This document shows, piece after piece, positions 1-64,000 of a stretch of 64,000 nt of DNA (its first letter is position 1; every line of letters starts with the position of its first letter). The translations under genes and the position numbers were made by a program. Source of the DNA: Gammaproteobacteria bacterium (GTDB taxonomy: Bacteria; Pseudomonadota; Gammaproteobacteria; Steroidobacterales; Foliamicaceae); the NCBI GenBank assembly GCA_028821145.1, contig JAPPHC010000021.1, positions 366 to 64,365 of the forward strand. Direction: 5' to 3'. The notes under the pieces were generated by a model. That model saw only the letters and a list, made by a program, of their open reading frames with translations. It was not told the origin of the DNA and did not search any database.

Positions 1-1946
1 GATATCCGCGCAACGAGGAAGCCGTGCGCGTCCGCGTCCACGTAGTTCATGTACGGATTCACCTCGGGATCCGACGCCTGCAGAACTTCCTCCGGACCTG
101 CTCCGCCGAACACGGCGTTGGCGGACGCGGCGCCGTGCAGCATCCAGGCGTTTAGTGAAGGCATGATCGCCTGCTCGTAGCCCTGCGCGTTGCCGTCGAA
201 GGTCACGAGCTTGCTGACTTCGGAATCGTGGGCGGACAGTTCCCTCTGGATGATCATCCGGCTGACCGCGCTGACCGCGCCTCCCGCGAACTCGGGCATT
301 ACGGCCACCGGTTCGTCGGCATCGAAGTCATCGCGGATAACGCCGGCCAGGTGCGCGTGGCGGTCGCCGGTCAGTGAAACGACATTGGTGATCCGTTCGT
401 CCCGGACAAAGGAGCAGATCTCCGTGCGTTCGACCGGGTAGCCGTCCCAGCCGTCGGTCCAGAGCAGGCCGTTTTTGTGGCCGCCTTCGCGAAAACTGTC
501 GTCGAAGCCATGGCGGATCAGGCCCACGTTCAAGCCCATCAGCTTCCACCTGGCGCCGCTGTTCTTCAGGCCGCTCTTCAACCAGTCCTTCTGCCGCCGG
601 CCAAGCATCGAGCCCATCGGCATGTCCTTGCGCGGGTTCGGCAAAGTCCTGCCGAGGTAAACCACTTCGTCCGGCGGATTGCCGCCGTTTGCGGTGCGGC
701 CCGCGTTCAGGGTACGGATCAGCAACGGATCCACCGGCGCTTCCGGATAGGGGTGCCGCCCGATCGACAGCAGCTCCTGGGACAGCCCGCGCGGTCCCCG
801 GTAGCTCCGGCCGTCGATCACGAACAGTTCCGCGAGATCACCCCATTTCAGCGAGCGATATATCGTCATCGAGTCGATCGCCGCGAGATTGTTGGGCTCA
901 TGGCTGAGATAGTGATCGTCAAAATCGCCCGCGGGCGTTGCGGTCACGTCAACCGGCGCGAAATCGCTCGCATGCGATGCCTGGCTGTCGCGGCCCCCGG
1001 CGCTCAGGGCCGCGGGGACGTATTCGAACCATGCCTGATTGGACGCGACCTTCAGTTCCGCGATGGACTGCTCCCGGTAGTAGCTCTGCCAGTAGTCGTT
1101 CAGCAGTTCATGGTCGTCCCAGATCTGCACGAACGGATACAGCGCCCTCGCCTCCTGCAGATCGGGGTCCGTCAGGTACCTCTTGTACAGCCAGCGATAG
1201 TCGTCCAGATCGACGGGCGCGATCCAGTTTCGCCCCGCCACTCGTCCGCCGGAAGGAAACGGCGCGCACCGGCGCACGCTCCCGTCGCGGTTCAAGAGTT
1301 TCAGGCGGTTGCCGTTGTGGTCCGGTTCCGCAATCGTGTCCGGTCCGCGGATCGATTCGTAGATGAAGTCGCCCACGTGCATCACAAAATCGATCCGGTC
1401 TTCGGGCCGCGCGGCGTTGTCGTCGAGAATCAGCCGTCGGTAAGCGGTGAAGTAGCCCTGTTCGTAGTCCTGGCAGGAAAAAACCGCGATGTTGAGCTGT
1501 CTTGTAGTTCCGACCGGCGCCGTCCGGGTCCTTCCCGTGCGGCTGGTTCCGCCGTCGGGGCCGATGAATCGGTAGTAGTAGAACCGGTCGGGCCCGAGGT
1601 CCGTGACCAGGACCCGGACCGTATGGTCCAGTTCGAGCAGTGCGGCAATTTCGGTCTCGGCGACAACGGAGTCAAATGACGGGTCCGTTGCGATCTGCGC
1701 GGTCAGACCGACGGCATCCGAACCCCCTTCCACCCGGGTCCAGATCACGACGGCGTCGGACTGGGGATCGGCCGAGGCAACGCCCTGCGGGAAAGAGAAC
1801 CGCGACGGCTGGCCGCCCGGCCTGGCGCAGCCGCCCAGCGCCCCGGGGGACGCGCCGACCACGAAGCAGCCGGCCGCGGCCGAGAAATACCGGAGCAGAT
1901 CGCGCCGCGAAATCACGGTTGCCGGTGCCGCTTGACTGGTCGACAC
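1..1946 (-). CDS. phoD: Alkaline phosphatase D (PhoD) family, Tat-exported; 3' end runs off the window
   Basis: Absent from the ORF track (no stop in window). Manual translation from GTG 1946: VSTSQAAPATVISRRDLLRYFSAAAGCF...FSFPQGVASADPQSDAVVIWTR, i.e. a twin-arginine signal plus the PhoD N-terminal F-x-x-GVASxDP...WTR motif. Confidence 0.85.
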   Translation of the reverse strand, partial: MSTSQAAPATVISRRDLLRYFSAAAGCFVVGASPGALGGCARPGGQPSRFSFPQGVASADPQSDAVVIWTRVEGGSDAVGLTAQIATDPSFDSVVAETEIAALLELDHTVRVLVTDLGPDRFYYYRFIGPDGGTSRTGRTRTAPVGTTRQLNIAVFSCQDYEQGYFTAYRRLILDDNAARPEDRIDFVMHVGDFIYESIRGPDTIAEPDHNGNRLKLLNRDGSVRRCAPFPSGGRVAGRNWIAPVDLDDYRWLYKRYLTDPDLQEARALYPFVQIWDDHELLNDYWQSYYREQSIAELKVASNQAWFEYVPAALSAGGRDSQASHASDFAPVDVTATPAGDFDDHYLSHEPNNLAAIDSMTIYRSLKWGDLAELFVIDGRSYRGPRGLSQELLSIGRHPYPEAPVDPLLIRTLNAGRTANGGNPPDEVVYLGRTLPNPRKDMPMGSMLGRRQKDWLKSGLKNSGARWKLMGLNVGLIRHGFDDSFREGGHKNGLLWTDGWDGYPVERTEICSFVRDERITNVVSLTGDRHAHLAGVIRDDFDADEPVAVMPEFAGGAVSAVSRMIIQRELSAHDSEVSKLVTFDGNAQGYEQAIMPSLNAWMLHGAASANAVFGGAGPEEVLQASDPEVNPYMNYVDADAHGFLVARI

Positions 1947-1953
1947 GGCGGGC

Positions 1954-4668
1954 TCAGGACCCATTCAGGTGGTCGCGTATCTGCCGAAGCAGGTTGACCT
2001 GGTGCGCCCGGTCCGCATCGTCGAACGTGGTCGCCAGGAACACCGCGACCAGATCGTGCTCCTGATTCACGTAGATCAACTGTCCGAGTCCGCCCGACGC
2101 AAGCAGTTCGCCCTCGGAGTTGTCCAGCACGCGGAACTGGTTATGGTAGAAGACCGCTGTTCCGAACCGGGCCAGTTCCTCTTCGTCGTTCATTGCCTGA
2201 CGAACGCCGTCATTGCCCGCGATCGTCCGCCGGATCCACGACCGGGGAACGATCTGCCGGCCGAGGAAATGCCCGTCGCCTTCGATCACGAGTCCGAGCC
2301 GGGCAAGATCGCGCAAGGCGGCGCCTATCCCGGCGCTTGCGAATCCATGACCGGCAGGATCGACAATGACGATGGCGTCGCGCTCGGCACCCAGCCTGGA
2401 CCAGAGCTTCTCCGCCAGGACCTCCTGCCAGTTGCGCCGGTAGGCGCGCGAGATCGACCAGGCGACGATCTCCGTATTCACAGGCGAGTAGAAGAAACTT
2501 CTGCCGTGTTCGCCATTCGCAGGAACCGTGGCGGCCAGCTCCAGCGTATTGCGATACGGAAATTCCTCGAAGCGGCGATGGAATCCTCCCGCCATGAAGT
2601 TGAGGAGCCGATAGGAACGCGGATCGTCCCAGCTCATCGGTGCCTCCACGCCCAACGCCATATCGAGGGCGTGCTGCAGACTGGCGTTCGCCACGCCGGC
2701 CCCCGCCAGTTCGGGCAAGACGTCGCCGAGAGGCCGCTCAAGGTCCAGGCGGCCTTCCGCCTGGGCGATTCCGGCGAGCAGCCCGACGAACGACTTGGAC
2801 ACCGAATTGAGTTGATGGCGCGCATCCGGCGCAAAGCCGTTGTAGTAGAGCTCGGCCAGGATCGCACCCTCACGGACCAGGATGAAGCCGTCCGTGCCGA
2901 TCGCGGCCAGGATCTCCTTCAGTGGCGCGGGTTCACCGTTTTTTCCGGCGAATGAAGCCGTCGCGAGCGTGCAGTCGCCATAGGGAAGTGCGCTGACGGG
3001 CCCTTCGCCGCGGCTGATGGGATCGACTCTCAGAATCTTCGACACGTTCTGGTGTGACCACAGCACCTGTTCGTAGTCCCGGGCCCAGGCGAGTCCGTCC
3101 GTAACGATCCGGTCCGGTGCGACCGGCACGCCCCGCATGTAGTGCGATCGGTTCGTGGGTTCGAGTCGTTCCGGCCCGCAAGTCGCGGCCTGCGGCTTGG
3201 TGGCGCTTCGATCCCGCCCTGAGCTTGCCTCCGCCTCGTGGGAGACGCATGAAGTCATCCTGACGCTTGGCGGCGACTCCTGTCGCCGACACTCCCACGA
3301 GGCGGAGGCAAGCTCAGGGCTTCCGGTGGCGTGGCGCCGTTCGAGCGATGCGTCGATTTGCCGGATCAGATCGACCTGAAAATTGCGCAACGGCCTGGAC
3401 GGGGTCACCGCCAGAAACACGGCGACGACATTCGACTCCATGTTCACGTAGATGCGTTGCCCCATGTGCCCCTGGGCGACGAACTCGCCGCGCTCGCCGT
3501 TCAGCACCCTGAAATGGTTGCGGTAGAAGGCGACGTGGGGCCGCTTCGCCGCTTCCTCGGAAGCCTGCCAGGCGGCCAGCGCCCCGGCGTCGCCCGCGCG
3601 CACGTCAAGCAACCAGTCCGCGGGCAGGATCTGCTCGCCGTTCAAACGGCCTTCCTGCTCCAGCATCAGGCCGAAGCGCGCGAAATCGCGAAGCGTGGCG
3701 CTGAATCCGGCCGTGGCGAAACCGTGCCCTCCGGGGTCGACCGTGATCAGAGCGTCATGCTCGGCGCCCAGCCTGGACCAGATGCGCTCGGCGAACGCCT
3801 CCTGCCAGTTCCTTCCTTCCAGCCTCGAGATGATCCAGCCGAGCGTTTCGGTGTTGCCCGGGTTGTACAGGCCGGCTTCGCCATGCCTTCCGGCCTTCTC
3901 CACCGACTGCAGAAACTCGAGCGTGTTCGGATAAGGAAAATCGGCGGGCCGCGACTGAAAACCACCGGCTTTGGAATTGAGATCCACCTGTGAGGTGGGA
4001 TCCGCCCGGTCGTGATTCCAGACCACGTTCGTGGTCATATCCAGTACCTGGCGAATGGTCGCGTCGCCGTAACCGGAACCCGCCAGTTCCGGCAGGTAAT
4101 GCGCGACCGTCTGGGCCAGGTCCACGCGGCCTTCGTGAACCAGGATGCCCATCAGCGAGCCCACCAGCGACTTGGTGACCGAGAACCCGATGTGGCGGCG
4201 GGTCGGCCCGAAACCGTTGAAGTAGACCTCGGTCTGCACGACGCCGTCTTTCAGAAGAATGAACCCGTCGATTCCCATGCCCTTGAGAATCTGCTGCAGC
4301 GGCGCGCGGTTCGAATCCGGCGCCGTGAACGACTGCTGCAGCAGACCGGTCCATTCGTAGGCCAGCGGTAGAACCGGCCCGGTGCCCCGGCTGACAAATT
4401 CCGTCGGCAGGATCTTGCTTATGTTCTGGAAGGACCACTTGCCCTTTTCCGGGTCGAGCGCCCAGGAGTGATCGCTGTCAATGAGCCCGTCGGGCGGCGG
4501 CGGAAATCCGCGCATGTAATCCGTCTGGTACTCGCGCTCGACGATCACGTACGGCGGATCGCCAGGCGGGTCTTCCCGAGGGACTTCGCAAGAGGCCAGC
4601 GGCAAGGCCGCGCCGATCAGCAAGGCGATCCCGGCGCCGACGCTCTTGCCGTATGTGTCAGGCCGCAT
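1954..4668 (-). CDS. Tandem two-domain serine hydrolase, beta-lactamase class C / NylB-like, probable lipoprotein
   Basis: 904 aa; lipobox-like LPLASC; two homologous domains, each with YMRG-P-P, SxxK (FSVTKS; NSVSKS), Y-x-x-x-NTE and IWSRLGAE/LWSRLGAE motifs. Confidence 0.85.
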   Translation of the reverse strand: MRPDTYGKSVGAGIALLIGAALPLASCEVPREDPPGDPPYVIVEREYQTDYMRGFPPPPDGLIDSDHSWALDPEKGKWSFQNISKILPTEFVSRGTGPVLPLAYEWTGLLQQSFTAPDSNRAPLQQILKGMGIDGFILLKDGVVQTEVYFNGFGPTRRHIGFSVTKSLVGSLMGILVHEGRVDLAQTVAHYLPELAGSGYGDATIRQVLDMTTNVVWNHDRADPTSQVDLNSKAGGFQSRPADFPYPNTLEFLQSVEKAGRHGEAGLYNPGNTETLGWIISRLEGRNWQEAFAERIWSRLGAEHDALITVDPGGHGFATAGFSATLRDFARFGLMLEQEGRLNGEQILPADWLLDVRAGDAGALAAWQASEEAAKRPHVAFYRNHFRVLNGERGEFVAQGHMGQRIYVNMESNVVAVFLAVTPSRPLRNFQVDLIRQIDASLERRHATGSPELASASWECRRQESPPSVRMTSCVSHEAEASSGRDRSATKPQAATCGPERLEPTNRSHYMRGVPVAPDRIVTDGLAWARDYEQVLWSHQNVSKILRVDPISRGEGPVSALPYGDCTLATASFAGKNGEPAPLKEILAAIGTDGFILVREGAILAELYYNGFAPDARHQLNSVSKSFVGLLAGIAQAEGRLDLERPLGDVLPELAGAGVANASLQHALDMALGVEAPMSWDDPRSYRLLNFMAGGFHRRFEEFPYRNTLELAATVPANGEHGRSFFYSPVNTEIVAWSISRAYRRNWQEVLAEKLWSRLGAERDAIVIVDPAGHGFASAGIGAALRDLARLGLVIEGDGHFLGRQIVPRSWIRRTIAGNDGVRQAMNDEEELARFGTAVFYHNQFRVLDNSEGELLASGGLGQLIYVNQEHDLVAVFLATTFDDADRAHQVNLLRQIRDHLNGS
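3216..3320 (-). repeat. Palindromic element copy 1 (type A core), inside the hydrolase interdomain linker
   Basis: Perfect 29-bp inverted arms GCCCTGAGCTTGCCTCCGCCTCGTGGGAG (3216-3244 / 3292-3320); 47-nt core, on the minus strand TGTCGGCGACAGGAGTCGCCGCCAAGCGTCAGGATGACTTCATGCGT. Confidence 0.9.
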
Positions 4669-4701
4669 TGTCCTGGTGCCGTGTCACGGCTGCATTGTCG
4701 C

Positions 4702-4741
4702 AAAAAAAGCGGGTACGGCGACCTTGCATCGCCGTACCCGC
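4702..4741 (-). terminator. Rho-independent terminator of the TonB receptor gene
   Basis: 13-bp stem GCGGGTACGGCGA/TCGCCGTACCCGC followed by T7 on the minus strand, 17 nt past the stop. Confidence 0.85.
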
Positions 4742-4758
4742 CGTTTACGAATGTAGCC

Positions 4759-7020
4759 TCAGAATGCGGCGGTGGCCCGCAGTCCCCACTCCGCCGGTCT
4801 GCCGCGTTGGCGCCAGTTGGCGCCCACGACCCGGCTGTTCACGAACCCGTTCATCGCGTACACCTCGTCGGTCACGTTGCGGCCGAAGGCCGTGAGCGAC
4901 CAACGCTCGAATTCGTAGGTGGCGCTCACATTCAATAGACCGTAGGAATCCTCTCCATCGCGCTCATCGACTGCGCCGGTTGCGTCCCACAGCAATTCGT
5001 CACGCCAGGAGTAGTCCGCCCTGAGTCGCAACTCGCGGCCGTTCGCCAGCGGAGCGGAATAAACCGCCGACAGCGAATACGAGAGCTCCGGGGCGAACGG
5101 CAGCGCTTCGCCCGCAACCAGAAGAACGTCATCGCGAACTTCGTCGATCACGTCCTCGTTGTACTTCGTGTCGAGGAATGCGACGCTTGCCTGGATGACG
5201 AATCTGTCGCTCGCGAGCGCCGTAAGCTCGGCCTCCAGTCCGCTGGCCTCGGCGCTGCCGGCGTTGAAGAACGTGCGGACCTGGGATCCGGTGTTCTCAT
5301 CGAAGAGAGTGGTGCGGACCTGGAGGTCCTCGTAATCCATGAAGAAGGCCGCCAGATTGGCCCGAACCCGGCCGTCCGCCCAATCCGCCTTGAGACCCAC
5401 TTCGTACGACCAGAGCGTCTCTTCGTTGAACGGCAGCAGCAAACTGTTGCCTTCGCTGTCTTCCAGCACGTCGTCACCGATGCCTCCGGACTTGAACGCT
5501 TGCGCAGCCGTGAAATACATCATGGCCGCGTCGTTGAGGTCGTATTCCAGCGAAACCCGGGGGGAGGTGTTGGACCAGTCGCCCTTTGCCGATGCGCTGG
5601 CGGTTGACGGCCTCGTGCTGCGCCCGCGGGTCTCCGAGCTGAATTGCGACTTCTCCTCGTTCATGTAACGAAGGCCGAGCGTTGCCCGCGCCCGTTCGGT
5701 CAGGGAATAAGTGCCGCTGGCGTAGAAGGCGTAGCTGTCCAGATCCTGCTCAATCCGGTTCCCGGTGTTGTAGTCCCGAATGCGTGGCACAACCCCGACG
5801 AATGGAATGGCCGAATTGGAGTTGCCGGCCGCCGCATTGAATTCCAGCTCGTCGCGCAGGTAGTAGACGCCGGCCGTCAGGTTCAGCCGGTCCTCCATGT
5901 AAACGCCGTTCAGCTGAAGTTCCTGGCTGAACGCCTTGCCGTCCAGCCAGCGCCGGTTGTTCGACACCTCCAGGACCGATCCATCGGCGTCGAAGCCATC
6001 CGACGTTTCGTAGGTCTTGTACGAGGTAAGCGCAACGAGCGATGTCGCACCGAACTCAAATTCCAGCCGGCTGGAGAGGGTTTCCTGGTTGGTCTTGTTG
6101 CGGGCCAGCGGGTCGGTGGCATTCGAACGGAATGGGTCGGTGGCAATGAATGACTCGTCGTAGCGGGGCCCCGGAATATGACCCCCGTCCACCAGCGCGT
6201 TGTATTGCGCCGGGAGCCGCGCGCGCGGGTTGACCCAGAGGTGGAAAATCGGAGACCCGTTGGAGTCCGTGCGCATCTGGTCGGCGCTCAGCAACCAGGT
6301 CGCCGTATCCGAGAGGTTCCAGAGTGCGGTGAGGCGAAAGCCCGTATTCTCCTGACTTCCGAAGTCCTGGTCGTTCGGTGTTTCCACGTAGCCGTCGGCA
6401 TTTCGCGAAGCGGCCGACAACTGCAGCGCCAACTGATCCTGTATCAGCGGAATATTCACCGAAGCCCTGGCATCGATTCGGTTGAAACTGCCGACGACAG
6501 CCGACACTTCACCGCCTGTTTCGGCCGTGCTCGGACGCCTTGAGATCACGTTGATCGCGCCGCCCAGCGCGTTCTTGCCGTACAGCGTCCCTTGCGGTCC
6601 CCGCAATACTTCTATGCGCTCGACGTCGAGCAAGTCGAACAGGCCGCCCCAGACGTTGGTCCGGTAGATTCCGTCCACATAGGTGCCAACGCCCTGGTCA
6701 AGATTGACTCGGTTCGATGTCTGCCCGATTCCCCGGATAAACACGATCGCGTTCTGCGCGCCGGTGCCCGACGTTCCGATGTGCAGGTTGGGCGTTGACT
6801 CCGCGATGCTGAACAGGTTGCTGATCGTACGATCCGCGAGTTCCGCGCTCGTGAATGCCGTTACGGCGACAGGAACATCCTGAAGGCTTTGCTCGCGTTT
6901 CTGGGCCGTGACGATGATCTCTTCAAGCTCCGCCTGAGCCGATGCGGTCTGCATCGCGGCCAATCCCAGGAGCAAGACGCCAACGGTTCCGAACAGCTTG
7001 GATTCCGTCGAATGACGCAT
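4759..7020 (-). CDS. TonB-dependent receptor
   Basis: Signal peptide, TonB box LEEIIVTAQKRE, plug motif ERIEVLRGPQGTLYGKNALGGAINV, C-terminal Phe. Confidence 0.95.
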   Translation of the reverse strand: MRHSTESKLFGTVGVLLLGLAAMQTASAQAELEEIIVTAQKREQSLQDVPVAVTAFTSAELADRTISNLFSIAESTPNLHIGTSGTGAQNAIVFIRGIGQTSNRVNLDQGVGTYVDGIYRTNVWGGLFDLLDVERIEVLRGPQGTLYGKNALGGAINVISRRPSTAETGGEVSAVVGSFNRIDARASVNIPLIQDQLALQLSAASRNADGYVETPNDQDFGSQENTGFRLTALWNLSDTATWLLSADQMRTDSNGSPIFHLWVNPRARLPAQYNALVDGGHIPGPRYDESFIATDPFRSNATDPLARNKTNQETLSSRLEFEFGATSLVALTSYKTYETSDGFDADGSVLEVSNNRRWLDGKAFSQELQLNGVYMEDRLNLTAGVYYLRDELEFNAAAGNSNSAIPFVGVVPRIRDYNTGNRIEQDLDSYAFYASGTYSLTERARATLGLRYMNEEKSQFSSETRGRSTRPSTASASAKGDWSNTSPRVSLEYDLNDAAMMYFTAAQAFKSGGIGDDVLEDSEGNSLLLPFNEETLWSYEVGLKADWADGRVRANLAAFFMDYEDLQVRTTLFDENTGSQVRTFFNAGSAEASGLEAELTALASDRFVIQASVAFLDTKYNEDVIDEVRDDVLLVAGEALPFAPELSYSLSAVYSAPLANGRELRLRADYSWRDELLWDATGAVDERDGEDSYGLLNVSATYEFERWSLTAFGRNVTDEVYAMNGFVNSRVVGANWRQRGRPAEWGLRATAAF

Positions 7021-7041
7021 GATTTTGTCCCCAATAGCGTT

Positions 7042-7067
7042 TTGGATTATTCTAATGCAAAATCCAA
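7042..7067. promoter_or_regulatory. Candidate operator in the AT-rich divergent TBDR/GntR promoter
   Basis: TTGGATT-N12-AATCCAA inverted repeat. Confidence 0.4.
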
Positions 7068-7155
7068 TCCTTACACAATAGAAGCGAATTGGTACACTGA
7101 ACTTTGTATTATCTTGCCAATCGGCTCAATTCATGAATGGTGCTAGTATTCCGGC

Positions 7156-8070
7156 ATGGCTGAACTGAGAAACGGGGACCTAGCGCGCAGGACGGCGCAC
7201 GAGATTCTGGTCATGATCCAATCCGGCGACATCAAGCCGGGCGACCACCTCCGATCACAGTTGCTGGCGGACAAATTCGGCGTTTCCCGGTCGCCCGTGC
7301 GCGACGCCATGCACCTGCTGTCCGACAAGGGCGTTCTCGAACAGCGCAGGAACCGCGGCTTTTTCGCGACCGATAAAGGACCAGGCCGGATAGCGAAACT
7401 GGTGCAGGCTTCTTCGCAGAACCTTGAAGACCAGGATGTCTATCGACGGATCGCCGAGGACTGGCTGACCGACGCGATCGACGAAGAAGTCACGGAGCTT
7501 TTCCTGCAAACGCGCTACGACCTGACCAAGGCGGAGTTGAAGGACATCCTGCTTCGCGCCACGCGGGAAGGCTGGGCGGAACGCAAGAAGGGATACGGTT
7601 GGCGGTTCCTTCCGGTAGCGAAGACGCCGGAGGCGTTCGAGCAGATCTATCGCCTTCGCATGACGATCGAACCCGCCGCGATCCTCGAGCCCACTTTTAC
7701 CCCCGACCGAAAACGATTGACGGAACTGCGCGACGACCAGCAACGACTATTGGATACCGACGTCGAGAAGCTGCGCCTGGAACGCCTTCTGAACACCGGT
7801 TCCGACTTTCACGAAAGTCTCATTCAGCTGTCCGGCAACCCCTTCTTCCACATGTCGCTGGTCCGGGCCAATCGCATGCGCCGACTTCTCGAGTACCGGG
7901 CGAAACTGGACGCGGACAGGCTCTATTCGCAGTGCAGGCAGCACATCGAGATCATTGACCTGTTGGCCGCGGGCGAACTCATCGAAGCGTCCTATGCGCT
8001 GAAGAAGCACCTGCAGGGAGCGCTGGCCAAGAAGACGCGGTCGAGCAGACCGGACCTGGTCGACTTCTAG
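7156..8070 (+). CDS. GntR (FCD) family transcriptional regulator with an extra wHTH-like segment
   Basis: N-terminal wHTH LADKFGVSRSPVRDAM; second wHTH-like block ending ERKKGYGW; FCD domain (IYRLRMTIEP...FHESL..SGN). Confidence 0.85.
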   Translation: MAELRNGDLARRTAHEILVMIQSGDIKPGDHLRSQLLADKFGVSRSPVRDAMHLLSDKGVLEQRRNRGFFATDKGPGRIAKLVQASSQNLEDQDVYRRIAEDWLTDAIDEEVTELFLQTRYDLTKAELKDILLRATREGWAERKKGYGWRFLPVAKTPEAFEQIYRLRMTIEPAAILEPTFTPDRKRLTELRDDQQRLLDTDVEKLRLERLLNTGSDFHESLIQLSGNPFFHMSLVRANRMRRLLEYRAKLDADRLYSQCRQHIEIIDLLAAGELIEASYALKKHLQGALAKKTRSSRPDLVDF

Positions 8071-8088
8071 CGGGAAACGCCGGCTAAA

Positions 8089-8187
8089 GCCCTTCGTTTG
8101 TCCCCCTCCTCGTGGGAGCGTTGGAGCAGGACAGCGAGAATCGAGCCAGGATGGCGCCTCCAACGAGGAGGGGGACGAACGAAGGGC
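8089..8187 (+). repeat. Palindromic element copy 2 (type B core), between convergent GntR and tctA
   Basis: 30-bp arms 8089-8118 / 8158-8187 (2 mismatches); core CGTTGGAGCAGGACAGCGAGAATCGAGCCAGGATGGCGC. Confidence 0.9.
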
Positions 8188-8194
8188 GGAAGGG

Positions 8195-9697
8195 TTAGCG
8201 GCGGAGTGCGCGTAGCCGGACCAGGGCGGCCGCCGCGAAGATCGCTGCCACTACCGCGGTCAACGCCAGCGAGATCGGCCGGGTGATGAAGATCCGCAGG
8301 CTCCCGTCTCCGATCAGCAGAGACTGCAGGAAAGCGTTCTCCGCCATGCCTCCCAGCACGACGGCAAGAACCGTCGCAGCCGGGGAATAACCGAACCGCT
8401 TCATGCCGAAACCAAGCAGGCCCGTCGCGAGCAGGATCCACGTTTCGATCATGCTGGAATGAAGCGCGAACGTCCCGACAATGCACAGCGTCACGATCAC
8501 CGGCACGACCAGGCGATAGGGCACGTCGAGAAACTTGATGAACAGCGGAATGGCCACCACGCTCATCACTACCAGCATCAGGTTGCCCAGGTACATGCTG
8601 CCGATCAGACCCCAGACGAAGTCCGGGTTGTCGACGATGAGCATCGGTCCCGGCTGCAGGCCCCACATCAGCAGCGCGCCGAGCAGGACCGCCGTCGCCC
8701 CCGAGCCCGGGATTCCGAGAGAAATCAGCGGCACCATTGCCCCGGCGGAGGCCGCATTGTTGGCCGCTTCGGGAGCCACCAGGCCGCGGATGTCGCCCTT
8801 GCCGAATTCCCCGGGGTCCCTGGCCACTCTCTTCTCGACCGAATAGGCGAGAATCGAACCTATCGTGGCACCGGAGCCCGGCAGCACACCTGCGATGAAA
8901 CCGATCAAGGATCCGCGCGCGAACGTGAAGCGCGAAATCCGGAAGTCCCCGGCCCGCGGCCAGAACGCCCTGGAAAAAATGGTCACGCTGATGCGTTTCG
9001 CCGCCTTTTTGTGTTCGCCGGTGTAGATGCAGTTCAGGAGTTCTCCGATCCCGAACAGCCCGATGGCAACCGGAACGAAATAGATGCCGTCTATCAGTTC
9101 CGGCGATCCGAACGTGAACCGCTGCGCGCCGCTGATGACGTCCACGCCGACGGTTGATATGGCGAACCCAAAAAGCGCGGAGATGATGCCCTTGAGCAGG
9201 CTGTCGCCCATCAGCGTAGCCAGCAGCAGCAGCCCCAGGAAAACAATGAGGAAGTACTCCGAAGGGCCGAATGACGCGGCGAAACTCGAGAGCGCGGGCG
9301 CGAACGCGCAAATCAGGACGACGCCGACCGCGCCCCCGACAAAAGAGGCAACCGCCTGCATCACGAGCGCCGGCCCGGCCCGGCCGGCCTGGGTCATGGG
9401 ATAACCGTCGAGCGTCGAAGCCACGGTGGCGGACTCGCCCGGGGTGTTGATCAGAATCGAAGTGATGGTCCCGCCGTACATGGCCCCGTAGTAGATGCCG
9501 GCCAGCAGGATGATCCCCGTCGTGGGTTCCAGCCCCAGGGTCATCGGTATCAGGATCGCGATTCCCGCGGCAGGCCCGAATCCGGGAAACAGGCCGACCA
9601 GCATTCCCACGCACACGCCCACAACGAGGAAGACCAGGTTCTCGAGCGACAAGGCCAGAGCGAGGCCCGACGCAAGATTGGCAAAGAGGTCTTCCAT
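8195..9697 (-). CDS. tctA: Tripartite tricarboxylate transporter large permease
   Basis: Motifs GIYYGAMYGG, NTPGE...STLDGYPM, APEAANNA, LGIPGS. Confidence 0.95.
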   Translation of the reverse strand: MEDLFANLASGLALALSLENLVFLVVGVCVGMLVGLFPGFGPAAGIAILIPMTLGLEPTTGIILLAGIYYGAMYGGTITSILINTPGESATVASTLDGYPMTQAGRAGPALVMQAVASFVGGAVGVVLICAFAPALSSFAASFGPSEYFLIVFLGLLLLATLMGDSLLKGIISALFGFAISTVGVDVISGAQRFTFGSPELIDGIYFVPVAIGLFGIGELLNCIYTGEHKKAAKRISVTIFSRAFWPRAGDFRISRFTFARGSLIGFIAGVLPGSGATIGSILAYSVEKRVARDPGEFGKGDIRGLVAPEAANNAASAGAMVPLISLGIPGSGATAVLLGALLMWGLQPGPMLIVDNPDFVWGLIGSMYLGNLMLVVMSVVAIPLFIKFLDVPYRLVVPVIVTLCIVGTFALHSSMIETWILLATGLLGFGMKRFGYSPAATVLAVVLGGMAENAFLQSLLIGDGSLRIFITRPISLALTAVVAAIFAAAALVRLRALRR

Positions 9698-9709
9698 TCG
9701 TGTCGTGCC

Positions 9710-10159
9710 TCAGTACAACGGCGCCAGCACGCCCTGCGGAAGTCCCGCCTGCAGGACCACTTCGAACAACAGGTAGACCGCGGCCGAGAAGGCCACGGCG
9801 TACACGGCATTGAACCAGCCCCGGCCGCGATTGAACCGATAGAGATACAGGCCGGTAAACGCGAATATCGTCAACAGGCTGCCGGCATACGGCAGCAATA
9901 CAAGGAAAAGGGCAATCAGTCCCGTCACTTCGGCGACGTCGCGCCAGAGTGCCCGAAGCGCCGTCCCCGCCTCCCGTTGCCGGCGATACTCGCGAATGCC
10001 GTTGGCGGCGGTCGTGGCGATCAGCAGGACGCCGACGATCGCGGGGAAGAAACCGGGGCCAAGGCGATCCGCCCTGTCAAAAAGGTCGAGGGAATAAAGT
10101 GCGAACCCCGTATACGCCAGGGAAAACGCAAGCAGGGCCATCGAAAAGAGAAAACGCAT
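9710..10159 (-). CDS. tctB: Tripartite tricarboxylate transporter small subunit
   Basis: ~4 TM segments, LGPGFFP motif, C-terminal LPQG; lies between tctC and tctA. Confidence 0.85.
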   Translation of the reverse strand: MRFLFSMALLAFSLAYTGFALYSLDLFDRADRLGPGFFPAIVGVLLIATTAANGIREYRRQREAGTALRALWRDVAEVTGLIALFLVLLPYAGSLLTIFAFTGLYLYRFNRGRGWFNAVYAVAFSAAVYLLFEVVLQAGLPQGVLAPLY

Positions 10160-10178
10160 CGCGGACCCGGGCGCCTGG

Positions 10179-11129
10179 TCAGTGGATCGAGCCGAACGAA
10201 TTCAGGATGCGGCGATATTCCGAGTCCGTCCGGCCAAGATAGTCCCCGAAGTCATCCCCCCAGAGCACGGCGCCCGACAGCCCCCTGGTTTCCAGGTAGT
10301 TCTTCCATTCCGGGGTGGCGACGACCTTCTTGAGCACGGCAATCCACCAGTCCCGGACGTCGGCCGGAATGCCGGCGGGCATGACGATACCGCGCGGCAC
10401 CGCGAATTCGACCTCGTAACCCTGCTCGACGAAGGTCGGAACCTCCGGATACACCGTGCTCCTGGAATCCGCCGAGTACGCAAGCACCCTGAAGTTGCCG
10501 GCGGCGACCTGGCCCATGACCTCCGACGGATTCGAGACGAGCGCGTGGAGACTGCTGGACGTGAGGCCGGTCAGCAGACCCGATCCGTTCTGAAATGGAA
10601 CGTAGGTGAATTCGATTCCGGCCGATTCGGCGAACAGGCCCGCAACGACCCGGTCCGGTCCGGTCGCCCCGGTTCCGCCGATCTTCATATCGGATTGCCT
10701 GGCGCGAGCGACGAACTGGTCGATCGAGACGAACGGGGAGTCGGTGCGCACGACCAGGAACATCGCGTCGAGGGCAAGCAATGCGATCGGCGTGAAATCG
10801 CGATAGATCCAACTGGTTTCCGACACGATGGGCGTGGTCAGGAAGCTGCCGCTGGTCGATGTAATGACATAGGCGTTCCCGGCCTGTCGCGCTACGCGTC
10901 CGTAACCGATCGCGCCGCTGCCACCGGGGCGATTCTCCACCCGAACGTGCTGGTCGCCGTACAATTCGTACTGCCTGATGATGTCAACGACAGTGCGCGA
11001 CATCAGGTCGTTGCCGCCGCCGGGACCGAACGCAACCGTATAGGTCAGTGGCCGGACCGGGTACGCGGAGTCCGCGTCGGCATCGATCCACGCGAACGCC
11101 AGGACGAGCACTAACAAGACGCGGGACAT
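10179..11129 (-). CDS. tctC: Tripartite tricarboxylate transporter substrate-binding protein (TctC/Bug)
   Basis: Start moved to MSRVLL (signal peptide); YP...VAFGPGGGND, VENRPGGSG, PEVPTFVEQG. Confidence 0.9.
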   Translation of the reverse strand: MSRVLLVLVLAFAWIDADADSAYPVRPLTYTVAFGPGGGNDLMSRTVVDIIRQYELYGDQHVRVENRPGGSGAIGYGRVARQAGNAYVITSTSGSFLTTPIVSETSWIYRDFTPIALLALDAMFLVVRTDSPFVSIDQFVARARQSDMKIGGTGATGPDRVVAGLFAESAGIEFTYVPFQNGSGLLTGLTSSSLHALVSNPSEVMGQVAAGNFRVLAYSADSRSTVYPEVPTFVEQGYEVEFAVPRGIVMPAGIPADVRDWWIAVLKKVVATPEWKNYLETRGLSGAVLWGDDFGDYLGRTDSEYRRILNSFGSIH

Positions 11130-11266
11130 ATCCGGACGATTATGGGTTTTTGCACAACAAAATACACAACTGCTCCCGAATTTCGTTCTTTTGGCACCGA
11201 TATTGCATTTTGTCACACATTTAGCCAATATGTAACGCTTCGTCACGACCAACGGCGCGAATTACG

Positions 11267-12331
11267 ATGAATTTCCTGGTACTACCTTGCGACGGCATCG
11301 GACCGGAAATCATAGAAGCTTCGATGACGGTGCTCCGCGCACTGGACGGCAAACTCGGGCTGGACCTGCAATACGAGTATGACGACGTTGGCTTTGCGAG
11401 TCTCGAAAAACACGGGACGACGCTGCGGGACGACGTGCTGGAAAAAGCGGCCGATTGCGACGGTGTCATTCTGGGGACCCAGTCGCATGCCGACTATCCG
11501 CCGCCGGAAGAAGGCGGGCGAAACGTGTCCGCCGGATTCAGGGTCGGGCTGGACCTCTACGCCAATATCCGGCCTGCGCGCACACGGCCGTTTCTCCCGT
11601 CCAATCTCGCCGGGGGCAAGACCATGGACCTCGTGATCATGCGCGAGGCAACCGAGGGCTTCTACCCCGATCGGAACATGACGCGGGGCTGGGGTGAAGT
11701 CATGCCGAGTCCGGACATGGCGTTGTCGACGCGAAAGATCACGCGCCACTGCAGTGAGCGCATTGCCCGCCAGGCGTTTGCATGGGCGATGAAACGCAGG
11801 AAGAAGGTCACGGCAATCCACAAGGCCAACAGTTTTCACATGACCGACGGCCTGTTTCTCGAGGCTGTCCGCGACGTTGGCCGTGATTTCCCGGAAGTGG
11901 AACTCGAGGAGCTTCTGGTCGATGCGGCGGCGGCTCACCTGGTGCGTACTCCGGAGGCGTTCGATGTGCTGGTAACCACCAATTTCTACGGCGACATTCT
12001 GAGTGACCTTACCAGCGAACTTTCGGGCAGCCTCGGGCTCGCCGGGTCGGTCATGGCCAGCGACACGCTGTGCTGCGCCCAGGCGCAGCACGGGTCCGCA
12101 CCGGATATCGCGGGCAGGAACATCGCCAACCCGGCGTCGATGATGCTCTCGATTGCCATGCTGCTGTCCTGGATCGGCGAGCATCGCGACCGGCCGAAGT
12201 ATCTTGAAGCGGGAGCGGTCATGACCGCCGCCGTGGACAAGGCCCTGGAAGACCCGAATACCAGGACTGGGGATCTCGGCGGCGGTGCATCGACCGCCGA
12301 GTTCTCGGAGGCAGTCACGGACGTCATCTGA
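11267..12331 (+). CDS. Isocitrate/isopropylmalate/tartrate dehydrogenase family beta-decarboxylating dehydrogenase
   Basis: DGIGPEI, LDLYANIRP, REATEG, HKAN, GDILSDL, HGSAPDIAG. Confidence 0.9.
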   Translation: MNFLVLPCDGIGPEIIEASMTVLRALDGKLGLDLQYEYDDVGFASLEKHGTTLRDDVLEKAADCDGVILGTQSHADYPPPEEGGRNVSAGFRVGLDLYANIRPARTRPFLPSNLAGGKTMDLVIMREATEGFYPDRNMTRGWGEVMPSPDMALSTRKITRHCSERIARQAFAWAMKRRKKVTAIHKANSFHMTDGLFLEAVRDVGRDFPEVELEELLVDAAAAHLVRTPEAFDVLVTTNFYGDILSDLTSELSGSLGLAGSVMASDTLCCAQAQHGSAPDIAGRNIANPASMMLSIAMLLSWIGEHRDRPKYLEAGAVMTAAVDKALEDPNTRTGDLGGGASTAEFSEAVTDVI

Positions 12332-12347
12332 GGCAGCATGCCGCACC

Positions 12348-13010
12348 ATGGACCCTCGGCGAATCACCGTCATTCACGCGACCGAAGCGTCGATGGCGCC
12401 CGTTGCCGATGCGTTTGACCGGAACTGGAGCGGTGCCGAGCTCACCCAGATCCTCGACGACGGCCTGTCGCGGGACCGGCAGCGCCAGCCGCGGCTGACG
12501 GATAATCTTCGCCGGAGAATTCACGATCTCGCGGCTTATGCCGCCGATTGCGGCGCCGAGGCGGTACTCTTCGCCTGTTCGGCGTTTGGTGAGGCGATCG
12601 ACGCTGCGGCGCGGCAAATTCCCATTCCCGTCCTCAAGCCGAACGAAGCGATGTTTCGCGCCGCGCTGGACTGCGGTAACGAACTGGTGCTTCTCGTCAC
12701 GTTCGAGCCGGCGGGTCCCGCCATGGCCGCCGAGTTCGGGGAAATGGCGGACCGCGCGCAGCCCTCGGCGCGCCTGACGACCGTGTACGTTCCCGGTGCG
12801 CTCGACGCCTTGCGGCGCGGCGACGAGACGACGCACAACTCATTGATTGCGGACGCGGCCGGACAGGTATCGGGCGCCGACGCCGTCATGCTGGGGCAAT
12901 TCTCGATGGCCTGTGCGAACGCGGATTGCGGACGCGCCACCAGCGTCCCGGTGTTCACCAGCCCGGACGCGGCCGTCGGGCAGCTTCGCGGTCTCTTTCA
13001 CGGGGACTGA
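12348..13010 (+). CDS. Asp/Glu/hydantoin racemase-superfamily protein
   Basis: Start MDPRRITVIHA; ACSAFG (first Cys) and DAVMLGQFSMA (second Cys position lacking); IPVLKPNE. Confidence 0.7.
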   Translation: MDPRRITVIHATEASMAPVADAFDRNWSGAELTQILDDGLSRDRQRQPRLTDNLRRRIHDLAAYAADCGAEAVLFACSAFGEAIDAAARQIPIPVLKPNEAMFRAALDCGNELVLLVTFEPAGPAMAAEFGEMADRAQPSARLTTVYVPGALDALRRGDETTHNSLIADAAGQVSGADAVMLGQFSMACANADCGRATSVPVFTSPDAAVGQLRGLFHGD

Positions 13011-13021
13011 GGCGCCGCGGT

Positions 13022-14296
13022 ATGTTGCTCGGAGTCATCGCCGACGATTTCACCGGCGCCAGCGATATCGCCAACGCCATCTCGCGCGGCATGGCCGGCG
13101 ACGACGGACTGGCGGCGACGATTTATCTGGGCGTGCCGGAATGCGCCGATACCCGGGCAGTCGACGCCGGCGTCGTTGCATTGAAGAGCCGATCGATACC
13201 GGCGGGCCATGCGGTCAGCGAATCGTTGCGGGCCCTCGAATGGCTTCTGTCACAGGGCGCGAGCCAGATTTTCTTCAAGTACTGCTCCACCTTCGATTCC
13301 ACCCCCCAGGGCAATATCGGCCCGGTCGCCGAAGCGCTCGCCGATGCCCTGGGCGTCAAGGGCGTCGTGGCCTGCCCCGCTTTTCCCGAGAACGGCCGCA
13401 CGGTCTATCAGGGCCACCTGTTCGTCCATGACCGGCTTCTCAACGAGTCCGGAATGGAGAACCACCCGCTCAACCCGATGACGGACCCGGACATTCGACG
13501 CTGGCTTCGCAACCAGACGCAGGCGCCGGTGGGCCATGTGCCCCTGGACACCATTCGCAAGGGACCGGCGGAGGTGTCGTGGGCCCTGGACGAATGCGCC
13601 GAATCCGGCAGTGTGCTGGTCGTCGCCGACGCAGTCGAAGACGGGGATCTCGTGATACTTGGCGATGCCGTCAAGCACTCGCCCCTGGTCACGGGAGGCT
13701 CCGCCATAGCGGCCGCCCTGCCCCGCAACTTTCCGGCAAGCGCCCGCAGCCCGGGGGCCATGGACGCCGCGGGGGCGGTAGACGGACCGGGCGTCGTGCT
13801 GGCCGGAAGCTGCTCGAACGCCACGCGGACGCAGGTTGAAATCCATGCTGGTAAACACCCATCCATCGCCATTGACGTTGCGGCCGTGATGGAGGGCCGG
13901 TATACGGCTGCCGAGCTTTTTGCATCGCTCGAGCAATATCGCGGCAAGTCGCCGCTGGCCTACTCGAGCGACGCGCCGGAGGGCGTCTCCCGGCTCCAGA
14001 AACGGTACGGCGTCGAAAGAATCGCCGCGCGGCTGGACGAATTGTTCGGAAGCACGGCGGTTATGCTGAGGCGGGCAGGCTTCGAACGCATCGTGGTGGC
14101 CGGGGGCGAGACATCGGGCGCGGTGATCGACGCACTGGCCCCGGCGCGGCTCGCGGTGGGTCTGGAAATCGACCCGGGCGTGCCGGCCCTTTACTCGCCG
14201 GATGCAAGCGATGCCTATGCGATTGCGCTGAAGTCGGGCAATTTCGGGGCGCCGGACTTTTTCGAGAAGGCCCTGACCGTAATGGCCGGACAATAG
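13022..14296 (+). CDS. otnK: 3-oxo-tetronate kinase (DUF1537 four-carbon acid sugar kinase)
   Basis: MLLGVIADDFTGASD, ALKSRS, FKYCSTFDST..GNIGPV, VAGGETSGAV, LKSGNFG. Confidence 0.9.
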   Translation: MLLGVIADDFTGASDIANAISRGMAGDDGLAATIYLGVPECADTRAVDAGVVALKSRSIPAGHAVSESLRALEWLLSQGASQIFFKYCSTFDSTPQGNIGPVAEALADALGVKGVVACPAFPENGRTVYQGHLFVHDRLLNESGMENHPLNPMTDPDIRRWLRNQTQAPVGHVPLDTIRKGPAEVSWALDECAESGSVLVVADAVEDGDLVILGDAVKHSPLVTGGSAIAAALPRNFPASARSPGAMDAAGAVDGPGVVLAGSCSNATRTQVEIHAGKHPSIAIDVAAVMEGRYTAAELFASLEQYRGKSPLAYSSDAPEGVSRLQKRYGVERIAARLDELFGSTAVMLRRAGFERIVVAGGETSGAVIDALAPARLAVGLEIDPGVPALYSPDASDAYAIALKSGNFGAPDFFEKALTVMAGQ

Positions 14297-14300
14297 AGTC

Positions 14301-14936
14301 ATGAATGCTGAAAACAGGCTGCGGGACGAAATCGCCCGGCTCGGCCGTTCGCTTTTCGAGCGCGGGCTGACGTCCGGCAGCACGGGAAACCTGTCCGCGC
14401 GCCTCGACGACGGCGGATACCTGGTAACGCCCACCGACACCAGCCTGGGCTTTCTCGACCCGGCCAGGCTGTCGCGGCTCGACTCCGAAGGCAACTGGAT
14501 CGACGGCGACAAGCCGACCAAGGAAGGATTTCTGCACATTGCCATGTACCGCGCGAACGCGGACAGGCGGGCCGTCGCGCACCTGCATTCGACCTACTCC
14601 GTGTGCCTGTCCTGTCTTCGCGGTCTGGATACCGAAGACATGCTTCCGCCGATCACTCCCTACGTGCTGATGAAAGTCGGCCGGGTCGCCAAAGTTCCCT
14701 TCTTCCCGCCCGGGGATGAAGCGCTGGGCCCGGTCATCGAAGACAAGGCCCGGACCCATTCCGGGATCATCATCGCCAATCACGGCCCGGTCGTCGCCGC
14801 CCGGTCGCTGCGGGCCGCCGTGTTCGGCATCGAGGAGGTGGAAGAGAGCGCGAAGCTGGCCTTCCTGCTGCGCAACGAAGACGTCGAGTTCATTCCCGAG
14901 GACTATCGGCAGACCTTGCTGAAGTCGGGGAAGTAG
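14301..14936 (+). CDS. otnC: 3-oxo-tetronate 4-phosphate decarboxylase (class II aldolase family)
   Basis: GLTSGSTGNLSAR, PTKE, HLHS, NHGPV; directly after otnK. Confidence 0.85.
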   Translation: MNAENRLRDEIARLGRSLFERGLTSGSTGNLSARLDDGGYLVTPTDTSLGFLDPARLSRLDSEGNWIDGDKPTKEGFLHIAMYRANADRRAVAHLHSTYSVCLSCLRGLDTEDMLPPITPYVLMKVGRVAKVPFFPPGDEALGPVIEDKARTHSGIIIANHGPVVAARSLRAAVFGIEEVEESAKLAFLLRNEDVEFIPEDYRQTLLKSGK

Positions 14937-14937
14937 C

Positions 14938-16521
14938 GTGGACCGCAGGGAGTTTCTGTACCAGGCGGGCCTGCTCTCCGCGTCCGCATTGGTCGGGTTG
15001 CCGGCGGGTGCGGCTTCGCCATGGTCCGAAGGCCGGATCAGGCACCTGATTCCGCTGTCGAACCACGACAGCATTCGGATCAAGGCGTCGTTTGCCGAAC
15101 CGCAGGCCGGGCCGCAATTGAAGATCGGCGCTTCGGTGTTTCCGGGCCGGCAGCGCGACAGCCAGGGTCGCTTCTGGTCGTTCCATGCCACGGGGCTGGA
15201 AAGCGACACGGAGTACGAGTTGCTGCTGCAATCCGCCGGGGGCGGCCCGTTGGCGGAAAGCTGGCCGCTGCGAACGGCGCCTGCCCTGGATGCGTCGAAG
15301 GAGCACCTGCGGGTGCTGATGTACACCTGCGCGGGCGGTCCGGACAATGCGCAATGGCTGAACGGCGAATGGCGGTTCCTGCCGGTGGCCACCCGCCGGA
15401 GACTGCTGCGCCGGGCGCTGGACTTCAGGCCCGATATCGCGATCGGCGTCGGCGATCAGACCTACTTCGACCAGTGGATTTCGCCCCGCAAGCGCGGCGG
15501 GCAGCATGCGGCCAACCGCGAGCGGATCTACGGCCGGTACGGCAATTTCGACCGCGACAGGCCGCTGTTCGGATCGAACAACGAGATCGTGCTGACGCGG
15601 TGCCTGGACGAACAGATCGCGAGCCTTTACGGAACGGACTTTCGCTCTATTCCGCTCATCCTGACCCAGGATGACCACGATTACTTCGAGAACGACGAGG
15701 GAACGGACGAATTCGTGACCTTTCCGCCCGGCAATTTCAGCGCCCGTCTGGGACGGGCGCAGCAGAGCCTGTATTTCCCGGAATTCCTGCCCGATCTCGA
15801 TCGGCCGGTCCATCTCGCCGGTTCGCATTCCGACGGCATCAGCGAATCGTACGGATCCTGTCGCTGGGGGCGGCTGGCCGAATTCCTGCTGTACGACTGC
15901 CGCCGGTTCATATCCCTTGCGGGACCGTCGGCAAGATTCGTCGAAGAGGACGCCGAACGCTGGATCACGGCCCGCACCCGGGTCGAGACGGCCGTTCGCC
16001 ACCTGGTGCATGTTCCATCCACTCCCTTCGGCTGGACGGCGGGCAAGTGGGGCGAGTGGTATCCGGATGTCCTTCAGGCGGACGGCAGCCTGGGGGTAGA
16101 ACAGCCGAAACCGTATTGGCAATCGGGATGGTTCCGTCAGCACCAGCGGCTGCTGTCGGCGATCGGCGGACAGAAATCCAGGGTTCCGGTCGTCGTGTCG
16201 GGCGATTTGCATGCGGTCGCGGCCGGCCGAATACTCGAGAGCGGCGAGTTGGGCCTTGACTCGCCCGTCAACGTCTTTCTCTCCGGTTCGATCGGCACGG
16301 GGAACGGTTGGCCCAGCTCCGCCCGCGGAGTCGGCGCTTCGCCGCCACAAAATGTGACAATCGACGAACACCTGGAGCCCCTGGAGAGAAACGGTTTCAC
16401 GATCCTGGATATCGATCCCGAGGGATTGACGGTCAGGCAGTTCGCCTGGGACCGTGCTCTTGGAATTGAAGCCATCGACACGCTTGAGCCCCTTTCGGAG
16501 ATACGACTGGATCGGAAATGA
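14938..16521 (+). CDS. Tat-exported PhoD-like metallophosphoesterase
   Basis: DRREFL Tat motif; GDQTYFD, DDHDYFEND, SGDLH metal-ligand motifs. Confidence 0.7.
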   Translation: MDRREFLYQAGLLSASALVGLPAGAASPWSEGRIRHLIPLSNHDSIRIKASFAEPQAGPQLKIGASVFPGRQRDSQGRFWSFHATGLESDTEYELLLQSAGGGPLAESWPLRTAPALDASKEHLRVLMYTCAGGPDNAQWLNGEWRFLPVATRRRLLRRALDFRPDIAIGVGDQTYFDQWISPRKRGGQHAANRERIYGRYGNFDRDRPLFGSNNEIVLTRCLDEQIASLYGTDFRSIPLILTQDDHDYFENDEGTDEFVTFPPGNFSARLGRAQQSLYFPEFLPDLDRPVHLAGSHSDGISESYGSCRWGRLAEFLLYDCRRFISLAGPSARFVEEDAERWITARTRVETAVRHLVHVPSTPFGWTAGKWGEWYPDVLQADGSLGVEQPKPYWQSGWFRQHQRLLSAIGGQKSRVPVVVSGDLHAVAAGRILESGELGLDSPVNVFLSGSIGTGNGWPSSARGVGASPPQNVTIDEHLEPLERNGFTILDIDPEGLTVRQFAWDRALGIEAIDTLEPLSEIRLDRK

Positions 16522-17333
16522 TGGAAATGAACCTGAGCCCCAAGGAAATCGAAGCCTTTCACGCGGATGGAGTCATCCCCTTGCGCGGCGTAGTTGACGC
16601 GCAATGGCGGCGAGTCATTGCCGACGCCATCGAGGCCGACATCGCGAACCCGGCGCCCTACTTTCACGGCTATGAGCCGGAGGACGGGAAGGGACGCTTT
16701 CACGGCAACCTGCGCACCTGGGAATTCCACGACGGCTTCCGGCGCTTCTGCTTCGAATCGCCCCTTCCGCGCATCGCCGCGCAGATACTCGACTGCCGCA
16801 GGGTCAACCTGCTCTACGACCAGCTCTTCGTGAAGGAACCCGGCACGGCCAATCGCACCCGCTGGCACAACGACCAGCCGTACTGGTCCGTCAAGGGCTA
16901 CCAGATCCTGTCGTTCTGGGTGGCCCTCGATCCCACCACCGCCGAGACCGGCGCGCTCGAGTTCGTGCGCGGCTCCCATCGCTGGGGGCGGTTCTATCAG
17001 CCGGAGGTTTTCGGGCGCGCCGACGTCGACGACTACGAGAGGAACCCGGACTACGAGACAGTGCCCGATATCGAATCGGCCAGGGACGACTACGACATCG
17101 TCAGCTTCGATCTCGAACCCGGGGACGTCTACGCCTTCCATGCGCTTACGCTTCACGGCGCCGGCGGCAATACCAGCGAACGAGTCCGGCGGCGCGGCTA
17201 CACGGTCCGGTATACGGGGGACGACGTCATCTATTCCAGCCACCCCGGCACCAACCGGGCCCTGCGCAACAGCCTGCTCAAGGACGGCGACCGCCTCGAC
17301 AGCGACCAGTACCCCCTCGTCTGGAAAGACTGA
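16518..17333 (+). CDS. Phytanoyl-CoA dioxygenase (PhyH) family Fe/2-oxoglutarate oxygenase
   Basis: WHNDQPYW (HxD), WVALD, GSHRW, TLHGAGGN...RR. Confidence 0.9.
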   Translation: MMEMNLSPKEIEAFHADGVIPLRGVVDAQWRRVIADAIEADIANPAPYFHGYEPEDGKGRFHGNLRTWEFHDGFRRFCFESPLPRIAAQILDCRRVNLLYDQLFVKEPGTANRTRWHNDQPYWSVKGYQILSFWVALDPTTAETGALEFVRGSHRWGRFYQPEVFGRADVDDYERNPDYETVPDIESARDDYDIVSFDLEPGDVYAFHALTLHGAGGNTSERVRRRGYTVRYTGDDVIYSSHPGTNRALRNSLLKDGDRLDSDQYPLVWKD

Positions 17334-17384
17334 CGCCAAACACGGCCGAAACGCCCGGCGACTCCCTCCTCCAGCCCGGTCTAA

Positions 17385-17409
17385 AAGTGGACATATAATG
17401 TGTCCACTT
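17385..17409 (+). promoter_or_regulatory. Toxin-antitoxin operator palindrome enclosing a -10 box
   Basis: AAGTGGACA-TATAATG-TGTCCACTT: perfect 9-bp inverted repeat around TATAAT, 21 nt upstream of the antitoxin ATG. Confidence 0.75.
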
Positions 17410-17430
17410 ATTCAATTTAGGGGTTATGTC

Positions 17431-17655
17431 ATGAAGACCGTGGGCGCGGCGAAGTTCAAGCAACAATGTCTGTCCCTGCTCGATCACCTCGATCCCGAGG
17501 GCCTCGTGGTTACCAAGCACGGCAAGCCGGTGGCGCGGGTTGTGCCCTACGAACGCGGGTTCGCTCCGCTGATCGGAAGCCTCAAGGACAAAATCGTCGT
17601 TAATGGTGACCTGCTGAGTACCGGATCCGTTTGGCAGGCCAATGCTGAATCTTGA
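17431..17655 (+). CDS. Phd/YefM family antitoxin
   Basis: MKTVGAAKFKQQCLSLLD...VVTKHGKPVARVVP; overlaps the PIN toxin gene. Confidence 0.9.
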   Translation: MKTVGAAKFKQQCLSLLDHLDPEGLVVTKHGKPVARVVPYERGFAPLIGSLKDKIVVNGDLLSTGSVWQANAES

Positions 17656-18001
17656 CACCCACATCCTGATCCACGCGCTCGGCGGTGGACTGCGCCCCCG
17701 CGAAAGGGAGTTGCTGGAGCGAAACGAATGGAGTATTTCCGCGATCGTGCTCTGGGAACTGGCCAAGCTGGCGCAGCTGGGCCGCATCAGGCTCGAACTC
17801 GATGACCGGGAAGTCATTCGAGTGCTTAGCGGAATTCACCAGTGGCCGATCAGTCTGGATATCGCGCGAACCTCGACCCGGCTCGATTTCACCGGCGACC
17901 CGGCAGACGAGTTAATTGCCGCGACCAGCGTCGTGCATCAAGTGCCGCTGCTTACACGCGACGGTGCTATCCTGGATTCCCGCCTCGTTCCGCTGGCTTA
18001 G
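17642..18001 (+). CDS. vapC: VapC PIN-domain toxin
   Basis: LDTHILI, SAIVLWEL, DPADELIAAT, LLTRD. Confidence 0.9.
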   Translation: MLNLDTHILIHALGGGLRPRERELLERNEWSISAIVLWELAKLAQLGRIRLELDDREVIRVLSGIHQWPISLDIARTSTRLDFTGDPADELIAATSVVHQVPLLTRDGAILDSRLVPLA

Positions 18002-18087
18002 TTGAACCAGGGGGCGAGGAGAGAAGCGGGCAGTCCCCTTCTCGTCGAGGGCTGGAAGCACTCAACCCCCAGCGCTCGCCTCTTGGG

Positions 18088-19482
18088 TCAAGCGTTGCCG
18101 CCCGGCGAAACCCGTTGCAGGGGCAAGGGCTTGTCGGCGGCTGCCACCGCGTGCCGAAACACAAGGCTTGAGAGGGCCCAGGATGCGAACAGGCCGCCCG
18201 CCAGGAGCAGCGGCGCGAACACCTGCAGCCTGGGAGTCAGCACCGATGCGGTAAACCAGACGGACAGGAGAACGGCAATCACCACGACCGCGGCTATTTG
18301 CGCAATGTCCTGCTGTGGTCGGACAAGGTGAGCCGGACACAGCAGCGCACCGATGCCGACAGCGCCCGCCAGGGGCAAGGTCAGATCCGCGGCGGCCACA
18401 GGGTCCAGGGCGTAGAGCAGCGGAAAGGCCAGCGCCAACTGAATCAGTACCAGGATCGCCGGCAGCAGCGTCACGCAGGCGCCAAGTCTGCCGGTGGAGA
18501 GCGGCAGGCCCTTGAGCACGCGAAAATTTGCGTAACGCGGCGCCGTTACGGCGAACCCAACTACGACCAGGCACGCAAATATCGATCCGCGCACGACGGG
18601 GTCGCTCAAGTCCATGTGCGGATGCGAACCACTCAGCTCCAACAGGTCCCTTATCCAGATATCGATGGCGAAGAATGCGCCAAGAGCGGCCACGATCGCG
18701 ATCGGCATCCACAGACAGCCGGCCGTGATTGCGGCGAATCCCGTAAGGTTTCGCGCCACCGTCAACCGTTTGCGAATTGCCGGCCCGGGCGCCGCCAATC
18801 CTGGTCTGGATCGCGACACGCGCGCGGTCAACAACGCCCGAGTTCGCGCGAAGCCGACACCCGACAGGACTGCGCCCAGGGCCAGCAGAAACAGCGGATG
18901 CTCCGGTTGCCATGCATCCGGGGACCCCAGGAAATAGAACGAACCGAGAAACGAACCAAAGATGGCGTATTCCCCGACCAGCCATGCCGTGATAAAGAGA
19001 GCCCACATCGCGATCCTTGCCCAGCGTGGCGCGGACTCCCCGCCATACTTGCGACCGGAATTCTCGAGCGCGTCCATGCAGAAGCACAAGCCGGCTACAA
19101 GGAACGCCCAGGCGACGGCCATCGGCACGGCAATCCAGCCGACTCCGCCAGCCAAAGAGGCAACCAGCCATGCGATCAGCGTAAGCCCCAGAGCCCAGGC
19201 CGTGGGCACACCGACAATCAAGGCGCAATAGGCCCTCGCAAGCGTGCGTCGATCGATCGGCAAGTGCATCATGACCCGCGTGAGCCCGCGTTGGCATTCG
19301 ACGAGAAGGACGCATACGAGCACGCCCGCGTAAGGCATGCCGGAGAACACCAGAACAGCGTCGAATCTGTCAAGGCCGTTCAAGTTGTAATTCAGCAGCG
19401 ACACGGCCATGTAGAGCGCGCTGCCCAACAGCAGGAACCTGGATCTGCGCTTCAGAAAATCGCGCGCGATGCGGCTAATCAT
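18088..19482 (-). CDS. Polytopic membrane protein, probable ABC-2-type permease of a Ytr-like system
   Basis: Start moved to MISRIARDF (overlaps the ATPase stop); ~12 hydrophobic segments with two LP(I/L)-x-R/T repeats. Confidence 0.65.
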   Translation of the reverse strand: MISRIARDFLKRRSRFLLLGSALYMAVSLLNYNLNGLDRFDAVLVFSGMPYAGVLVCVLLVECQRGLTRVMMHLPIDRRTLARAYCALIVGVPTAWALGLTLIAWLVASLAGGVGWIAVPMAVAWAFLVAGLCFCMDALENSGRKYGGESAPRWARIAMWALFITAWLVGEYAIFGSFLGSFYFLGSPDAWQPEHPLFLLALGAVLSGVGFARTRALLTARVSRSRPGLAAPGPAIRKRLTVARNLTGFAAITAGCLWMPIAIVAALGAFFAIDIWIRDLLELSGSHPHMDLSDPVVRGSIFACLVVVGFAVTAPRYANFRVLKGLPLSTGRLGACVTLLPAILVLIQLALAFPLLYALDPVAAADLTLPLAGAVGIGALLCPAHLVRPQQDIAQIAAVVVIAVLLSVWFTASVLTPRLQVFAPLLLAGGLFASWALSSLVFRHAVAAADKPLPLQRVSPGGNA

Positions 19483-20350
19483 GTTGCCGGCCTTCCACCA
19501 GACCCGTGAAGAGTTCTTCGAGAGTAACGGGCTGCACGGATATGCCGGTCGCGCCGCAGCCGTCAAGGGCCTGGCGGTACTGGTCGGCGGAGTCCGTAAG
19601 GACGCGCTGCCGGTCGCCGTCGCACTCGACGAGTCGGGCCCCGCCTGGCGGCTCGCCGCCAAGCGTAAAGCTCACTTGTCGATGGGCCTCCAGCAGTTGG
19701 TCGGTGCGCCCTTCCGCAAGCAGCCTGCCTTCGTGGATGATGCCGATGTGATCCGTGAACCGCTCCAGATCGGCAAGATTGTGCGACGAGATCAGAACGG
19801 TATGGTCCTCGTCGCCCATCAGGGCCAGCAGTTCCGCGAACAGGTCCTTTTTCGAGAGCACGTCGAGACCGATGGCGGGCTCGTCCATGATCAGGACCCT
19901 GGGACGCCGTGCAAGCGCGAGGACCAGACCCAGCTTTGTGGCGCCGCCGAGCGAAAGCGACGCGATCTTGTCGTCCGGATCGATCCGGAAGCGCCTGAGC
20001 AGGTGGTCGCAGTAGGCCTGGTCCCAATCCGGATAGAAAGCGCTAATGAAGCGTATTGCGCGCCGCACATATTTCCAGGAAACGAAACTAGTGTGCGGAC
20101 TGACGTAGGCTGCCGCGAGCTTGATATCCGTTTCGTCCTTCCTGTGGTCGTAATCGAGCACCTGGATTTCCCCGGCCTCCGGAAGTCCCAGACCAAAAAT
20201 CAGGTCCAGCGTGGTGGTCTTCCCCGCGCCGTTCGGGCCGACCAGGCCGTATATGGCGCCGGCGGGCACGGTGAGGTCCAGGGGCCCCAGTTGAAAGCGC
20301 GGAAATATCTTTGTCAGACCTCGGATTTCAATGGCGTTGGTGCTTTGCAT
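19475..20350 (-). CDS. ABC transporter ATP-binding protein (YtrB-like)
   Basis: GPNGAGKTT, LSLGG, IMDEP, ISSH. Confidence 0.9.
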   Translation of the reverse strand: MQSTNAIEIRGLTKIFPRFQLGPLDLTVPAGAIYGLVGPNGAGKTTTLDLIFGLGLPEAGEIQVLDYDHRKDETDIKLAAAYVSPHTSFVSWKYVRRAIRFISAFYPDWDQAYCDHLLRRFRIDPDDKIASLSLGGATKLGLVLALARRPRVLIMDEPAIGLDVLSKKDLFAELLALMGDEDHTVLISSHNLADLERFTDHIGIIHEGRLLAEGRTDQLLEAHRQVSFTLGGEPPGGARLVECDGDRQRVLTDSADQYRQALDGCGATGISVQPVTLEELFTGLVEGRQHD

Positions 20351-20352
20351 GA

Positions 20353-20766
20353 CTATTCCTCGGAAGGGGTTTCTTTGGTGATTCGAATTACGAAAGCCTT
20401 GGCCTCGGCGGAGCTGAGACCGGCTTCTTTGGCTTCCTGTATCGCCAGGCGGATCAGTTCCTCGGCGTGCCCGCGCTTCGCGGCGCGGCTGCGCTCGCGG
20501 CCGTCGGCGGCGACGAACGTGCCGAGTCCCTGACGGCGGTAGATGATTCCTTCTCTCTCGAGCTCCTCGTAGGCGCGGCGCACGGTGATGATGCTGACCA
20601 GCAGTTGCTCCGCAAGCAGGCGGAAGGATGGCAGCGGCGTATCGCCAGCCAGACGCCCCTCGCCGATCTCGCGCTTGAAGCCATTGACGATCTGCTGATA
20701 CAGCGCGCCGGGCGCGGCTGGTGAGATCGGACCGATCTGAACGGCGATTTCCCTGCGCTCAGTCAT
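20353..20766 (-). CDS. GntR/YtrA subfamily regulator
   Basis: LYQQIV...LPSFRLLAEQLLVSIITVRRAYEELEREG.IYRRQGLGTFV; short C-terminus; start MTERR. Confidence 0.9.
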   Translation of the reverse strand: MTERREIAVQIGPISPAAPGALYQQIVNGFKREIGEGRLAGDTPLPSFRLLAEQLLVSIITVRRAYEELEREGIIYRRQGLGTFVAADGRERSRAAKRGHAEELIRLAIQEAKEAGLSSAEAKAFVIRITKETPSEE

Positions 20767-20773
20767 TCTGGTG

Positions 20774-20792
20774 TGTATATATAACATATACA
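20774..20792. promoter_or_regulatory. YtrA-type operator
   Basis: TGTATAT-ATAAC-ATATACA palindrome directly upstream of the YtrA-like gene. Confidence 0.7.
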
Positions 20793-20862
20793 GTTGAGCG
20801 GAGCAATGCGTAGGGCGCATTGGGCTTGCGCTTGCTTACCGCCTTCGCTGGGCTGTTCTGTT

Positions 20863-20884
20863 GAGGGCGGGACGCCCTCGCTCC
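20863..20884 (-). repeat. Single GGAG-type REP-like palindrome
   Basis: Minus strand GGAGCGAGGGCGTCCCGCCCTC; matches the 37078 doublet unit except one loop base. Confidence 0.75.
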
Positions 20885-20891
20885 CAGGGGG

Positions 20892-22925
20892 CTAGTCGTC
20901 GCTGGGTTTGAAGGCTTCTTCGAGGGCCTTCTGGATTGGGGGCGGGGCGGTGGCGTAGTGGTCGAATTCCATCGTGTAGGCGCCCTCGCCTCCGGTCATT
21001 GACTTGAGCCGGGTCTGGAAATCGCCGAGTTCGCCGATCGGCGCCTCGGCGGAGATGATCACCTGGTTGCCGGGGATGGAGTTGTTGCCGCTGATGCGGC
21101 CGCGGGAGCCGGACAGGTGGCCGGCGATGTCGCCCATGTGCTGGCCGGGCGTGGTGACCTCGATCTTCGCGATCGGCTCCAGCACGATGGGCCGGGCCTT
21201 GCCGATCGCGTTCAGGAAGGCCTTCTTGCCGGCGGCGACGAAGGCGACTTCCTTGGAATCGACCGGATGGTGCTTGCCGTCGTACACGGTCACGCGGATG
21301 TCCTGCAGCGGGTAGCCGGCCACCGCGCCCTCCAGCAGCACCTGGCGCACGCCCTTCTCGACCGCCGGCATGAACTGCGACGGGATCACGCCGCCCACCA
21401 CCTTGTCGACGAACTCGAAGCCGCCGCCGCGCGGCAGCGGTTCGATGTTGAGGAACACTTCTCCGAACTGGCCCGCGCCGCCGGTCTGCTTCTTGTGGCG
21501 GTGATGCCCTTCGGCCTTGCGCGTCACCGTCTCGCGGTAGGCGATGCGCGGTTGCCGGGTCTCGACCTCGAGGTTGAACTCCTCGCGCATCCGGTCGAGG
21601 ATCACGCGCAGGTGCAGCTCGCCCATGCCGCGCAGGACGGTCTCGTTGGCCTGCGAATCGAACTCCAGCAGCAGGCTGGGGTCCTCGGACGTGAGCTTGG
21701 CCAGCGCGTCGGACAGCTTCTTCTCGTCGCCGCGCCGGGTGAGTTCCAGCACGACGCCGTGCATCGGCGCGGGAAGCGGTGCGTCACCGAACTTCAGCCG
21801 GTCATGCGCGTGTTCCGCGTGCAGGACGCCGCCGTAAGAGAGTTCGTTGATCTTCGACAGCGCGGCGATGCCGCCGGGGCCGACCGACGGGACTTCGTGC
21901 GACTCGGCGCCCTGAAGCGCGTACAGGTGCGCCGCCTTGATCGCCTTGCGCTGGTCGTCGAGATAGAGCGAATCGCCCACGTTCACCTGGCCCTGAAAGA
22001 CGCGGAAGACGCCCATCTTGCCGACGTAGGGATCGACGTTGATCTTGAACAGCAGCGCTACCGCGTCCGCGTCCTTGTCCGCCTTCAGCGCGACCGCCTC
22101 GCCGTTCAGCGAGCACGCCGGCGGATTGCCCTCGCGCGGCGACGGCGCCAGCAGGTTCATCGCGTTGAGCAGCTGGTTGATGCCGGACCCGGTGTCGGCG
22201 GATACGAAACACACCGGCACCAGGTGGCCGCGGCGCAGCGCGCGTTCGAACGCGCCGTGCAGCTGCTCCGGGTTCATGTCCTCGCCCTCTTCCAGGTACA
22301 GCTCCATCAGGTCGTCGTCCAGCTCCACGACCTGGTCGACGATGGCGGTGTGCGCCCCGGCGACCGAATCGAAGTCGGTGTCCGCGTCTTCCGGATTGAA
22401 ATAGCAGTCGGCGACACGCGCGGCGTTGTCGGCGGGCAGGTTCAGCGGGATGCACTCGCGCCCGAAGCTCTCGCGGATCTGCTCCATCAATCCAGGCAGG
22501 TCGGCAGTCTCGCTGTCGATATGGCTGACCACGATGAACCGGGCCAGCTTCATCTCTCCGGCCGCGTCCATCGCCCTGCGGGTCATCAGTTCGATGCCGG
22601 CGGCGGCGTTGATGACCACCATGGCGGTCTCTGCGGCGGGCAGCACGCCCAGCGCGCGCCCCGCGAAGTCCGCCGAGCCCGGCGTGTCGATCAGGTTGAC
22701 GCGGGCACCGTCATGTTCAAAGTGGCAGAGCGCGACATCGGCCGAATACTGCAGGCGTTTTTCTTCCGGGCGATAGTCGCACACCGTGGTGCCGCGTTCG
22801 ATGCTGCCCGCCGTCTTGATCGCACCGGAAGCCTCCAGCAGCTTCTCGGCCAGCACGGTCTTGCCGGCGCCGGAATGGCCGAGGAAAACGATGTTGCGGA
22901 TGGAGGCGGTGGATGGATGGGTCAT
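20892..22925 (-). CDS. Elongation factor G paralog (EF-G2/FusA2-like)
   Basis: IRNIVFLGHSGAGKT, DTPG, GMGELHL, HKKQTGGAGQFG, YDGKHHPVDS; not in the str operon. Confidence 0.92.
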   Translation of the reverse strand: MTHPSTASIRNIVFLGHSGAGKTVLAEKLLEASGAIKTAGSIERGTTVCDYRPEEKRLQYSADVALCHFEHDGARVNLIDTPGSADFAGRALGVLPAAETAMVVINAAAGIELMTRRAMDAAGEMKLARFIVVSHIDSETADLPGLMEQIRESFGRECIPLNLPADNAARVADCYFNPEDADTDFDSVAGAHTAIVDQVVELDDDLMELYLEEGEDMNPEQLHGAFERALRRGHLVPVCFVSADTGSGINQLLNAMNLLAPSPREGNPPACSLNGEAVALKADKDADAVALLFKINVDPYVGKMGVFRVFQGQVNVGDSLYLDDQRKAIKAAHLYALQGAESHEVPSVGPGGIAALSKINELSYGGVLHAEHAHDRLKFGDAPLPAPMHGVVLELTRRGDEKKLSDALAKLTSEDPSLLLEFDSQANETVLRGMGELHLRVILDRMREEFNLEVETRQPRIAYRETVTRKAEGHHRHKKQTGGAGQFGEVFLNIEPLPRGGGFEFVDKVVGGVIPSQFMPAVEKGVRQVLLEGAVAGYPLQDIRVTVYDGKHHPVDSKEVAFVAAGKKAFLNAIGKARPIVLEPIAKIEVTTPGQHMGDIAGHLSGSRGRISGNNSIPGNQVIISAEAPIGELGDFQTRLKSMTGGEGAYTMEFDHYATAPPPIQKALEEAFKPSDD

Positions 22926-22966
22926 GCTCGGCAGTCCTCGGCGTTACTCTTAGGGCGACAGGAGAT

Positions 22967-23590
22967 CTAGGTGGCCCGGGTTTCCGTTTGCGCTTCCCCC
23001 GAAGCGTCGGAGCCGCCGGGGGTTTCCATGATCGCCGGTCCGGGTTCGAGTTTGGGCTGGTTTTCCAGGATCTCCTTGAGATTGGCCAGGCCCTGCTCGT
23101 ATGCGGGACCCACCATGCCGTCCATCATCAGCCCGACATAGCGCGCCACCGGGTTGCCGCCCATGTCCGTCTCCAGGGTCCAGGTCAGGATCGACCCGCC
23201 GGCGCCGACGGCATCGATGAGATAGTCGGCGTTGGCGAGGCCGCCGGTGCCGAAGTCAAGCGCCATGCGCACCCTGGAGTACGGCTCGCTCAGCGTGATC
23301 TCCTGCATGCCGTCGCCCACCTGGGGATGATCGCTGTACCAGGTCATGCGCGATCCGGCGCCGGTGGCGGGTCCTTCGTAAACGTAGAGGGTCGAGGGAT
23401 CGATCTGCGCCCAGGGCTGCCAGCGGTTGAACTGCTGGAAGTCGTTGACCATCGTGAACACCGCTTGCGGCGATGCGTCGATTTCCACCGAGCGCTCGAC
23501 CCGCACGTCGCGCGGAAGCAAAAAGCCGACGACGAAAAACAACACCAGCAGCGCCACGATGCTGAGCAGTATTCTCTTGATGATGACCAT
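22967..23590 (-). CDS. SRPBCC/polyketide cyclase-like protein with N-terminal TM
   Basis: VERSVEIDAS...FNRWQPW...GLANLK. Confidence 0.85.
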   Translation of the reverse strand: MVIIKRILLSIVALLVLFFVVGFLLPRDVRVERSVEIDASPQAVFTMVNDFQQFNRWQPWAQIDPSTLYVYEGPATGAGSRMTWYSDHPQVGDGMQEITLSEPYSRVRMALDFGTGGLANADYLIDAVGAGGSILTWTLETDMGGNPVARYVGLMMDGMVGPAYEQGLANLKEILENQPKLEPGPAIMETPGGSDASGEAQTETRAT

Positions 23591-23737
23591 GCCGAACCTC
23601 TCTTGCCGGAACCCCCCGCCCGCGCGTCGGACAGGGTGCGCGAATTTACCACAGCCCCGCCGGTTTGAGGCAATATGCGCTCTCCGGCGTCGTGCCGCGA
23701 CAACGGTAAGCCTCCCGCAACGAAAAAGGGGAAGTCC

Positions 23738-24589
23738 ATGTCAAACGCTCCACCGCTGCGCTTGAGCCGCGCATTTGCCGACACGGCCAAGGGCCGCATT
23801 CACTACCGCTATCACTTTCCGGGTTCGGCGCAGGGCACGCTTCTGATGCTGCACGCCTCGCCCACTTCGTCGTGGAGCATGCGCACGCTGGGCGGGGCGC
23901 TGGCCGAGACGCTGAACGTCGTTTGTCCGGACACGCCGGGCAACGGCGACTCGGACGCGCTGCCGATGGAGCAGCCCCGCATCGAGGACTTCGCCACTTC
24001 CATGCTGGCGCTGCTCGATACGCTGGGTATCGAGAGTGCTTCCGCGTACGGCAGCCACACGGGCGCGCACACGGCCATCGAACTGGGAATCGCCGCGCCG
24101 GACCGGATCGGCAAGGTCATCCTCGACGGGATCGCGCTGTTCGAGGGCGAGGAGCGCCAGGACATGCTGAGCAACTACGCGCCGGAGGTGCACCCGGACC
24201 TGGAAGGCCGGCACTACCTCTGGGCCTTTCTGTTCATGCGCGACCAGAACATCTTCTTTCCCTGGTTCAAGCGCGACAAGGAGCATCTGCGCGGCACGGG
24301 CATCGTGGCGCCGGAACAGCTGCACGCGGCGACGGTGGAGGTGCTCAAGGCGCTCACCACCTACCACAAGGCCTACCGGGCGGCCTTCTCGCACCGGGTC
24401 CGCGAGCGTATGCCGCTGCTGACATCCGAGGCGCTGGCGATCTGCGACGCGCAGGACCCGCTGCTCGAACACACCCGCGAAGCCGCGGCGCTCGCTCCCC
24501 GCGCGCGCTTCCTGGAGACGCCGGGCTACGAGGACCCGGAGTTCCTGACCCGCAAGGTCGCGGCCATCCGCGAATTCGTGACCGGTTGA
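23738..24589 (+). CDS. Alpha/beta-hydrolase fold protein with atypical nucleophile elbow
   Basis: LMLHASPTSS, PDTPGNGDSD, YGSHTGA; start MSNAPP after GGGGAAG. Confidence 0.8.
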   Translation: MSNAPPLRLSRAFADTAKGRIHYRYHFPGSAQGTLLMLHASPTSSWSMRTLGGALAETLNVVCPDTPGNGDSDALPMEQPRIEDFATSMLALLDTLGIESASAYGSHTGAHTAIELGIAAPDRIGKVILDGIALFEGEERQDMLSNYAPEVHPDLEGRHYLWAFLFMRDQNIFFPWFKRDKEHLRGTGIVAPEQLHAATVEVLKALTTYHKAYRAAFSHRVRERMPLLTSEALAICDAQDPLLEHTREAAALAPRARFLETPGYEDPEFLTRKVAAIREFVTG

Positions 24590-24595
24590 CAGTTT

Positions 24596-24705
24596 CGCCG
24601 GCTGCTGACCCCTGCCTGCCGGGAGTGTCGGAGCCAGGGATGGCGACGCCAAGCTCCATGGATGGATTCATGCGGCTCCCGGCAGGCAGGGGTCAGCAGC
24701 CGGCG
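24596..24705 (+). repeat. Palindromic element copy 3 (type A core), between convergent genes
   Basis: Perfect 30-bp arms CGCCGGCTGCTGACCCCTGCCTGCCGGGAG (24596-24625 / 24676-24705); core TGTCGGAGCCAGGGATGGCGACGCCAAGCTCCATGGATGGATTCATGCGG. Confidence 0.92.
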
Positions 24706-24734
24706 CGAGAGTTCGTCAGTTCGAGTAACGGAAT

Positions 24735-26477
24735 CTAGAGGAGGGGGCCGGGGTCGTCGGGGCCCATCATCGCTTCGCGCAGCGCCGGCAGCGGCGCGTT
24801 GCCGAGCGACAGCAGCTGCTCGTGAAAGTCCTTCCAGGCCGCGCGCCCGCCCCGGTCCGCGGTCCAGTCCTCGCGCATCTTCACGATGATGAGCTTGCCC
24901 AGCGTATAGACGAAGTAGTCGGGATCGTAGGTGCCCCTGAGCGCCTGCTGCTGCGCGTTGCCCGGATCCAGGTAGGCCAGTTCCGCGAACATCCGCTGCG
25001 AGGTCTCGACGTCCATGCCCTCCACGTGCAAGCCGATGGATGACAGGAAGCGCACGTCGCGCATCAGCGCGTCGAGGATCTGACCGACCCTGAGCAGCGG
25101 CTTTCCTTCGCCCAGTCCCGCTTCCTGCATCAGTTCCTCGGTGTAATGGGCCCAGCCCTCGCTGAGCATGGCGTTCCAGAAGATCTTGCCCATCCGGTTG
25201 GCGGAGCGCTTGATGTAGAGCGAATGCAGGAAATGCCCGGGCCAGACTTCATGCACCGAGGTGTTGAGCAGGTCGGCTTCGCCGGGCACGTACTGCCGCT
25301 GCACTTCGGGCGGCCATTCCGGGTCCGGGCCGGCGATGTAGTAGATGGCGGGCAGGCCTTCCTCGTAGGCGCCGGGAATCTCGATGTAGGCGGAATTGGT
25401 GCGCCGGTAGGCGGGCGCCTCCGCCACGAAGGCGGCCTCGTCGCTGGGAATGCCGACGATGTCCGCCTGGACCAGGAACTCCCTGAGTTCGGGCAACTGT
25501 TCGTTGGCGCGTGCCACGGCGCCCTGTTCGGGCTTGTCGTCGCGCACCATGGCGGCGCATTCGGCGATCGTGATTTCCGGATCGACCAGCTTGCAGGTCG
25601 TGCGCAGGAGCTCCAGGTTGCGCGCCAGGTCTGCCTGCGCCACGCCCTTGAGCGTCTTCCAGTCCAGGTCGATCCGGTAACGGCGCCAGAGCAGCTCCCG
25701 GTAGCGTTCCTCCCCGAGGGCGAAGTCGCCGCTCGCATCCTCGAGGCGCAGCTCCAGCCAGGTCTCGACTTCGCGCAGGGCCTGCACGGCGGGCGCCAGC
25801 GCTTCGGCAAACGCGGCCTGCAGGTCCTCGTCCTCGACATCGGCGAACAGGCCGGGCGCGTCGCCCTCGAGATGCGACGCCAGTCCGCCGAAGTTGACCA
25901 GCGCGGTGCGAACGAACGGCCGGGCAAAAGGCGGCTGAAGCGTGCCGCGCATCTGCTCCAGATAAGCCGGCACCTTCTGCAGGTGGGCGGTCAGGGCCGC
26001 CAGCCGCTCGTCCCTGGGTGCGTATTCGCGCGACACATAGACGCTGGGGCTCAGGCGCCCCGCGTACCAGGCCGGGTTGCGCAGGTGATACTCCGCCACC
26101 TCCACGCTGAACAGCATGCCCTCGATGGAGGAAACGAGATGCCGGCGCTCCAGGTCCTGTTCCGGACTCAGGGTATCGGCGGAAAACTCCTCCTGCGCCC
26201 TTCGTGCGTACCGCCGCAGCATGTCGCCGCGCTCGCGGATAGCCCGCGCGCTTACGTCCTGAAGCTGCCCGTCGAATTCGTGCCGGCCGGCCCACACGGC
26301 GCGCGTAGGCTCGGCGGCGAACAGGTCCTCGATGAACTCCCCGGTGAATCGTTGCCACCCGGATTCGGCAATGGCCACCTGCTCCTCCTCCGGCGCTTCT
26401 CCGCCGCATCCCGACATCGCGCCGGCCGCCGCCGCCAGGGCGGCAATCAGGCCAACGGAAGTTTCGCGCAGGTTCAT
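24735..26477 (-). CDS. DUF885 family lipoprotein (putative metallopeptidase)
   Basis: Lipobox MSGC; HEVWPGHFLH, EGWAHYTE, YTLGKL, DFHEQLL. Confidence 0.88.
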   Translation of the reverse strand: MNLRETSVGLIAALAAAAGAMSGCGGEAPEEEQVAIAESGWQRFTGEFIEDLFAAEPTRAVWAGRHEFDGQLQDVSARAIRERGDMLRRYARRAQEEFSADTLSPEQDLERRHLVSSIEGMLFSVEVAEYHLRNPAWYAGRLSPSVYVSREYAPRDERLAALTAHLQKVPAYLEQMRGTLQPPFARPFVRTALVNFGGLASHLEGDAPGLFADVEDEDLQAAFAEALAPAVQALREVETWLELRLEDASGDFALGEERYRELLWRRYRIDLDWKTLKGVAQADLARNLELLRTTCKLVDPEITIAECAAMVRDDKPEQGAVARANEQLPELREFLVQADIVGIPSDEAAFVAEAPAYRRTNSAYIEIPGAYEEGLPAIYYIAGPDPEWPPEVQRQYVPGEADLLNTSVHEVWPGHFLHSLYIKRSANRMGKIFWNAMLSEGWAHYTEELMQEAGLGEGKPLLRVGQILDALMRDVRFLSSIGLHVEGMDVETSQRMFAELAYLDPGNAQQQALRGTYDPDYFVYTLGKLIIVKMREDWTADRGGRAAWKDFHEQLLSLGNAPLPALREAMMGPDDPGPLL

Positions 26478-26531
26478 CGGATGAAGCCTGCAAATTGTAT
26501 CTGGCCCGCGGGCCAGAGCCGTGTCGAGCAG

Positions 26532-26978
26532 CTAGTCCTCTTCCTCGAACCGGAATTCCTGATGGCAGTTGCGACAGGCGTCGGCCAGCCGTCTCAGCGA
26601 CTGCACCATGAACTCACGGTCTCCCGATCCGGCCGCGGCCACCAGGTTGCGGCCCTCGCGTTCGGCCGCCTCGGCCCTGTTCAGAAACTGCTCGGGCCTT
26701 TGCCATATACCCGGCAGGGCCGAGGTGTCGCCTTCGTCAGATCCCGGAGGAAACAGCGAACTGACGAGTTGCGCGTTCAGCCCCAACGAAGTGGCCTGGG
26801 TTTCGACGTGACGCTCCTCCAGCTCCAGGCCGCCGGCCAGCAGTTCCGTCAGCGCCGAGAGGTGCGCCGCCATGCTCAGCATGACGTCCTTGCGGTAGTC
26901 GATCATGCCCTGTTCGTCCGCCGAGGCGACGGCCAGCAGAACTGCGGCCCCGATGGCTGCCGCAAACCCTCGGGGCAT
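26532..26978 (-). CDS. Cytochrome c' / c556 (class II)
   Basis: Signal peptide, YRKDVM, LFPPGS, ALPGIW, C-terminal CRNCHQEFR. Confidence 0.9.
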   Translation of the reverse strand: MPRGFAAAIGAAVLLAVASADEQGMIDYRKDVMLSMAAHLSALTELLAGGLELEERHVETQATSLGLNAQLVSSLFPPGSDEGDTSALPGIWQRPEQFLNRAEAAEREGRNLVAAAGSGDREFMVQSLRRLADACRNCHQEFRFEEED

Positions 26979-26982
26979 GACG

Positions 26983-28173
26983 CTAGAGCTCGCGCAGGGC
27001 CGAGGTGACCTGGGCGGTCGCCGCCCGCACCGCGGGGAAGATTCCACCCACCAGGCCCACGATCAACGCCGCGACGATTCCCCGTCCGAGGAGGTCCGGC
27101 GTAACCGCAAAATTGAACACGACCTGGCTGAAACTCGCGGCCAGCGTGGAGGCCTGAAAACCGTTCAGGGCGAACCAGGCGATCGCGCAGCCGAGCACGC
27201 CTCCGAGGAACGCCAGCACCACCGACTCCAGCAGGGTCGCCAGGGCGGTGGGAAAGGAACCGAAGCCGACCGCCCGCAGCGTGGCAAGCTCGCGCGCCCT
27301 GGCCGCAATCGACGCGTACATGGCGTTCAGCGCGGCGAAGACGGCGCCGATGCCCATGAGCACGGATACGGGCAGGCCGATGTTGGTAATCAGCGCGGCC
27401 GTGTCCTCGGCCTGGTCGGAGTAGAACTGCTTCTCGCTCCAGACGTCCACGCTCAGCCGCTGGTCGTCGCCCAGAGCCTCTTCCAGTTGCAAACGGCCGT
27501 CCGCGTCCTCCACGCGGGCGCGGACTACCTGAAACCCGTTGCCGAGCTGATACGCCGACTGGAGCACGTTGACGTCGCACCACAGCTCCGATTCGAACAC
27601 GGAACCGCCGGTCTCGAACGTCCCGGTCACAAGCCATTCGGTCTTGCCGAAGCGGATGGTCTGCCCGGGTTCCAGGCCCACGAACTGGTTGCGCGCGCCG
27701 CGGCCGGCGATCAGTTCAAACCGTCCCGGAGTGAATTCCCGCCCTTCCGCCAGCCGGTAATCCTTGCGCAGCGAATAGCCGGTGGGCTGGATGCCACGCA
27801 GCGCCACGTTGGCCTCCGTCCCGGACGACTTGCCCACGGCGTTGACAATCCAGAACAGCTCCGCGGAAACCTCGGGCTCTCCTTCCGCGTCCCGGGCAAT
27901 GCCCGGGGCGTAACGAATCACGTCCGCCTGCTCTCCATTGAAGCTGCTGTTGAGTTCCGCGGTGGAACCGCTGCGCAAGACCATCGCCACGTCTTCCCGC
28001 CCGGTTCCCTCCATGGTCTTCTCGAATCCCGACGCCATGGACAGCACGCCGGCGAACACGCCGGTCAGCGCGGCGATACCGGACATGGCGACCGCGGCCG
28101 TGCCGGGTCTGCGCGGCAGGCTGCGCAGGTTCAGGGCCGCGAGGGCCGCCGTCTGCGTCAGCCAGCCGAACAC
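26983..28173 (-). CDS. ABC permease, FtsX/MacB family
   Basis: RARELATLRAVGF, GGIFPAVRAA; large periplasmic domain. Confidence 0.9.
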   Translation of the reverse strand: MFGWLTQTAALAALNLRSLPRRPGTAAVAMSGIAALTGVFAGVLSMASGFEKTMEGTGREDVAMVLRSGSTAELNSSFNGEQADVIRYAPGIARDAEGEPEVSAELFWIVNAVGKSSGTEANVALRGIQPTGYSLRKDYRLAEGREFTPGRFELIAGRGARNQFVGLEPGQTIRFGKTEWLVTGTFETGGSVFESELWCDVNVLQSAYQLGNGFQVVRARVEDADGRLQLEEALGDDQRLSVDVWSEKQFYSDQAEDTAALITNIGLPVSVLMGIGAVFAALNAMYASIAARARELATLRAVGFGSFPTALATLLESVVLAFLGGVLGCAIAWFALNGFQASTLAASFSQVVFNFAVTPDLLGRGIVAALIVGLVGGIFPAVRAATAQVTSALREL

Positions 28174-28177
28174 GGCA

Positions 28178-29337
28178 TCAGGTGGTGCGCAACAGCGCCA
28201 CGATGTCCAGCCTGAGCGCCCGAATGACCGGCGGGAGCACGGCCCCCAGGCTGATCGCCAGCATCAGCGCCAGGCCCAGCGTTATGGAAAAGGCGCCGAT
28301 TTGCAGGCCGGCCGGGAACATGGCCCCCATGGTCCCGGCCACGACCGTCAGGGCGCCCCATCCCAGCAGCATCGCCAGGATTCCCACGGGCAGGACCAGC
28401 AGCAGGCCCTCCAGGACGGTCAGCCGGAAGATGCTCCCGGACGTAAAACCCAGCGTCTTGAGCACGCCCATTTCATGAATCCGCTCGCGCACCGATTGCG
28501 CCATGGTATGGCCGGTCACCAGCAGGATCATGAACACGACCGCGCTCAGGATCAGGGTCACGATCAGCCCGATATTGCCGAACTGCTTCGCGTATTCCTG
28601 GGCAAAGGCCGCCTCGGTCTTGGTCTTGGTTTCGGCCGGCGAATTTTCGAACTCCGCGTCGATCGAGGCCATCACATCCTCTATCGGCATCGAGCCGTCG
28701 CCCTTGGTCACGTACCAGCCGATGGTGCCCTTGCCGAAGGCCCGGGCCTCGTCGAAATAGTCGTAGTGAAACAGCACCACGCCCGCATTCATGCCGGCGT
28801 CGGTGTCGTCGAAAATGCCCTCGATATCGAATTCCCAGACGTTGCTGCCGTTGTTGCGCGTCCAGATGCTGGACCTGAGCGGCACCCGGTCGCCCAACTG
28901 CCAGCCGTACTGGTTCGCCACCGGACGTCCGACTATGGCTCCCATCCGGTTGCCCAGCCAGGCCTGCTTCTGTCCCTCGTCCAGCTTGATTTCGGGATTG
29001 AGCGCCAGGTATTGCTCGGCCTCGACGGGGTACTGGGCAAATTCGGGATTGTCCTGATAGCGGGCCCCGAACCAGGTACCGTGGGAGACGGCCTCGATTC
29101 CGGAAAGACGCGCGATCCGGGACTCGTAGGCGATGGGCAGCATCATGATCAGCGAAACCTTGTGCGACGTCAGTAGCCGTTCCTGGGCCGCCGCGCCGAC
29201 ATCGGACAGGGAGAACGCGATCCGCAGGCCCTCGAGCAGGGTAAAGAGAAAGAACACCACCAGCACGGCCAGCATCGTGAAGACGGTGCGGATCGGCTTG
29301 CGCCAGAGGTTGCGCCAGATCAGCGTGAAGCGGTTCA

Positions 29338-29338
<1 letters not shown>
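28178..29338 (-). CDS. ABC permease, FtsX/MacB family
   Basis: Start MNRFTLIWRNLWRKPIRT; SVRERIHEMGVLKTLGF. Confidence 0.9.
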
Positions 29339-30033
<695 letters not shown>

Positions 30034-30061
30034 GAATCGCGCTCTTGTATTCCGTGCCGGC

Positions 30062-31297
30062 TCAAGGATATTGAATTTCCGCCCCGTCGGATAGCCCCGC
30101 GGGCGGATCGAGGATGACCCTGTCACCCGGCGACAGTCCGGAAAGGACCACCACTCTCCTGCCGTCGCGCTCGCCCGCCGCGACGCTGCGGCGCACGGCC
30201 CGTCCGTCTTCCGCCACGTATACCCAGTGATCGTCCGCCGGTCCCTGCAGGGCCGAAGAGGAGATGCTCAACCGCTCCGGACCGGCCACGGCTGCCGGCG
30301 CCGGTTGTCCCGCCTCGATGAACGATACCTTTGCGCCCATGTCCGGAAGAATGCGCGGGTCGCGCTCGAGAATGCCCACACGCACCCGGACCGTAGCCTT
30401 CTCGCGATTGGCCGCCGGCACGATCGCGATCACCTCCGCCGGAATGCGCCAGGAAGGATAGGCGTCCAGTCGCGCCGTCACCGCACCTCCGGGCCGCACC
30501 CGCTGCAGGTAGGCCTCGTTGACGTCCACCTCGATTTCCAGCGATTCCATGTCCACCAGCGTGCAGATGCCGGTCCGGGTAAATCCGCCGCCCGCGGAGA
30601 CGGGGGAAACCATTTCGCCCGGCTGGGCGTTCTTGTCGATGACCACGCCGGCAAAGGGAGCGCGAATGACCGTTTCGCTGTGCGCCTGCCGCTGCACCGC
30701 CACCGCGCGGTCCGCGACCGTAACGGCCGCGTCGTTCGATTCAAGGCGGGCGCTCAGCCGGTCGCGGGCGGCCGTCGCGGCGTCCAGCTCGGCTTCGCTG
30801 GCCAGTCCCCGCTCGTGCAGTTCCGACAGCCGGGTGTAGGACAGTTCGGCTTCATGAAGCTCGGCGCGGGTCTCGCCCAGCGCGCTGCGCGCCGAGGTCA
30901 GTTGCGCTTCCGCCAGGCGCAGCTGCGCGAGTTCCGCCGCGTCGTCCAGCTCGGCCACCACCTGGCCCTCCTCGACGGTCATGCCTTCTTCCACGAGCAC
31001 CCTGCGGATTCTTCCGGTGCGCTGGGACGAAACGGTGGCGGAGCGCCGCGCGGTCACGTAGCCGCTTGCGTCCAGAACGCTGGCGGCAGCGCCTGCCGAC
31101 GACGAATGCACCGTTTCGACCCGCACTGCCGTCGCGGAGTCGGGCCAGAACCAGGCGGCCAGCAGGGCGAGCGCGCCGGCCACGCAAACCGTGCCGATGG
31201 ACGGCCACAGGAATCGCTTCAGGCGACTTTCCGGGGGCTGCTCATCCCGTGGAATGCGCAGCCCCTCGAGGCTTGGGCGGTCGCCGGTCTCGCTCAT
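30062..31297 (-). CDS. Periplasmic adaptor (membrane fusion protein, MacA-like)
   Basis: TM anchor, SGYVTARR, lipoyl halves around a coiled coil, IRAPFAGVV, PDMG. Confidence 0.92.
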   Translation of the reverse strand: MSETGDRPSLEGLRIPRDEQPPESRLKRFLWPSIGTVCVAGALALLAAWFWPDSATAVRVETVHSSSAGAAASVLDASGYVTARRSATVSSQRTGRIRRVLVEEGMTVEEGQVVAELDDAAELAQLRLAEAQLTSARSALGETRAELHEAELSYTRLSELHERGLASEAELDAATAARDRLSARLESNDAAVTVADRAVAVQRQAHSETVIRAPFAGVVIDKNAQPGEMVSPVSAGGGFTRTGICTLVDMESLEIEVDVNEAYLQRVRPGGAVTARLDAYPSWRIPAEVIAIVPAANREKATVRVRVGILERDPRILPDMGAKVSFIEAGQPAPAAVAGPERLSISSSALQGPADDHWVYVAEDGRAVRRSVAAGERDGRRVVVLSGLSPGDRVILDPPAGLSDGAEIQYP

Positions 31298-32814
31298 TGA
31301 GCGCCGGGTTGGGCGCCGGCTGCCTGAGCCGGTGGGGCACCGGCCGGATCGGCCTCATGCTGCGACAGGACCGTATCCATGGCCTGGAAAAACGCCTCCA
31401 CGATCGGTTCGCCGTAGCGGCCCACCGGCGTGCCGTTGTAGATGACCCGCGTCCCGTCCTGCACGAATTCCCGCACCAGGGGCTCGTTCCAGTCGGGATA
31501 GTCGATGGGATCGTAGCGGCTGTACTCGTCGAAGCCCTCGTAATTGACCATCGCGTGGCCGAAGGCGGTGTCGGTGTTCTCGGCGAAGAACGAGACGGGC
31601 AGGTTCACGATGTAGTCGTAGCCGGCGTTGATGCCGTTCCAGTACGCCTCGTTGGTGGACAGGTAGTCGTCCTCGGGATCGTTGAGCGGATCGGCGAAAT
31701 TCTCCTGGCTCACGACCACCTCGCTGCGGGAAAAGCCGTAACTCTCCAGCGTTTCGCGGACGTCTTTCTTAATCGCTTCGAGATAAGGCGGCCCCAGTTC
31801 CAGCCAGGCCTCGTGCGGAACGTTGTCCCAGGGCATGCCATGGCTCGATATCACCACATTGACGGAATCCGCGGGTGAAAACGTGTCCAGCCGGTCCCTC
31901 AGCATACGGACGTAGGCGGTGCGGAGGACCGGGATGTCGCCGAGCTGGGGAGTGATGATCACCTTGATGTGCTTGCCGTTGCGCTCTTCCCACTCGTGGA
32001 TGTAGTGCATGGCGTGCTTGACGCTGCCGTTGAATTCCTCGTGGTGCGAATAGACCGGCCGCGGGATGGCCAGCAATACCGTGTCCACCCCGGTGTCCAG
32101 CAGCTCGTACATGGCCTTGCGCGCCATGCCGAAGTGTTCGGCGGTCACCCAGGCCCAGGGGATGTCGCCGTACTTTTCGTGCACCCGCTGCATCGCGTCC
32201 TCGGCGAGGAGGCGGCTGCCTTCCTCGTGCGGTACCCGGCCGTCCATGAAACCCTTGCCGGGCGCGTAATAAAACACCCGGCACTTGGTGATCAGCCTGG
32301 CCGCCGAGGTGGACATGCCGGCCTTGCGGCCGGGAAGCAGGAAGAACCCCTGGGACATGTAGGTGGCGGTGGAGGGCGGCGACCAGACGACTTCGCCGGT
32401 CAGGTACTTGTCCGCATAGGGCACGCCGTCGAAGTCCGTATCGCGTCCCATGTGGTCGATCAGCCGCGTGGGCGTGAATTCCTCGAATTCGTAGTAGCGC
32501 TCGGCATCCATTAGCACCACGCCCCGGTCGGCTCCGGCGAAGTTGCGGATCGGCCAGGGAATGTACTGCAGGCTCTTTTTCGACAACACGTAGTAGTCCT
32601 CGAAACGCAGTTCCTCCGGCTGGATGAGGTGCGAGATGAAGATTCCCACGCGGCCCTCGGGCACGGTGTCCTGGGCCTTGTAGTAAGCGAAGTAATTGGG
32701 TTCCGCCAGTTGCGGCGGAGTGCGGTTCATGTACTGAAACACGCCGAAGCCGGCCACCGCGAGCGTGAAAACCGCGATTCCGGCCACGACCAGCACCTTC
32801 AGCAGCTTCCTCAT
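31294..32814 (-). CDS. Membrane-anchored ferrochelatase-fold (class II chelatase-like) protein
   Basis: N-terminal TM; PRPVYS, ISSHGMP and NLPVSFFAENTDT align by eye with HemH PLYPQYS, FSAHGLP and PxxFxxDxxET. Confidence 0.65.
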   Translation of the reverse strand: MRKLLKVLVVAGIAVFTLAVAGFGVFQYMNRTPPQLAEPNYFAYYKAQDTVPEGRVGIFISHLIQPEELRFEDYYVLSKKSLQYIPWPIRNFAGADRGVVLMDAERYYEFEEFTPTRLIDHMGRDTDFDGVPYADKYLTGEVVWSPPSTATYMSQGFFLLPGRKAGMSTSAARLITKCRVFYYAPGKGFMDGRVPHEEGSRLLAEDAMQRVHEKYGDIPWAWVTAEHFGMARKAMYELLDTGVDTVLLAIPRPVYSHHEEFNGSVKHAMHYIHEWEERNGKHIKVIITPQLGDIPVLRTAYVRMLRDRLDTFSPADSVNVVISSHGMPWDNVPHEAWLELGPPYLEAIKKDVRETLESYGFSRSEVVVSQENFADPLNDPEDDYLSTNEAYWNGINAGYDYIVNLPVSFFAENTDTAFGHAMVNYEGFDEYSRYDPIDYPDWNEPLVREFVQDGTRVIYNGTPVGRYGEPIVEAFFQAMDTVLSQHEADPAGAPPAQAAGAQPGAQ

Positions 32815-32817
32815 ATT

Positions 32818-33819
32818 TCAACTCTCCCGCTGTTCGCGAAGTGAATCGTCGCTCTTGGCGAACGGCACGCGGTCCAGCCAGGCGCGCGCGTCAACGGCGG
32901 TTTCGCGCGGCGCTTCCTGTATCGCCATGTGCCCCACGCCGGGATAAATGATAGTCTCAATCGAAGGCGCGCTCTTCAGCAGCCGGGCCAGCTCGCCGGC
33001 CAGTTCCACGTGCACCTGCGGATTGTCCTCGCCCCACTGGATCAGGACGGGCGCCGACACCTGACCGATCAGTTCCTCGATGTTGCCGGAAATGTACTGG
33101 CGCAGGCGTGCCAGTTGCGCCGGGCGCTGTCCTTCCAGCCGCCACAGGTCGTGCCAGCGGTCGACGAGTTCGGGCGAAACCCGGTCCGGATCGCTGAAGC
33201 CGCCCTTCAGCATGAACTCCGGCAGCGCGCGGGGAGTGATCCAGCGAACCAGGGCCGTAACGGGCGACATGCGCGGCGGCGCCTGCCGGCCGCGAACGCC
33301 GGGCTCCAGCGAGCCGGGCGAAATCAGGCCCAGGCCGGCCACCCTGTGGGGGTTGCGGACCGTGTAGTGAATGGCGACGGTGCCGCCCAGCGAAGTCCCG
33401 ACGATCGCGCAGCGCTCCACGCCCAGGCGATCGAGCAGCCGCTCCATCAGGTCCACCGTGCGGGGCAGGCTGTAGTCGCCGGTCGCGTCGGCGCCGGACA
33501 GGCCGTGACTGGTCATGTCGAAGCGAATGACGCGATAGCGGTCCTTGAGCGCGTCCACCCAGGGGTCCCAGCCGATCAGGCTGGCGAAGTTGGCGTGGAT
33601 CAGCACCACCGTCGGGCCCTGGCCCTCGTCGCGGTAGTGGATGCGGGCCCCGTCGATCTCGACATACTGCGAAGCCGGCGTGCCGTAGCGGGCTTCGAGC
33701 GTCTCGGCCGGGATGTCCCGCCAGGTCCAGGCGGCGACGCCAAACCCGATCAGCGCAAGAGCGATCAGCCCGCCGGCGGTCCAGGCGAGCGCCAGAAAAA
33801 TACCGCGCAGTATCCTCAA
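32818..33819 (-). CDS. Alpha/beta hydrolase with N-terminal TM
   Basis: HYRDEG, GTSLGG nucleophile, WGED, GVGHM. Confidence 0.88.
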   Translation of the reverse strand: MRILRGIFLALAWTAGGLIALALIGFGVAAWTWRDIPAETLEARYGTPASQYVEIDGARIHYRDEGQGPTVVLIHANFASLIGWDPWVDALKDRYRVIRFDMTSHGLSGADATGDYSLPRTVDLMERLLDRLGVERCAIVGTSLGGTVAIHYTVRNPHRVAGLGLISPGSLEPGVRGRQAPPRMSPVTALVRWITPRALPEFMLKGGFSDPDRVSPELVDRWHDLWRLEGQRPAQLARLRQYISGNIEELIGQVSAPVLIQWGEDNPQVHVELAGELARLLKSAPSIETIIYPGVGHMAIQEAPRETAVDARAWLDRVPFAKSDDSLREQRES

Positions 33820-34589
33820 AGGGATTGTCCCGGGCGCGGGCCTTCGGCGGCCACCAGCAGCAGCGGTCCCTCGGACACCACCACGCCGCCGCGCTGCTCC
33901 AGCGTCACGGCGAAGGCCACCGGCTCGACCACGTTCAGCTTCGCGTCCACCGGGACAACGATATCGGCATCAGCGGAGGCGTCAAATACGCCGCCGTCCA
34001 CCGGATGCGCATAGCGGTCCGGGACCACGATCCACAACTGGTATTGCTGCGATTCGGGATCGTTGGGCGGCAGCCCGGCGAATCGCATCTCGCCGGCCTG
34101 CAGCGTATCGCTCCAGACGATTTCGCCGCGCACCTCCTCGTAACCGCCGATGTCCGAGCGCCATGGCAGCCTCACGACGTCCGGCGCCGACTGCACCGCC
34201 ATGCCGTCCGGGACGGTCGGCTGGCGCGGCAGCAGCACGGTGCTGACGATCCAGACGATAACCATGGCCGTGGCCGCGGCCCATCCCCAGCGGGCCGGCC
34301 AGTTGGCCCGGCTTGCACGCGGGGGGCTGTCCACGGCGCGGGCGCGGGCCATGCCCAGCAGGCGTTCGCGCAAGTCTTCCGGCATCGGCCGCCAGGCCTC
34401 GCGGTCGGCCGCCAGGAACGCCGCCTGCCCCAGGGCCGCGACTTCGTGCATGGCGTCGCGTTCGCGGATGCGGTCGGCGGCCGGCATTTCGCCCAGCAAT
34501 TGCCGCAACTCGCCGAACTCCGCATCGTCGAGACGCTCCCCGGCGGCCTCGGCCGCGAGCAATTCGCGGATTCTGTCAGCCGGCGTCAT
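33816..34589 (-). CDS. Anti-sigma factor, RskA-like
   Basis: Single TM; C-terminal YQLW...GVF...FAVTLE..GG. Confidence 0.85.
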   Translation of the reverse strand: MTPADRIRELLAAEAAGERLDDAEFGELRQLLGEMPAADRIRERDAMHEVAALGQAAFLAADREAWRPMPEDLRERLLGMARARAVDSPPRASRANWPARWGWAAATAMVIVWIVSTVLLPRQPTVPDGMAVQSAPDVVRLPWRSDIGGYEEVRGEIVWSDTLQAGEMRFAGLPPNDPESQQYQLWIVVPDRYAHPVDGGVFDASADADIVVPVDAKLNVVEPVAFAVTLEQRGGVVVSEGPLLLVAAEGPRPGQSL

Positions 34590-35175
34590 TTTCGGCCTCC
34601 CCGCGCTGCACCTTGAGCGCCGCCCGCAGCCGGATGAGGCTGCGGCGGATACGCGTCTTGACGGTTCCCAAGGGCATATTCAGGCGTTTCGCGATCTCGC
34701 TATGTGAATAGCCTTCGTAAAGGGACAGCGAAAGGATTTCCCTTTCGTTCCCGGACAGCTCGCGCAGCAGCGGTTCGACCCGCATCATTTCGAGCTGCGC
34801 GTCGAGCCGGGCCTGGTCGCTGCTGTTCTGGTCCACCTCGTCGCCCACCAGCGGCACGCCGCCGGAAAAACGGGCCTCGTGGCGGACCTGGTCCACGATC
34901 CGCCGGCGCGCGACCGTGAGCACGAAGGTCAGTTCGCTGCCGCGATCGGGGCGGAACCGCCCGGCGCTGGACCAAAGCGAAAGGAAGGCTTCCTGCACCG
35001 ACTCCTGGGCGATCGGTGAGGCACCGAAGTAGCGCCGCGCCAGCGACCAGACCAGGTCGCCGTACTGGTCCACGAGTTCGGTCATGGCGCCCGGGTCGCC
35101 GTCCGCGATCCGCTCGAGGATCGCGCGCCCGGGCGCAGGCGTAGCGCCGGCCGTTGCCGCCTTGCCCCTGTTCAC
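34576..35175 (-). CDS. ECF sigma factor (SigK-like)
   Basis: QEAFLSLW...RFRPDRGS...ARRRIVD; YEGYSHSEIA..LNMPLGTVKTRIRR; GTG start inferred. Confidence 0.9.
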   Translation of the reverse strand: MNRGKAATAGATPAPGRAILERIADGDPGAMTELVDQYGDLVWSLARRYFGASPIAQESVQEAFLSLWSSAGRFRPDRGSELTFVLTVARRRIVDQVRHEARFSGGVPLVGDEVDQNSSDQARLDAQLEMMRVEPLLRELSGNEREILSLSLYEGYSHSEIAKRLNMPLGTVKTRIRRSLIRLRAALKVQRGEAENDAG

Positions 35176-35194
35176 GCGATCATCCAAGCAGTCG

Positions 35195-35219
35195 TTCGGA
35201 CCCGAGAAAGACCGGATTG
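35195..35219 (-). promoter_or_regulatory. Possible autoregulatory SigK-like promoter
   Basis: Minus strand CAATCC-N14-CCGAA about 20 nt upstream of the GTG; resembles SigK-type ATCC/CGAA elements. Confidence 0.4.
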
Positions 35220-35291
35220 TATTCGCAGCGAGGTCCGGGCGGGTCGGTCTGGCATAGACTGAGGCGAGCGCAGCCTTGAGGGCGGGAAAGC

Positions 35292-37073
<1,782 letters not shown>

Positions 37074-37077
37074 CTCC

Positions 37078-37149
37078 GGAGCGAGGGCGTCTCGCCCTCG
37101 AAATCAGCCAGCGCTTTGTGCACTACCGAGGGCGAGACGCCCTCGCTCC
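37078..37149. repeat. REP doublet (REPIN-like), GGAG type
   Basis: GGAGCGAGGGCGTCTCGCCCTCG (37078-37100) and its exact reverse complement (37127-37149), 26-nt spacer. Confidence 0.85.
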
Positions 37150-37192
37150 AAGCGTGGTATAAACGCGCACTTCAACCAAAGGAGTCGAACTC

Positions 37193-37687
37193 ATGAATTC
37201 AGCACCCCGAATCCGGAACATCGTCAAACGCACCACGCTGATCGTCCGGGACATGGAGAAGAGCCGCCGCTGGTACGAGCACGTGCTGGGGATGAAGGCC
37301 TGGATCGACATGCCCTACACACTTTCGGGCAAGGGCATAGCCGCGGGCAAGAAGGGCGATGTCACGCACCTGGTGATCATGCAGTGCGAAGACCCCAGGA
37401 TCGGAATGATCGGCCTGCTGCAATGGGTGGACCCGCCGCTTCCGGCGCCGGAGATTCCAACCTCGGTTGGGTACGGGACGCCGGTTTTCGTGGTCGATAC
37501 GGAAGACGCGGCGGAGGTTGCGCGCAGGGCCGCCGAGCTGGGCACGCGGGTGCATACGCCGGAGAGGACTTTCAAGGTCACGGGGTCCAAGGGCGAGACG
37601 CGGCATCTGCTGGGGTGCGCGATCTTCGATCCGGACGGCTATTTTTACGAGTGCAACCAGGTGCTGCGTATCGACGATCCCGAGTAG
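37193..37687 (+). CDS. VOC/glyoxalase family protein
   Basis: RTTLIVRDMEKSRRWYEHVLG...FDPDGYFYE; AGGAG ribosome-binding site. Confidence 0.85.
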   Translation: MNSAPRIRNIVKRTTLIVRDMEKSRRWYEHVLGMKAWIDMPYTLSGKGIAAGKKGDVTHLVIMQCEDPRIGMIGLLQWVDPPLPAPEIPTSVGYGTPVFVVDTEDAAEVARRAAELGTRVHTPERTFKVTGSKGETRHLLGCAIFDPDGYFYECNQVLRIDDPE

Positions 37688-37733
37688 CGCGGTTCCCTGT
37701 TCCTCGGGGTCGGGCTGCTAGACTTCGGGCGAG

Positions 37734-38525
37734 ATGATCGAATATCCGCAGTTCGATCCTGTTGCGCTGCGCATCGGGTCGCTGGCGATACGGTGGTACG
37801 GGCTGACGTACCTGTTCGGCTTCGTCGCCGCCTTGTGGCTCGCGCACCGGCAGGCGCGTCGGCCCGGCAGCACGTTCACGCCGGTAATGGTCCAGGACCT
37901 GATCTTCTACTCCTGCCTGGGCGTGATCGCGGGCGGGCGCCTGGGCTACCTCCTCTTCTACGGCTGGCAGCAGATATTCGACGATCCGCTCTATATCGTG
38001 CGGATCTGGGAAGGCGGCATGTCGTTTCACGGCGGGCTGCTGGGCGTGTGCGCCGCCGTTCTCCTGTTCGCCCGCAAGCACTCGAAGACGTTCGTCGAAA
38101 CCGCGGATTTCGTCGTTCCGCTGGTGCCGATCGGCCTGGGCGCCGGGCGTATCGGCAATTTCATCAACGGCGAACTCTGGGGCAAGCCCAGCGACGCGCC
38201 CTGGGCGTTCATCGTGGACGGCGTCGGCCGGCATCCAACGCAGCTGTACGAGGCTTTTCTCGAGGGACTGGTACTGTTCGTCGTGCTTTGGTGGTATACG
38301 GCCCGGCCCCTGCCGTCCGGCGCACGGCGCGACCTGGGACGCGCCACCGGACTGTTCCTGGCCGGCTACGGGATTTTCCGGCTCCTGGTGGAGTTCCTGC
38401 GCGTGCCGGACGCGCACATCGGCTACCTGGCCTTCAACTGGCTGACCATGGGGCAGCTTTTGAGCCTGCCGATGATCGGCTTCGGCCTGTGGCTGCTCGC
38501 CCGGCGGGCGCCACGGCCGGGTTAG
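37734..38525 (+). CDS. lgt: Prolipoprotein diacylglyceryl transferase
   Basis: [40 protein letters not shown]. Confidence 0.97.
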
Positions 38526-38545
38526 GACCTGCCAGCACCAAGCGC

Positions 38546-39340
38546 ATGCGGCAATACCTCAGTCTTCTCGAGGAGGTACTGGAAACCGGAACCGAGCGCC
38601 GCGACCGCACCGGCACGGGCACCCGGGCGCTGTTCGGGCGGCAGCTTCGCTTCGACCTGGCCGAGGGCTTTCCCATGCTCACCACCAAGAGGCTTCCGCT
38701 GCGGGTGATCGCGGTCGAACTGCTGTGGTTCCTGCGCGGCGGCACCAACGTGCGCTGGCTGCAGGAGCGCGGCGTGAAGATCTGGAACGAGTGGGCCGAC
38801 GAGGACGGCAACCTGGGGCCGGTTTACGGGGCGCAATGGCGGCGCTGGCCGGACGGCAACGGCGGCGCGATCGACCAGGTGGACCAGGCGCTGGAAATGA
38901 TCCGAACCGACCCTCACTCGCGAAGAATCATCATCAACGCCTGGAACGTTGCCGAGATTCCGCGAATGAAACTCCCGCCCTGCCACATGATGCTGCAGCT
39001 GCACGTCAGCGGCGGCAGGCTGTCGGGCCAGCTCTACCAGCGCAGCGCCGACCTGTTCCTGGGCGTTCCCTTCAATATCGCATCGTATGCCCTGCTGCTT
39101 TCCATGATGGCGGACCAGACGGCGCTCAAGCCCGGCGATTTCGTCTGGACCGGCGGCGACTGCCACCTCTACAGCAACCACTACGAACAGGCGCGCGAGC
39201 AACTGTCCCGCGAGCCGCGCCCCCTTCCCGAACTGCAGATCAGGGCGGGACGCAAATCGATCGACGACTACGTGGAAACCGACTTCGAGCTGATCGGCTA
39301 CGATCCGCACCCCCATATTCCGGCGCCGATTTCGGTATGA
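38546..39340 (+). CDS. thyA: Thymidylate synthase
   Basis: [41 protein letters not shown]. Confidence 0.97.
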
Positions 39341-39363
39341 AGTACATCAGACAGGAGAAATAC

Positions 39364-40314
39364 ATGAGCAACAAGCCAGACCCCGCGAACCAGTCCGGCC
39401 TCGACAGGCGCACGGTCCTGAAGGGCCTGGGCGCGGGCGCGCTGGGAGCGTCGGCGCTTTCCGGATGCGCGGCCGAGCAAGGCGCGCCGCGCGAACCGCT
39501 GGACCTCAACGATCCCGTTTCGCGCTTTCGCGCGCGGGTCAAGGTGTTCGGTTCACTGGCCGAGGAAACGGTGCACCGCGTCTCGCGCGGTCACGTCTGG
39601 GGCTATGTCCACGAGGGCAACCTCGAGCCGCTGTTCAGCATGATCAACTACAACGTGACCCGCTGGCGGCAGGCGGAAGAGCACAAGTTTGTGGCCACGA
39701 TGAACGAAACGGCGCTCTTTACCCGCTTCGACACGGACGAGGTGATCGACCACTGGGACAACATCTACACCGGGGAAACGGTCGAAGTCCAGCACTACTT
39801 CACCGGGCCGATCACCGTCGAGAACACGCTGGAGGGAACGATCACCGACGAAACCGCAACGATGAAGCCGAAGAACATGGAATGGTGGACGGTGGGCGGC
39901 AGGCTGTTCATTCCGATTCGCTCGCAATTCCGGTTTCCCAACCCGCTGCGTCCGGAAGTCTGGCCCAAGGCCTCCGTGGGGCCCATCTTTCACTGGGACT
40001 CGTTCATGTTCCTGATGGCGGAACTCGCCGACGTCGAGAACCCGGAACTGGCCAGGGCGCCGGCGATCAGCCACTATCAGGAAACCCTGAACTGGAACCA
40101 CTGGATGCTCATGGGACAGCGGCCCGGGCGCCAGCTCTCCCGTGGCTACGGCTGCAAGCTGGACAGTCTCGAGGAGATGCCCGCCAAGCTGCGCGCCACG
40201 CTGGAGGAACACGCGCCGGAAATGTTCGATCTCGAGAACTGGACCGAAGTGAGGGACGACATGAAGGAATTCATCAAGAACCGGACGCCCGCGTCGGTCG
40301 AGCCGGAAGAATGA
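39364..40314 (+). CDS. DUF1838-like Tat lipoprotein
   Basis: CAGGAG RBS; DRRTVLK Tat motif and LSGC lipobox; WDNIYTGETVEV and WMLMGQRPG resemble DUF1838. Confidence 0.65.
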   Translation: MSNKPDPANQSGLDRRTVLKGLGAGALGASALSGCAAEQGAPREPLDLNDPVSRFRARVKVFGSLAEETVHRVSRGHVWGYVHEGNLEPLFSMINYNVTRWRQAEEHKFVATMNETALFTRFDTDEVIDHWDNIYTGETVEVQHYFTGPITVENTLEGTITDETATMKPKNMEWWTVGGRLFIPIRSQFRFPNPLRPEVWPKASVGPIFHWDSFMFLMAELADVENPELARAPAISHYQETLNWNHWMLMGQRPGRQLSRGYGCKLDSLEEMPAKLRATLEEHAPEMFDLENWTEVRDDMKEFIKNRTPASVEPEE

Positions 40315-40682
40315 TCTCGGGCGACGACATTCTCGTCGAGGTGGAGCCGGCCTACCTGGGGCAGGATTCGCAGGGCGACCGCTACGTATTCAGCTACACG
40401 ATCACGATTTCCAATCGAGGCGGAGAGCCCGCCCGGCTGCTGACGCGGCACTGGATCATCACCGACGGCAACGGGCACGTCGAGGAGGTGTTCGGGGACG
40501 GCGTAGTGGGCGAGCAGCCCCGGCTGCTCCCGGGCGAAAGCCACAGCTACACCAGCGGCGCAATCATCGATACGCCGTTCGGGACAATGCAGGGGAGCTA
40601 CGGCATGGTCACGGACGGCGGCCAGGACTTCAAGGCGCCGATCCCGGTCTTCCGCCTTCAGACCCCCGGCGTCCTGCACTGA
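40311..40682 (+). CDS. apaG: ApaG
   Basis: YVFSYTITI, LLTRHWIITDGNG, GVVGEQP, YTSG. Confidence 0.96.
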   Translation: MISGDDILVEVEPAYLGQDSQGDRYVFSYTITISNRGGEPARLLTRHWIITDGNGHVEEVFGDGVVGEQPRLLPGESHSYTSGAIIDTPFGTMQGSYGMVTDGGQDFKAPIPVFRLQTPGVLH

Positions 40683-40698
40683 TCCGGTAGCCCCACCG

Positions 40699-41469
40699 AT
40701 GGCGGTTTGGGCGGTGGGGGACGTGCAGGGGTGTCTCGGGCCCCTGGACGAGTTGCTGGACCGGATCGGGTTCGAGCCGGGGCGCGACCGGCTGTGGTTC
40801 TGCGGCGACCTGGTCAATCGCGGGCCGGACTCGGCGGGCGTGCTGACGCGGGTCCGCGAACTGAAGGACGCGGTCGTCGTCGTGCTCGGCAACCACGACC
40901 TGCACTGGCTGGCGCAAAAGGTTCACGAGCAGGATGCCGAAGTGCGCGCGCATGCGGAATGGCTGCGCAAGCAGCCGCTGGCGCATTTCGACGCGGACCT
41001 GAATTGCCTGCTGGTGCATGCCGGGGTGTTGCCCGGCTGGGACCTGGAGCACGCGCTGGCGCGGGCCGCGGAGGTGGAGAGCGTGCTGCGGGACGCGCAC
41101 TATCGGGACTTCCTGGCCGACATGTACGGCAACGTGCCCAATTGCTGGCAGGACGAGCTTTCGGGAACCCGGCGCCTGCGGATGATCGTCAACGCCTTCA
41201 CGCGGATGCGGATGGTGGATGCGCAGGGCCGGCTGGATTTTTCGTACAAGGGGCCGCCCGGCAAACAGCCGCCCTATCTCGCTCCCTGGTTCGCGCGCGT
41301 GGGAAAACTGCCGACCGGCTGCAGGGTCGTGTTCGGGCACTGGTCGGCGCTGGGGTGCTTCGTTACCGATCGCCATATCGCGCTGGATTCGGGCTGCGTC
41401 TGGGGCGGATCGCTGGCCGCGGTCCGGCTGGACGGCCCACCCCGATGCGTCAGCGTGCCCGGTCTCTGA
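40699..41469 (+). CDS. apaH: Symmetrical Ap4A hydrolase
   Basis: GDVQGC, GDLVNRGPDS, LGNHDLH, FGHWSALG, LDSGCVWGG. Confidence 0.96.
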   Translation: MAVWAVGDVQGCLGPLDELLDRIGFEPGRDRLWFCGDLVNRGPDSAGVLTRVRELKDAVVVVLGNHDLHWLAQKVHEQDAEVRAHAEWLRKQPLAHFDADLNCLLVHAGVLPGWDLEHALARAAEVESVLRDAHYRDFLADMYGNVPNCWQDELSGTRRLRMIVNAFTRMRMVDAQGRLDFSYKGPPGKQPPYLAPWFARVGKLPTGCRVVFGHWSALGCFVTDRHIALDSGCVWGGSLAAVRLDGPPRCVSVPGL

Positions 41470-41481
41470 CGCTTCGATCCC

Positions 41482-41581
41482 GCCCTTCTTTTGCCCGCCT
41501 CCTCGTTGGAGACGCCATCCTGGCTCGATTCTCGCTGTCCCTGCTCCAACGCTCCCACGAGGAGGCGGGCAAAAGAAGGGC
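41482..41581 (-). repeat. Palindromic element copy 4 (type B core), between convergent apaH and ksgA
   Basis: 30-bp arms (1 mismatch) GCCCTTCTTTTGCCCGCCTCCTCGT(T/G)GGAG; minus-strand core nearly identical to copy 2; shares the flank GCTTCGATCCC with copy 1. Confidence 0.92.
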
Positions 41582-41589
41582 TTACGTAG

Positions 41590-42345
41590 CTAGTCGAGGT
41601 GTTCGGAGAGGCGGAGGTAGGCTTCTACGTCGATCTGCTCGGGGCGCTTGGTGGGGTCGATGCCGGCCGTGGTGATCTGCTCACGGTCGGCCAGGCCGCG
41701 CAGGGCGTTGGCGACGGTTTTGCGGCGCTGCGAGAAAGCCTGGCGCACGACGCGATCGAAGGTGTCGGGGCGGTGGATGCGGTAGCGTGAATCGGGCGTC
41801 AGCCTGACCACCATCGAATGCACCTTCGGGGGAGGCTCGAACGCAACCGGCGCAACCGAAAAGCACGGCTCGGCCCGGCAGCGGACCGCCGCCGTGACGG
41901 ACAGGCGGCCGTAGCGTCGGCTGCCCGGTGGCGCGCACAGCCGCTCGGCCACTTCGCGCTGCAGCATGACCGTCATGTCGCGGAACCCGGCCGCGCTCTC
42001 AAGCAGGCGGAACAGCAGGGGCGTGCTCAGGTAATAGGGCAGATTGCCGATCAGGCGCAGGTCCGGGATCTTGAGCGCCGCGTAATCGAACTCGAGTGCG
42101 TCCGCCAGGTGCACGCTCAGACGCTCGTGGGGAAAACTCGCGCGCAGTCCCTGCGCCAGCGCCGGATCGATCTCCACCGCGTGAACGATCGCCCCCCTTG
42201 ACAGCAAAGGACCGGTCAGCGCGCCGCGGCCCGGACCGATCTCGACGAAATGTTCGCCGGCGCCGGGCGCCGTCGTCGTGACGATTTGCTGAATTACCGA
42301 GGCGTCGGTGAGAAAGTGCTGCCCCAGCCGGGGACGCCGCTTCAT
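41590..42345 (-). CDS. ksgA: 16S rRNA dimethyltransferase KsgA (RsmA)
   Basis: LGQHFL, EIGPGRG, GNLPYY, PPPKVHS. Confidence 0.96.
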   Translation of the reverse strand: MKRRPRLGQHFLTDASVIQQIVTTTAPGAGEHFVEIGPGRGALTGPLLSRGAIVHAVEIDPALAQGLRASFPHERLSVHLADALEFDYAALKIPDLRLIGNLPYYLSTPLLFRLLESAAGFRDMTVMLQREVAERLCAPPGSRRYGRLSVTAAVRCRAEPCFSVAPVAFEPPPKVHSMVVRLTPDSRYRIHRPDTFDRVVRQAFSQRRKTVANALRGLADREQITTAGIDPTKRPEQIDVEAYLRLSEHLD

Positions 42346-43340
42346 TGTTCCGGATGACCCGACCTGCGCCGCACCATGCGCGCGGCCGCCGCCACGGCCT
42401 GGACCAGGCTGCCTTCGTCGGCCTTCCCGGTGCCCGCGAGATCGAAAGCGGTGCCGTGGTCCACGGAGGTGCGGACGAACGGCAGGCCCAGCGTTACGTT
42501 CACCGCCTGGCCGAAGCCCGCGTGCTTGATGACCGGCAGGCCCTGGTCGTGGTACATCGCCAGCACTGCGTCCTGCCCGGCGAGATTGCCCCGCGTAAAG
42601 GCCGTGTCGGCCGGCCAGGGTCCGGTCACGCCCGGATCGCCGAATTCGGCAATCGCTCTCGCCACGACATCGCGATCCTCGGCGCCCAGTTCGCCATCCT
42701 CGCCGGCATGCGGATTGAGTCCGAGAACCGCCACCCGCGGTCTGCCTATTCCAAAATCGCGCTTCAGTCCCCGCACCAGCACGTCGAGAACGGCGCCCAG
42801 GCGCTCGCGGGTAACGGCCCCGGGCACTGCGCTCAACGGAATATGCGTCGTGGCCAGAGCCACCCTCAGCGGCGTGCGCCCGGGCCCCGTCTCGCCGGCC
42901 AGCAGCATGACCGGCATGGGCGCGCCGCTGAGCCGCGCCAGGTATTCCGTATGTCCCATGAAATCCAGGCCGGCCTTGCGCATGACCGCCTTGTTGACCG
43001 GTCCTGTCACGAGCGCATCGAACTCCCCGCTCAGGCACCCCTTCACGCCCCGCTCTATCGCCGCCAGCACGGCGGGTGCGTTGCGGGCGTCCGCCCGGCC
43101 CGCCCGGCACGGATGAGCGAGCGGCAGGGATGCGATGCTCAAGCCGGGTGCGCGGTCGCGGGACTCGTACGAACCGGCCGGAAAGTCGCGTTCCAGCAAT
43201 TCCGCGCGTTCGCGCAGCACGCGCGGGTCGGCGAGCAACACGATATCGAAGCAGCTCAGTTCACGGGCCGCCTTGATTACGATGTCCGGCCCGATTCCGG
43301 CCGGTTCGCCCACGCTGACCGCCAGTCTAGGGCCGCGCAT
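42342..43340 (-). CDS. pdxA: 4-hydroxythreonine-4-phosphate dehydrogenase
   Basis: GEPAGIGP, GHTE, GLNPHAGE, AMYHDQG, RTSVDHGTA. Confidence 0.96.
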   Translation of the reverse strand: MRGPRLAVSVGEPAGIGPDIVIKAARELSCFDIVLLADPRVLRERAELLERDFPAGSYESRDRAPGLSIASLPLAHPCRAGRADARNAPAVLAAIERGVKGCLSGEFDALVTGPVNKAVMRKAGLDFMGHTEYLARLSGAPMPVMLLAGETGPGRTPLRVALATTHIPLSAVPGAVTRERLGAVLDVLVRGLKRDFGIGRPRVAVLGLNPHAGEDGELGAEDRDVVARAIAEFGDPGVTGPWPADTAFTRGNLAGQDAVLAMYHDQGLPVIKHAGFGQAVNVTLGLPFVRTSVDHGTAFDLAGTGKADEGSLVQAVAAAARMVRRRSGHPEQ

Positions 43341-43358
43341 TGTGTTTGCAGGCCCTCG

Positions 43359-44786
43359 CTACTTCTTGTATTCCACGAAAGCCTCGGCCCGCAGCCGTTG
43401 CAGCCAAAGCTGGGTTTCCTCCTGCACCTTGCGCTCCCGCAAGGCCAGCGCGGCGCGCTGCCGGCGCACGTCCTCGCTCACGTCCTGCATGCGGGTTCCG
43501 GAACGTTGCGCAATATGCCATCCGAAGGAGCTGCGTATGGGTTCGCTGATCTCGTCGCCCTCAAGCTCCGCCACGCCGGCGGCGAATGCGGGATCGAGGT
43601 CCTCGGGAGACACCCATCCCAGCATGCCGCCCTCGGCGGCGGAACCGGGGTCGGCCGAGTAAGCTCGGGCCAGGGCGCCGAAGCTCTCACCGGCCAGGAT
43701 CTGCTCTCGAATTTCGGCAATCTCGTCTCGGGTCGCTCCGTCGTCGCGTATCTCGTTCGGCTGAAGCAGTATGTGCCTGAGTTCCCACTGCTCCTGAATA
43801 ATGGGGTCCCCGCCGCGTGTTTCGTCCAGGCGCACCACGTTCACTCCGCTGCCCGTCGTGATCAGCTCGGCCACGTCGCCGGGCTTGAGCTGAATGACAT
43901 GCGCGACGAATGCGGTGGGCAGCGCATTGCGTTTGCGCCAGCCCAGGCTGCCGCCCTGCAGCGCGTTCTGCGCCTCCGAATAGGCGATTGCCAGTTCGGC
44001 GAAGCTCTCCCCTTCCAGCACGCGCTGACGCAACCTCTCCGCACGCTCGCGGGCCGCTTCGCGCTGACCCGCGGTGGCGTTCAGCGGCGTGCCGATCAGA
44101 ATGTGCGACACCAGGTACTCCCGGTTGGCCTCCTCCCCGGCCTCGGCGCCGCGCAGGAAATCGTCCACTTCCCTGGGGTTGAGGAATACCCGGACGTCGC
44201 GCTGCCGGAGCGTGTCCAGTTCGATCTGCGCCCTCAGTTCCTCGCGGTAGCGGGCGTACTCGATGCCCTGCTCGGCCAGCACGTCCGGAAGATCGCTCAG
44301 TTCGACCCCGTTCTGCTGGGCCACGAAGCCGAGCGCCCGGTTGACCTGCTCGTCGGAAATCTCGATGCCGAGACGCGTGGCGCGCTGCAGTTGTATTTCC
44401 CGCAGGACCAGCCGCTCCAGCACTTGCGATTCGAGCACTGCCGAAGGCGGTGACCTGAGGCCTTGGGCGCGAATGTTGGCACGTACGCCGGCAAGTTCCC
44501 GGTCCAGTTCGCTGGTCAGGACAACGCCGTCATTGACGACAGCGGCGATGCCGTCCAGAAACTCGCCATCATCGCTGAGCTGCGCCCCCACCGGCCCCGC
44601 AACCACCACCAGACACACCAGCACCAGCGCTCCGCGCCACACGCGCGGGTGAGCCTTTTCTTTCCCCCGGTCCTTCCGGGAGTGTTGGAGGCAGGGATGC
44701 CGGAACCAAGCTCCATGGATGGATTCATGCGTCTCCCGGAAGGGCCGGGGGAAAGAAAAGGCGTTGCCGGCAGATGCGTGAATCAC
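43359..44786 (-). CDS. surA: Chaperone SurA (start uncertain: GTG 44786 or GTG 44642)
   Basis: DGIAAVVND, two parvulin domains (SHILI, RHILL, GG-LGW, S-FGWH); position between lptD and pdxA. Confidence 0.93.
   Translation of the reverse strand: MIHASAGNAFSFPRPFRETHESIHGAWFRHPCLQHSRKDRGKEKAHPRVWRGALVLVCLVVVAGPVGAQLSDDGEFLDGIAAVVNDGVVLTSELDRELAGVRANIRAQGLRSPPSAVLESQVLERLVLREIQLQRATRLGIEISDEQVNRALGFVAQQNGVELSDLPDVLAEQGIEYARYREELRAQIELDTLRQRDVRVFLNPREVDDFLRGAEAGEEANREYLVSHILIGTPLNATAGQREAARERAERLRQRVLEGESFAELAIAYSEAQNALQGGSLGWRKRNALPTAFVAHVIQLKPGDVAELITTGSGVNVVRLDETRGGDPIIQEQWELRHILLQPNEIRDDGATRDEIAEIREQILAGESFGALARAYSADPGSAAEGGMLGWVSPEDLDPAFAAGVAELEGDEISEPIRSSFGWHIAQRSGTRMQDVSEDVRRQRAALALRERKVQEETQLWLQRLRAEAFVEYKK
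44653..44762 (+). repeat. Palindromic element copy 5 (type A core), at the surA 5' end
   Basis: 30-bp arms GCCTTTTCTTTCCCCCGG(T/C)CCTTCCGGGAG; core TGTTGGAGGCAGGGATGCCGGAACCAAGCTCCATGGATGGATTCATGCGT. Confidence 0.92.
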
Positions 44787-44806
44787 GGCGGTTTTGGGGG
44801 CTGCTA

Positions 44807-46981
44807 CTAGCGGCTGGGGTAGCCGAGCATACCACGCTCGATCATCGCCCGAGCGTCGCCGCCAAGGCTCGTCAGACCCTTCAGAGTGACCTGCAGATAG
44901 ACCGACGCGCCGCCCAGCGTGGCGTCGCGCTCGACATGCCTGCGCCACAGCAGCGCAACGCTGATGCAGCAGGATTCGTACTCGAATCCGAGGTAGCGTT
45001 CCAGCTCCACATCCTCGGCAAACGAATAGTTGTAGCGGCCCACCGCGGTCCACCGGTCATTGACGGCCCACCGGAACGCCAGGTCCAGGTTTTCGGTCCG
45101 GGCCCAGCGGCTTCGGTAGGCCAGGCGCACGGTCCGGCGCGGGTCCTTTCTGTAGAGCACGGCGATTTCGGACCGGCTGGCGTTGTCGATTTCGGCGTCC
45201 CACAGGTAGCGCATGTCCACCTGCCAGTCCTTGCCCAGGCCGTAGGCGAACTCGGCGATGTAATCCGAGGCCGCGTCCTCGTGGGAACTCAGCCCCTCGA
45301 GGCTCACCTTGCGTCCGCGGAAGTTGTAGCGCTGCCCCAGCGTGAAGCGCAACAGTTCCTTGCCGTCGGCGCCGCGCTGCAGCACGCCCTGGACGCCCGC
45401 GCTCAGGTGCACCGAGTCGCCGACCCGGTCGAACCCCAGGTAGCGGTTGGGACGGAATAGCTGAACGTAGTTGAAGTCCGGAATGATCGTGTCGAAAACC
45501 GGGAAATAGTCCTGGTTCACCGTGGGAATGATGCTCAGCATGGCTCGCGGGCGCAGCGTCACGTCCAGCGCCTGCGACCCGAAACGCCGCCAGAGGCCGG
45601 CGCTGGCGTCCACGGTCGCGATCGGCAGCAACCGGTAGTAGGTGTCGGCATCATTACGGAACGGCTCTTTCACGTGGTAGCCGGTCACCATCAGGGAAAG
45701 GGACGGATTCACCTCGACCGGACCCGCGCGGTAGCGGGCCGTCAGTTCCGGTTCGAAATGGACCCGGGCGCCCGAAGTCCTTTGCGAATGCTCGAACCAG
45801 CCCGTTTCCATCCACAGGCGCCCGTCCACCCGGGGCAGCAATTCCGGCCACCGGCCATGCAATCGAATCTCCGGCAGCCGCACATGCGGGCGGAACAGCC
45901 GCTCCACGTCCGGATGCACGACCTGGTGTCCGGTCACCCGGAACACGACATCCATGCGCTCGCCGCTGTAGGTGGCCGCCAGTTCCCGGCGCAGGTGAGT
46001 CTGGGCCTGTTCCCAGAAACCCCGCCCGATGTCCTCGATATAGAGATCGTCGGACACCCAGCGGCCATCGGCAAGCAGGCTCCACCGGTCCGACAGGGTC
46101 GTCTGCATCTCCAGGTTGACGTCGTAGCGCGAGCGGTTGCGCAGCTTGTCCTGGGGCAGGTAGCCGAGTTCGATTCGGCCCGACGAATTGCGCGTGATGT
46201 AGCGGTACTCGGCGCCGGCAAAAAAGCCCAGGCGCGACAGGTAGCGCGGCGTGAAGGTGGCGTCCATGTTGGGCGCGATGTTCCAGTACCATGGGGCCTC
46301 AAGTTCCAGCCCGCGGCGGCTGGAACTGCCGATCTCCGGCACCAGGAACCCCGACTTGCGAACGCCGCGGGCCGAAAAGGACAGCGACGGCAGGTACAGG
46401 ATCGGCACGTCCAGCAGTTCCAGGCGGATCCTCCGCGCCCGGCCGAACCCGCTCTCCTGCTCCACCTCTATCGAACCGGCGCGCAGTTCCCAATGGTTGC
46501 GGCCGGGCAGGCAACTGGTGTAGACGACTTCCTCCATGCGCACCAGGTCCTGCTGCGCGTCCAGGACGATTTCCTCGGCGCTGCCCCGCGCCAGGCTGTC
46601 CCGCAGCGCGTATTCCGCCGAGCCGAACCGGAGCCGGTCCTGGTTCAGGTCGAGCGTGGCATCCGTGGCCCGCACCCGGACCGAGTCCCCCGAATAGGCC
46701 ACGTCGCCGCCAAACTCCACCCGGTTGCTGTCCTGCAACAGGCTGGCGTTGCGCACGTCCAGCCTGTTGTTGCCCAGGCAGAAGGACACGTCGCCCAGGA
46801 AATCCACACGCTCGCCGACGCTCCAGCGTATGCCGTCCTGCGCGGTAAGGCCGATCGTGGTGTCCGATCGCTGCGCGGCAATCTGGCAGGCCAGGCCGGC
46901 GCCGGGACTCTCCTCCCACAGGCCGGCCTGGGCCGGCGCAATGCATGCCGCGGCCAACGGGGCGAGCAATGAAACGGGCAT
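44807..46981 (-). CDS. lptD: LPS assembly protein LptD
   Basis: YTSC-P, RKSGFLVP, PWYWNIAPNMDAT, NRYLGFDRVGD, EYESCC, LKGL. Confidence 0.95.
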   Translation of the reverse strand: MPVSLLAPLAAACIAPAQAGLWEESPGAGLACQIAAQRSDTTIGLTAQDGIRWSVGERVDFLGDVSFCLGNNRLDVRNASLLQDSNRVEFGGDVAYSGDSVRVRATDATLDLNQDRLRFGSAEYALRDSLARGSAEEIVLDAQQDLVRMEEVVYTSCLPGRNHWELRAGSIEVEQESGFGRARRIRLELLDVPILYLPSLSFSARGVRKSGFLVPEIGSSSRRGLELEAPWYWNIAPNMDATFTPRYLSRLGFFAGAEYRYITRNSSGRIELGYLPQDKLRNRSRYDVNLEMQTTLSDRWSLLADGRWVSDDLYIEDIGRGFWEQAQTHLRRELAATYSGERMDVVFRVTGHQVVHPDVERLFRPHVRLPEIRLHGRWPELLPRVDGRLWMETGWFEHSQRTSGARVHFEPELTARYRAGPVEVNPSLSLMVTGYHVKEPFRNDADTYYRLLPIATVDASAGLWRRFGSQALDVTLRPRAMLSIIPTVNQDYFPVFDTIIPDFNYVQLFRPNRYLGFDRVGDSVHLSAGVQGVLQRGADGKELLRFTLGQRYNFRGRKVSLEGLSSHEDAASDYIAEFAYGLGKDWQVDMRYLWDAEIDNASRSEIAVLYRKDPRRTVRLAYRSRWARTENLDLAFRWAVNDRWTAVGRYNYSFAEDVELERYLGFEYESCCISVALLWRRHVERDATLGGASVYLQVTLKGLTSLGGDARAMIERGMLGYPSR

Positions 46982-47125
46982 GTGCGAGGTCCCGGAGCGT
47001 TACGCGGGCAGCGCCCCGGCGGCGCGGGTATGCGGATTTGCTTTCATGGGCTGATCCTCACTTTACCCAAAAGCCCGCCCCGTGTGTGTCGGGCGCCGCA
47101 TGCGAAAATCGCCACCCGGGACACC

Positions 47126-47818
47126 ATGACGAGAGCGCGAAACGAGTTCCGGCCCACGAGGGCGATGATATTGGCGGCCGGCCGCGGCGCACGCCTGCGG
47201 CCGCTCAGCGACCGCTTGCCCAAGGCGCTGATGGAGGTTGAAGGGAAGCCGCTGATCGAACATCTGCTGGCGGCCCTGGCGGCGGCGGGGGTGCGGGAGG
47301 CCGTGGTCAATCTTTCCTGGCTCGGAGGGATAATCCGCGCCAGACTCGGCGACGGTTCCCGCCATGGCCTCGGAATTCGCTACAGCGAAGAAGGCGATTC
47401 GGCGCTGGACACCGGAGGCGGCATAAGACGGGCCTTGCCTTTGCTGGGAGAGGAGCCCTTCTGGGTGGTCAACGCGGACATCCGCACGTCTTTTCCGTTT
47501 TCGGTGGGCAATCGCCGGTCGCGCGATCTGGCCTGGCTGATGCTGGTGCCCAACCCGGCGCACAATCCTGAAGGCGATTTCCGCCTGCGGAAGGAGCGGG
47601 TCGGAAAAGACGGGCCACGCTACACCTTCGGCGGCGTAAGCATTCTGTCCCCCGAACTGTTCCGGGACGCCACGGAGGAAAGATTCGGTCTGGCCCCGCT
47701 GTTGCGCGCGGCCGCCGATGAAGGGCGTGTTTCGGGTGCGCTGTACGAAGGCTACTGGGCGGACGCCGGCACCGTCGAGCGACTGGAAGCCGTCCGGCGC
47801 CGCCCGCTCGAAGCGTAG
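47126..47818 (+). CDS. murU: MurNAc-alpha-1-phosphate uridylyltransferase
   Basis: AMILAAGRGARLRPL..PK, LDTGGGI, VNAD, NPAHNPEGDF, WADAGT; divergent from lptD. Confidence 0.85.
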   Translation: MTRARNEFRPTRAMILAAGRGARLRPLSDRLPKALMEVEGKPLIEHLLAALAAAGVREAVVNLSWLGGIIRARLGDGSRHGLGIRYSEEGDSALDTGGGIRRALPLLGEEPFWVVNADIRTSFPFSVGNRRSRDLAWLMLVPNPAHNPEGDFRLRKERVGKDGPRYTFGGVSILSPELFRDATEERFGLAPLLRAAADEGRVSGALYEGYWADAGTVERLEAVRRRPLEA

Positions 47819-48438
47819 AGGCGGGACAGCAGACGGGGCTGCAATTCGACCGCTGCGGCCGGGAGGCTGTCCGGGCCGCCAAGGCTCGCGAAATTGACCG
47901 CGTCGAGGCCCTCGAAGCCGCAGGGATTGATCCGCGAGAACGGACCCAGATCGGCGCAGACGTTCAGCGCCATGCCGTGATACGAGCACCCGCGCCGTAT
48001 GCGCAGGCCGATGGCGGCCAGCTTGGCGCCCGCCACGTATACGCCGGGCGCCCGGGGGCGGCGCGATGCCTCGATCCCGTAAGCCGCGGCGCAATCGATC
48101 ACCGAGTCTTCCAGGGCGCAGACCAGGGTCCGGGGCCCCAGCCCGGCGCGGCGCAGGGACACCAGCGGGTAAACCATCAACTGCCCGGGGCCGTGATAGG
48201 TGACCTGGCCGCCGCGATCGGACTGTTCCACGGGAATATCCCCGGGATCGAGGACATGGGAAGGTTCGGTCTTGACGCCCAGGGTGAAGACCGGCGGATG
48301 TTCGCAGAACCAGATCTCGTCGTGCGTGCAATCGCCGCGGTCGGCGGTAAACCGTTGCATGCGTTCGACGGCTTCCCTCCAGGGCAGGCGCCCCAGCCAC
48401 CTTATGCGTGCGGAATCGGCGCCGCCTACTCGAACCAC
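47752..48438 (-). CDS. lipB: Octanoyltransferase LipB
   Basis: EHPPVFTLG, RGGQVTYHGPGQ, KLAAIG, HGMALN, INPCG; GTG start inferred. Confidence 0.93.
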   Translation of the reverse strand: MVRVGGADSARIRWLGRLPWREAVERMQRFTADRGDCTHDEIWFCEHPPVFTLGVKTEPSHVLDPGDIPVEQSDRGGQVTYHGPGQLMVYPLVSLRRAGLGPRTLVCALEDSVIDCAAAYGIEASRRPRAPGVYVAGAKLAAIGLRIRRGCSYHGMALNVCADLGPFSRINPCGFEGLDAVNFASLGGPDSLPAAAVELQPRLLSRLYASSGRRRTASSRSTVPASAQ

Positions 48439-49595
48439 AGCAGGACGGAGTCCCGGGTGCGCTGCCACAAGCCTCCGGACGGCACGGCGCGTTCCGGCAC
48501 CAGCGGCAGTTCCGCCAGCGTCTCGCCGTCGCGGACAAGAGCGACCCTGCCGACCGGCTGACCGGGCTCAAGCGGCGCAATCAGGGGCTCGTTCACCGTC
48601 ACCCTGGTCTCCATCCCATCGCTTGCTCGCTTGGGCAGCGTCATGACCACATCGTCCTCCACGGTCAGGCGGACGACGGTCTCCTCCCCCTTCCATACGC
48701 GCGCCGAGCCGAAATCGGCGCCGGCTTCGAGCACCTTGCGGGTCTCGAAGTAGCGAAATCCGTAGCTCAGCAGCCGCAACGCGTCCTGGGCGCGTTGCGA
48801 TTCGCTGGCCGCGCCCATGACGACGGCGATCAGGCGCATGCCGTCGCGCACAGACGAGGCCACCAGGCAGTATCCGGCCGACTCGGTATGCCCGGTCTTT
48901 ACGCCGTCCACCGTCGCGTCGCGGGCAAGCAGCGTGTTGCGGTTCGGTTGCCGGATGTCGTTCCAGGTGAACTCGCGCAGGGCATGCATGCCGTACAGCG
49001 TCGGGTAGTCCCGGACCATGGCCTGCGTGAGAATGGCGGTGTCCAGCGCGGTCGTGTAATGGTTTTCGCCGGGCCAGCCGGTGGAGTTCTCGAAGTTCGT
49101 GCCGGTCATCCCCAGGCGCTGGGCGATCGAGTTCATCAGGACCGCGAAGTCCTCCTCGGCGCCGGCCAGGTGCTCGGCCAGGGCAACGCTGGCGTCGTTG
49201 CCCGACTGGACGATCATTCCGAGCAGCAGGTTCTCCACGCTGACCCGGCTGTTGAGGTCCAGGAAAGTCCTCGATCCCTGCATGCGCCAGGCCTTTTCGC
49301 TGATGACCGCCTCTTCGTCCATCGAGGTTTCGCCCGCGGCCAGCGCTTCGAACACGGCGTAGGCGCTCATGATCTTGGTGATGCTGGCGGGCTCGACCCT
49401 CAGCTCCGGTTCAAGCGAGGCCAGAATCGTCGCGGTTTCCTGCTCCATCAGAACGAACGACGAAACGTTCAGGGCAGGCGGGCCCGGCAGTCCGGCGACC
49501 GGCTGCGGCGACTGGGCGGCGGCCGAACCCGCCGCAAGGGCGGCCGCGAGCAGAATGGCGAGTGCGCCGTTCGTTCTCATTGAATTCCTGGTCAT
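48426..49595 (-). CDS. dacA: D-alanyl-D-alanine carboxypeptidase (PBP5/6)
   Basis: PASITK, SGNDA, KTGHT. Confidence 0.93.
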   Translation of the reverse strand: MTRNSMRTNGALAILLAAALAAGSAAAQSPQPVAGLPGPPALNVSSFVLMEQETATILASLEPELRVEPASITKIMSAYAVFEALAAGETSMDEEAVISEKAWRMQGSRTFLDLNSRVSVENLLLGMIVQSGNDASVALAEHLAGAEEDFAVLMNSIAQRLGMTGTNFENSTGWPGENHYTTALDTAILTQAMVRDYPTLYGMHALREFTWNDIRQPNRNTLLARDATVDGVKTGHTESAGYCLVASSVRDGMRLIAVVMGAASESQRAQDALRLLSYGFRYFETRKVLEAGADFGSARVWKGEETVVRLTVEDDVVMTLPKRASDGMETRVTVNEPLIAPLEPGQPVGRVALVRDGETLAELPLVPERAVPSGGLWQRTRDSVLLWFE

Positions 49596-49609
49596 GTGTT
49601 TTTCCCGAT

Positions 49610-50347
49610 TCAGCCGGGCGGCGCAACGCCCTGCACCCTGACGGTCCTCGAAATGCCGATGTTCGCCAACTGGCGCCTGAGCCTGGCAGTGTGCCTGCCA
49701 TCGTCGAGCGGACCCACCCATACGGCATACACGCCATTTCCCTTACGGCGCAAATACACTCCGGATATGCCGGCCTCCTGAATCCGGTAGTAGAGCTTGG
49801 CCGCGTTCTCGCGATACGCGAAAGCGCCGGTCTGCAAATAGGCGTAGCCGCCCCCCGCGGACGACGGCTCCGGCGAACCGCCCGCCTCCAGCGCCTCGAC
49901 GCGGACTCTGGCCGTCCCGCGCCGATATACGCCCAGTTCCCTCGCGGCGCTGTACGACAGATCGATCACCCGGTCGTCCACGAACGGGCCACGGTCGTTC
50001 ACGCGCAACTCGGCGCTGCGTCCGTTTTCGAGATTGGTCACCCGAACGCGTGTCGGAAGGGGCAGCGTCTTGTGCGCGGCGGTCATCGCGTACATGTTGT
50101 AGGGCTCGCCGAGCGCGGTGGGCCTGCCGTGAAAGTCCTCGCCGTACCAGGACGCGATCCCGGTTTCCACGAATCCTTCGGCCGAGATCAGCGGGCAATA
50201 GGTCTTGCCGAACTGGGTGTAGCAATCCTGTCCGGGCCGGCCGCCGGACGAACCGCCCCAGGGCCCGCCGACCATGCCGATGATTGCCGAACACCCCGCT
50301 GCAAGAGTCATGCAGCCCGCAAGGAGCAGCAACCGGAAGGGTTTCAT
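49610..50347 (-). CDS. rlpA: Septal lytic transglycosylase RlpA
   Basis: Lipobox, GIASWYG, TAAHKTLP, RVNDRGPF, IDLS, C-terminal SPOR domain. Confidence 0.95.
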   Translation of the reverse strand: MKPFRLLLLAGCMTLAAGCSAIIGMVGGPWGGSSGGRPGQDCYTQFGKTYCPLISAEGFVETGIASWYGEDFHGRPTALGEPYNMYAMTAAHKTLPLPTRVRVTNLENGRSAELRVNDRGPFVDDRVIDLSYSAARELGVYRRGTARVRVEALEAGGSPEPSSAGGGYAYLQTGAFAYRENAAKLYYRIQEAGISGVYLRRKGNGVYAVWVGPLDDGRHTARLRRQLANIGISRTVRVQGVAPPG

Positions 50348-51318
50348 CCTGTGTCCGCGGAGATTATGGCCTGTCCGAGTTGATGCACGACGAGGGCGTA
50401 CATATAGCTGCGGTTGTAGCGCGTGATGACGTAGAAGTTGGGCAGCGCCAGCCAGTACTCGGGGCCGGACCCGCCGTTCATCAGCAGCAGCCCGGCAGGA
50501 GTCTCGTCCGGCAGGTCGCTGTCGAACAGAACGCCGTCCGAGCGCAGGGCCCCGAGCGTCGTGGGCGGAGACAGGCCCCGTTCCTGGGGCACGGCCCGGC
50601 TGTTTGCGGCCAGCCTTGCCGGCATCGCGACCGCCCCTCCGCGGCGCCAGCCGTGATCGCTCAGGTAGCCGGCCACGCTGCTGAGCACGTCGCGCCAGTT
50701 GGAGAACAGGTCGCGCCGGCCGTCGCCATCGCCGTCAACCGCATACCGGCGGTAACTGGACGGTATGAACTGGGCGCGGCCCATGGCGCCGGCATAAGAC
50801 CCCAGGACCTCCGCCGCGTCGAGCGCATCCTCGCTGTGCAGCACCAGAAAGTCCTTCAGTTCGCGGCGGAAAAAATCGCCGCGCCGGGGATGATGGAACG
50901 CCAGCGTGGCCAGCGAGTCCAGCACCAGGTGCCTGCCGGTGATCCGCCCGTAGCGGGTTTCGACACCGAGAATGCCCAGCACCACCGAAGCGGGAACCCC
51001 GGTATCGCTTTCCACCTTCGCCAGCGATTCGGCGTGCAGGCGCCCGAAGGCCTTCCCCGAGGAAATCCTTCCCGAGTCCATGAATATCGCCCGGTAGTCG
51101 CTCCATTCGACCGTGCGCTCTGGAGCGCGGCTCATGGCCTCGATCACTTCGGGGCGGAACTCCGCCGACGCGAGCAGCTTGCTGGCATCCTCCCGGTCCA
51201 GCCCCTCGTCGCGCACCAGTTCGTCGATGAACGCGCGGACTTCGGGTTCATCCACGTCGATGGCGCCCGCCGCGAGCGGCGCGCACAGGGCGGCCATAAG
51301 GAGGAATTTACGCAACAC
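50344..51318 (-). CDS. mltB: Lytic murein transglycosylase B
   Basis: GVETRYG, GSYAGAMG..QFIPSSY, ITRYNRS. Confidence 0.95.
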   Translation of the reverse strand: MLRKFLLMAALCAPLAAGAIDVDEPEVRAFIDELVRDEGLDREDASKLLASAEFRPEVIEAMSRAPERTVEWSDYRAIFMDSGRISSGKAFGRLHAESLAKVESDTGVPASVVLGILGVETRYGRITGRHLVLDSLATLAFHHPRRGDFFRRELKDFLVLHSEDALDAAEVLGSYAGAMGRAQFIPSSYRRYAVDGDGDGRRDLFSNWRDVLSSVAGYLSDHGWRRGGAVAMPARLAANSRAVPQERGLSPPTTLGALRSDGVLFDSDLPDETPAGLLLMNGGSGPEYWLALPNFYVITRYNRSYMYALVVHQLGQAIISADTG

Positions 51319-51325
51319 GGACTGA

Positions 51326-52432
51326 CTAGCGGGCGAGATAACGTCGATCGGAACGAATGGCCATGAGGATACCGAAGCCGGCCAGGAAAGTCACATTTGC
51401 GCTTCCGGCAACGCTGACCAGCGGCAGCGGCAATCCTACCACCGGCAAGAGCCCGGTCGTCATGGCCGCGTTCAGGGCAAAGCTGAAGAAGAATCCCAGC
51501 GCCAGGCTGGCGGCCACGATGCGGGAGTAGCGCCATTGCGCGGCGAATGCGATCTGCAACATGCGCACCGTAATGGCGATGAACAGCAGCATCGCGACGA
51601 CGACGCCCACAAATCCGAATTCCTCGCTGATTACCGCGAATATGAAGTCCGTCGTCGGTTCGGGGAGAAACCCGAACTGCGCCTGGCTGCTCTGCATGAA
51701 GCCCTTGCCGAAAGCGCCGCCGGAACCGATGGCGATCTTCGATTGAATGATGTGGTAGCCGGCTCCCAGCGGATCGGACTCCGGATTCAGCACGCTCAGA
51801 ATCCTCTGGCGCTGATAGTCACGCAGACTCACCCACAGCGCCGGAATCGCCAGCACGCCCACCGCCGCCCCGCCGTAAATGAACTTGCGGTTCAGGCCGG
51901 ACAGCAGCAGGGCGATGAAACCGAAACAGCCGATCACGACGGTGGTTCCCAGGTCGGGCTGACGACTGACCAGGACAGCCGGCGCCACGATCAGCAGCAG
52001 GGCCAGCAGGGTCTTCACAAAGCCGGGGCGTTCCCGCGAGCCATGGAACATGCAGGCCACCATCAGCGGGACCGCCAGCTTGGCGAACTCGGACGGCTGA
52101 AAGCGGATTCCCAGATTCAGCCAGCGGCGGGCGCCGCCGCCTTCTTCGCCCATCACCAGCACCAGCGCCAGCAGGACCATCACCGCGCCGTATGCCCAGG
52201 GCGTGGCGCGGATCATGAATCGAGGATTGATCTGGGCGAGAACCAGCATCAGCCCGAGCCCGATCACCAGGCGCGAAACCTGAAAAAGCACGACGTCGCC
52301 GCTGCCGCCGGAGGCGCTGAACAGAACCGCCAGCCCGCCCGCAATCAGCAGCATGACCCAAACGAGCAACCAGCCGTCCAGTTTCAGGCGCTGCAGCACG
52401 CCCATGCCCTGCTGAGCCACCAGCATGTTCAT
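51326..52432 (-). CDS. rodA: Rod shape-determining protein RodA
   Basis: GARRW, FQPSEFAK, QPDLGT, GYHIIQSKIAIGSGG, LPE..TDFIF. Confidence 0.95.
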   Translation of the reverse strand: MNMLVAQQGMGVLQRLKLDGWLLVWVMLLIAGGLAVLFSASGGSGDVVLFQVSRLVIGLGLMLVLAQINPRFMIRATPWAYGAVMVLLALVLVMGEEGGGARRWLNLGIRFQPSEFAKLAVPLMVACMFHGSRERPGFVKTLLALLLIVAPAVLVSRQPDLGTTVVIGCFGFIALLLSGLNRKFIYGGAAVGVLAIPALWVSLRDYQRQRILSVLNPESDPLGAGYHIIQSKIAIGSGGAFGKGFMQSSQAQFGFLPEPTTDFIFAVISEEFGFVGVVVAMLLFIAITVRMLQIAFAAQWRYSRIVAASLALGFFFSFALNAAMTTGLLPVVGLPLPLVSVAGSANVTFLAGFGILMAIRSDRRYLAR

Positions 52433-54309
52433 TGCGCCCGGGCCACCAGGTCCGGCGGCGCATTGCCCGCCAGGTAGGTATCCAGAAGACGGCTGGCCAC
52501 CTCGGCGGCGGGGCCGGACCCCGAACCGCCGTTCTCCACAATCACGGCAATCGCGATCACGGGATCGTGGACCGGGGCGAAGGCCACGAACAGCGAATGG
52601 TCCCGGAAGCGCTCCTCGACCTCTTCGGGCATTTCCTCGTCGTCCTGCGGCATCGCCCGTACCTGCGAGGTTCCGGTCTTGCCCGCCATCCGGAAGTCAA
52701 GCCGCGCGCCGGTCGCCCTGGCCGTTCCGCGCGGGCCGTGGACGACGCCAACCATGGAATCGACGACCGTGCGCCAGTGTTCCACCGCTTCCGAAGCGAG
52801 CGTGCCGGTCTGCACCGGCGGCATCCTCACCAGGCTGCCGCTTGCCGGGTCGCGGATGGCCTCGACCAGCCGCGGCCTGTAGCGCCGCCCCCGCATCGCA
52901 AGCTGCGCGACTGCCTGCGCGAGCTGCAGGGGCGTAACCGTCAGGTAGCCCTGTCCAATGCCCGCCACGACGGTGTCGCCCTGGAACCAGCGCTGTTGCG
53001 CAGGATCGCTGAAATTGGCGCGTTTCCAGGCCCTGGAAGGCACGATTCCGGCGCTTTCGCCAGCCACGTCCACGCCGGTCGGCGTGCCGAAGCCGAATTG
53101 AACGAGACTGTCGTGCAAACCTTCAACATTCATGTCGCGCGCCAGTTGGTAGAAGTAGACGTCGCAGGACTCCGCAACGGCGTCATGAAGATTCATCGCG
53201 CCATGCCCTTCCCGCTTCCAGTCCCGAAAGACCCGCCGGCTGCCCGGCAGCCGGAAGCTGCCCCAGCAATTGACCGTCTGGTCCGGCTCGCGATGCCCGG
53301 CCGTCAGTGCGGAGAACGCCAGCATCGGCTTGATGGTGGAGCCTGGAGGGTAGGTCCCGCGCACCGCCCGGTTGAACATGGGCCGGTCGGTGTTGCGGTT
53401 CAGTTCGGCAAAGGCGCCGCGGTCCATGCCGGCAACGAAATCGTTGGGGTCGAAGGCCGGGCTGCTTACCAGGACCAGTACGCCGCCGTCCCTGGGATCG
53501 ATTGCGACAACCGCGCCCCGGCGCGAATCCATGGCGGCGTACGCCTCCGCCTGAAGGTTCCTGTCGATCGCCAGGAGCAGGTCGGCCCCCGGTTCGGGTT
53601 CCAGTTCGCGCGTACGCGAAAGCGGACGCCCGTAAGCGTTCGTAACGACTCGCTCGCTGCCCGCACTTCCGCGCAGGTAGTCCTCGTAACTGCCCTCCAC
53701 GCCGGTCTTGCCGAGGTGGGATATCCCGGCGTACTCCTCCGGTTCCAGGCGCTCCTTGTCTTCGGCGCTGACTGCGGTCACATAGCCCAGACCGTGGGCG
53801 CCCGCCTCGCCCAGGGGGTATTCCCTGAGCAGCAATCCCTCGATGTCCACGCCGGCGAACCGGTGGCGCACAACCGCGAACCTGGCGACCAGCTCATCGC
53901 TCAGGCGGGTCCGTATCGGAATGGCTTCGAAGGGCTGCGAGCGTCTTGAGGATTCAATCAGCTCGGGCTTGGTGTCCGCATCGAGGATTCCGGAATGCGC
54001 AAGGCGCTCGAGCGTGCCGGACAGGTCGTCCACCTGTTCCGGCACCAGGGTCAGACGGAATCCAGCCCGGTTGGCCACGATCACTTCCCCGTTGCGGTCG
54101 AGGATGACTCCCCGCCGCGGCGCCACCTTGCGGGCCTGCACCTGGTTGCCCAGGGCCTGTCCGGCGTAATAGCCGTGCTGGATCAATTGCAGATAGCTCA
54201 GTCGGGCCAGCAGCACGCACGTCAGGAGCCCCAGCAGAAAAACCATGTAGGTGGCCCGCCGGACGAGCGTGCCCGGCTCCACGTGCTGGCTTGCCGGCCG
54301 GGTCGCCAT
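52429..54309 (-). CDS. mrdA: Penicillin-binding protein 2
   Basis: RG-ILDRNG, PGSTIK, SCDVYFY, GKTGT. Confidence 0.95.
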   Translation of the reverse strand: MATRPASQHVEPGTLVRRATYMVFLLGLLTCVLLARLSYLQLIQHGYYAGQALGNQVQARKVAPRRGVILDRNGEVIVANRAGFRLTLVPEQVDDLSGTLERLAHSGILDADTKPELIESSRRSQPFEAIPIRTRLSDELVARFAVVRHRFAGVDIEGLLLREYPLGEAGAHGLGYVTAVSAEDKERLEPEEYAGISHLGKTGVEGSYEDYLRGSAGSERVVTNAYGRPLSRTRELEPEPGADLLLAIDRNLQAEAYAAMDSRRGAVVAIDPRDGGVLVLVSSPAFDPNDFVAGMDRGAFAELNRNTDRPMFNRAVRGTYPPGSTIKPMLAFSALTAGHREPDQTVNCWGSFRLPGSRRVFRDWKREGHGAMNLHDAVAESCDVYFYQLARDMNVEGLHDSLVQFGFGTPTGVDVAGESAGIVPSRAWKRANFSDPAQQRWFQGDTVVAGIGQGYLTVTPLQLAQAVAQLAMRGRRYRPRLVEAIRDPASGSLVRMPPVQTGTLASEAVEHWRTVVDSMVGVVHGPRGTARATGARLDFRMAGKTGTSQVRAMPQDDEEMPEEVEERFRDHSLFVAFAPVHDPVIAIAVIVENGGSGSGPAAEVASRLLDTYLAGNAPPDLVARAQ

Positions 54310-54315
54310 GCGCGA

Positions 54316-54771
54316 TCAGATCCTGACGAACAGGAACGCGATCAGGATCAGCACGCCCCCGGTCATCAGGCTGCTTGCAAGCCCGGCCCAGGAGCCGGCG
54401 TAATCGAACCAGCCCCCGATCAGCGCCACCACGCCCAGGTACGCCGTCATCATCAGCATCGCCAGGAGAAACCTGAGCCAGGGAGGCGAGGAAACGACCC
54501 AGTGGCGCATATTGGCGGCAAGAAAAACCAGCACGGTGGCCGCCAGGGCGTGCAGACCCAGAGGCGAGCCCACCAGCAGGTCCTGAAGCAGTCCGGCGAC
54601 AGCCGCTACCGCAAGCCGCGCGTCCTCGGGAGCGACAATGACCAGCCAGATCAGCGCGACGGCCAGCCAGGGAGGCTGCCACAGCCCCACGAGCTGCGGC
54701 AGCGGCACGACGCTGATCAGCAAGGCCGCGCCTACCAGCGCGTAATTCCGCGCAACGGCGCCTTCCGTCAT
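54316..54771 (-). CDS. mreD: MreD
   Basis: Hydrophobic; GLLQDLLVGSPLGLHAL; lies between mreC and mrdA. Confidence 0.85.
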   Translation of the reverse strand: MTEGAVARNYALVGAALLISVVPLPQLVGLWQPPWLAVALIWLVIVAPEDARLAVAAVAGLLQDLLVGSPLGLHALAATVLVFLAANMRHWVVSSPPWLRFLLAMLMMTAYLGVVALIGGWFDYAGSWAGLASSLMTGGVLILIAFLFVRI

Positions 54772-55685
54772 GATCCTGCCGCGGCGGCGGGCGAGTCCCC
54801 GTTGACGGGTCCCGGTTCTGCGCCCGGCGGCGGCGGCTCCGAACGCAGCAACAATACCTGGCGGGGATTTTCGAGGTTGGCCGAGGGCGACACGAACGCC
54901 TCCAGGAAAGCCTCGCCCGAAGAGTTGCGCACATCCTCCACCACGCCGACCCTCAATCCCGCGGGGAACAGGCCGCCGGTGCCGGAGCTGACCACGGTAT
55001 CGCCCTGAATCACGTCGGCATGGGCCGGTACGAAGGGCAGCAGCAGGCGATGGTCCCTGCGGCCGGTGCCCAGGGCGATGGCCTGCAGTCCCGTGCGCTC
55101 GAACATCACGTTCAGGGCGTGATTGGCGTCGCTGATCAGCAGCGCCTCCGAAGTAACGAGGTAATCGCGGGTCACCTGGCCGACCACCCCGCCGGAATCG
55201 ACGACCGGCTGACCGATAAACGCGCCCTGCCGGCTGCCCTTGTTCAGCGTCACGCGGTGGCGGGAGGGATCCGGATTTCCGGGCAGGGTCTCGGCGGTCA
55301 GATTGTTCGAACCGAGCTGGGCGTTGAGCGCGTGCAGCGATCGCAGTTCTTCATTCTCGGATTTCAGCGCCGACATCTGCTGCAGGTCCACGTCCTGGAG
55401 CAACAGCCGCGTACGCAGTTCCTGGTTTTCGCGCATCAGGGACGACTGTTCGCGGAAATAGCCCTGAACCCCGCGAAAGCCTCCGGAAACGAGGCGCACG
55501 GTCGCCTGAACCGGCACAAGCATCAATTCACCGATCCCGCGCACCTTCTGGACGGCGGGAAAGTTCGCTTCGACGACCAGCAGGCCGAAACTCAAAAGGC
55601 AGATCAGCAGGCACTCGCCCGCACGGCTCGGTCCTTTTCGCCTGCGAAAGCGATCCGCCCTGAGCGTTGCGGTCCACCGGTTCAC
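54768..55685 (-). CDS. mreC: MreC
   Basis: TM, coiled coil EN..LR, NKGS..G, GVVGQV, SGTGGLFPAG. Confidence 0.92.
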   Translation of the reverse strand: MNRWTATLRADRFRRRKGPSRAGECLLICLLSFGLLVVEANFPAVQKVRGIGELMLVPVQATVRLVSGGFRGVQGYFREQSSLMRENQELRTRLLLQDVDLQQMSALKSENEELRSLHALNAQLGSNNLTAETLPGNPDPSRHRVTLNKGSRQGAFIGQPVVDSGGVVGQVTRDYLVTSEALLISDANHALNVMFERTGLQAIALGTGRRDHRLLLPFVPAHADVIQGDTVVSSGTGGLFPAGLRVGVVEDVRNSSGEAFLEAFVSPSANLENPRQVLLLRSEPPPPGAEPGPVNGDSPAAAAGS

Positions 55686-55706
55686 GGCGCTATCCCATCT
55701 GACCCC

Positions 55707-56774
55707 TCAGTCCCACCGCGGGCCGGCGATCTCGCTGGCGAAACGCACCGTTCCCTGGGTCTCCACCAGGTGTCCGCAACCGCGCACCACGCAGGTCAGC
55801 GGATCTTCGGCCACGAAGGCGGGCACCGCGGCGCGTTCCCGGATAAGCGAATCCAGCTTCGGCAGCAGCGCGCCGCCGCCGGCCAGCACCAGGCCGCGCT
55901 GGCTGATGTCGGCGCCCAGCTCCGGCGGGGTATGCGAGAGGACGTCCAGCACCGCCTGGACGATTTCCTCCAGGGTGTCGTTCAGGGCGTCGCGCACCTC
56001 GTTGCTGTTCAGCGTGAACTGGGAGTGCAGGCCGCGCGAAAGACTGCGTCCGTGCAGCTTGATCTCGCTGATTTCCTCGCCCGGATAGGCGCTGGCCACC
56101 TCGCGCTTGATCACTTCGGCCTGGCTGGGTCCGATCGACATGCCGTGGTTGCGGCGCACGTACTGCACGATGGCGTCGTCCATCCGGGTTCCGCCGGCCT
56201 TGACGGAGCGCGCGTAGACCACGCTTGACATCGACAGGACCGCGACTTCGGAGGTGCCGCCCCCGATGTCCACCACCATGTTGCCGCAGGGCCGGTGCAC
56301 CGGCAGACCCGCGCCGATGGCCGCGACGATGGGCTCGTCCACTACGAACACCTCGCGCGCGCCCGCATCGCGGGCCGATTCCTCGATGGCCCGGCGATCC
56401 ACCGGCGTGGCGCCGTGCGGGACGCAGATCACCAGGCGCCGGACGGCCGGGCGAAAGAAGCCCAGGCCCAGGGCCTTGATGATGAAGTGCTTGAGCATTT
56501 GCTCGGCGACTTCGTAGTTGGCGATCACGCCATCCTTCAGGGGCTTGACGATCTGCAGATCGCGCGGGGTGCGCCCCAGCATTCCGAACGCTTCCGCGCC
56601 GATGGCCAGCACGCCGTCCGAACCGACATCGGCGCCGCGGCGAAGCGCGACGACGGAAGGTTCGTTCAGGACGATCCCCCGCCCGCAGACGTAAACAAGG
56701 GTGTTGGCGGTGCCCAGATCTATGGCCAGATCCACGGCCAGCCGCTCAATGAAACCACGGACAAAATTGCTCAT
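55707..56774 (-). CDS. mreB: MreB (diverged)
   Basis: IDLGTANT, EPSVVA, DIGGGTSE, GGGALL, AEDPLTCV. Confidence 0.95.
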   Translation of the reverse strand: MSNFVRGFIERLAVDLAIDLGTANTLVYVCGRGIVLNEPSVVALRRGADVGSDGVLAIGAEAFGMLGRTPRDLQIVKPLKDGVIANYEVAEQMLKHFIIKALGLGFFRPAVRRLVICVPHGATPVDRRAIEESARDAGAREVFVVDEPIVAAIGAGLPVHRPCGNMVVDIGGGTSEVAVLSMSSVVYARSVKAGGTRMDDAIVQYVRRNHGMSIGPSQAEVIKREVASAYPGEEISEIKLHGRSLSRGLHSQFTLNSNEVRDALNDTLEEIVQAVLDVLSHTPPELGADISQRGLVLAGGGALLPKLDSLIRERAAVPAFVAEDPLTCVVRGCGHLVETQGTVRFASEIAGPRWD

Positions 56775-56866
56775 CGGCGCAGCACATCCCTGGGAGCGGT
56801 CACTCCCTTGAAATCGCGCAAATCATAGCAGATCAAGCAAAACAGCCCTATAGTATTCGCCACAAA

Positions 56867-57193
56867 ATGAACAACCTCCAGACACCCAGGGACCCTGAGC
56901 CGGCCGGAGATTTCTCCGACGAGGAACTGCTGCGCGTGGCGCGGTTGACCCGCCTTGCGCTGGAGGAAGGCGAGAAGGAAGAGCTGGTCGGCACCCTGCG
57001 CCGGATCATCGGTTTCGTGCAGGTATTGCAGCAACTCGACACAGGGGGCGTGGAGCCCATGGTGCATCCGCTGGATCTCGTGCTCCCCCTGCGCGCCGAC
57101 GAAGTGACGGAGACCGACGTGCGCGCGGACGCCCAGGCCTGTGCGCCGGATGTCGTGGACGGCCTGTACCGCGTGCCGAAAGTCATCGAATAG
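56867..57193 (+). CDS. gatC: Amidotransferase subunit C
   Basis: VARLTRL, VEPMVHP, LRADEV, YRVPKVIE. Confidence 0.93.
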   Translation: MNNLQTPRDPEPAGDFSDEELLRVARLTRLALEEGEKEELVGTLRRIIGFVQVLQQLDTGGVEPMVHPLDLVLPLRADEVTETDVRADAQACAPDVVDGLYRVPKVIE

Positions 57194-57208
57194 CCGGAAC
57201 GGACCTTC

Positions 57209-58687
57209 ATGATCGACTTTTCCCTGAGCGGTCTTCGACGCGCCCTGGACTCGGGCGACATCAGCAGCGTCGAACTCACGCAGGCATGCCTGGACCGCAT
57301 AGAGGAACGGAACCCCGAGCTGAACGCGTTCCTGACCGTGTGCGGCGAATCGGCGCTCGACGGGGCGCGCCGGGCCGATGCCGGCCGCGCGAACGGCGGG
57401 GCCCTGGCGGGGATACCCATAGCCCACAAGGACATATTCTGCACCCGGGGCGTGCGCACCACGGCCGGTTCGGGGATTCTGGACAACTTCGTTCCGCCCT
57501 ACGACGCCACCGTCGTGGAACGGCTGGCGGAAGCCGGCGCGTTGCTGATCGGCAAGACCAACATGGACGAATTCGCGATGGGCTCGTCCAACGAGACGAG
57601 CTACGCCGGTCCGGTGCGCAATCCCTGGAACCTTTCCCGCTCGCCCGGAGGCTCGTCGGGCGGATCGGCCGCCGCCGTGGCCGCCGGCCTGGTTCCGGCG
57701 GCGACCGGCACGGACACGGGCGGGTCGGTGCGCCAGCCGGCGGCCCTGTGCGGGCTGACTGGCTTCCGGCCCAGCTACGGGCGGGTGTCGCGCTACGGAA
57801 TGATCGCGTTCGCCTCCAGCCTGGACCAGGCCGGCTCGATTACGCGCACGGCCGAGGACGCGGCCATGCTGCTGGACAGCATGGCCGGCCACGATCCGCG
57901 CGACTCGACCTGCGCGGAGCGCGGCGGCGAGGACTATTCGGGCCCCCTGCAGGGCCTGAAGGGCAAGGCCCTCGAGGGCGTGCGCGTGGGCGTCGTCAGG
58001 GAGTTCATGGACGAGGGGCTGGACGCCCGCTGCCGGCAGGTGTTCGTGGACAACATGGATACGCTGCGCGGCCTGGGGGCGGTCATCAGCGAAGTTTCGC
58101 TGCCGCGGCTGCCGCTCTCGGTTCCGGTCTATTACGTCGTAGCGCCCGCCGAATGCTCGTCCAACCTGTCGCGCTTCGACGGCGTGCGATTCGGTCTGCG
58201 CGAAGCGGGCGCCGACAGTCTGGAGGAGCTGTATACGAGGACCCGCCGGGCCGGCTTCGGCGAGGAGGTCCGGCGCCGCATACTGGTGGGCGGCTGGGTG
58301 CTGTCCAAGGGTTATTTCGACGCCTATTACCTTCAGGCCCAGCGCGTGCGCCGGCTGGTCGCGGCCGATTTCAGCGAGGCCTTCGAAACGGTGGACCTGC
58401 TGGCGGGACCGACCGCGCCCGCTCCGGCCTTCGGGATCGGCGAGAAAATCGACGACCCGATCCAGATGTACTTGAACGATGTCTATACCATCGGCGCCAG
58501 CCTGGCCGGAATCCCCGCCATTTCGATTCCCGCCGGTACGGTGGACGGGCTGCCGGTGGGATTGCAGCTCATGGGCCGGCCGTTTGCCGAAACGGACGTG
58601 TTGCGCGCCGCGCACGCCTACCAGCTGGAGACCGACTGGCACCGTCTGTGGCCGCCCGGCATGTCGGCGCCCGTCGGCTCGGCCTGA
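57209..58687 (+). CDS. gatA: Amidotransferase subunit A
   Basis: KTNMDEFAMGSS, GGSSGGS, GTDTGGSVRQPA. Confidence 0.97.
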   Translation: MIDFSLSGLRRALDSGDISSVELTQACLDRIEERNPELNAFLTVCGESALDGARRADAGRANGGALAGIPIAHKDIFCTRGVRTTAGSGILDNFVPPYDATVVERLAEAGALLIGKTNMDEFAMGSSNETSYAGPVRNPWNLSRSPGGSSGGSAAAVAAGLVPAATGTDTGGSVRQPAALCGLTGFRPSYGRVSRYGMIAFASSLDQAGSITRTAEDAAMLLDSMAGHDPRDSTCAERGGEDYSGPLQGLKGKALEGVRVGVVREFMDEGLDARCRQVFVDNMDTLRGLGAVISEVSLPRLPLSVPVYYVVAPAECSSNLSRFDGVRFGLREAGADSLEELYTRTRRAGFGEEVRRRILVGGWVLSKGYFDAYYLQAQRVRRLVAADFSEAFETVDLLAGPTAPAPAFGIGEKIDDPIQMYLNDVYTIGASLAGIPAISIPAGTVDGLPVGLQLMGRPFAETDVLRAAHAYQLETDWHRLWPPGMSAPVGSA

Positions 58688-58701
58688 CAGAGGATCGCGC
58701 G

Positions 58702-60129
<1,428 letters not shown>

Positions 60130-60135
60130 CGGTAT

Positions 60136-60840
60136 ATGAGCACGTCCGCCATCCGTACGCGCGAGTTGACGCGGACCTACCGTATGGGAACCGATACGGT
60201 GGTGGCGCTGTGCGACGTCAGCCTGGCGGTGCGGCCCAACGAGTACCTGGCCGTCACGGGCCCGTCCGGATCGGGAAAATCGACGCTGATGAACCTGCTC
60301 GGCTGCCTGGAGACGCCCACCGCGGGAGACTATTGGCTGAACGGCGTGCACGTGTCGCGCATGAGCGGCCGGGAGCTGGCCAGGGTGCGCAACCGGCAGG
60401 TGGGTTTCGTGTTCCAGACCTTCAATCTGCTGGAGCGCTGCAGCGCCGTGCAGAATGTGGAGGCGCCCCTGATCTATGCCCGGATGCGCCGCCGCGAACG
60501 CCTGAAGCGGGCGACCGAGGCCCTGGAACGGGTCGGGCTGGCCGACCGCCTCGCGCACCGGCCCAGCCAGCTCTCGGGCGGGCAGCGGCAAAGAGTGGCG
60601 ATCGCGCGCGCGCTGGTTACGCGCCCGAGCATCTTGCTGGCGGACGAACCGACGGGTAATCTGGACTCCGCGACCGGAGCGGAAGTCCTGACATTGTTCG
60701 ATTCCCTGCACAGTGACGGTCACACGCTGATCGTCGTTACCCATGACGCCGGCATCGCCGCGCGCGCCCAGCGCAGGATCGAGATGCTGGACGGCCGGAT
60801 CAAGGCCGACACCGGCGCCTCCGGTGAAGCCCGTGCTTGA
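60136..60840 (+). CDS. ABC ATPase, LolD/MacB family
   Basis: [40 protein letters not shown]; stop codon lies within repeat copy 6. Confidence 0.93.
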
Positions 60841-62398
60841 TTCCCCCTTTGCGTGGAGCGTCGGCGGCAGGACAGCCGCCGCCGAGCCCCATGGACGGGT
60901 TCATGCGTCTCCACGCAAAGGGGGAATCAAGCACGGGCGAGGGACCACGAGAACGCTGTGGCGCGGCGGTGCGGCTTTCGGGCTGATGCTGGTCATGGCC
61001 GGTTGCGCCGAGGAACCGGCGCCCGAACCGCAGGCCTACGACCAGGCGCCCGTGGAGCTTCGCGACATCCGCGTGTTCGTGGAGGCCGCCGGCGCGGTCG
61101 AACCGCTGCGCACCGTCGAACTGAAATCCAAGGCTTCCGGCGAGATACTCGCAATCAACGCCGAGAACGGCGACCCGGTTGAGCGTTCGGCCCTGCTGGT
61201 GCGGATCGACAAGCGCATCCCCACCAACAACCTGGCCCAGGCCGAGGCGGCGCTGAAAGCCGCCGAGTCGCGCCAGTCCATCGCCAAGTTGCAGATGGAG
61301 CGGGCGGAGAGGCTGGTGGCCGACAACACCATCACCGACAGCGAGTTCGAAGAGACGGCGCTGGCGCTCTCGGAAGCCGAGGCGCAACTGGTTCGCGCCC
61401 GCGTGGACGTGGAAAACGCCCACATCGCGCTGGACGACACCGACGTGCTGGCGCCGATCGACGGAACCATCATCGAGCGCAATGTCGAGCCCGGACAGGT
61501 CATTTCATCGCCCACCCAGGACGTGGGGGGCGGCACATTGCTGTTGCGCATGGCCGATCTGGGCCGGGTCCTGGTGCGCACCCGCGTGGACGAGACCGAC
61601 ATCGGCAAGATCAATGCCGGAATGCAGGCGCAGGTCAGGGTGGCGGCCTATCCCGCCCGCGAATTCACCGGTTACGTGGAGAAGATCGAGCCGCTGGCCG
61701 TAGTCGAACAGAACGTCACGATGTTCTCGGTCCTGATCCTGCTCGACAACCCCGACTCGCTGCTGCTGCCGGGCATGAACGCCGAGGTTCAGATCAAGAT
61801 CGCCGAGGAACTCGAAGCGCCCGCCGTGCCGATGGCGGCGCTGCGCACGATCGACGACATCGAGGCGACGGCGCACATGCTGAACTGGCCTTACAGCAAT
61901 CTTCACGACGCGGTCATGAAGGAGCGGGAAGAGACCGGCGACGGCGGGCAGGCGGATCCGGCGGCAACCTCTGGATTCGATTCCGGGGATTTCGCGCGCC
62001 AGCAGAATCGGACCGGGCAGCGCCCGCAGCTCAGCCCCGAACAGCGCCAGGCCATGCGCAGGGCCATGGGCGACGCGATGCGCAATCAGCCGCGGCGCGT
62101 GGGACGGCCCTGGACCGGCGGCGCGAGACCGGGCGGCGGTCCCGGACGCCGCTTCCTGCAGCAGGGGCCGGATTACGACTTCAGGGCGGAATACTGGGTG
62201 CTGGTCATGCGCGACGACGGACCGGCGCCGGCCTGGGTTCGCACGGGCCTGAGCGACTTCGAGTACTCGGTCGTGCTCGCGGGACTCGAGGAGAACGACG
62301 AGGTGCTGCTGCTGCCCAGCGCGGGACTCTACGAATCGCAGTCCAACCTGCGCAACTGGATGCGCCGACGCGCCGGCGGCCTCCCCGGCATCGGCTAG
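60824..62398 (+). CDS. Periplasmic adaptor (MacA-like) lipoprotein
   Basis: Lipobox MAGC; VELKSKASG, APIDGTI, VDETDIG, LLPGMNA; GTG 60824 start inferred. Confidence 0.88.
   Translation: MKPVLDSPFAWSVGGRTAAAEPHGRVHASPRKGGIKHGRGTTRTLWRGGAAFGLMLVMAGCAEEPAPEPQAYDQAPVELRDIRVFVEAAGAVEPLRTVELKSKASGEILAINAENGDPVERSALLVRIDKRIPTNNLAQAEAALKAAESRQSIAKLQMERAERLVADNTITDSEFEETALALSEAEAQLVRARVDVENAHIALDDTDVLAPIDGTIIERNVEPGQVISSPTQDVGGGTLLLRMADLGRVLVRTRVDETDIGKINAGMQAQVRVAAYPAREFTGYVEKIEPLAVVEQNVTMFSVLILLDNPDSLLLPGMNAEVQIKIAEELEAPAVPMAALRTIDDIEATAHMLNWPYSNLHDAVMKEREETGDGGQADPAATSGFDSGDFARQQNRTGQRPQLSPEQRQAMRRAMGDAMRNQPRRVGRPWTGGARPGGGPGRRFLQQGPDYDFRAEYWVLVMRDDGPAPAWVRTGLSDFEYSVVLAGLEENDEVLLLPSAGLYESQSNLRNWMRRRAGGLPGIG
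60829..60938 (+). repeat. Palindromic element copy 6 (type A core), at the ATPase/adaptor junction
   Basis: Perfect 30-bp arms GCCCGTGCTTGATTCCCCCTTTGCGTGGAG (60829-60858 / 60909-60938); core CGTCGGCGGCAGGACAGCCGCCGCCGAGCCCCATGGACGGGTTCATGCGT. Confidence 0.92.
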
Positions 62399-63924
62399 AG
62401 GTATTCGAGGATCTCGATCGCGGCGCGTTCGCCGGACTCCATTGCGCCCTCCATGCCGCGATTCAGTTGCGCGGTGTGTTCACCGGCGAAGTGAATACGG
62501 CCATGCGGCTCGGCGATCGTTCGGGCGAACGCTGTGATCTGACCGGGCTTCCAGTAGGCGTAGGCTCCACCGGCATACGGGTTGTTTGACCATTTCCACA
62601 GGTAGATCGGCTCCAGCGCGTCCTTGAGTGACGGACGCAGCCGGAACAGCTCCGCCGTCACCTCGGCGATCGCGGCTTCCTCGTCCATGTGAGCGAGTTT
62701 CAATGCGAAATGGCCGTTGACATAGGCCAGGCAACTGGTGACCGAGTCGGGACTGCCCGGGTCGTTCTTCAGCGCCATGAACCGTCCGGGCAGCGCGTCC
62801 GTCCACATGCTCGGAGCCATTCCGTCCTGTTCCCAGTAGGGTTGCTTCACCGCGTAGTGGATCTGCGTGCACGGAGTATAGCCGAGGTTGTCGATCGCGG
62901 CCCTCTGTACGGCCGGCGGCTCGGGATCGAGCGCGATCCTCCGCAGCGCCGAGAAAGGCATGGCGATGATCGCGCGCGCGGCATGAAGCCGGCGCCCGTC
63001 CTCCAGGCTGACCCGCACCCGGCCGCCCTCGTCGGCAATCGCCGCAACGGGGCTGTTCAGCAGCACATCGCCGGTCAGATTGCGCGCCATCGCCTCCGGA
63101 ATCCGCTGGTTCCCGCCCTTGGCGGCCCCGCCCTGGCCCGGCCAGTTGGCCTGATGGATCGCGAAACTGATCGTGTGAAACATCATCAGGGCGGACAGGT
63201 CGTGATGATCGGTTCCGTAACTCGAATTGTGTCCCACTCCCAGTTCGACGCCGGCTTCAGTCAGGCCCGCTTCCGTGAGCACTTCGCCGACCGGCCGGTC
63301 CCATGCGGCGAATTCCGGCCGCCGCCAGGCGCCCAGGTCCGCTTCCGGATACGGGTTCAGCTCGGCATAGACCTGGTAGGGCGGTCGCGACGGCATCATT
63401 TGCCGGGCCCAGTCCTGCCGGTACGGATTGAGCGCATGACCGGGCCAGTCGTCCTCGCTGATCAACTGGCCCTTGACGCAGTACAGCATCTCGCCCTCGC
63501 GGGGCTCGGTGCGCGGGCGCACGGGCCCGATCTCGACGCCGTACTGACTGGCCGCGTTCAGCAGCCTCGCATAACCGCCACCCATTCCGCTTGCACCCAG
63601 TTCCGGATGCCCGGGGACGATGTTGTCGGCAACGGTATGGAGCCGGCCGCCGAAACGCGACGTCGCCTCCACTACCATCACGCTTACGCCCAGCTCTTCA
63701 AGCAGCAGCGCCGCGTTCAGGCCGGCCAGGCCGGCTCCGATCACGATCACTTCCGCATCGAGGCCAGCGCCCGTCTGTGCGCCCCGCAAGGCGCGCGGCA
63801 GCATCCACGAGCCGGCCAGGGCCGTTCCACCGGCCAGAAAACGCCGGCGCGTAGAGCGCCCGACGATCTGTTGCCCTGCCTTATTCATTATGGGCCTCGT
63901 GATCCGCTTTTGAGTTTGCATCAT
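62395..63924 (-). CDS. Tat-exported flavin amine oxidase (monoamine/L-amino-acid oxidase family)
   Basis: TRRRFL; VIGAGLAGL, GGRLHT, ELGA, FAGEHT, MEGAMESG; exact start uncertain. Confidence 0.9.
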   Translation of the reverse strand: MMQTQKRITRPIMNKAGQQIVGRSTRRRFLAGGTALAGSWMLPRALRGAQTGAGLDAEVIVIGAGLAGLNAALLLEELGVSVMVVEATSRFGGRLHTVADNIVPGHPELGASGMGGGYARLLNAASQYGVEIGPVRPRTEPREGEMLYCVKGQLISEDDWPGHALNPYRQDWARQMMPSRPPYQVYAELNPYPEADLGAWRRPEFAAWDRPVGEVLTEAGLTEAGVELGVGHNSSYGTDHHDLSALMMFHTISFAIHQANWPGQGGAAKGGNQRIPEAMARNLTGDVLLNSPVAAIADEGGRVRVSLEDGRRLHAARAIIAMPFSALRRIALDPEPPAVQRAAIDNLGYTPCTQIHYAVKQPYWEQDGMAPSMWTDALPGRFMALKNDPGSPDSVTSCLAYVNGHFALKLAHMDEEAAIAEVTAELFRLRPSLKDALEPIYLWKWSNNPYAGGAYAYWKPGQITAFARTIAEPHGRIHFAGEHTAQLNRGMEGAMESGERAAIEILEYL

Positions 63925-63980
63925 AGACGGACACGAATCCAGAGCGTTCAGTTATATTTCCCACAGGATCGCTTTACGCC

Positions 63981-64000
63981 GGAGGAGGCGAATGCCTGAT
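63981..64000 (+). other. Probable start of a divergent gene at the window edge
   Basis: GGAGGAGG followed by ATG at 63992. Confidence 0.35.

Follow-up and report, generated by a model that had tools for sequence, protein, structure and literature searches.

The six long hairpins in the window (the whole stretch of 64,000 nucleotides analysed here) are, on balance, best explained as a lineage-specific, GC-rich branch of TwoAYGGAY-type elements, in which the arms would be templated on one another, the core would be recognised by a protein, and spread would proceed without RAYT, IS110 or TnpB. We read the family as a mobile-like DNA palindrome that arm-to-arm templating keeps perfect and whose core of GGA hairpins is selected. 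Its occurrence is essentially limited to a single genus of uncultured Gammaproteobacteria, whose genomes each carry anything between 0 and at least 144 loci. Close relatives differ from one another through gains, losses and replacements of copies and through inversions inside them. They lie at gene ends, especially abutting convergent genes, and divergent doublets are frequent.

Copies in the window

We scanned the window for inverted repeats of 22 nt or more separated by no more than 150 nt and obtained nine pairs. The longest six are the palindromes reported in the initial annotation, all at the positions given there, with arms of 29-30 nt that are 93-100% complementary. A search with a covariance model of the family, built from 23 copies in the genome that carries the window (G000), recovered the same six and no seventh copy on the window's contig. 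The copies at 3216 and 41482 are opposite in orientation to the remaining four.

c1: 3204..3332, minus strand, subtype A; inverted pair 3216-3320 (arms 29 nt, 100% complementary, loop 47); arms 3216-3244 and 3292-3320, core 3245-3291; 3' extension CGCTTCGATCCC (as + strand) at 3204-3215, 5' side at 3321-3332
c2: 8074..8200, plus strand, subtype B; inverted pair 8089-8187 (arms 30 nt, 93% complementary, loop 39); arms 8089-8118 and 8158-8187, core 8119-8157; 5' extension ACGCCGGCTAAA at 8077-8088
c3: 24590..24736, plus strand, subtype A; inverted pair 24596-24705 (arms 30 nt, 100% complementary, loop 50); arms 24596-24625 and 24676-24705, core 24626-24675; longer 3' tail
c4: 41470..41589, minus strand, subtype B; inverted pair 41482-41581 (arms 30 nt, 97% complementary, loop 40); arms 41482-41511 and 41552-41581, core 41512-41551; 3' extension CGCTTCGATCCC (as + strand) at 41470-41481
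c5: 44653..44762, plus strand, subtype A; inverted pair 44653-44762 (arms 30 nt, 97% complementary, loop 50); arms 44653-44682 and 44733-44762, core 44683-44732
c6: 60817..60950, plus strand, subtype A; inverted pair 60829-60938 (arms 30 nt, 100% complementary, loop 50); arms 60829-60858 and 60909-60938, core 60859-60908; 5' extension GCCTCCGGTGAA at 60817-60828, 3' extension GAGGGACCACGA at 60939-60950

The hairpin was as first described, but the ends proposed for the element were not: about 12 conserved nt lie beyond the hairpin on each side.

Element architecture

The whole element is about 124 nt long and consists of a 12-nt 5' extension (GCGCCNGCTRAA or ..CCGTA), a basal stem of 29-31 bp, a core of 39-50 nt, the second half of the stem and a 12-nt 3' extension (GAGGAAGCACGA or GGRATCGAAGCG). 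The extensions are asymmetric, and the two ends vary together whatever the core subtype: GCTRAA is paired with GAGGAAGC, CCGTA with GGRATCGAAGCG. The two core subtypes distinguished earlier are real (A, 47-50 nt; B, 39-40 nt); they are mutually alignable, and hybrids are present. A third, type C, has a short core with an 11-13-nt loop that lacks GGA. It carries the same extensions and arms around this other core and still multiplies.

Mean pairwise identity among the copies with 40-nt cores (n=45) is 86% for cores vs 55% for arms, and among those with 50-nt cores (n=17) 83% vs 44-46%; in the 189 pairs with identical 40-nt cores the arms average 65% identity. The earlier statements that the arms differ between copies while the core is kept, and that this reverses the MITE pattern, are thus borne out (core 83-86%, arms 44-55%). 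Of the stem cells in the 23-copy alignment, 93.5% are paired, vs 73.5% +/- 0.9 in shuffled alignments (0 of 500 shuffles reach the observed value); a shift of the partners by 1-3 columns lowers pairing to 50-58%. Changes on both sides occur in 23 of the 30 basal-stem pairs. This strong covariation, which the initial annotation had proposed as a check, supports its description of a dispersed, non-coding, hairpin-forming family.

On its GGA strand the core folds into a pair of small hairpins, each with A(N)GGA(Y) in the loop, a motif for which binding by CsrA/RsmA has been proposed. In the alignment to RF01731, hairpin 1 (...GCCAUGGAUGGC...), an AAG linker and hairpin 2 (...UCCAUGGAUGGA...) stand above the long basal stem. 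The stems of hairpin 1 (GGCGAC/GTCGCC, GGCGGC/GCCGCC, GAAGGC/GCCTTC, CTGGGGC/GCCCCAG, CAACGGC/GCCGTTG) and of hairpin 2 (GTCA/TGAC, TCC/GGA, CCC/GGG, TAC/GTA) both covary. Their GGA loops are about 20-25 nt apart, and the hairpin-2 GGA triplet is unchanged in 23/23 copies. When the core is folded in isolation, 65 of 99 elements show two or more loops with GGA, and the sense core is stabler than the antisense in 51 of 61 distinct cores. Copies on contigs C79 and C27 have AUGGAU in both loops; in most type-A copies the hairpin-2 loop has AUGGAU and the hairpin-1 loop AGGGAU, AGGA or AGGACA, and type-B loops are AGGGACA and (C)AGGAU(G). The motif CAGGAUG in the type-B core presumably resembles the CsrB repeat consensus.

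Distribution and genomic context

The further genomic copies expected from the six were found: the 23-copy model detects 37 family loci in G000, the assembly of which is 66% complete. At least 144 distinct loci are present in G015 (150 of 1656 candidates scored), and no element locus was found in the relative G017. Adjacent pairs in G015 (n=18) are divergent in 12 cases, tandem in five and convergent in one, and the divergent arrangement holds for all nine close pairs in the named relatives. Some elements are inserted beside or inside other elements.

With both neighbours called, 23 of 57 elements lie between convergent genes (9/23 in G000). Copies take up the entire intergenic gap, directly 3' of stop codons, and are dispersed singly at the ends of housekeeping genes; type C copies include one between rpsU and dnaG and another directly after rpoD. 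In co-directional contexts the core strand is sense vs antisense to transcription in a ratio of 6:5 in G000, 15:10 in the relatives and 21:15 in all, counts that favour a per-locus RNA function weakly at best. The repeat also breaks short-read assemblies: contigs end at C19:1-51 and C32:1-70, and contigs of G003 end at c2.

Orthologous sites

Across a 64-kb syntenic block in six genomes, ten sites carry an element in at least one genome and none does so in all six. Orthologous sites are filled, empty, scarred or hold another subtype, which is new. The empty sites sought in relatives exist, and the proposed gain and loss of copies, supported by this comparison, are in all likelihood real. At three empty sites the convergent stop codons abut or overlap.

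The c1 element is open in frame and joins two tandem beta-lactamase-family paralogs as a 904-aa ORF. An identical copy is present in G003, and G013 and G006 retain an extension plus 11-13 nt of one arm; these two 'empty' sites are deletion scars, so absence is not always the pre-insertion state. c2 occupies the gap between convergent GntR-family and TctA genes; a 127-nt block is missing in G006, where the stop codons overlap as CTAG, and G013 has a subtype-A copy with other arms. At c3, a 147-nt block is missing in G003, G016 and G006 and the convergent stops abut (TGA/TCA or TGA/TTA), while in G013 the site is taken by a small hairpin of 29 nt, in G012 by an unrelated insert of 162 nt. c4 lies between a convergent metallophosphoesterase gene and ksgA. 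Its site holds subtype A with other arms in G003, G005, G013 and G006, two elements in G012 and G015, and an element with 57-bp arms in G008; in G016 it is empty and the stops overlap as TTAG. G003 and G000 differ here in subtype (A vs B) although their flanks are 95% identical, and differences between orthologous copies could reflect replacement by other copies rather than in-place change.

c5 lies between lptD and surA, antisense to the minus-strand row lptD-surA-(gene 42342-43313)-ksgA. The copy in G003 is identical, and the site is empty in G006 and G016. G012 and G014 share the arms and flanks of c5 but carry the core in reverse orientation; turned back, it agrees at 48 of 50 nt (by inspection). 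Such in-place inversion, with unchanged arms and flanks, is found at two sites, c5 and ~40690, and is a new observation. At c6, the upstream ABC-ATPase gene stops on the element's own TGA (60838-60840). The orthologues in G013, G006 and G012 have a 100% identical core and changed arms; in G003 and G016 only the left arm remains, the rest having been deleted between two imperfect direct repeats, each about 11 nt long. TAGCGG stands on both sides of the filled site at c2, as a target duplication or, equally well, deletion microhomology would leave it; no consistent target duplication was found at c3, c4 and the site at ~60130.

Maintenance of the arms

Complementarity within each copy, as claimed at the outset, is kept far beyond what independent mutation would be expected to leave. 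Across 99 distinct elements 2850 of 2970 arm cells (96%) are Watson-Crick. There are 17 G.T or T.G cells (0.57%) vs 15 A.C or C.A cells, so wobble is not favoured on either strand. GC<->CG flips are frequent in the arm pairs of the 23-copy alignment. Among orthologous copies at four sites, 16 arm changes are compensated vs 8 one-sided breaks. Between G006 and G012, 1-nt indels at site ~60130 are mirrored in both arms, and the arms of G008 have been lengthened. New here are the combination of 96% Watson-Crick pairing with 0.6% wobble and the excess of compensated over uncompensated changes in orthologous copies.

A DNA-level process may copy one arm from the other and keep the arms perfectly Watson-Crick. 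Intramolecular template switching during replication of the palindrome would be the likely process, and would also account for inverted cores and longer arms. The available part of one study of template switching (PMC8794818) gives three predicted footprints: multiple compensatory changes, stem extension and loop inversion. Judged from these footprints, template switching has an even chance of being the mechanism of arm upkeep.

Relationship to TwoAYGGAY

The initial annotation treated the element as one of unknown kind and named Rickettsia RPE and Caulobacter CIR repeats as the nearest precedents. TwoAYGGAY (RF01731), a motif reportedly described by Weinberg et al. in 2010, is closer and shares the architecture, and the only matches of its model in G000, all sub-threshold, fall on copies of the family. 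The scan of all G000 gave two (30.7 and 27.5 bits vs a gathering threshold of 43), both to type-A copies over the full length of the model (1-168) on the GGA strand, or 2 of the 37 loci. At E <= 0.1 the model matches in 18 of the 22 genus genomes vs 0 of 14 control genomes, and the matches are limited to type-A copies with AUGGAU loops. A match to a described family therefore exists below threshold and not at it: at 43 bits there are no matches in the window or in any of the 22 genus genomes, where the best score is 38.7 bits.

With a full-model covariance alignment, a 30-pair basal stem and covariation in both small hairpins, the architecture is very probably TwoAYGGAY-like. Both have a long basal stem of low sequence conservation that encloses two hairpins in succession, with loops of the AYGGAY type and a short purine linker between them; both are multi-copy, vary extremely in copy number and occur in Gammaproteobacteria. 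Multiple copies and divergent doublets, a feature taken from a 2026 preprint and lying outside the Rfam definition, are found in G000, G015 and relatives. In the available part of that preprint (Li et al. 2026, 10.64898/2026.09.22.753630), Pseudomonas TwoAYGGAY likewise varies extremely in copy number and forms 68.4% divergent doublets, vs 12/18 pairs in G015, and is described as mobile-element-like only. The Pseudomonas elements, as presented there, have extra hairpins, a 3' pseudoknot, upstream 5-6-mer arrays and downstream REP arrays, which the present family lacks. The family also differs in scoring at most 38.7 bits, in being GC-rich and about 124 nt long, in its conserved 12-nt terminal extensions, in the AGGGA(Y), AGGA or CAGGAUG rather than AYGGAY loops of most copies, and in one subtype without both hairpins. 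Given the sub-threshold scores and the departure of type-B and type-C loops from AYGGAY, the likeness may reflect either homology with TwoAYGGAY or convergence. We read the family as a divergent, sub-threshold variant of the known TwoAYGGAY kind and not as categorically new.

Comparison with other repeats

An integron attC site is an imperfect palindrome with R''/R' core sites (RYYYAAC ... GTTRRRY) at its ends, located after a cassette ORF within an array. This identity was rejected on inspection: the ends here are GCC...GGC plus extensions, and the copies stand singly at housekeeping-gene ends. Bacterial MITEs such as Correia elements are small, have inverted ends, lie at gene ends and show presence/absence polymorphism, as does the present family. 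They differ in that terminal repeats are here not conserved between copies (44-55%), no consistent target duplication was found at the four compared sites, and no parent IS with matching ends was found. REPINs are, in the available text of Bertels and Rainey (2011; PMC3116915), also intergenic, multi-copy hairpins of about 100-110 nt with two-sided compensatory changes and between-genome differences. Their ends (REPs) are conserved and the middle is variable, the reverse of the arrangement found here; moreover the family lacks a GTAG-type REP, and RAYT is missing from 17 of 22 genomes including the richest.

Alternative explanations

The initial annotation had the element mobilised in trans by an enzyme encoded elsewhere. 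No mobilising enzyme is indeed encoded in the window, but the transposase itself stays an assumption. RAYT/IS200 TnpA (PF01797), whose co-occurrence was to be looked for, is found in 5 of 22 genomes, all element-poor or incomplete; it is absent from G000 (66% complete) and from the element-rich G015, G008, G009, G012 and G013. IS110 occurs in 10/22 and TnpB in 9/22 genomes, and RAYT, IS110 and TnpB are missing from element-rich genomes (G015, G008, G009, G012 or G006). That these enzymes do not track element abundance is new, and spread would not depend on any of them. A classical non-autonomous transposon of the MITE, REP or PATE type, with a dedicated trans enzyme that recognises the single-stranded hairpin and extensions, and with complementarity kept by selection for transposability rather than templating, is an unlikely reading. 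It would be in keeping with the paired asymmetric extensions that disregard core subtype, with multiplication of type C around another core, with presence/absence between relatives and insertion beside or into other elements, with the lack of a consistent target duplication, as in IS200/IS605-type insertion, and with the compensatory changes of REPIN hairpins. Besides the enzyme counts, it is opposed by the failure to find in G000 a full-length parent with the same ends, solitary arms or an arm pair enclosing a gene, and it leaves compensated changes and mirrored indels at fixed loci, as well as inverted cores, unexplained.

In the main reading, the core would be the part under sequence selection, because a protein would recognise it. 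CsrA acting on the core RNA is the leading candidate and is tentatively predicted to be this partner; it is encoded in 21 of 22 genomes. Rfam places RF01731 in clan CL00106, which we take to be the Csr/Rsm clan, and the sponges CsrB, RsmY and RsmZ likewise carry GGA motifs in hairpin loops. That the whole element is a structured regulatory RNA (a Csr/Rsm sponge or 3'-UTR module), its stem kept by RNA-helix selection and the DNA events incidental, is quite improbable. The two covarying hairpins with spaced GGA loops, the invariant hairpin-2 GGA and the stabler sense core argue for it, as does the position directly after stop codons, where read-through would transcribe the copies; RsmY and RsmZ were not found in G000 (RF00195 gave one 14-bit, chance-level match elsewhere and RF00166 none, and neither model matches the elements). 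TwoAYGGAY has itself been put forward as a CsrA-binding sRNA in the available part of PMC4333381. A selected RNA helix should, however, tolerate G.U, and arm wobble is no commoner than A.C pairs; orientation to transcription is unbiased (21:15), cores flip in place, and G017 has CsrA without the element. Unlike the sponges, the family has two sites per unit and copies that number in the dozens to hundreds, scattered in both orientations, a scan found no promoter-like or terminator-like site at c4 or c5, and a range from 0 to at least 144 copies does not resemble a fixed regulator. Still less can be said for a passive gene-end structure (a bidirectional transcription barrier, mRNA 3'-end protector or RNase III site) spread by recombination and with no specific partner for the core, which is very improbable. 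Placement between convergent genes, complete filling of the gap and the type C copies at rpsU-dnaG and rpoD agree with it, and a perfect GC-rich 30-bp stem would block exonucleases. It does not explain a core conserved while the arms drift, or the covarying GGA hairpins; there is no T-run 3' of the stem, the scan of c4 and c5 applies here too, and close relatives have empty sites without visible harm, their stops merely abutting.

Significance

TwoAYGGAY is a widespread RNA motif that has been an orphan since 2010. In this genus the element is compact, at about 124 nt, and many closely related complete genomes are available, from which single events can be read: insertion at abutting stops, deletion scars, compensated arm changes, mirrored indels and core inversion. 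DNA templating versus RNA selection, the need for a dedicated enzyme and CsrA binding thereby become testable. Covariation in a long hairpin need not imply RNA-helix selection, which is relevant to RNA-discovery pipelines. A broader conjecture, to which we give a low probability, is that TwoAYGGAY-type elements are transposase-free, self-maintaining palindromes in which template switching corrects and lengthens the arms, flips the core and seeds new copies, and only the candidate CsrA-binding hairpins are selected. If this is true, a genome with at least 100 copies would carry a distributed, evolvable CsrA sponge or regulon in its 3' UTRs, and which neighbouring transcript shows CsrA sites would depend on how each core is oriented, a state that inversion can switch.

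Element copies in the window and the genome

The six palindromic copies reported by the initial annotation were recovered as the six longest of nine pairs in an inverted-repeat scan of the window. Their loops measure 39-50 nt and their arms, which are 93-100% complementary, 29-30 nt, in agreement with the sizes first described. The two core subtypes proposed there also hold: A, of 47-50 nt and ending in TTCATGCG, and B, of 39-40 nt and ending in GGATGGCG. The subtypes can be aligned with each other, and hybrids are present. Copies were oriented by the GGA-rich core strand (sense) and are named c1 to c6 by hairpin start.

Element copies, orientation and genomic setting
c1, 3216, minus: within a 904-aa ORF (1954-4668, minus) that joins two tandem beta-lactamase-family (PF00144) paralogs
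c2, 8089, plus
c3, 24596, plus
c4, 41482, minus: after ksgA
c5, 44653, plus: in the lptD-surA gap, upstream of ksgA and on the same strand
c6, 60829, plus: the upstream ABC-ATPase gene terminates at a stop codon inside the element
Type C, contig C35:8138-8227 and C35:12380-12469: one in the rpsU-dnaG gap and one immediately following rpoD, within the macromolecular-synthesis gene row

A hairpin scan of the source assembly (G000, GCA_028821145.1; 2.22 Mb, 83 contigs, 65% GC, 66% complete) found 23 copies, from which the covariance model R1 was built. On the same assembly R1 gave 57 matches, comprising 37 distinct loci and 20 reverse-strand echoes (best 150 of 875 candidates scored). Six of the 37 loci form a third subtype, C, with a loop of only 11-13 nt, and four carry extra hairpins within the core. 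A family-blind scan (arms of at least 22 nt) assigned 31 of 42 hairpin records to the element family. At C20:725-899, a near-pure G run followed by its complement produces several spurious long inverted repeats and is possibly an assembly artefact.

Anatomy and conservation

When copies are aligned together with their flanks, the unit proves to exceed the hairpin by about 12 conserved nt per side. These extensions are paired, GCGCCNGCTRAA with GAGGAAGCACGA and ..CCGTA with GGRATCGAAGCG, irrespective of core subtype. Arm length is tightly held: among 99 distinct elements from G000 and its relatives, 52 have arms of 30 nt, 18 of 29, 10 of 31 and nine of 32. Covariation in the basal stem is strong. 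RNAalifold gives 30 pairs, and compensatory changes occur in 23 of these; 93.5% of stem cells are paired, against 73.5 +/- 0.9% in 500 shuffles (none reached the observed value) and only 50-58% when partners are slid. On one strand the core folds into two small hairpins, the stems of which covary too; their loops read AGGA, AGGGAU, AUGGAU or (C)AGGAU(G).

Conservation is concentrated in the core. Identity is 86% in the core and 55% in the arms for copies with a 40-nt core (n=45), 83% and 44-46% for those with a 50-nt core (n=17), and pairs with identical cores (n=189) have a mean arm identity of only 65%. Stem position 5, counted from the core, holds a purine-purine mismatch in about one third of the 99 elements (G.A 17, A.G 6, A.A 6); tandem G.A pairs are described for a TwoAYGGAY stem in PMC4333381. 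Type B allows an alternative perfect pairing, between the 8 innermost nt of the right arm and the initial 8 nt of the core.

Genomic setting

The elements are located at the ends of genes, where they occupy the intergenic gaps. The 23 hairpin-scan copies of G000 lie between convergent genes (9), between co-directional genes in sense (6) or antisense (5), between divergent genes (1), at a contig end (1) and within an ORF (1); the corresponding counts for 62 loci of relatives are 23 convergent, 15 sense, 10 antisense, nine divergent and five incomplete. The overall ratio of sense to antisense, 21:15, does not depart from 1:1 (z ~1, our own arithmetic). Copy c1 is open in frame, lacking the stop triplet present in the 5' extension of other copies, and is in the same state in the related genome G003. 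No promoter-like or terminator-like sites were found at c4 or c5. In E. coli the rpsU-dnaG interval contains an internal terminator. Contig C35, with four type-C copies, was considered as a mobile island and rejected, as it is the rpsU-dnaG-rpoD, glnS and dapD housekeeping region.

Close pairs of elements are mostly divergent (9/9 in named relatives; 12/18 among the listed pairs of G015), and 3-20 nt separate their 5' extensions. At G015:C1:1729727-1730105 three elements stand head to tail with zero spacer and a period of 126-127 nt, in contrast to the usual single or divergent-doublet layout.

Distribution across genomes

Within the genus, R1 matched 20 of the 21 genomes other than G000; elsewhere in the order, weak matches were obtained in just 2 of 19 genomes from outside the family. 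A wider draw gave matches in 12 of 13 genus genomes and in 8 of 137 others, the latter with 1-5 weak matches each. Exact matches in public records to a 19-mer from the type-B core come mostly from MAGs titled 'Gammaproteobacteria bacterium'. Unrelated phyla contribute about 25 single matches, which equals the chance level for 596 Gb (our own arithmetic). The complete 2.5 Mb genome G015 contains at least 144 distinct loci at E <= 1e-10 (best 150 of 1656 candidates scored), and the complete genome G017 gave no R1 match. The listed G015 loci are split 80 plus and 64 minus with no clear switch over ten bins; since cores flip, this split is uninformative on replication-strand bias.

Turnover at orthologous sites

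Synteny allowed the sites to be compared across five to seven other genomes of the genus, whose flanks are 73-99% identical.

State of orthologous sites in related genomes
c1: same copy in G003; 3' extension and 11-13 nt of one arm remain in G013 and G006
c2: empty in G006, stops overlapping as CTAG; subtype-A copy with other arms in G013
c3: empty in G003, G016 and G006, stops abutting; 29-nt small hairpin in G013; unrelated 162-nt insert in G012
c4: subtype B in G000; subtype A in G003, G005, G013 and G006; two elements in G012 and G015; perfect 57-bp arms in G008; empty, with TTAG, in G016
c5: identical in G003; extra core hairpin in G005; arms and flanks unchanged with the core inverted in G012 and G014; empty in G006 and G016
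c6: copy common to G013, G006 and G012; left arm only in G003 and G016
~37700, ~40690, ~60130 and ~62397: empty in G000, filled elsewhere

An element is present in at least one genome at ten sites, and no site is filled in all six compared genomes. Empty orthologous sites, which the initial annotation had proposed to look for, were found, for example c2 in G006, c3 in G003, G016 and G006, and c4 in G016; no consistent target duplication was seen at the compared filled and empty sites. At three empty sites convergent stop codons abut or overlap, and these look like original states. The c4 site has short spacers and no element in seven more distant genomes. Loss has occurred at c1: the remnants in G013 and G006 are two independent deletion scars, in which a 4-nt microhomology marks the junction with the far flank. 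At ~40690, G012 and G013 have the same arms and opposite core orientation.

Several other inserts occur nearby. An unrelated palindrome at 37078-37149, with perfect 23-nt arms (GGAGCGAGGGCGTCTCGCCCTCG) and a 26-nt loop, is absent from the same site in G003, G006 and G013; similar GAGGGCG..CGCCCTC hairpins lie at G000 C26:28180 and C35:17634-17858, with a 29-nt version at the c3 site of G013. At ~48405-48412, a 269-nt insert in G013 folds almost perfectly into a single hairpin, each arm being ~130 nt long; this different and far longer palindromic element is absent from G000. A 92-nt GC-rich insert at 26957-26971, common to G016 and G006 and missing in G000, is not of the R1 family. Relative to G000, insertions of 8.4 kb in G003 and about 1.5-1.6 kb in G012 lie at ~35230-35293; the G012 insert was considered as a mobiliser or IS and rejected, as by inspection of its sequence it looks like a small toxin-antitoxin-like pair with a metallopeptidase-like gene fragment.

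Maintenance of the arms

Watson-Crick pairs make up 2850 of the 2970 arm cells (96.0%) counted over the 99 distinct elements. G.T and T.G cells number 17 (0.57%) and A.C and C.A cells 15; the other 88 non-Watson-Crick cells are 82 purine-purine and 6 pyrimidine-pyrimidine, mostly at stem positions 5, 6 and 30. GC<->CG flips are common in the stem. A selected RNA helix should tolerate wobble on its functional strand, whereas wobble is here as rare as a non-isosteric mismatch.

Of the 116 stem positions compared in orthologous copies from four sites, 93 are invariant. Both arms changed in a compensatory way in 16 cases; there are also 8 one-sided breaks, 2 non-pairing double changes and 1 restoring change. 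A fifth set, at ~60130, was left out of this count because arm indels had put it out of alignment; it contains two one-base indels in homopolymer runs, each mirrored in both arms. The c6 site directly shows two steps of compensation: a left-arm T-to-G change is common to G006 and G012, and the matching right-arm change is found only in G012. Replacement by other copies may explain ortholog differences at some sites, such as c4, and the G003 copy at ~60130, which has different arms, may be such a replacement.

Template switching during replication predicts compensation, stem extension and loop inversion, according to PMC8794818. All three are present in the element family, and on these footprints we infer that DNA-level arm-to-arm templating is the favoured means by which the arms are kept complementary. 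Replication would switch template at the palindrome, with one arm templating the other.

Mobilisation and hypothetical function of the core

The initial annotation proposed an element mobilised in trans. Of the 22 genus genomes, 5 encode a Y1 transposase/RAYT, 10 carry IS110 and 9 carry TnpB. Several of the element-richest genomes lack all three, which are common in the poorest; they were rejected as mobilisers since their presence fails to track element abundance. No parent element and no solitary arms were found in G000. Type C copies share extensions and arms, lack the GGA hairpins and still multiply, which suggests that the extensions and the hairpin shape matter for spread, and that the core is a module under selection of its own.

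CsrA is encoded in 21 of 22 genus genomes, including the element-free one. The loops match the consensus of the CsrA/RsmE site, and the consensus motif CAGGAUG is present in the type-B core. We hypothesize an RNA function for the elements, with predicted CsrA binding. Summed depth is raised in the c4 bin in all four runs (X1, 97 vs ~5; X2-X4, 64-177 vs ~9-25), which is expected of a repeat and is not read as expression, X1 being on record as an RNA run, X2-X4 being of unrecorded kind, and all four being contigs blind to transcription, strand and ends.

Relation to TwoAYGGAY

Rfam gave no match in the window at the gathering threshold. Over the whole of G000, RF01731 (TwoAYGGAY) had exactly two matches, scoring 30.7 and 27.5 bits where the threshold is 43; both are to type-A copies, lie on the sense strand and cover the full model. 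The alignment comprises a basal stem of ~25-30 pairs, a hairpin loop CAUGGAUG, an AAG linker, a second loop CAUGGAUG and the stem closure; with a core-only or over-tightly trimmed query the match is lost. Sub-threshold matches occur in 18 of 22 genus genomes (best 38.7 bits), none of the 22 passes the cut-off, and 14 control genomes gave no RF01731 match at all. Plant and animal microRNA precursor models, top at the Rfam E-value threshold, were rejected as generic long-hairpin matches, since only the long stem was aligned, and on both strands. The RsmY and RsmZ models returned nothing usable in G000.

TwoAYGGAY appears in PMC2864571 as an orphan motif with occurrences in gut metagenomes, Gammaproteobacteria and Clostridiales, and PMC4333381 finds its loops to fit the CsrA-binding motif and its outer stem 'not well conserved'. 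In Pseudomonas, a 2026 preprint describes it as multi-copy (medians 11-23, maximum 202), with wild variation among strains and enriched divergent doublets (68.4%; 10.64898/2026.09.22.753630). Architecture and genomic habits are common to TwoAYGGAY and the present family. The family scores under the Rfam threshold and most of its copies depart from AYGGAY loops. It is filed as a variant of the TwoAYGGAY kind and not as a certified member.

The family of the initial annotation is real and was well described there, although its kind was already known in outline. The element of this lineage is undescribed in the literature searched, including that on CsrA-linked repeats and on MITEs of sponge-associated Gammaproteobacteria; variants in the supplement of the 2026 preprint (hairpin-less, and Bacillota-type with elongated stems) may bear on its newness. 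The value of the family lies in the clean, event-level view that it provides of the evolution of such elements.
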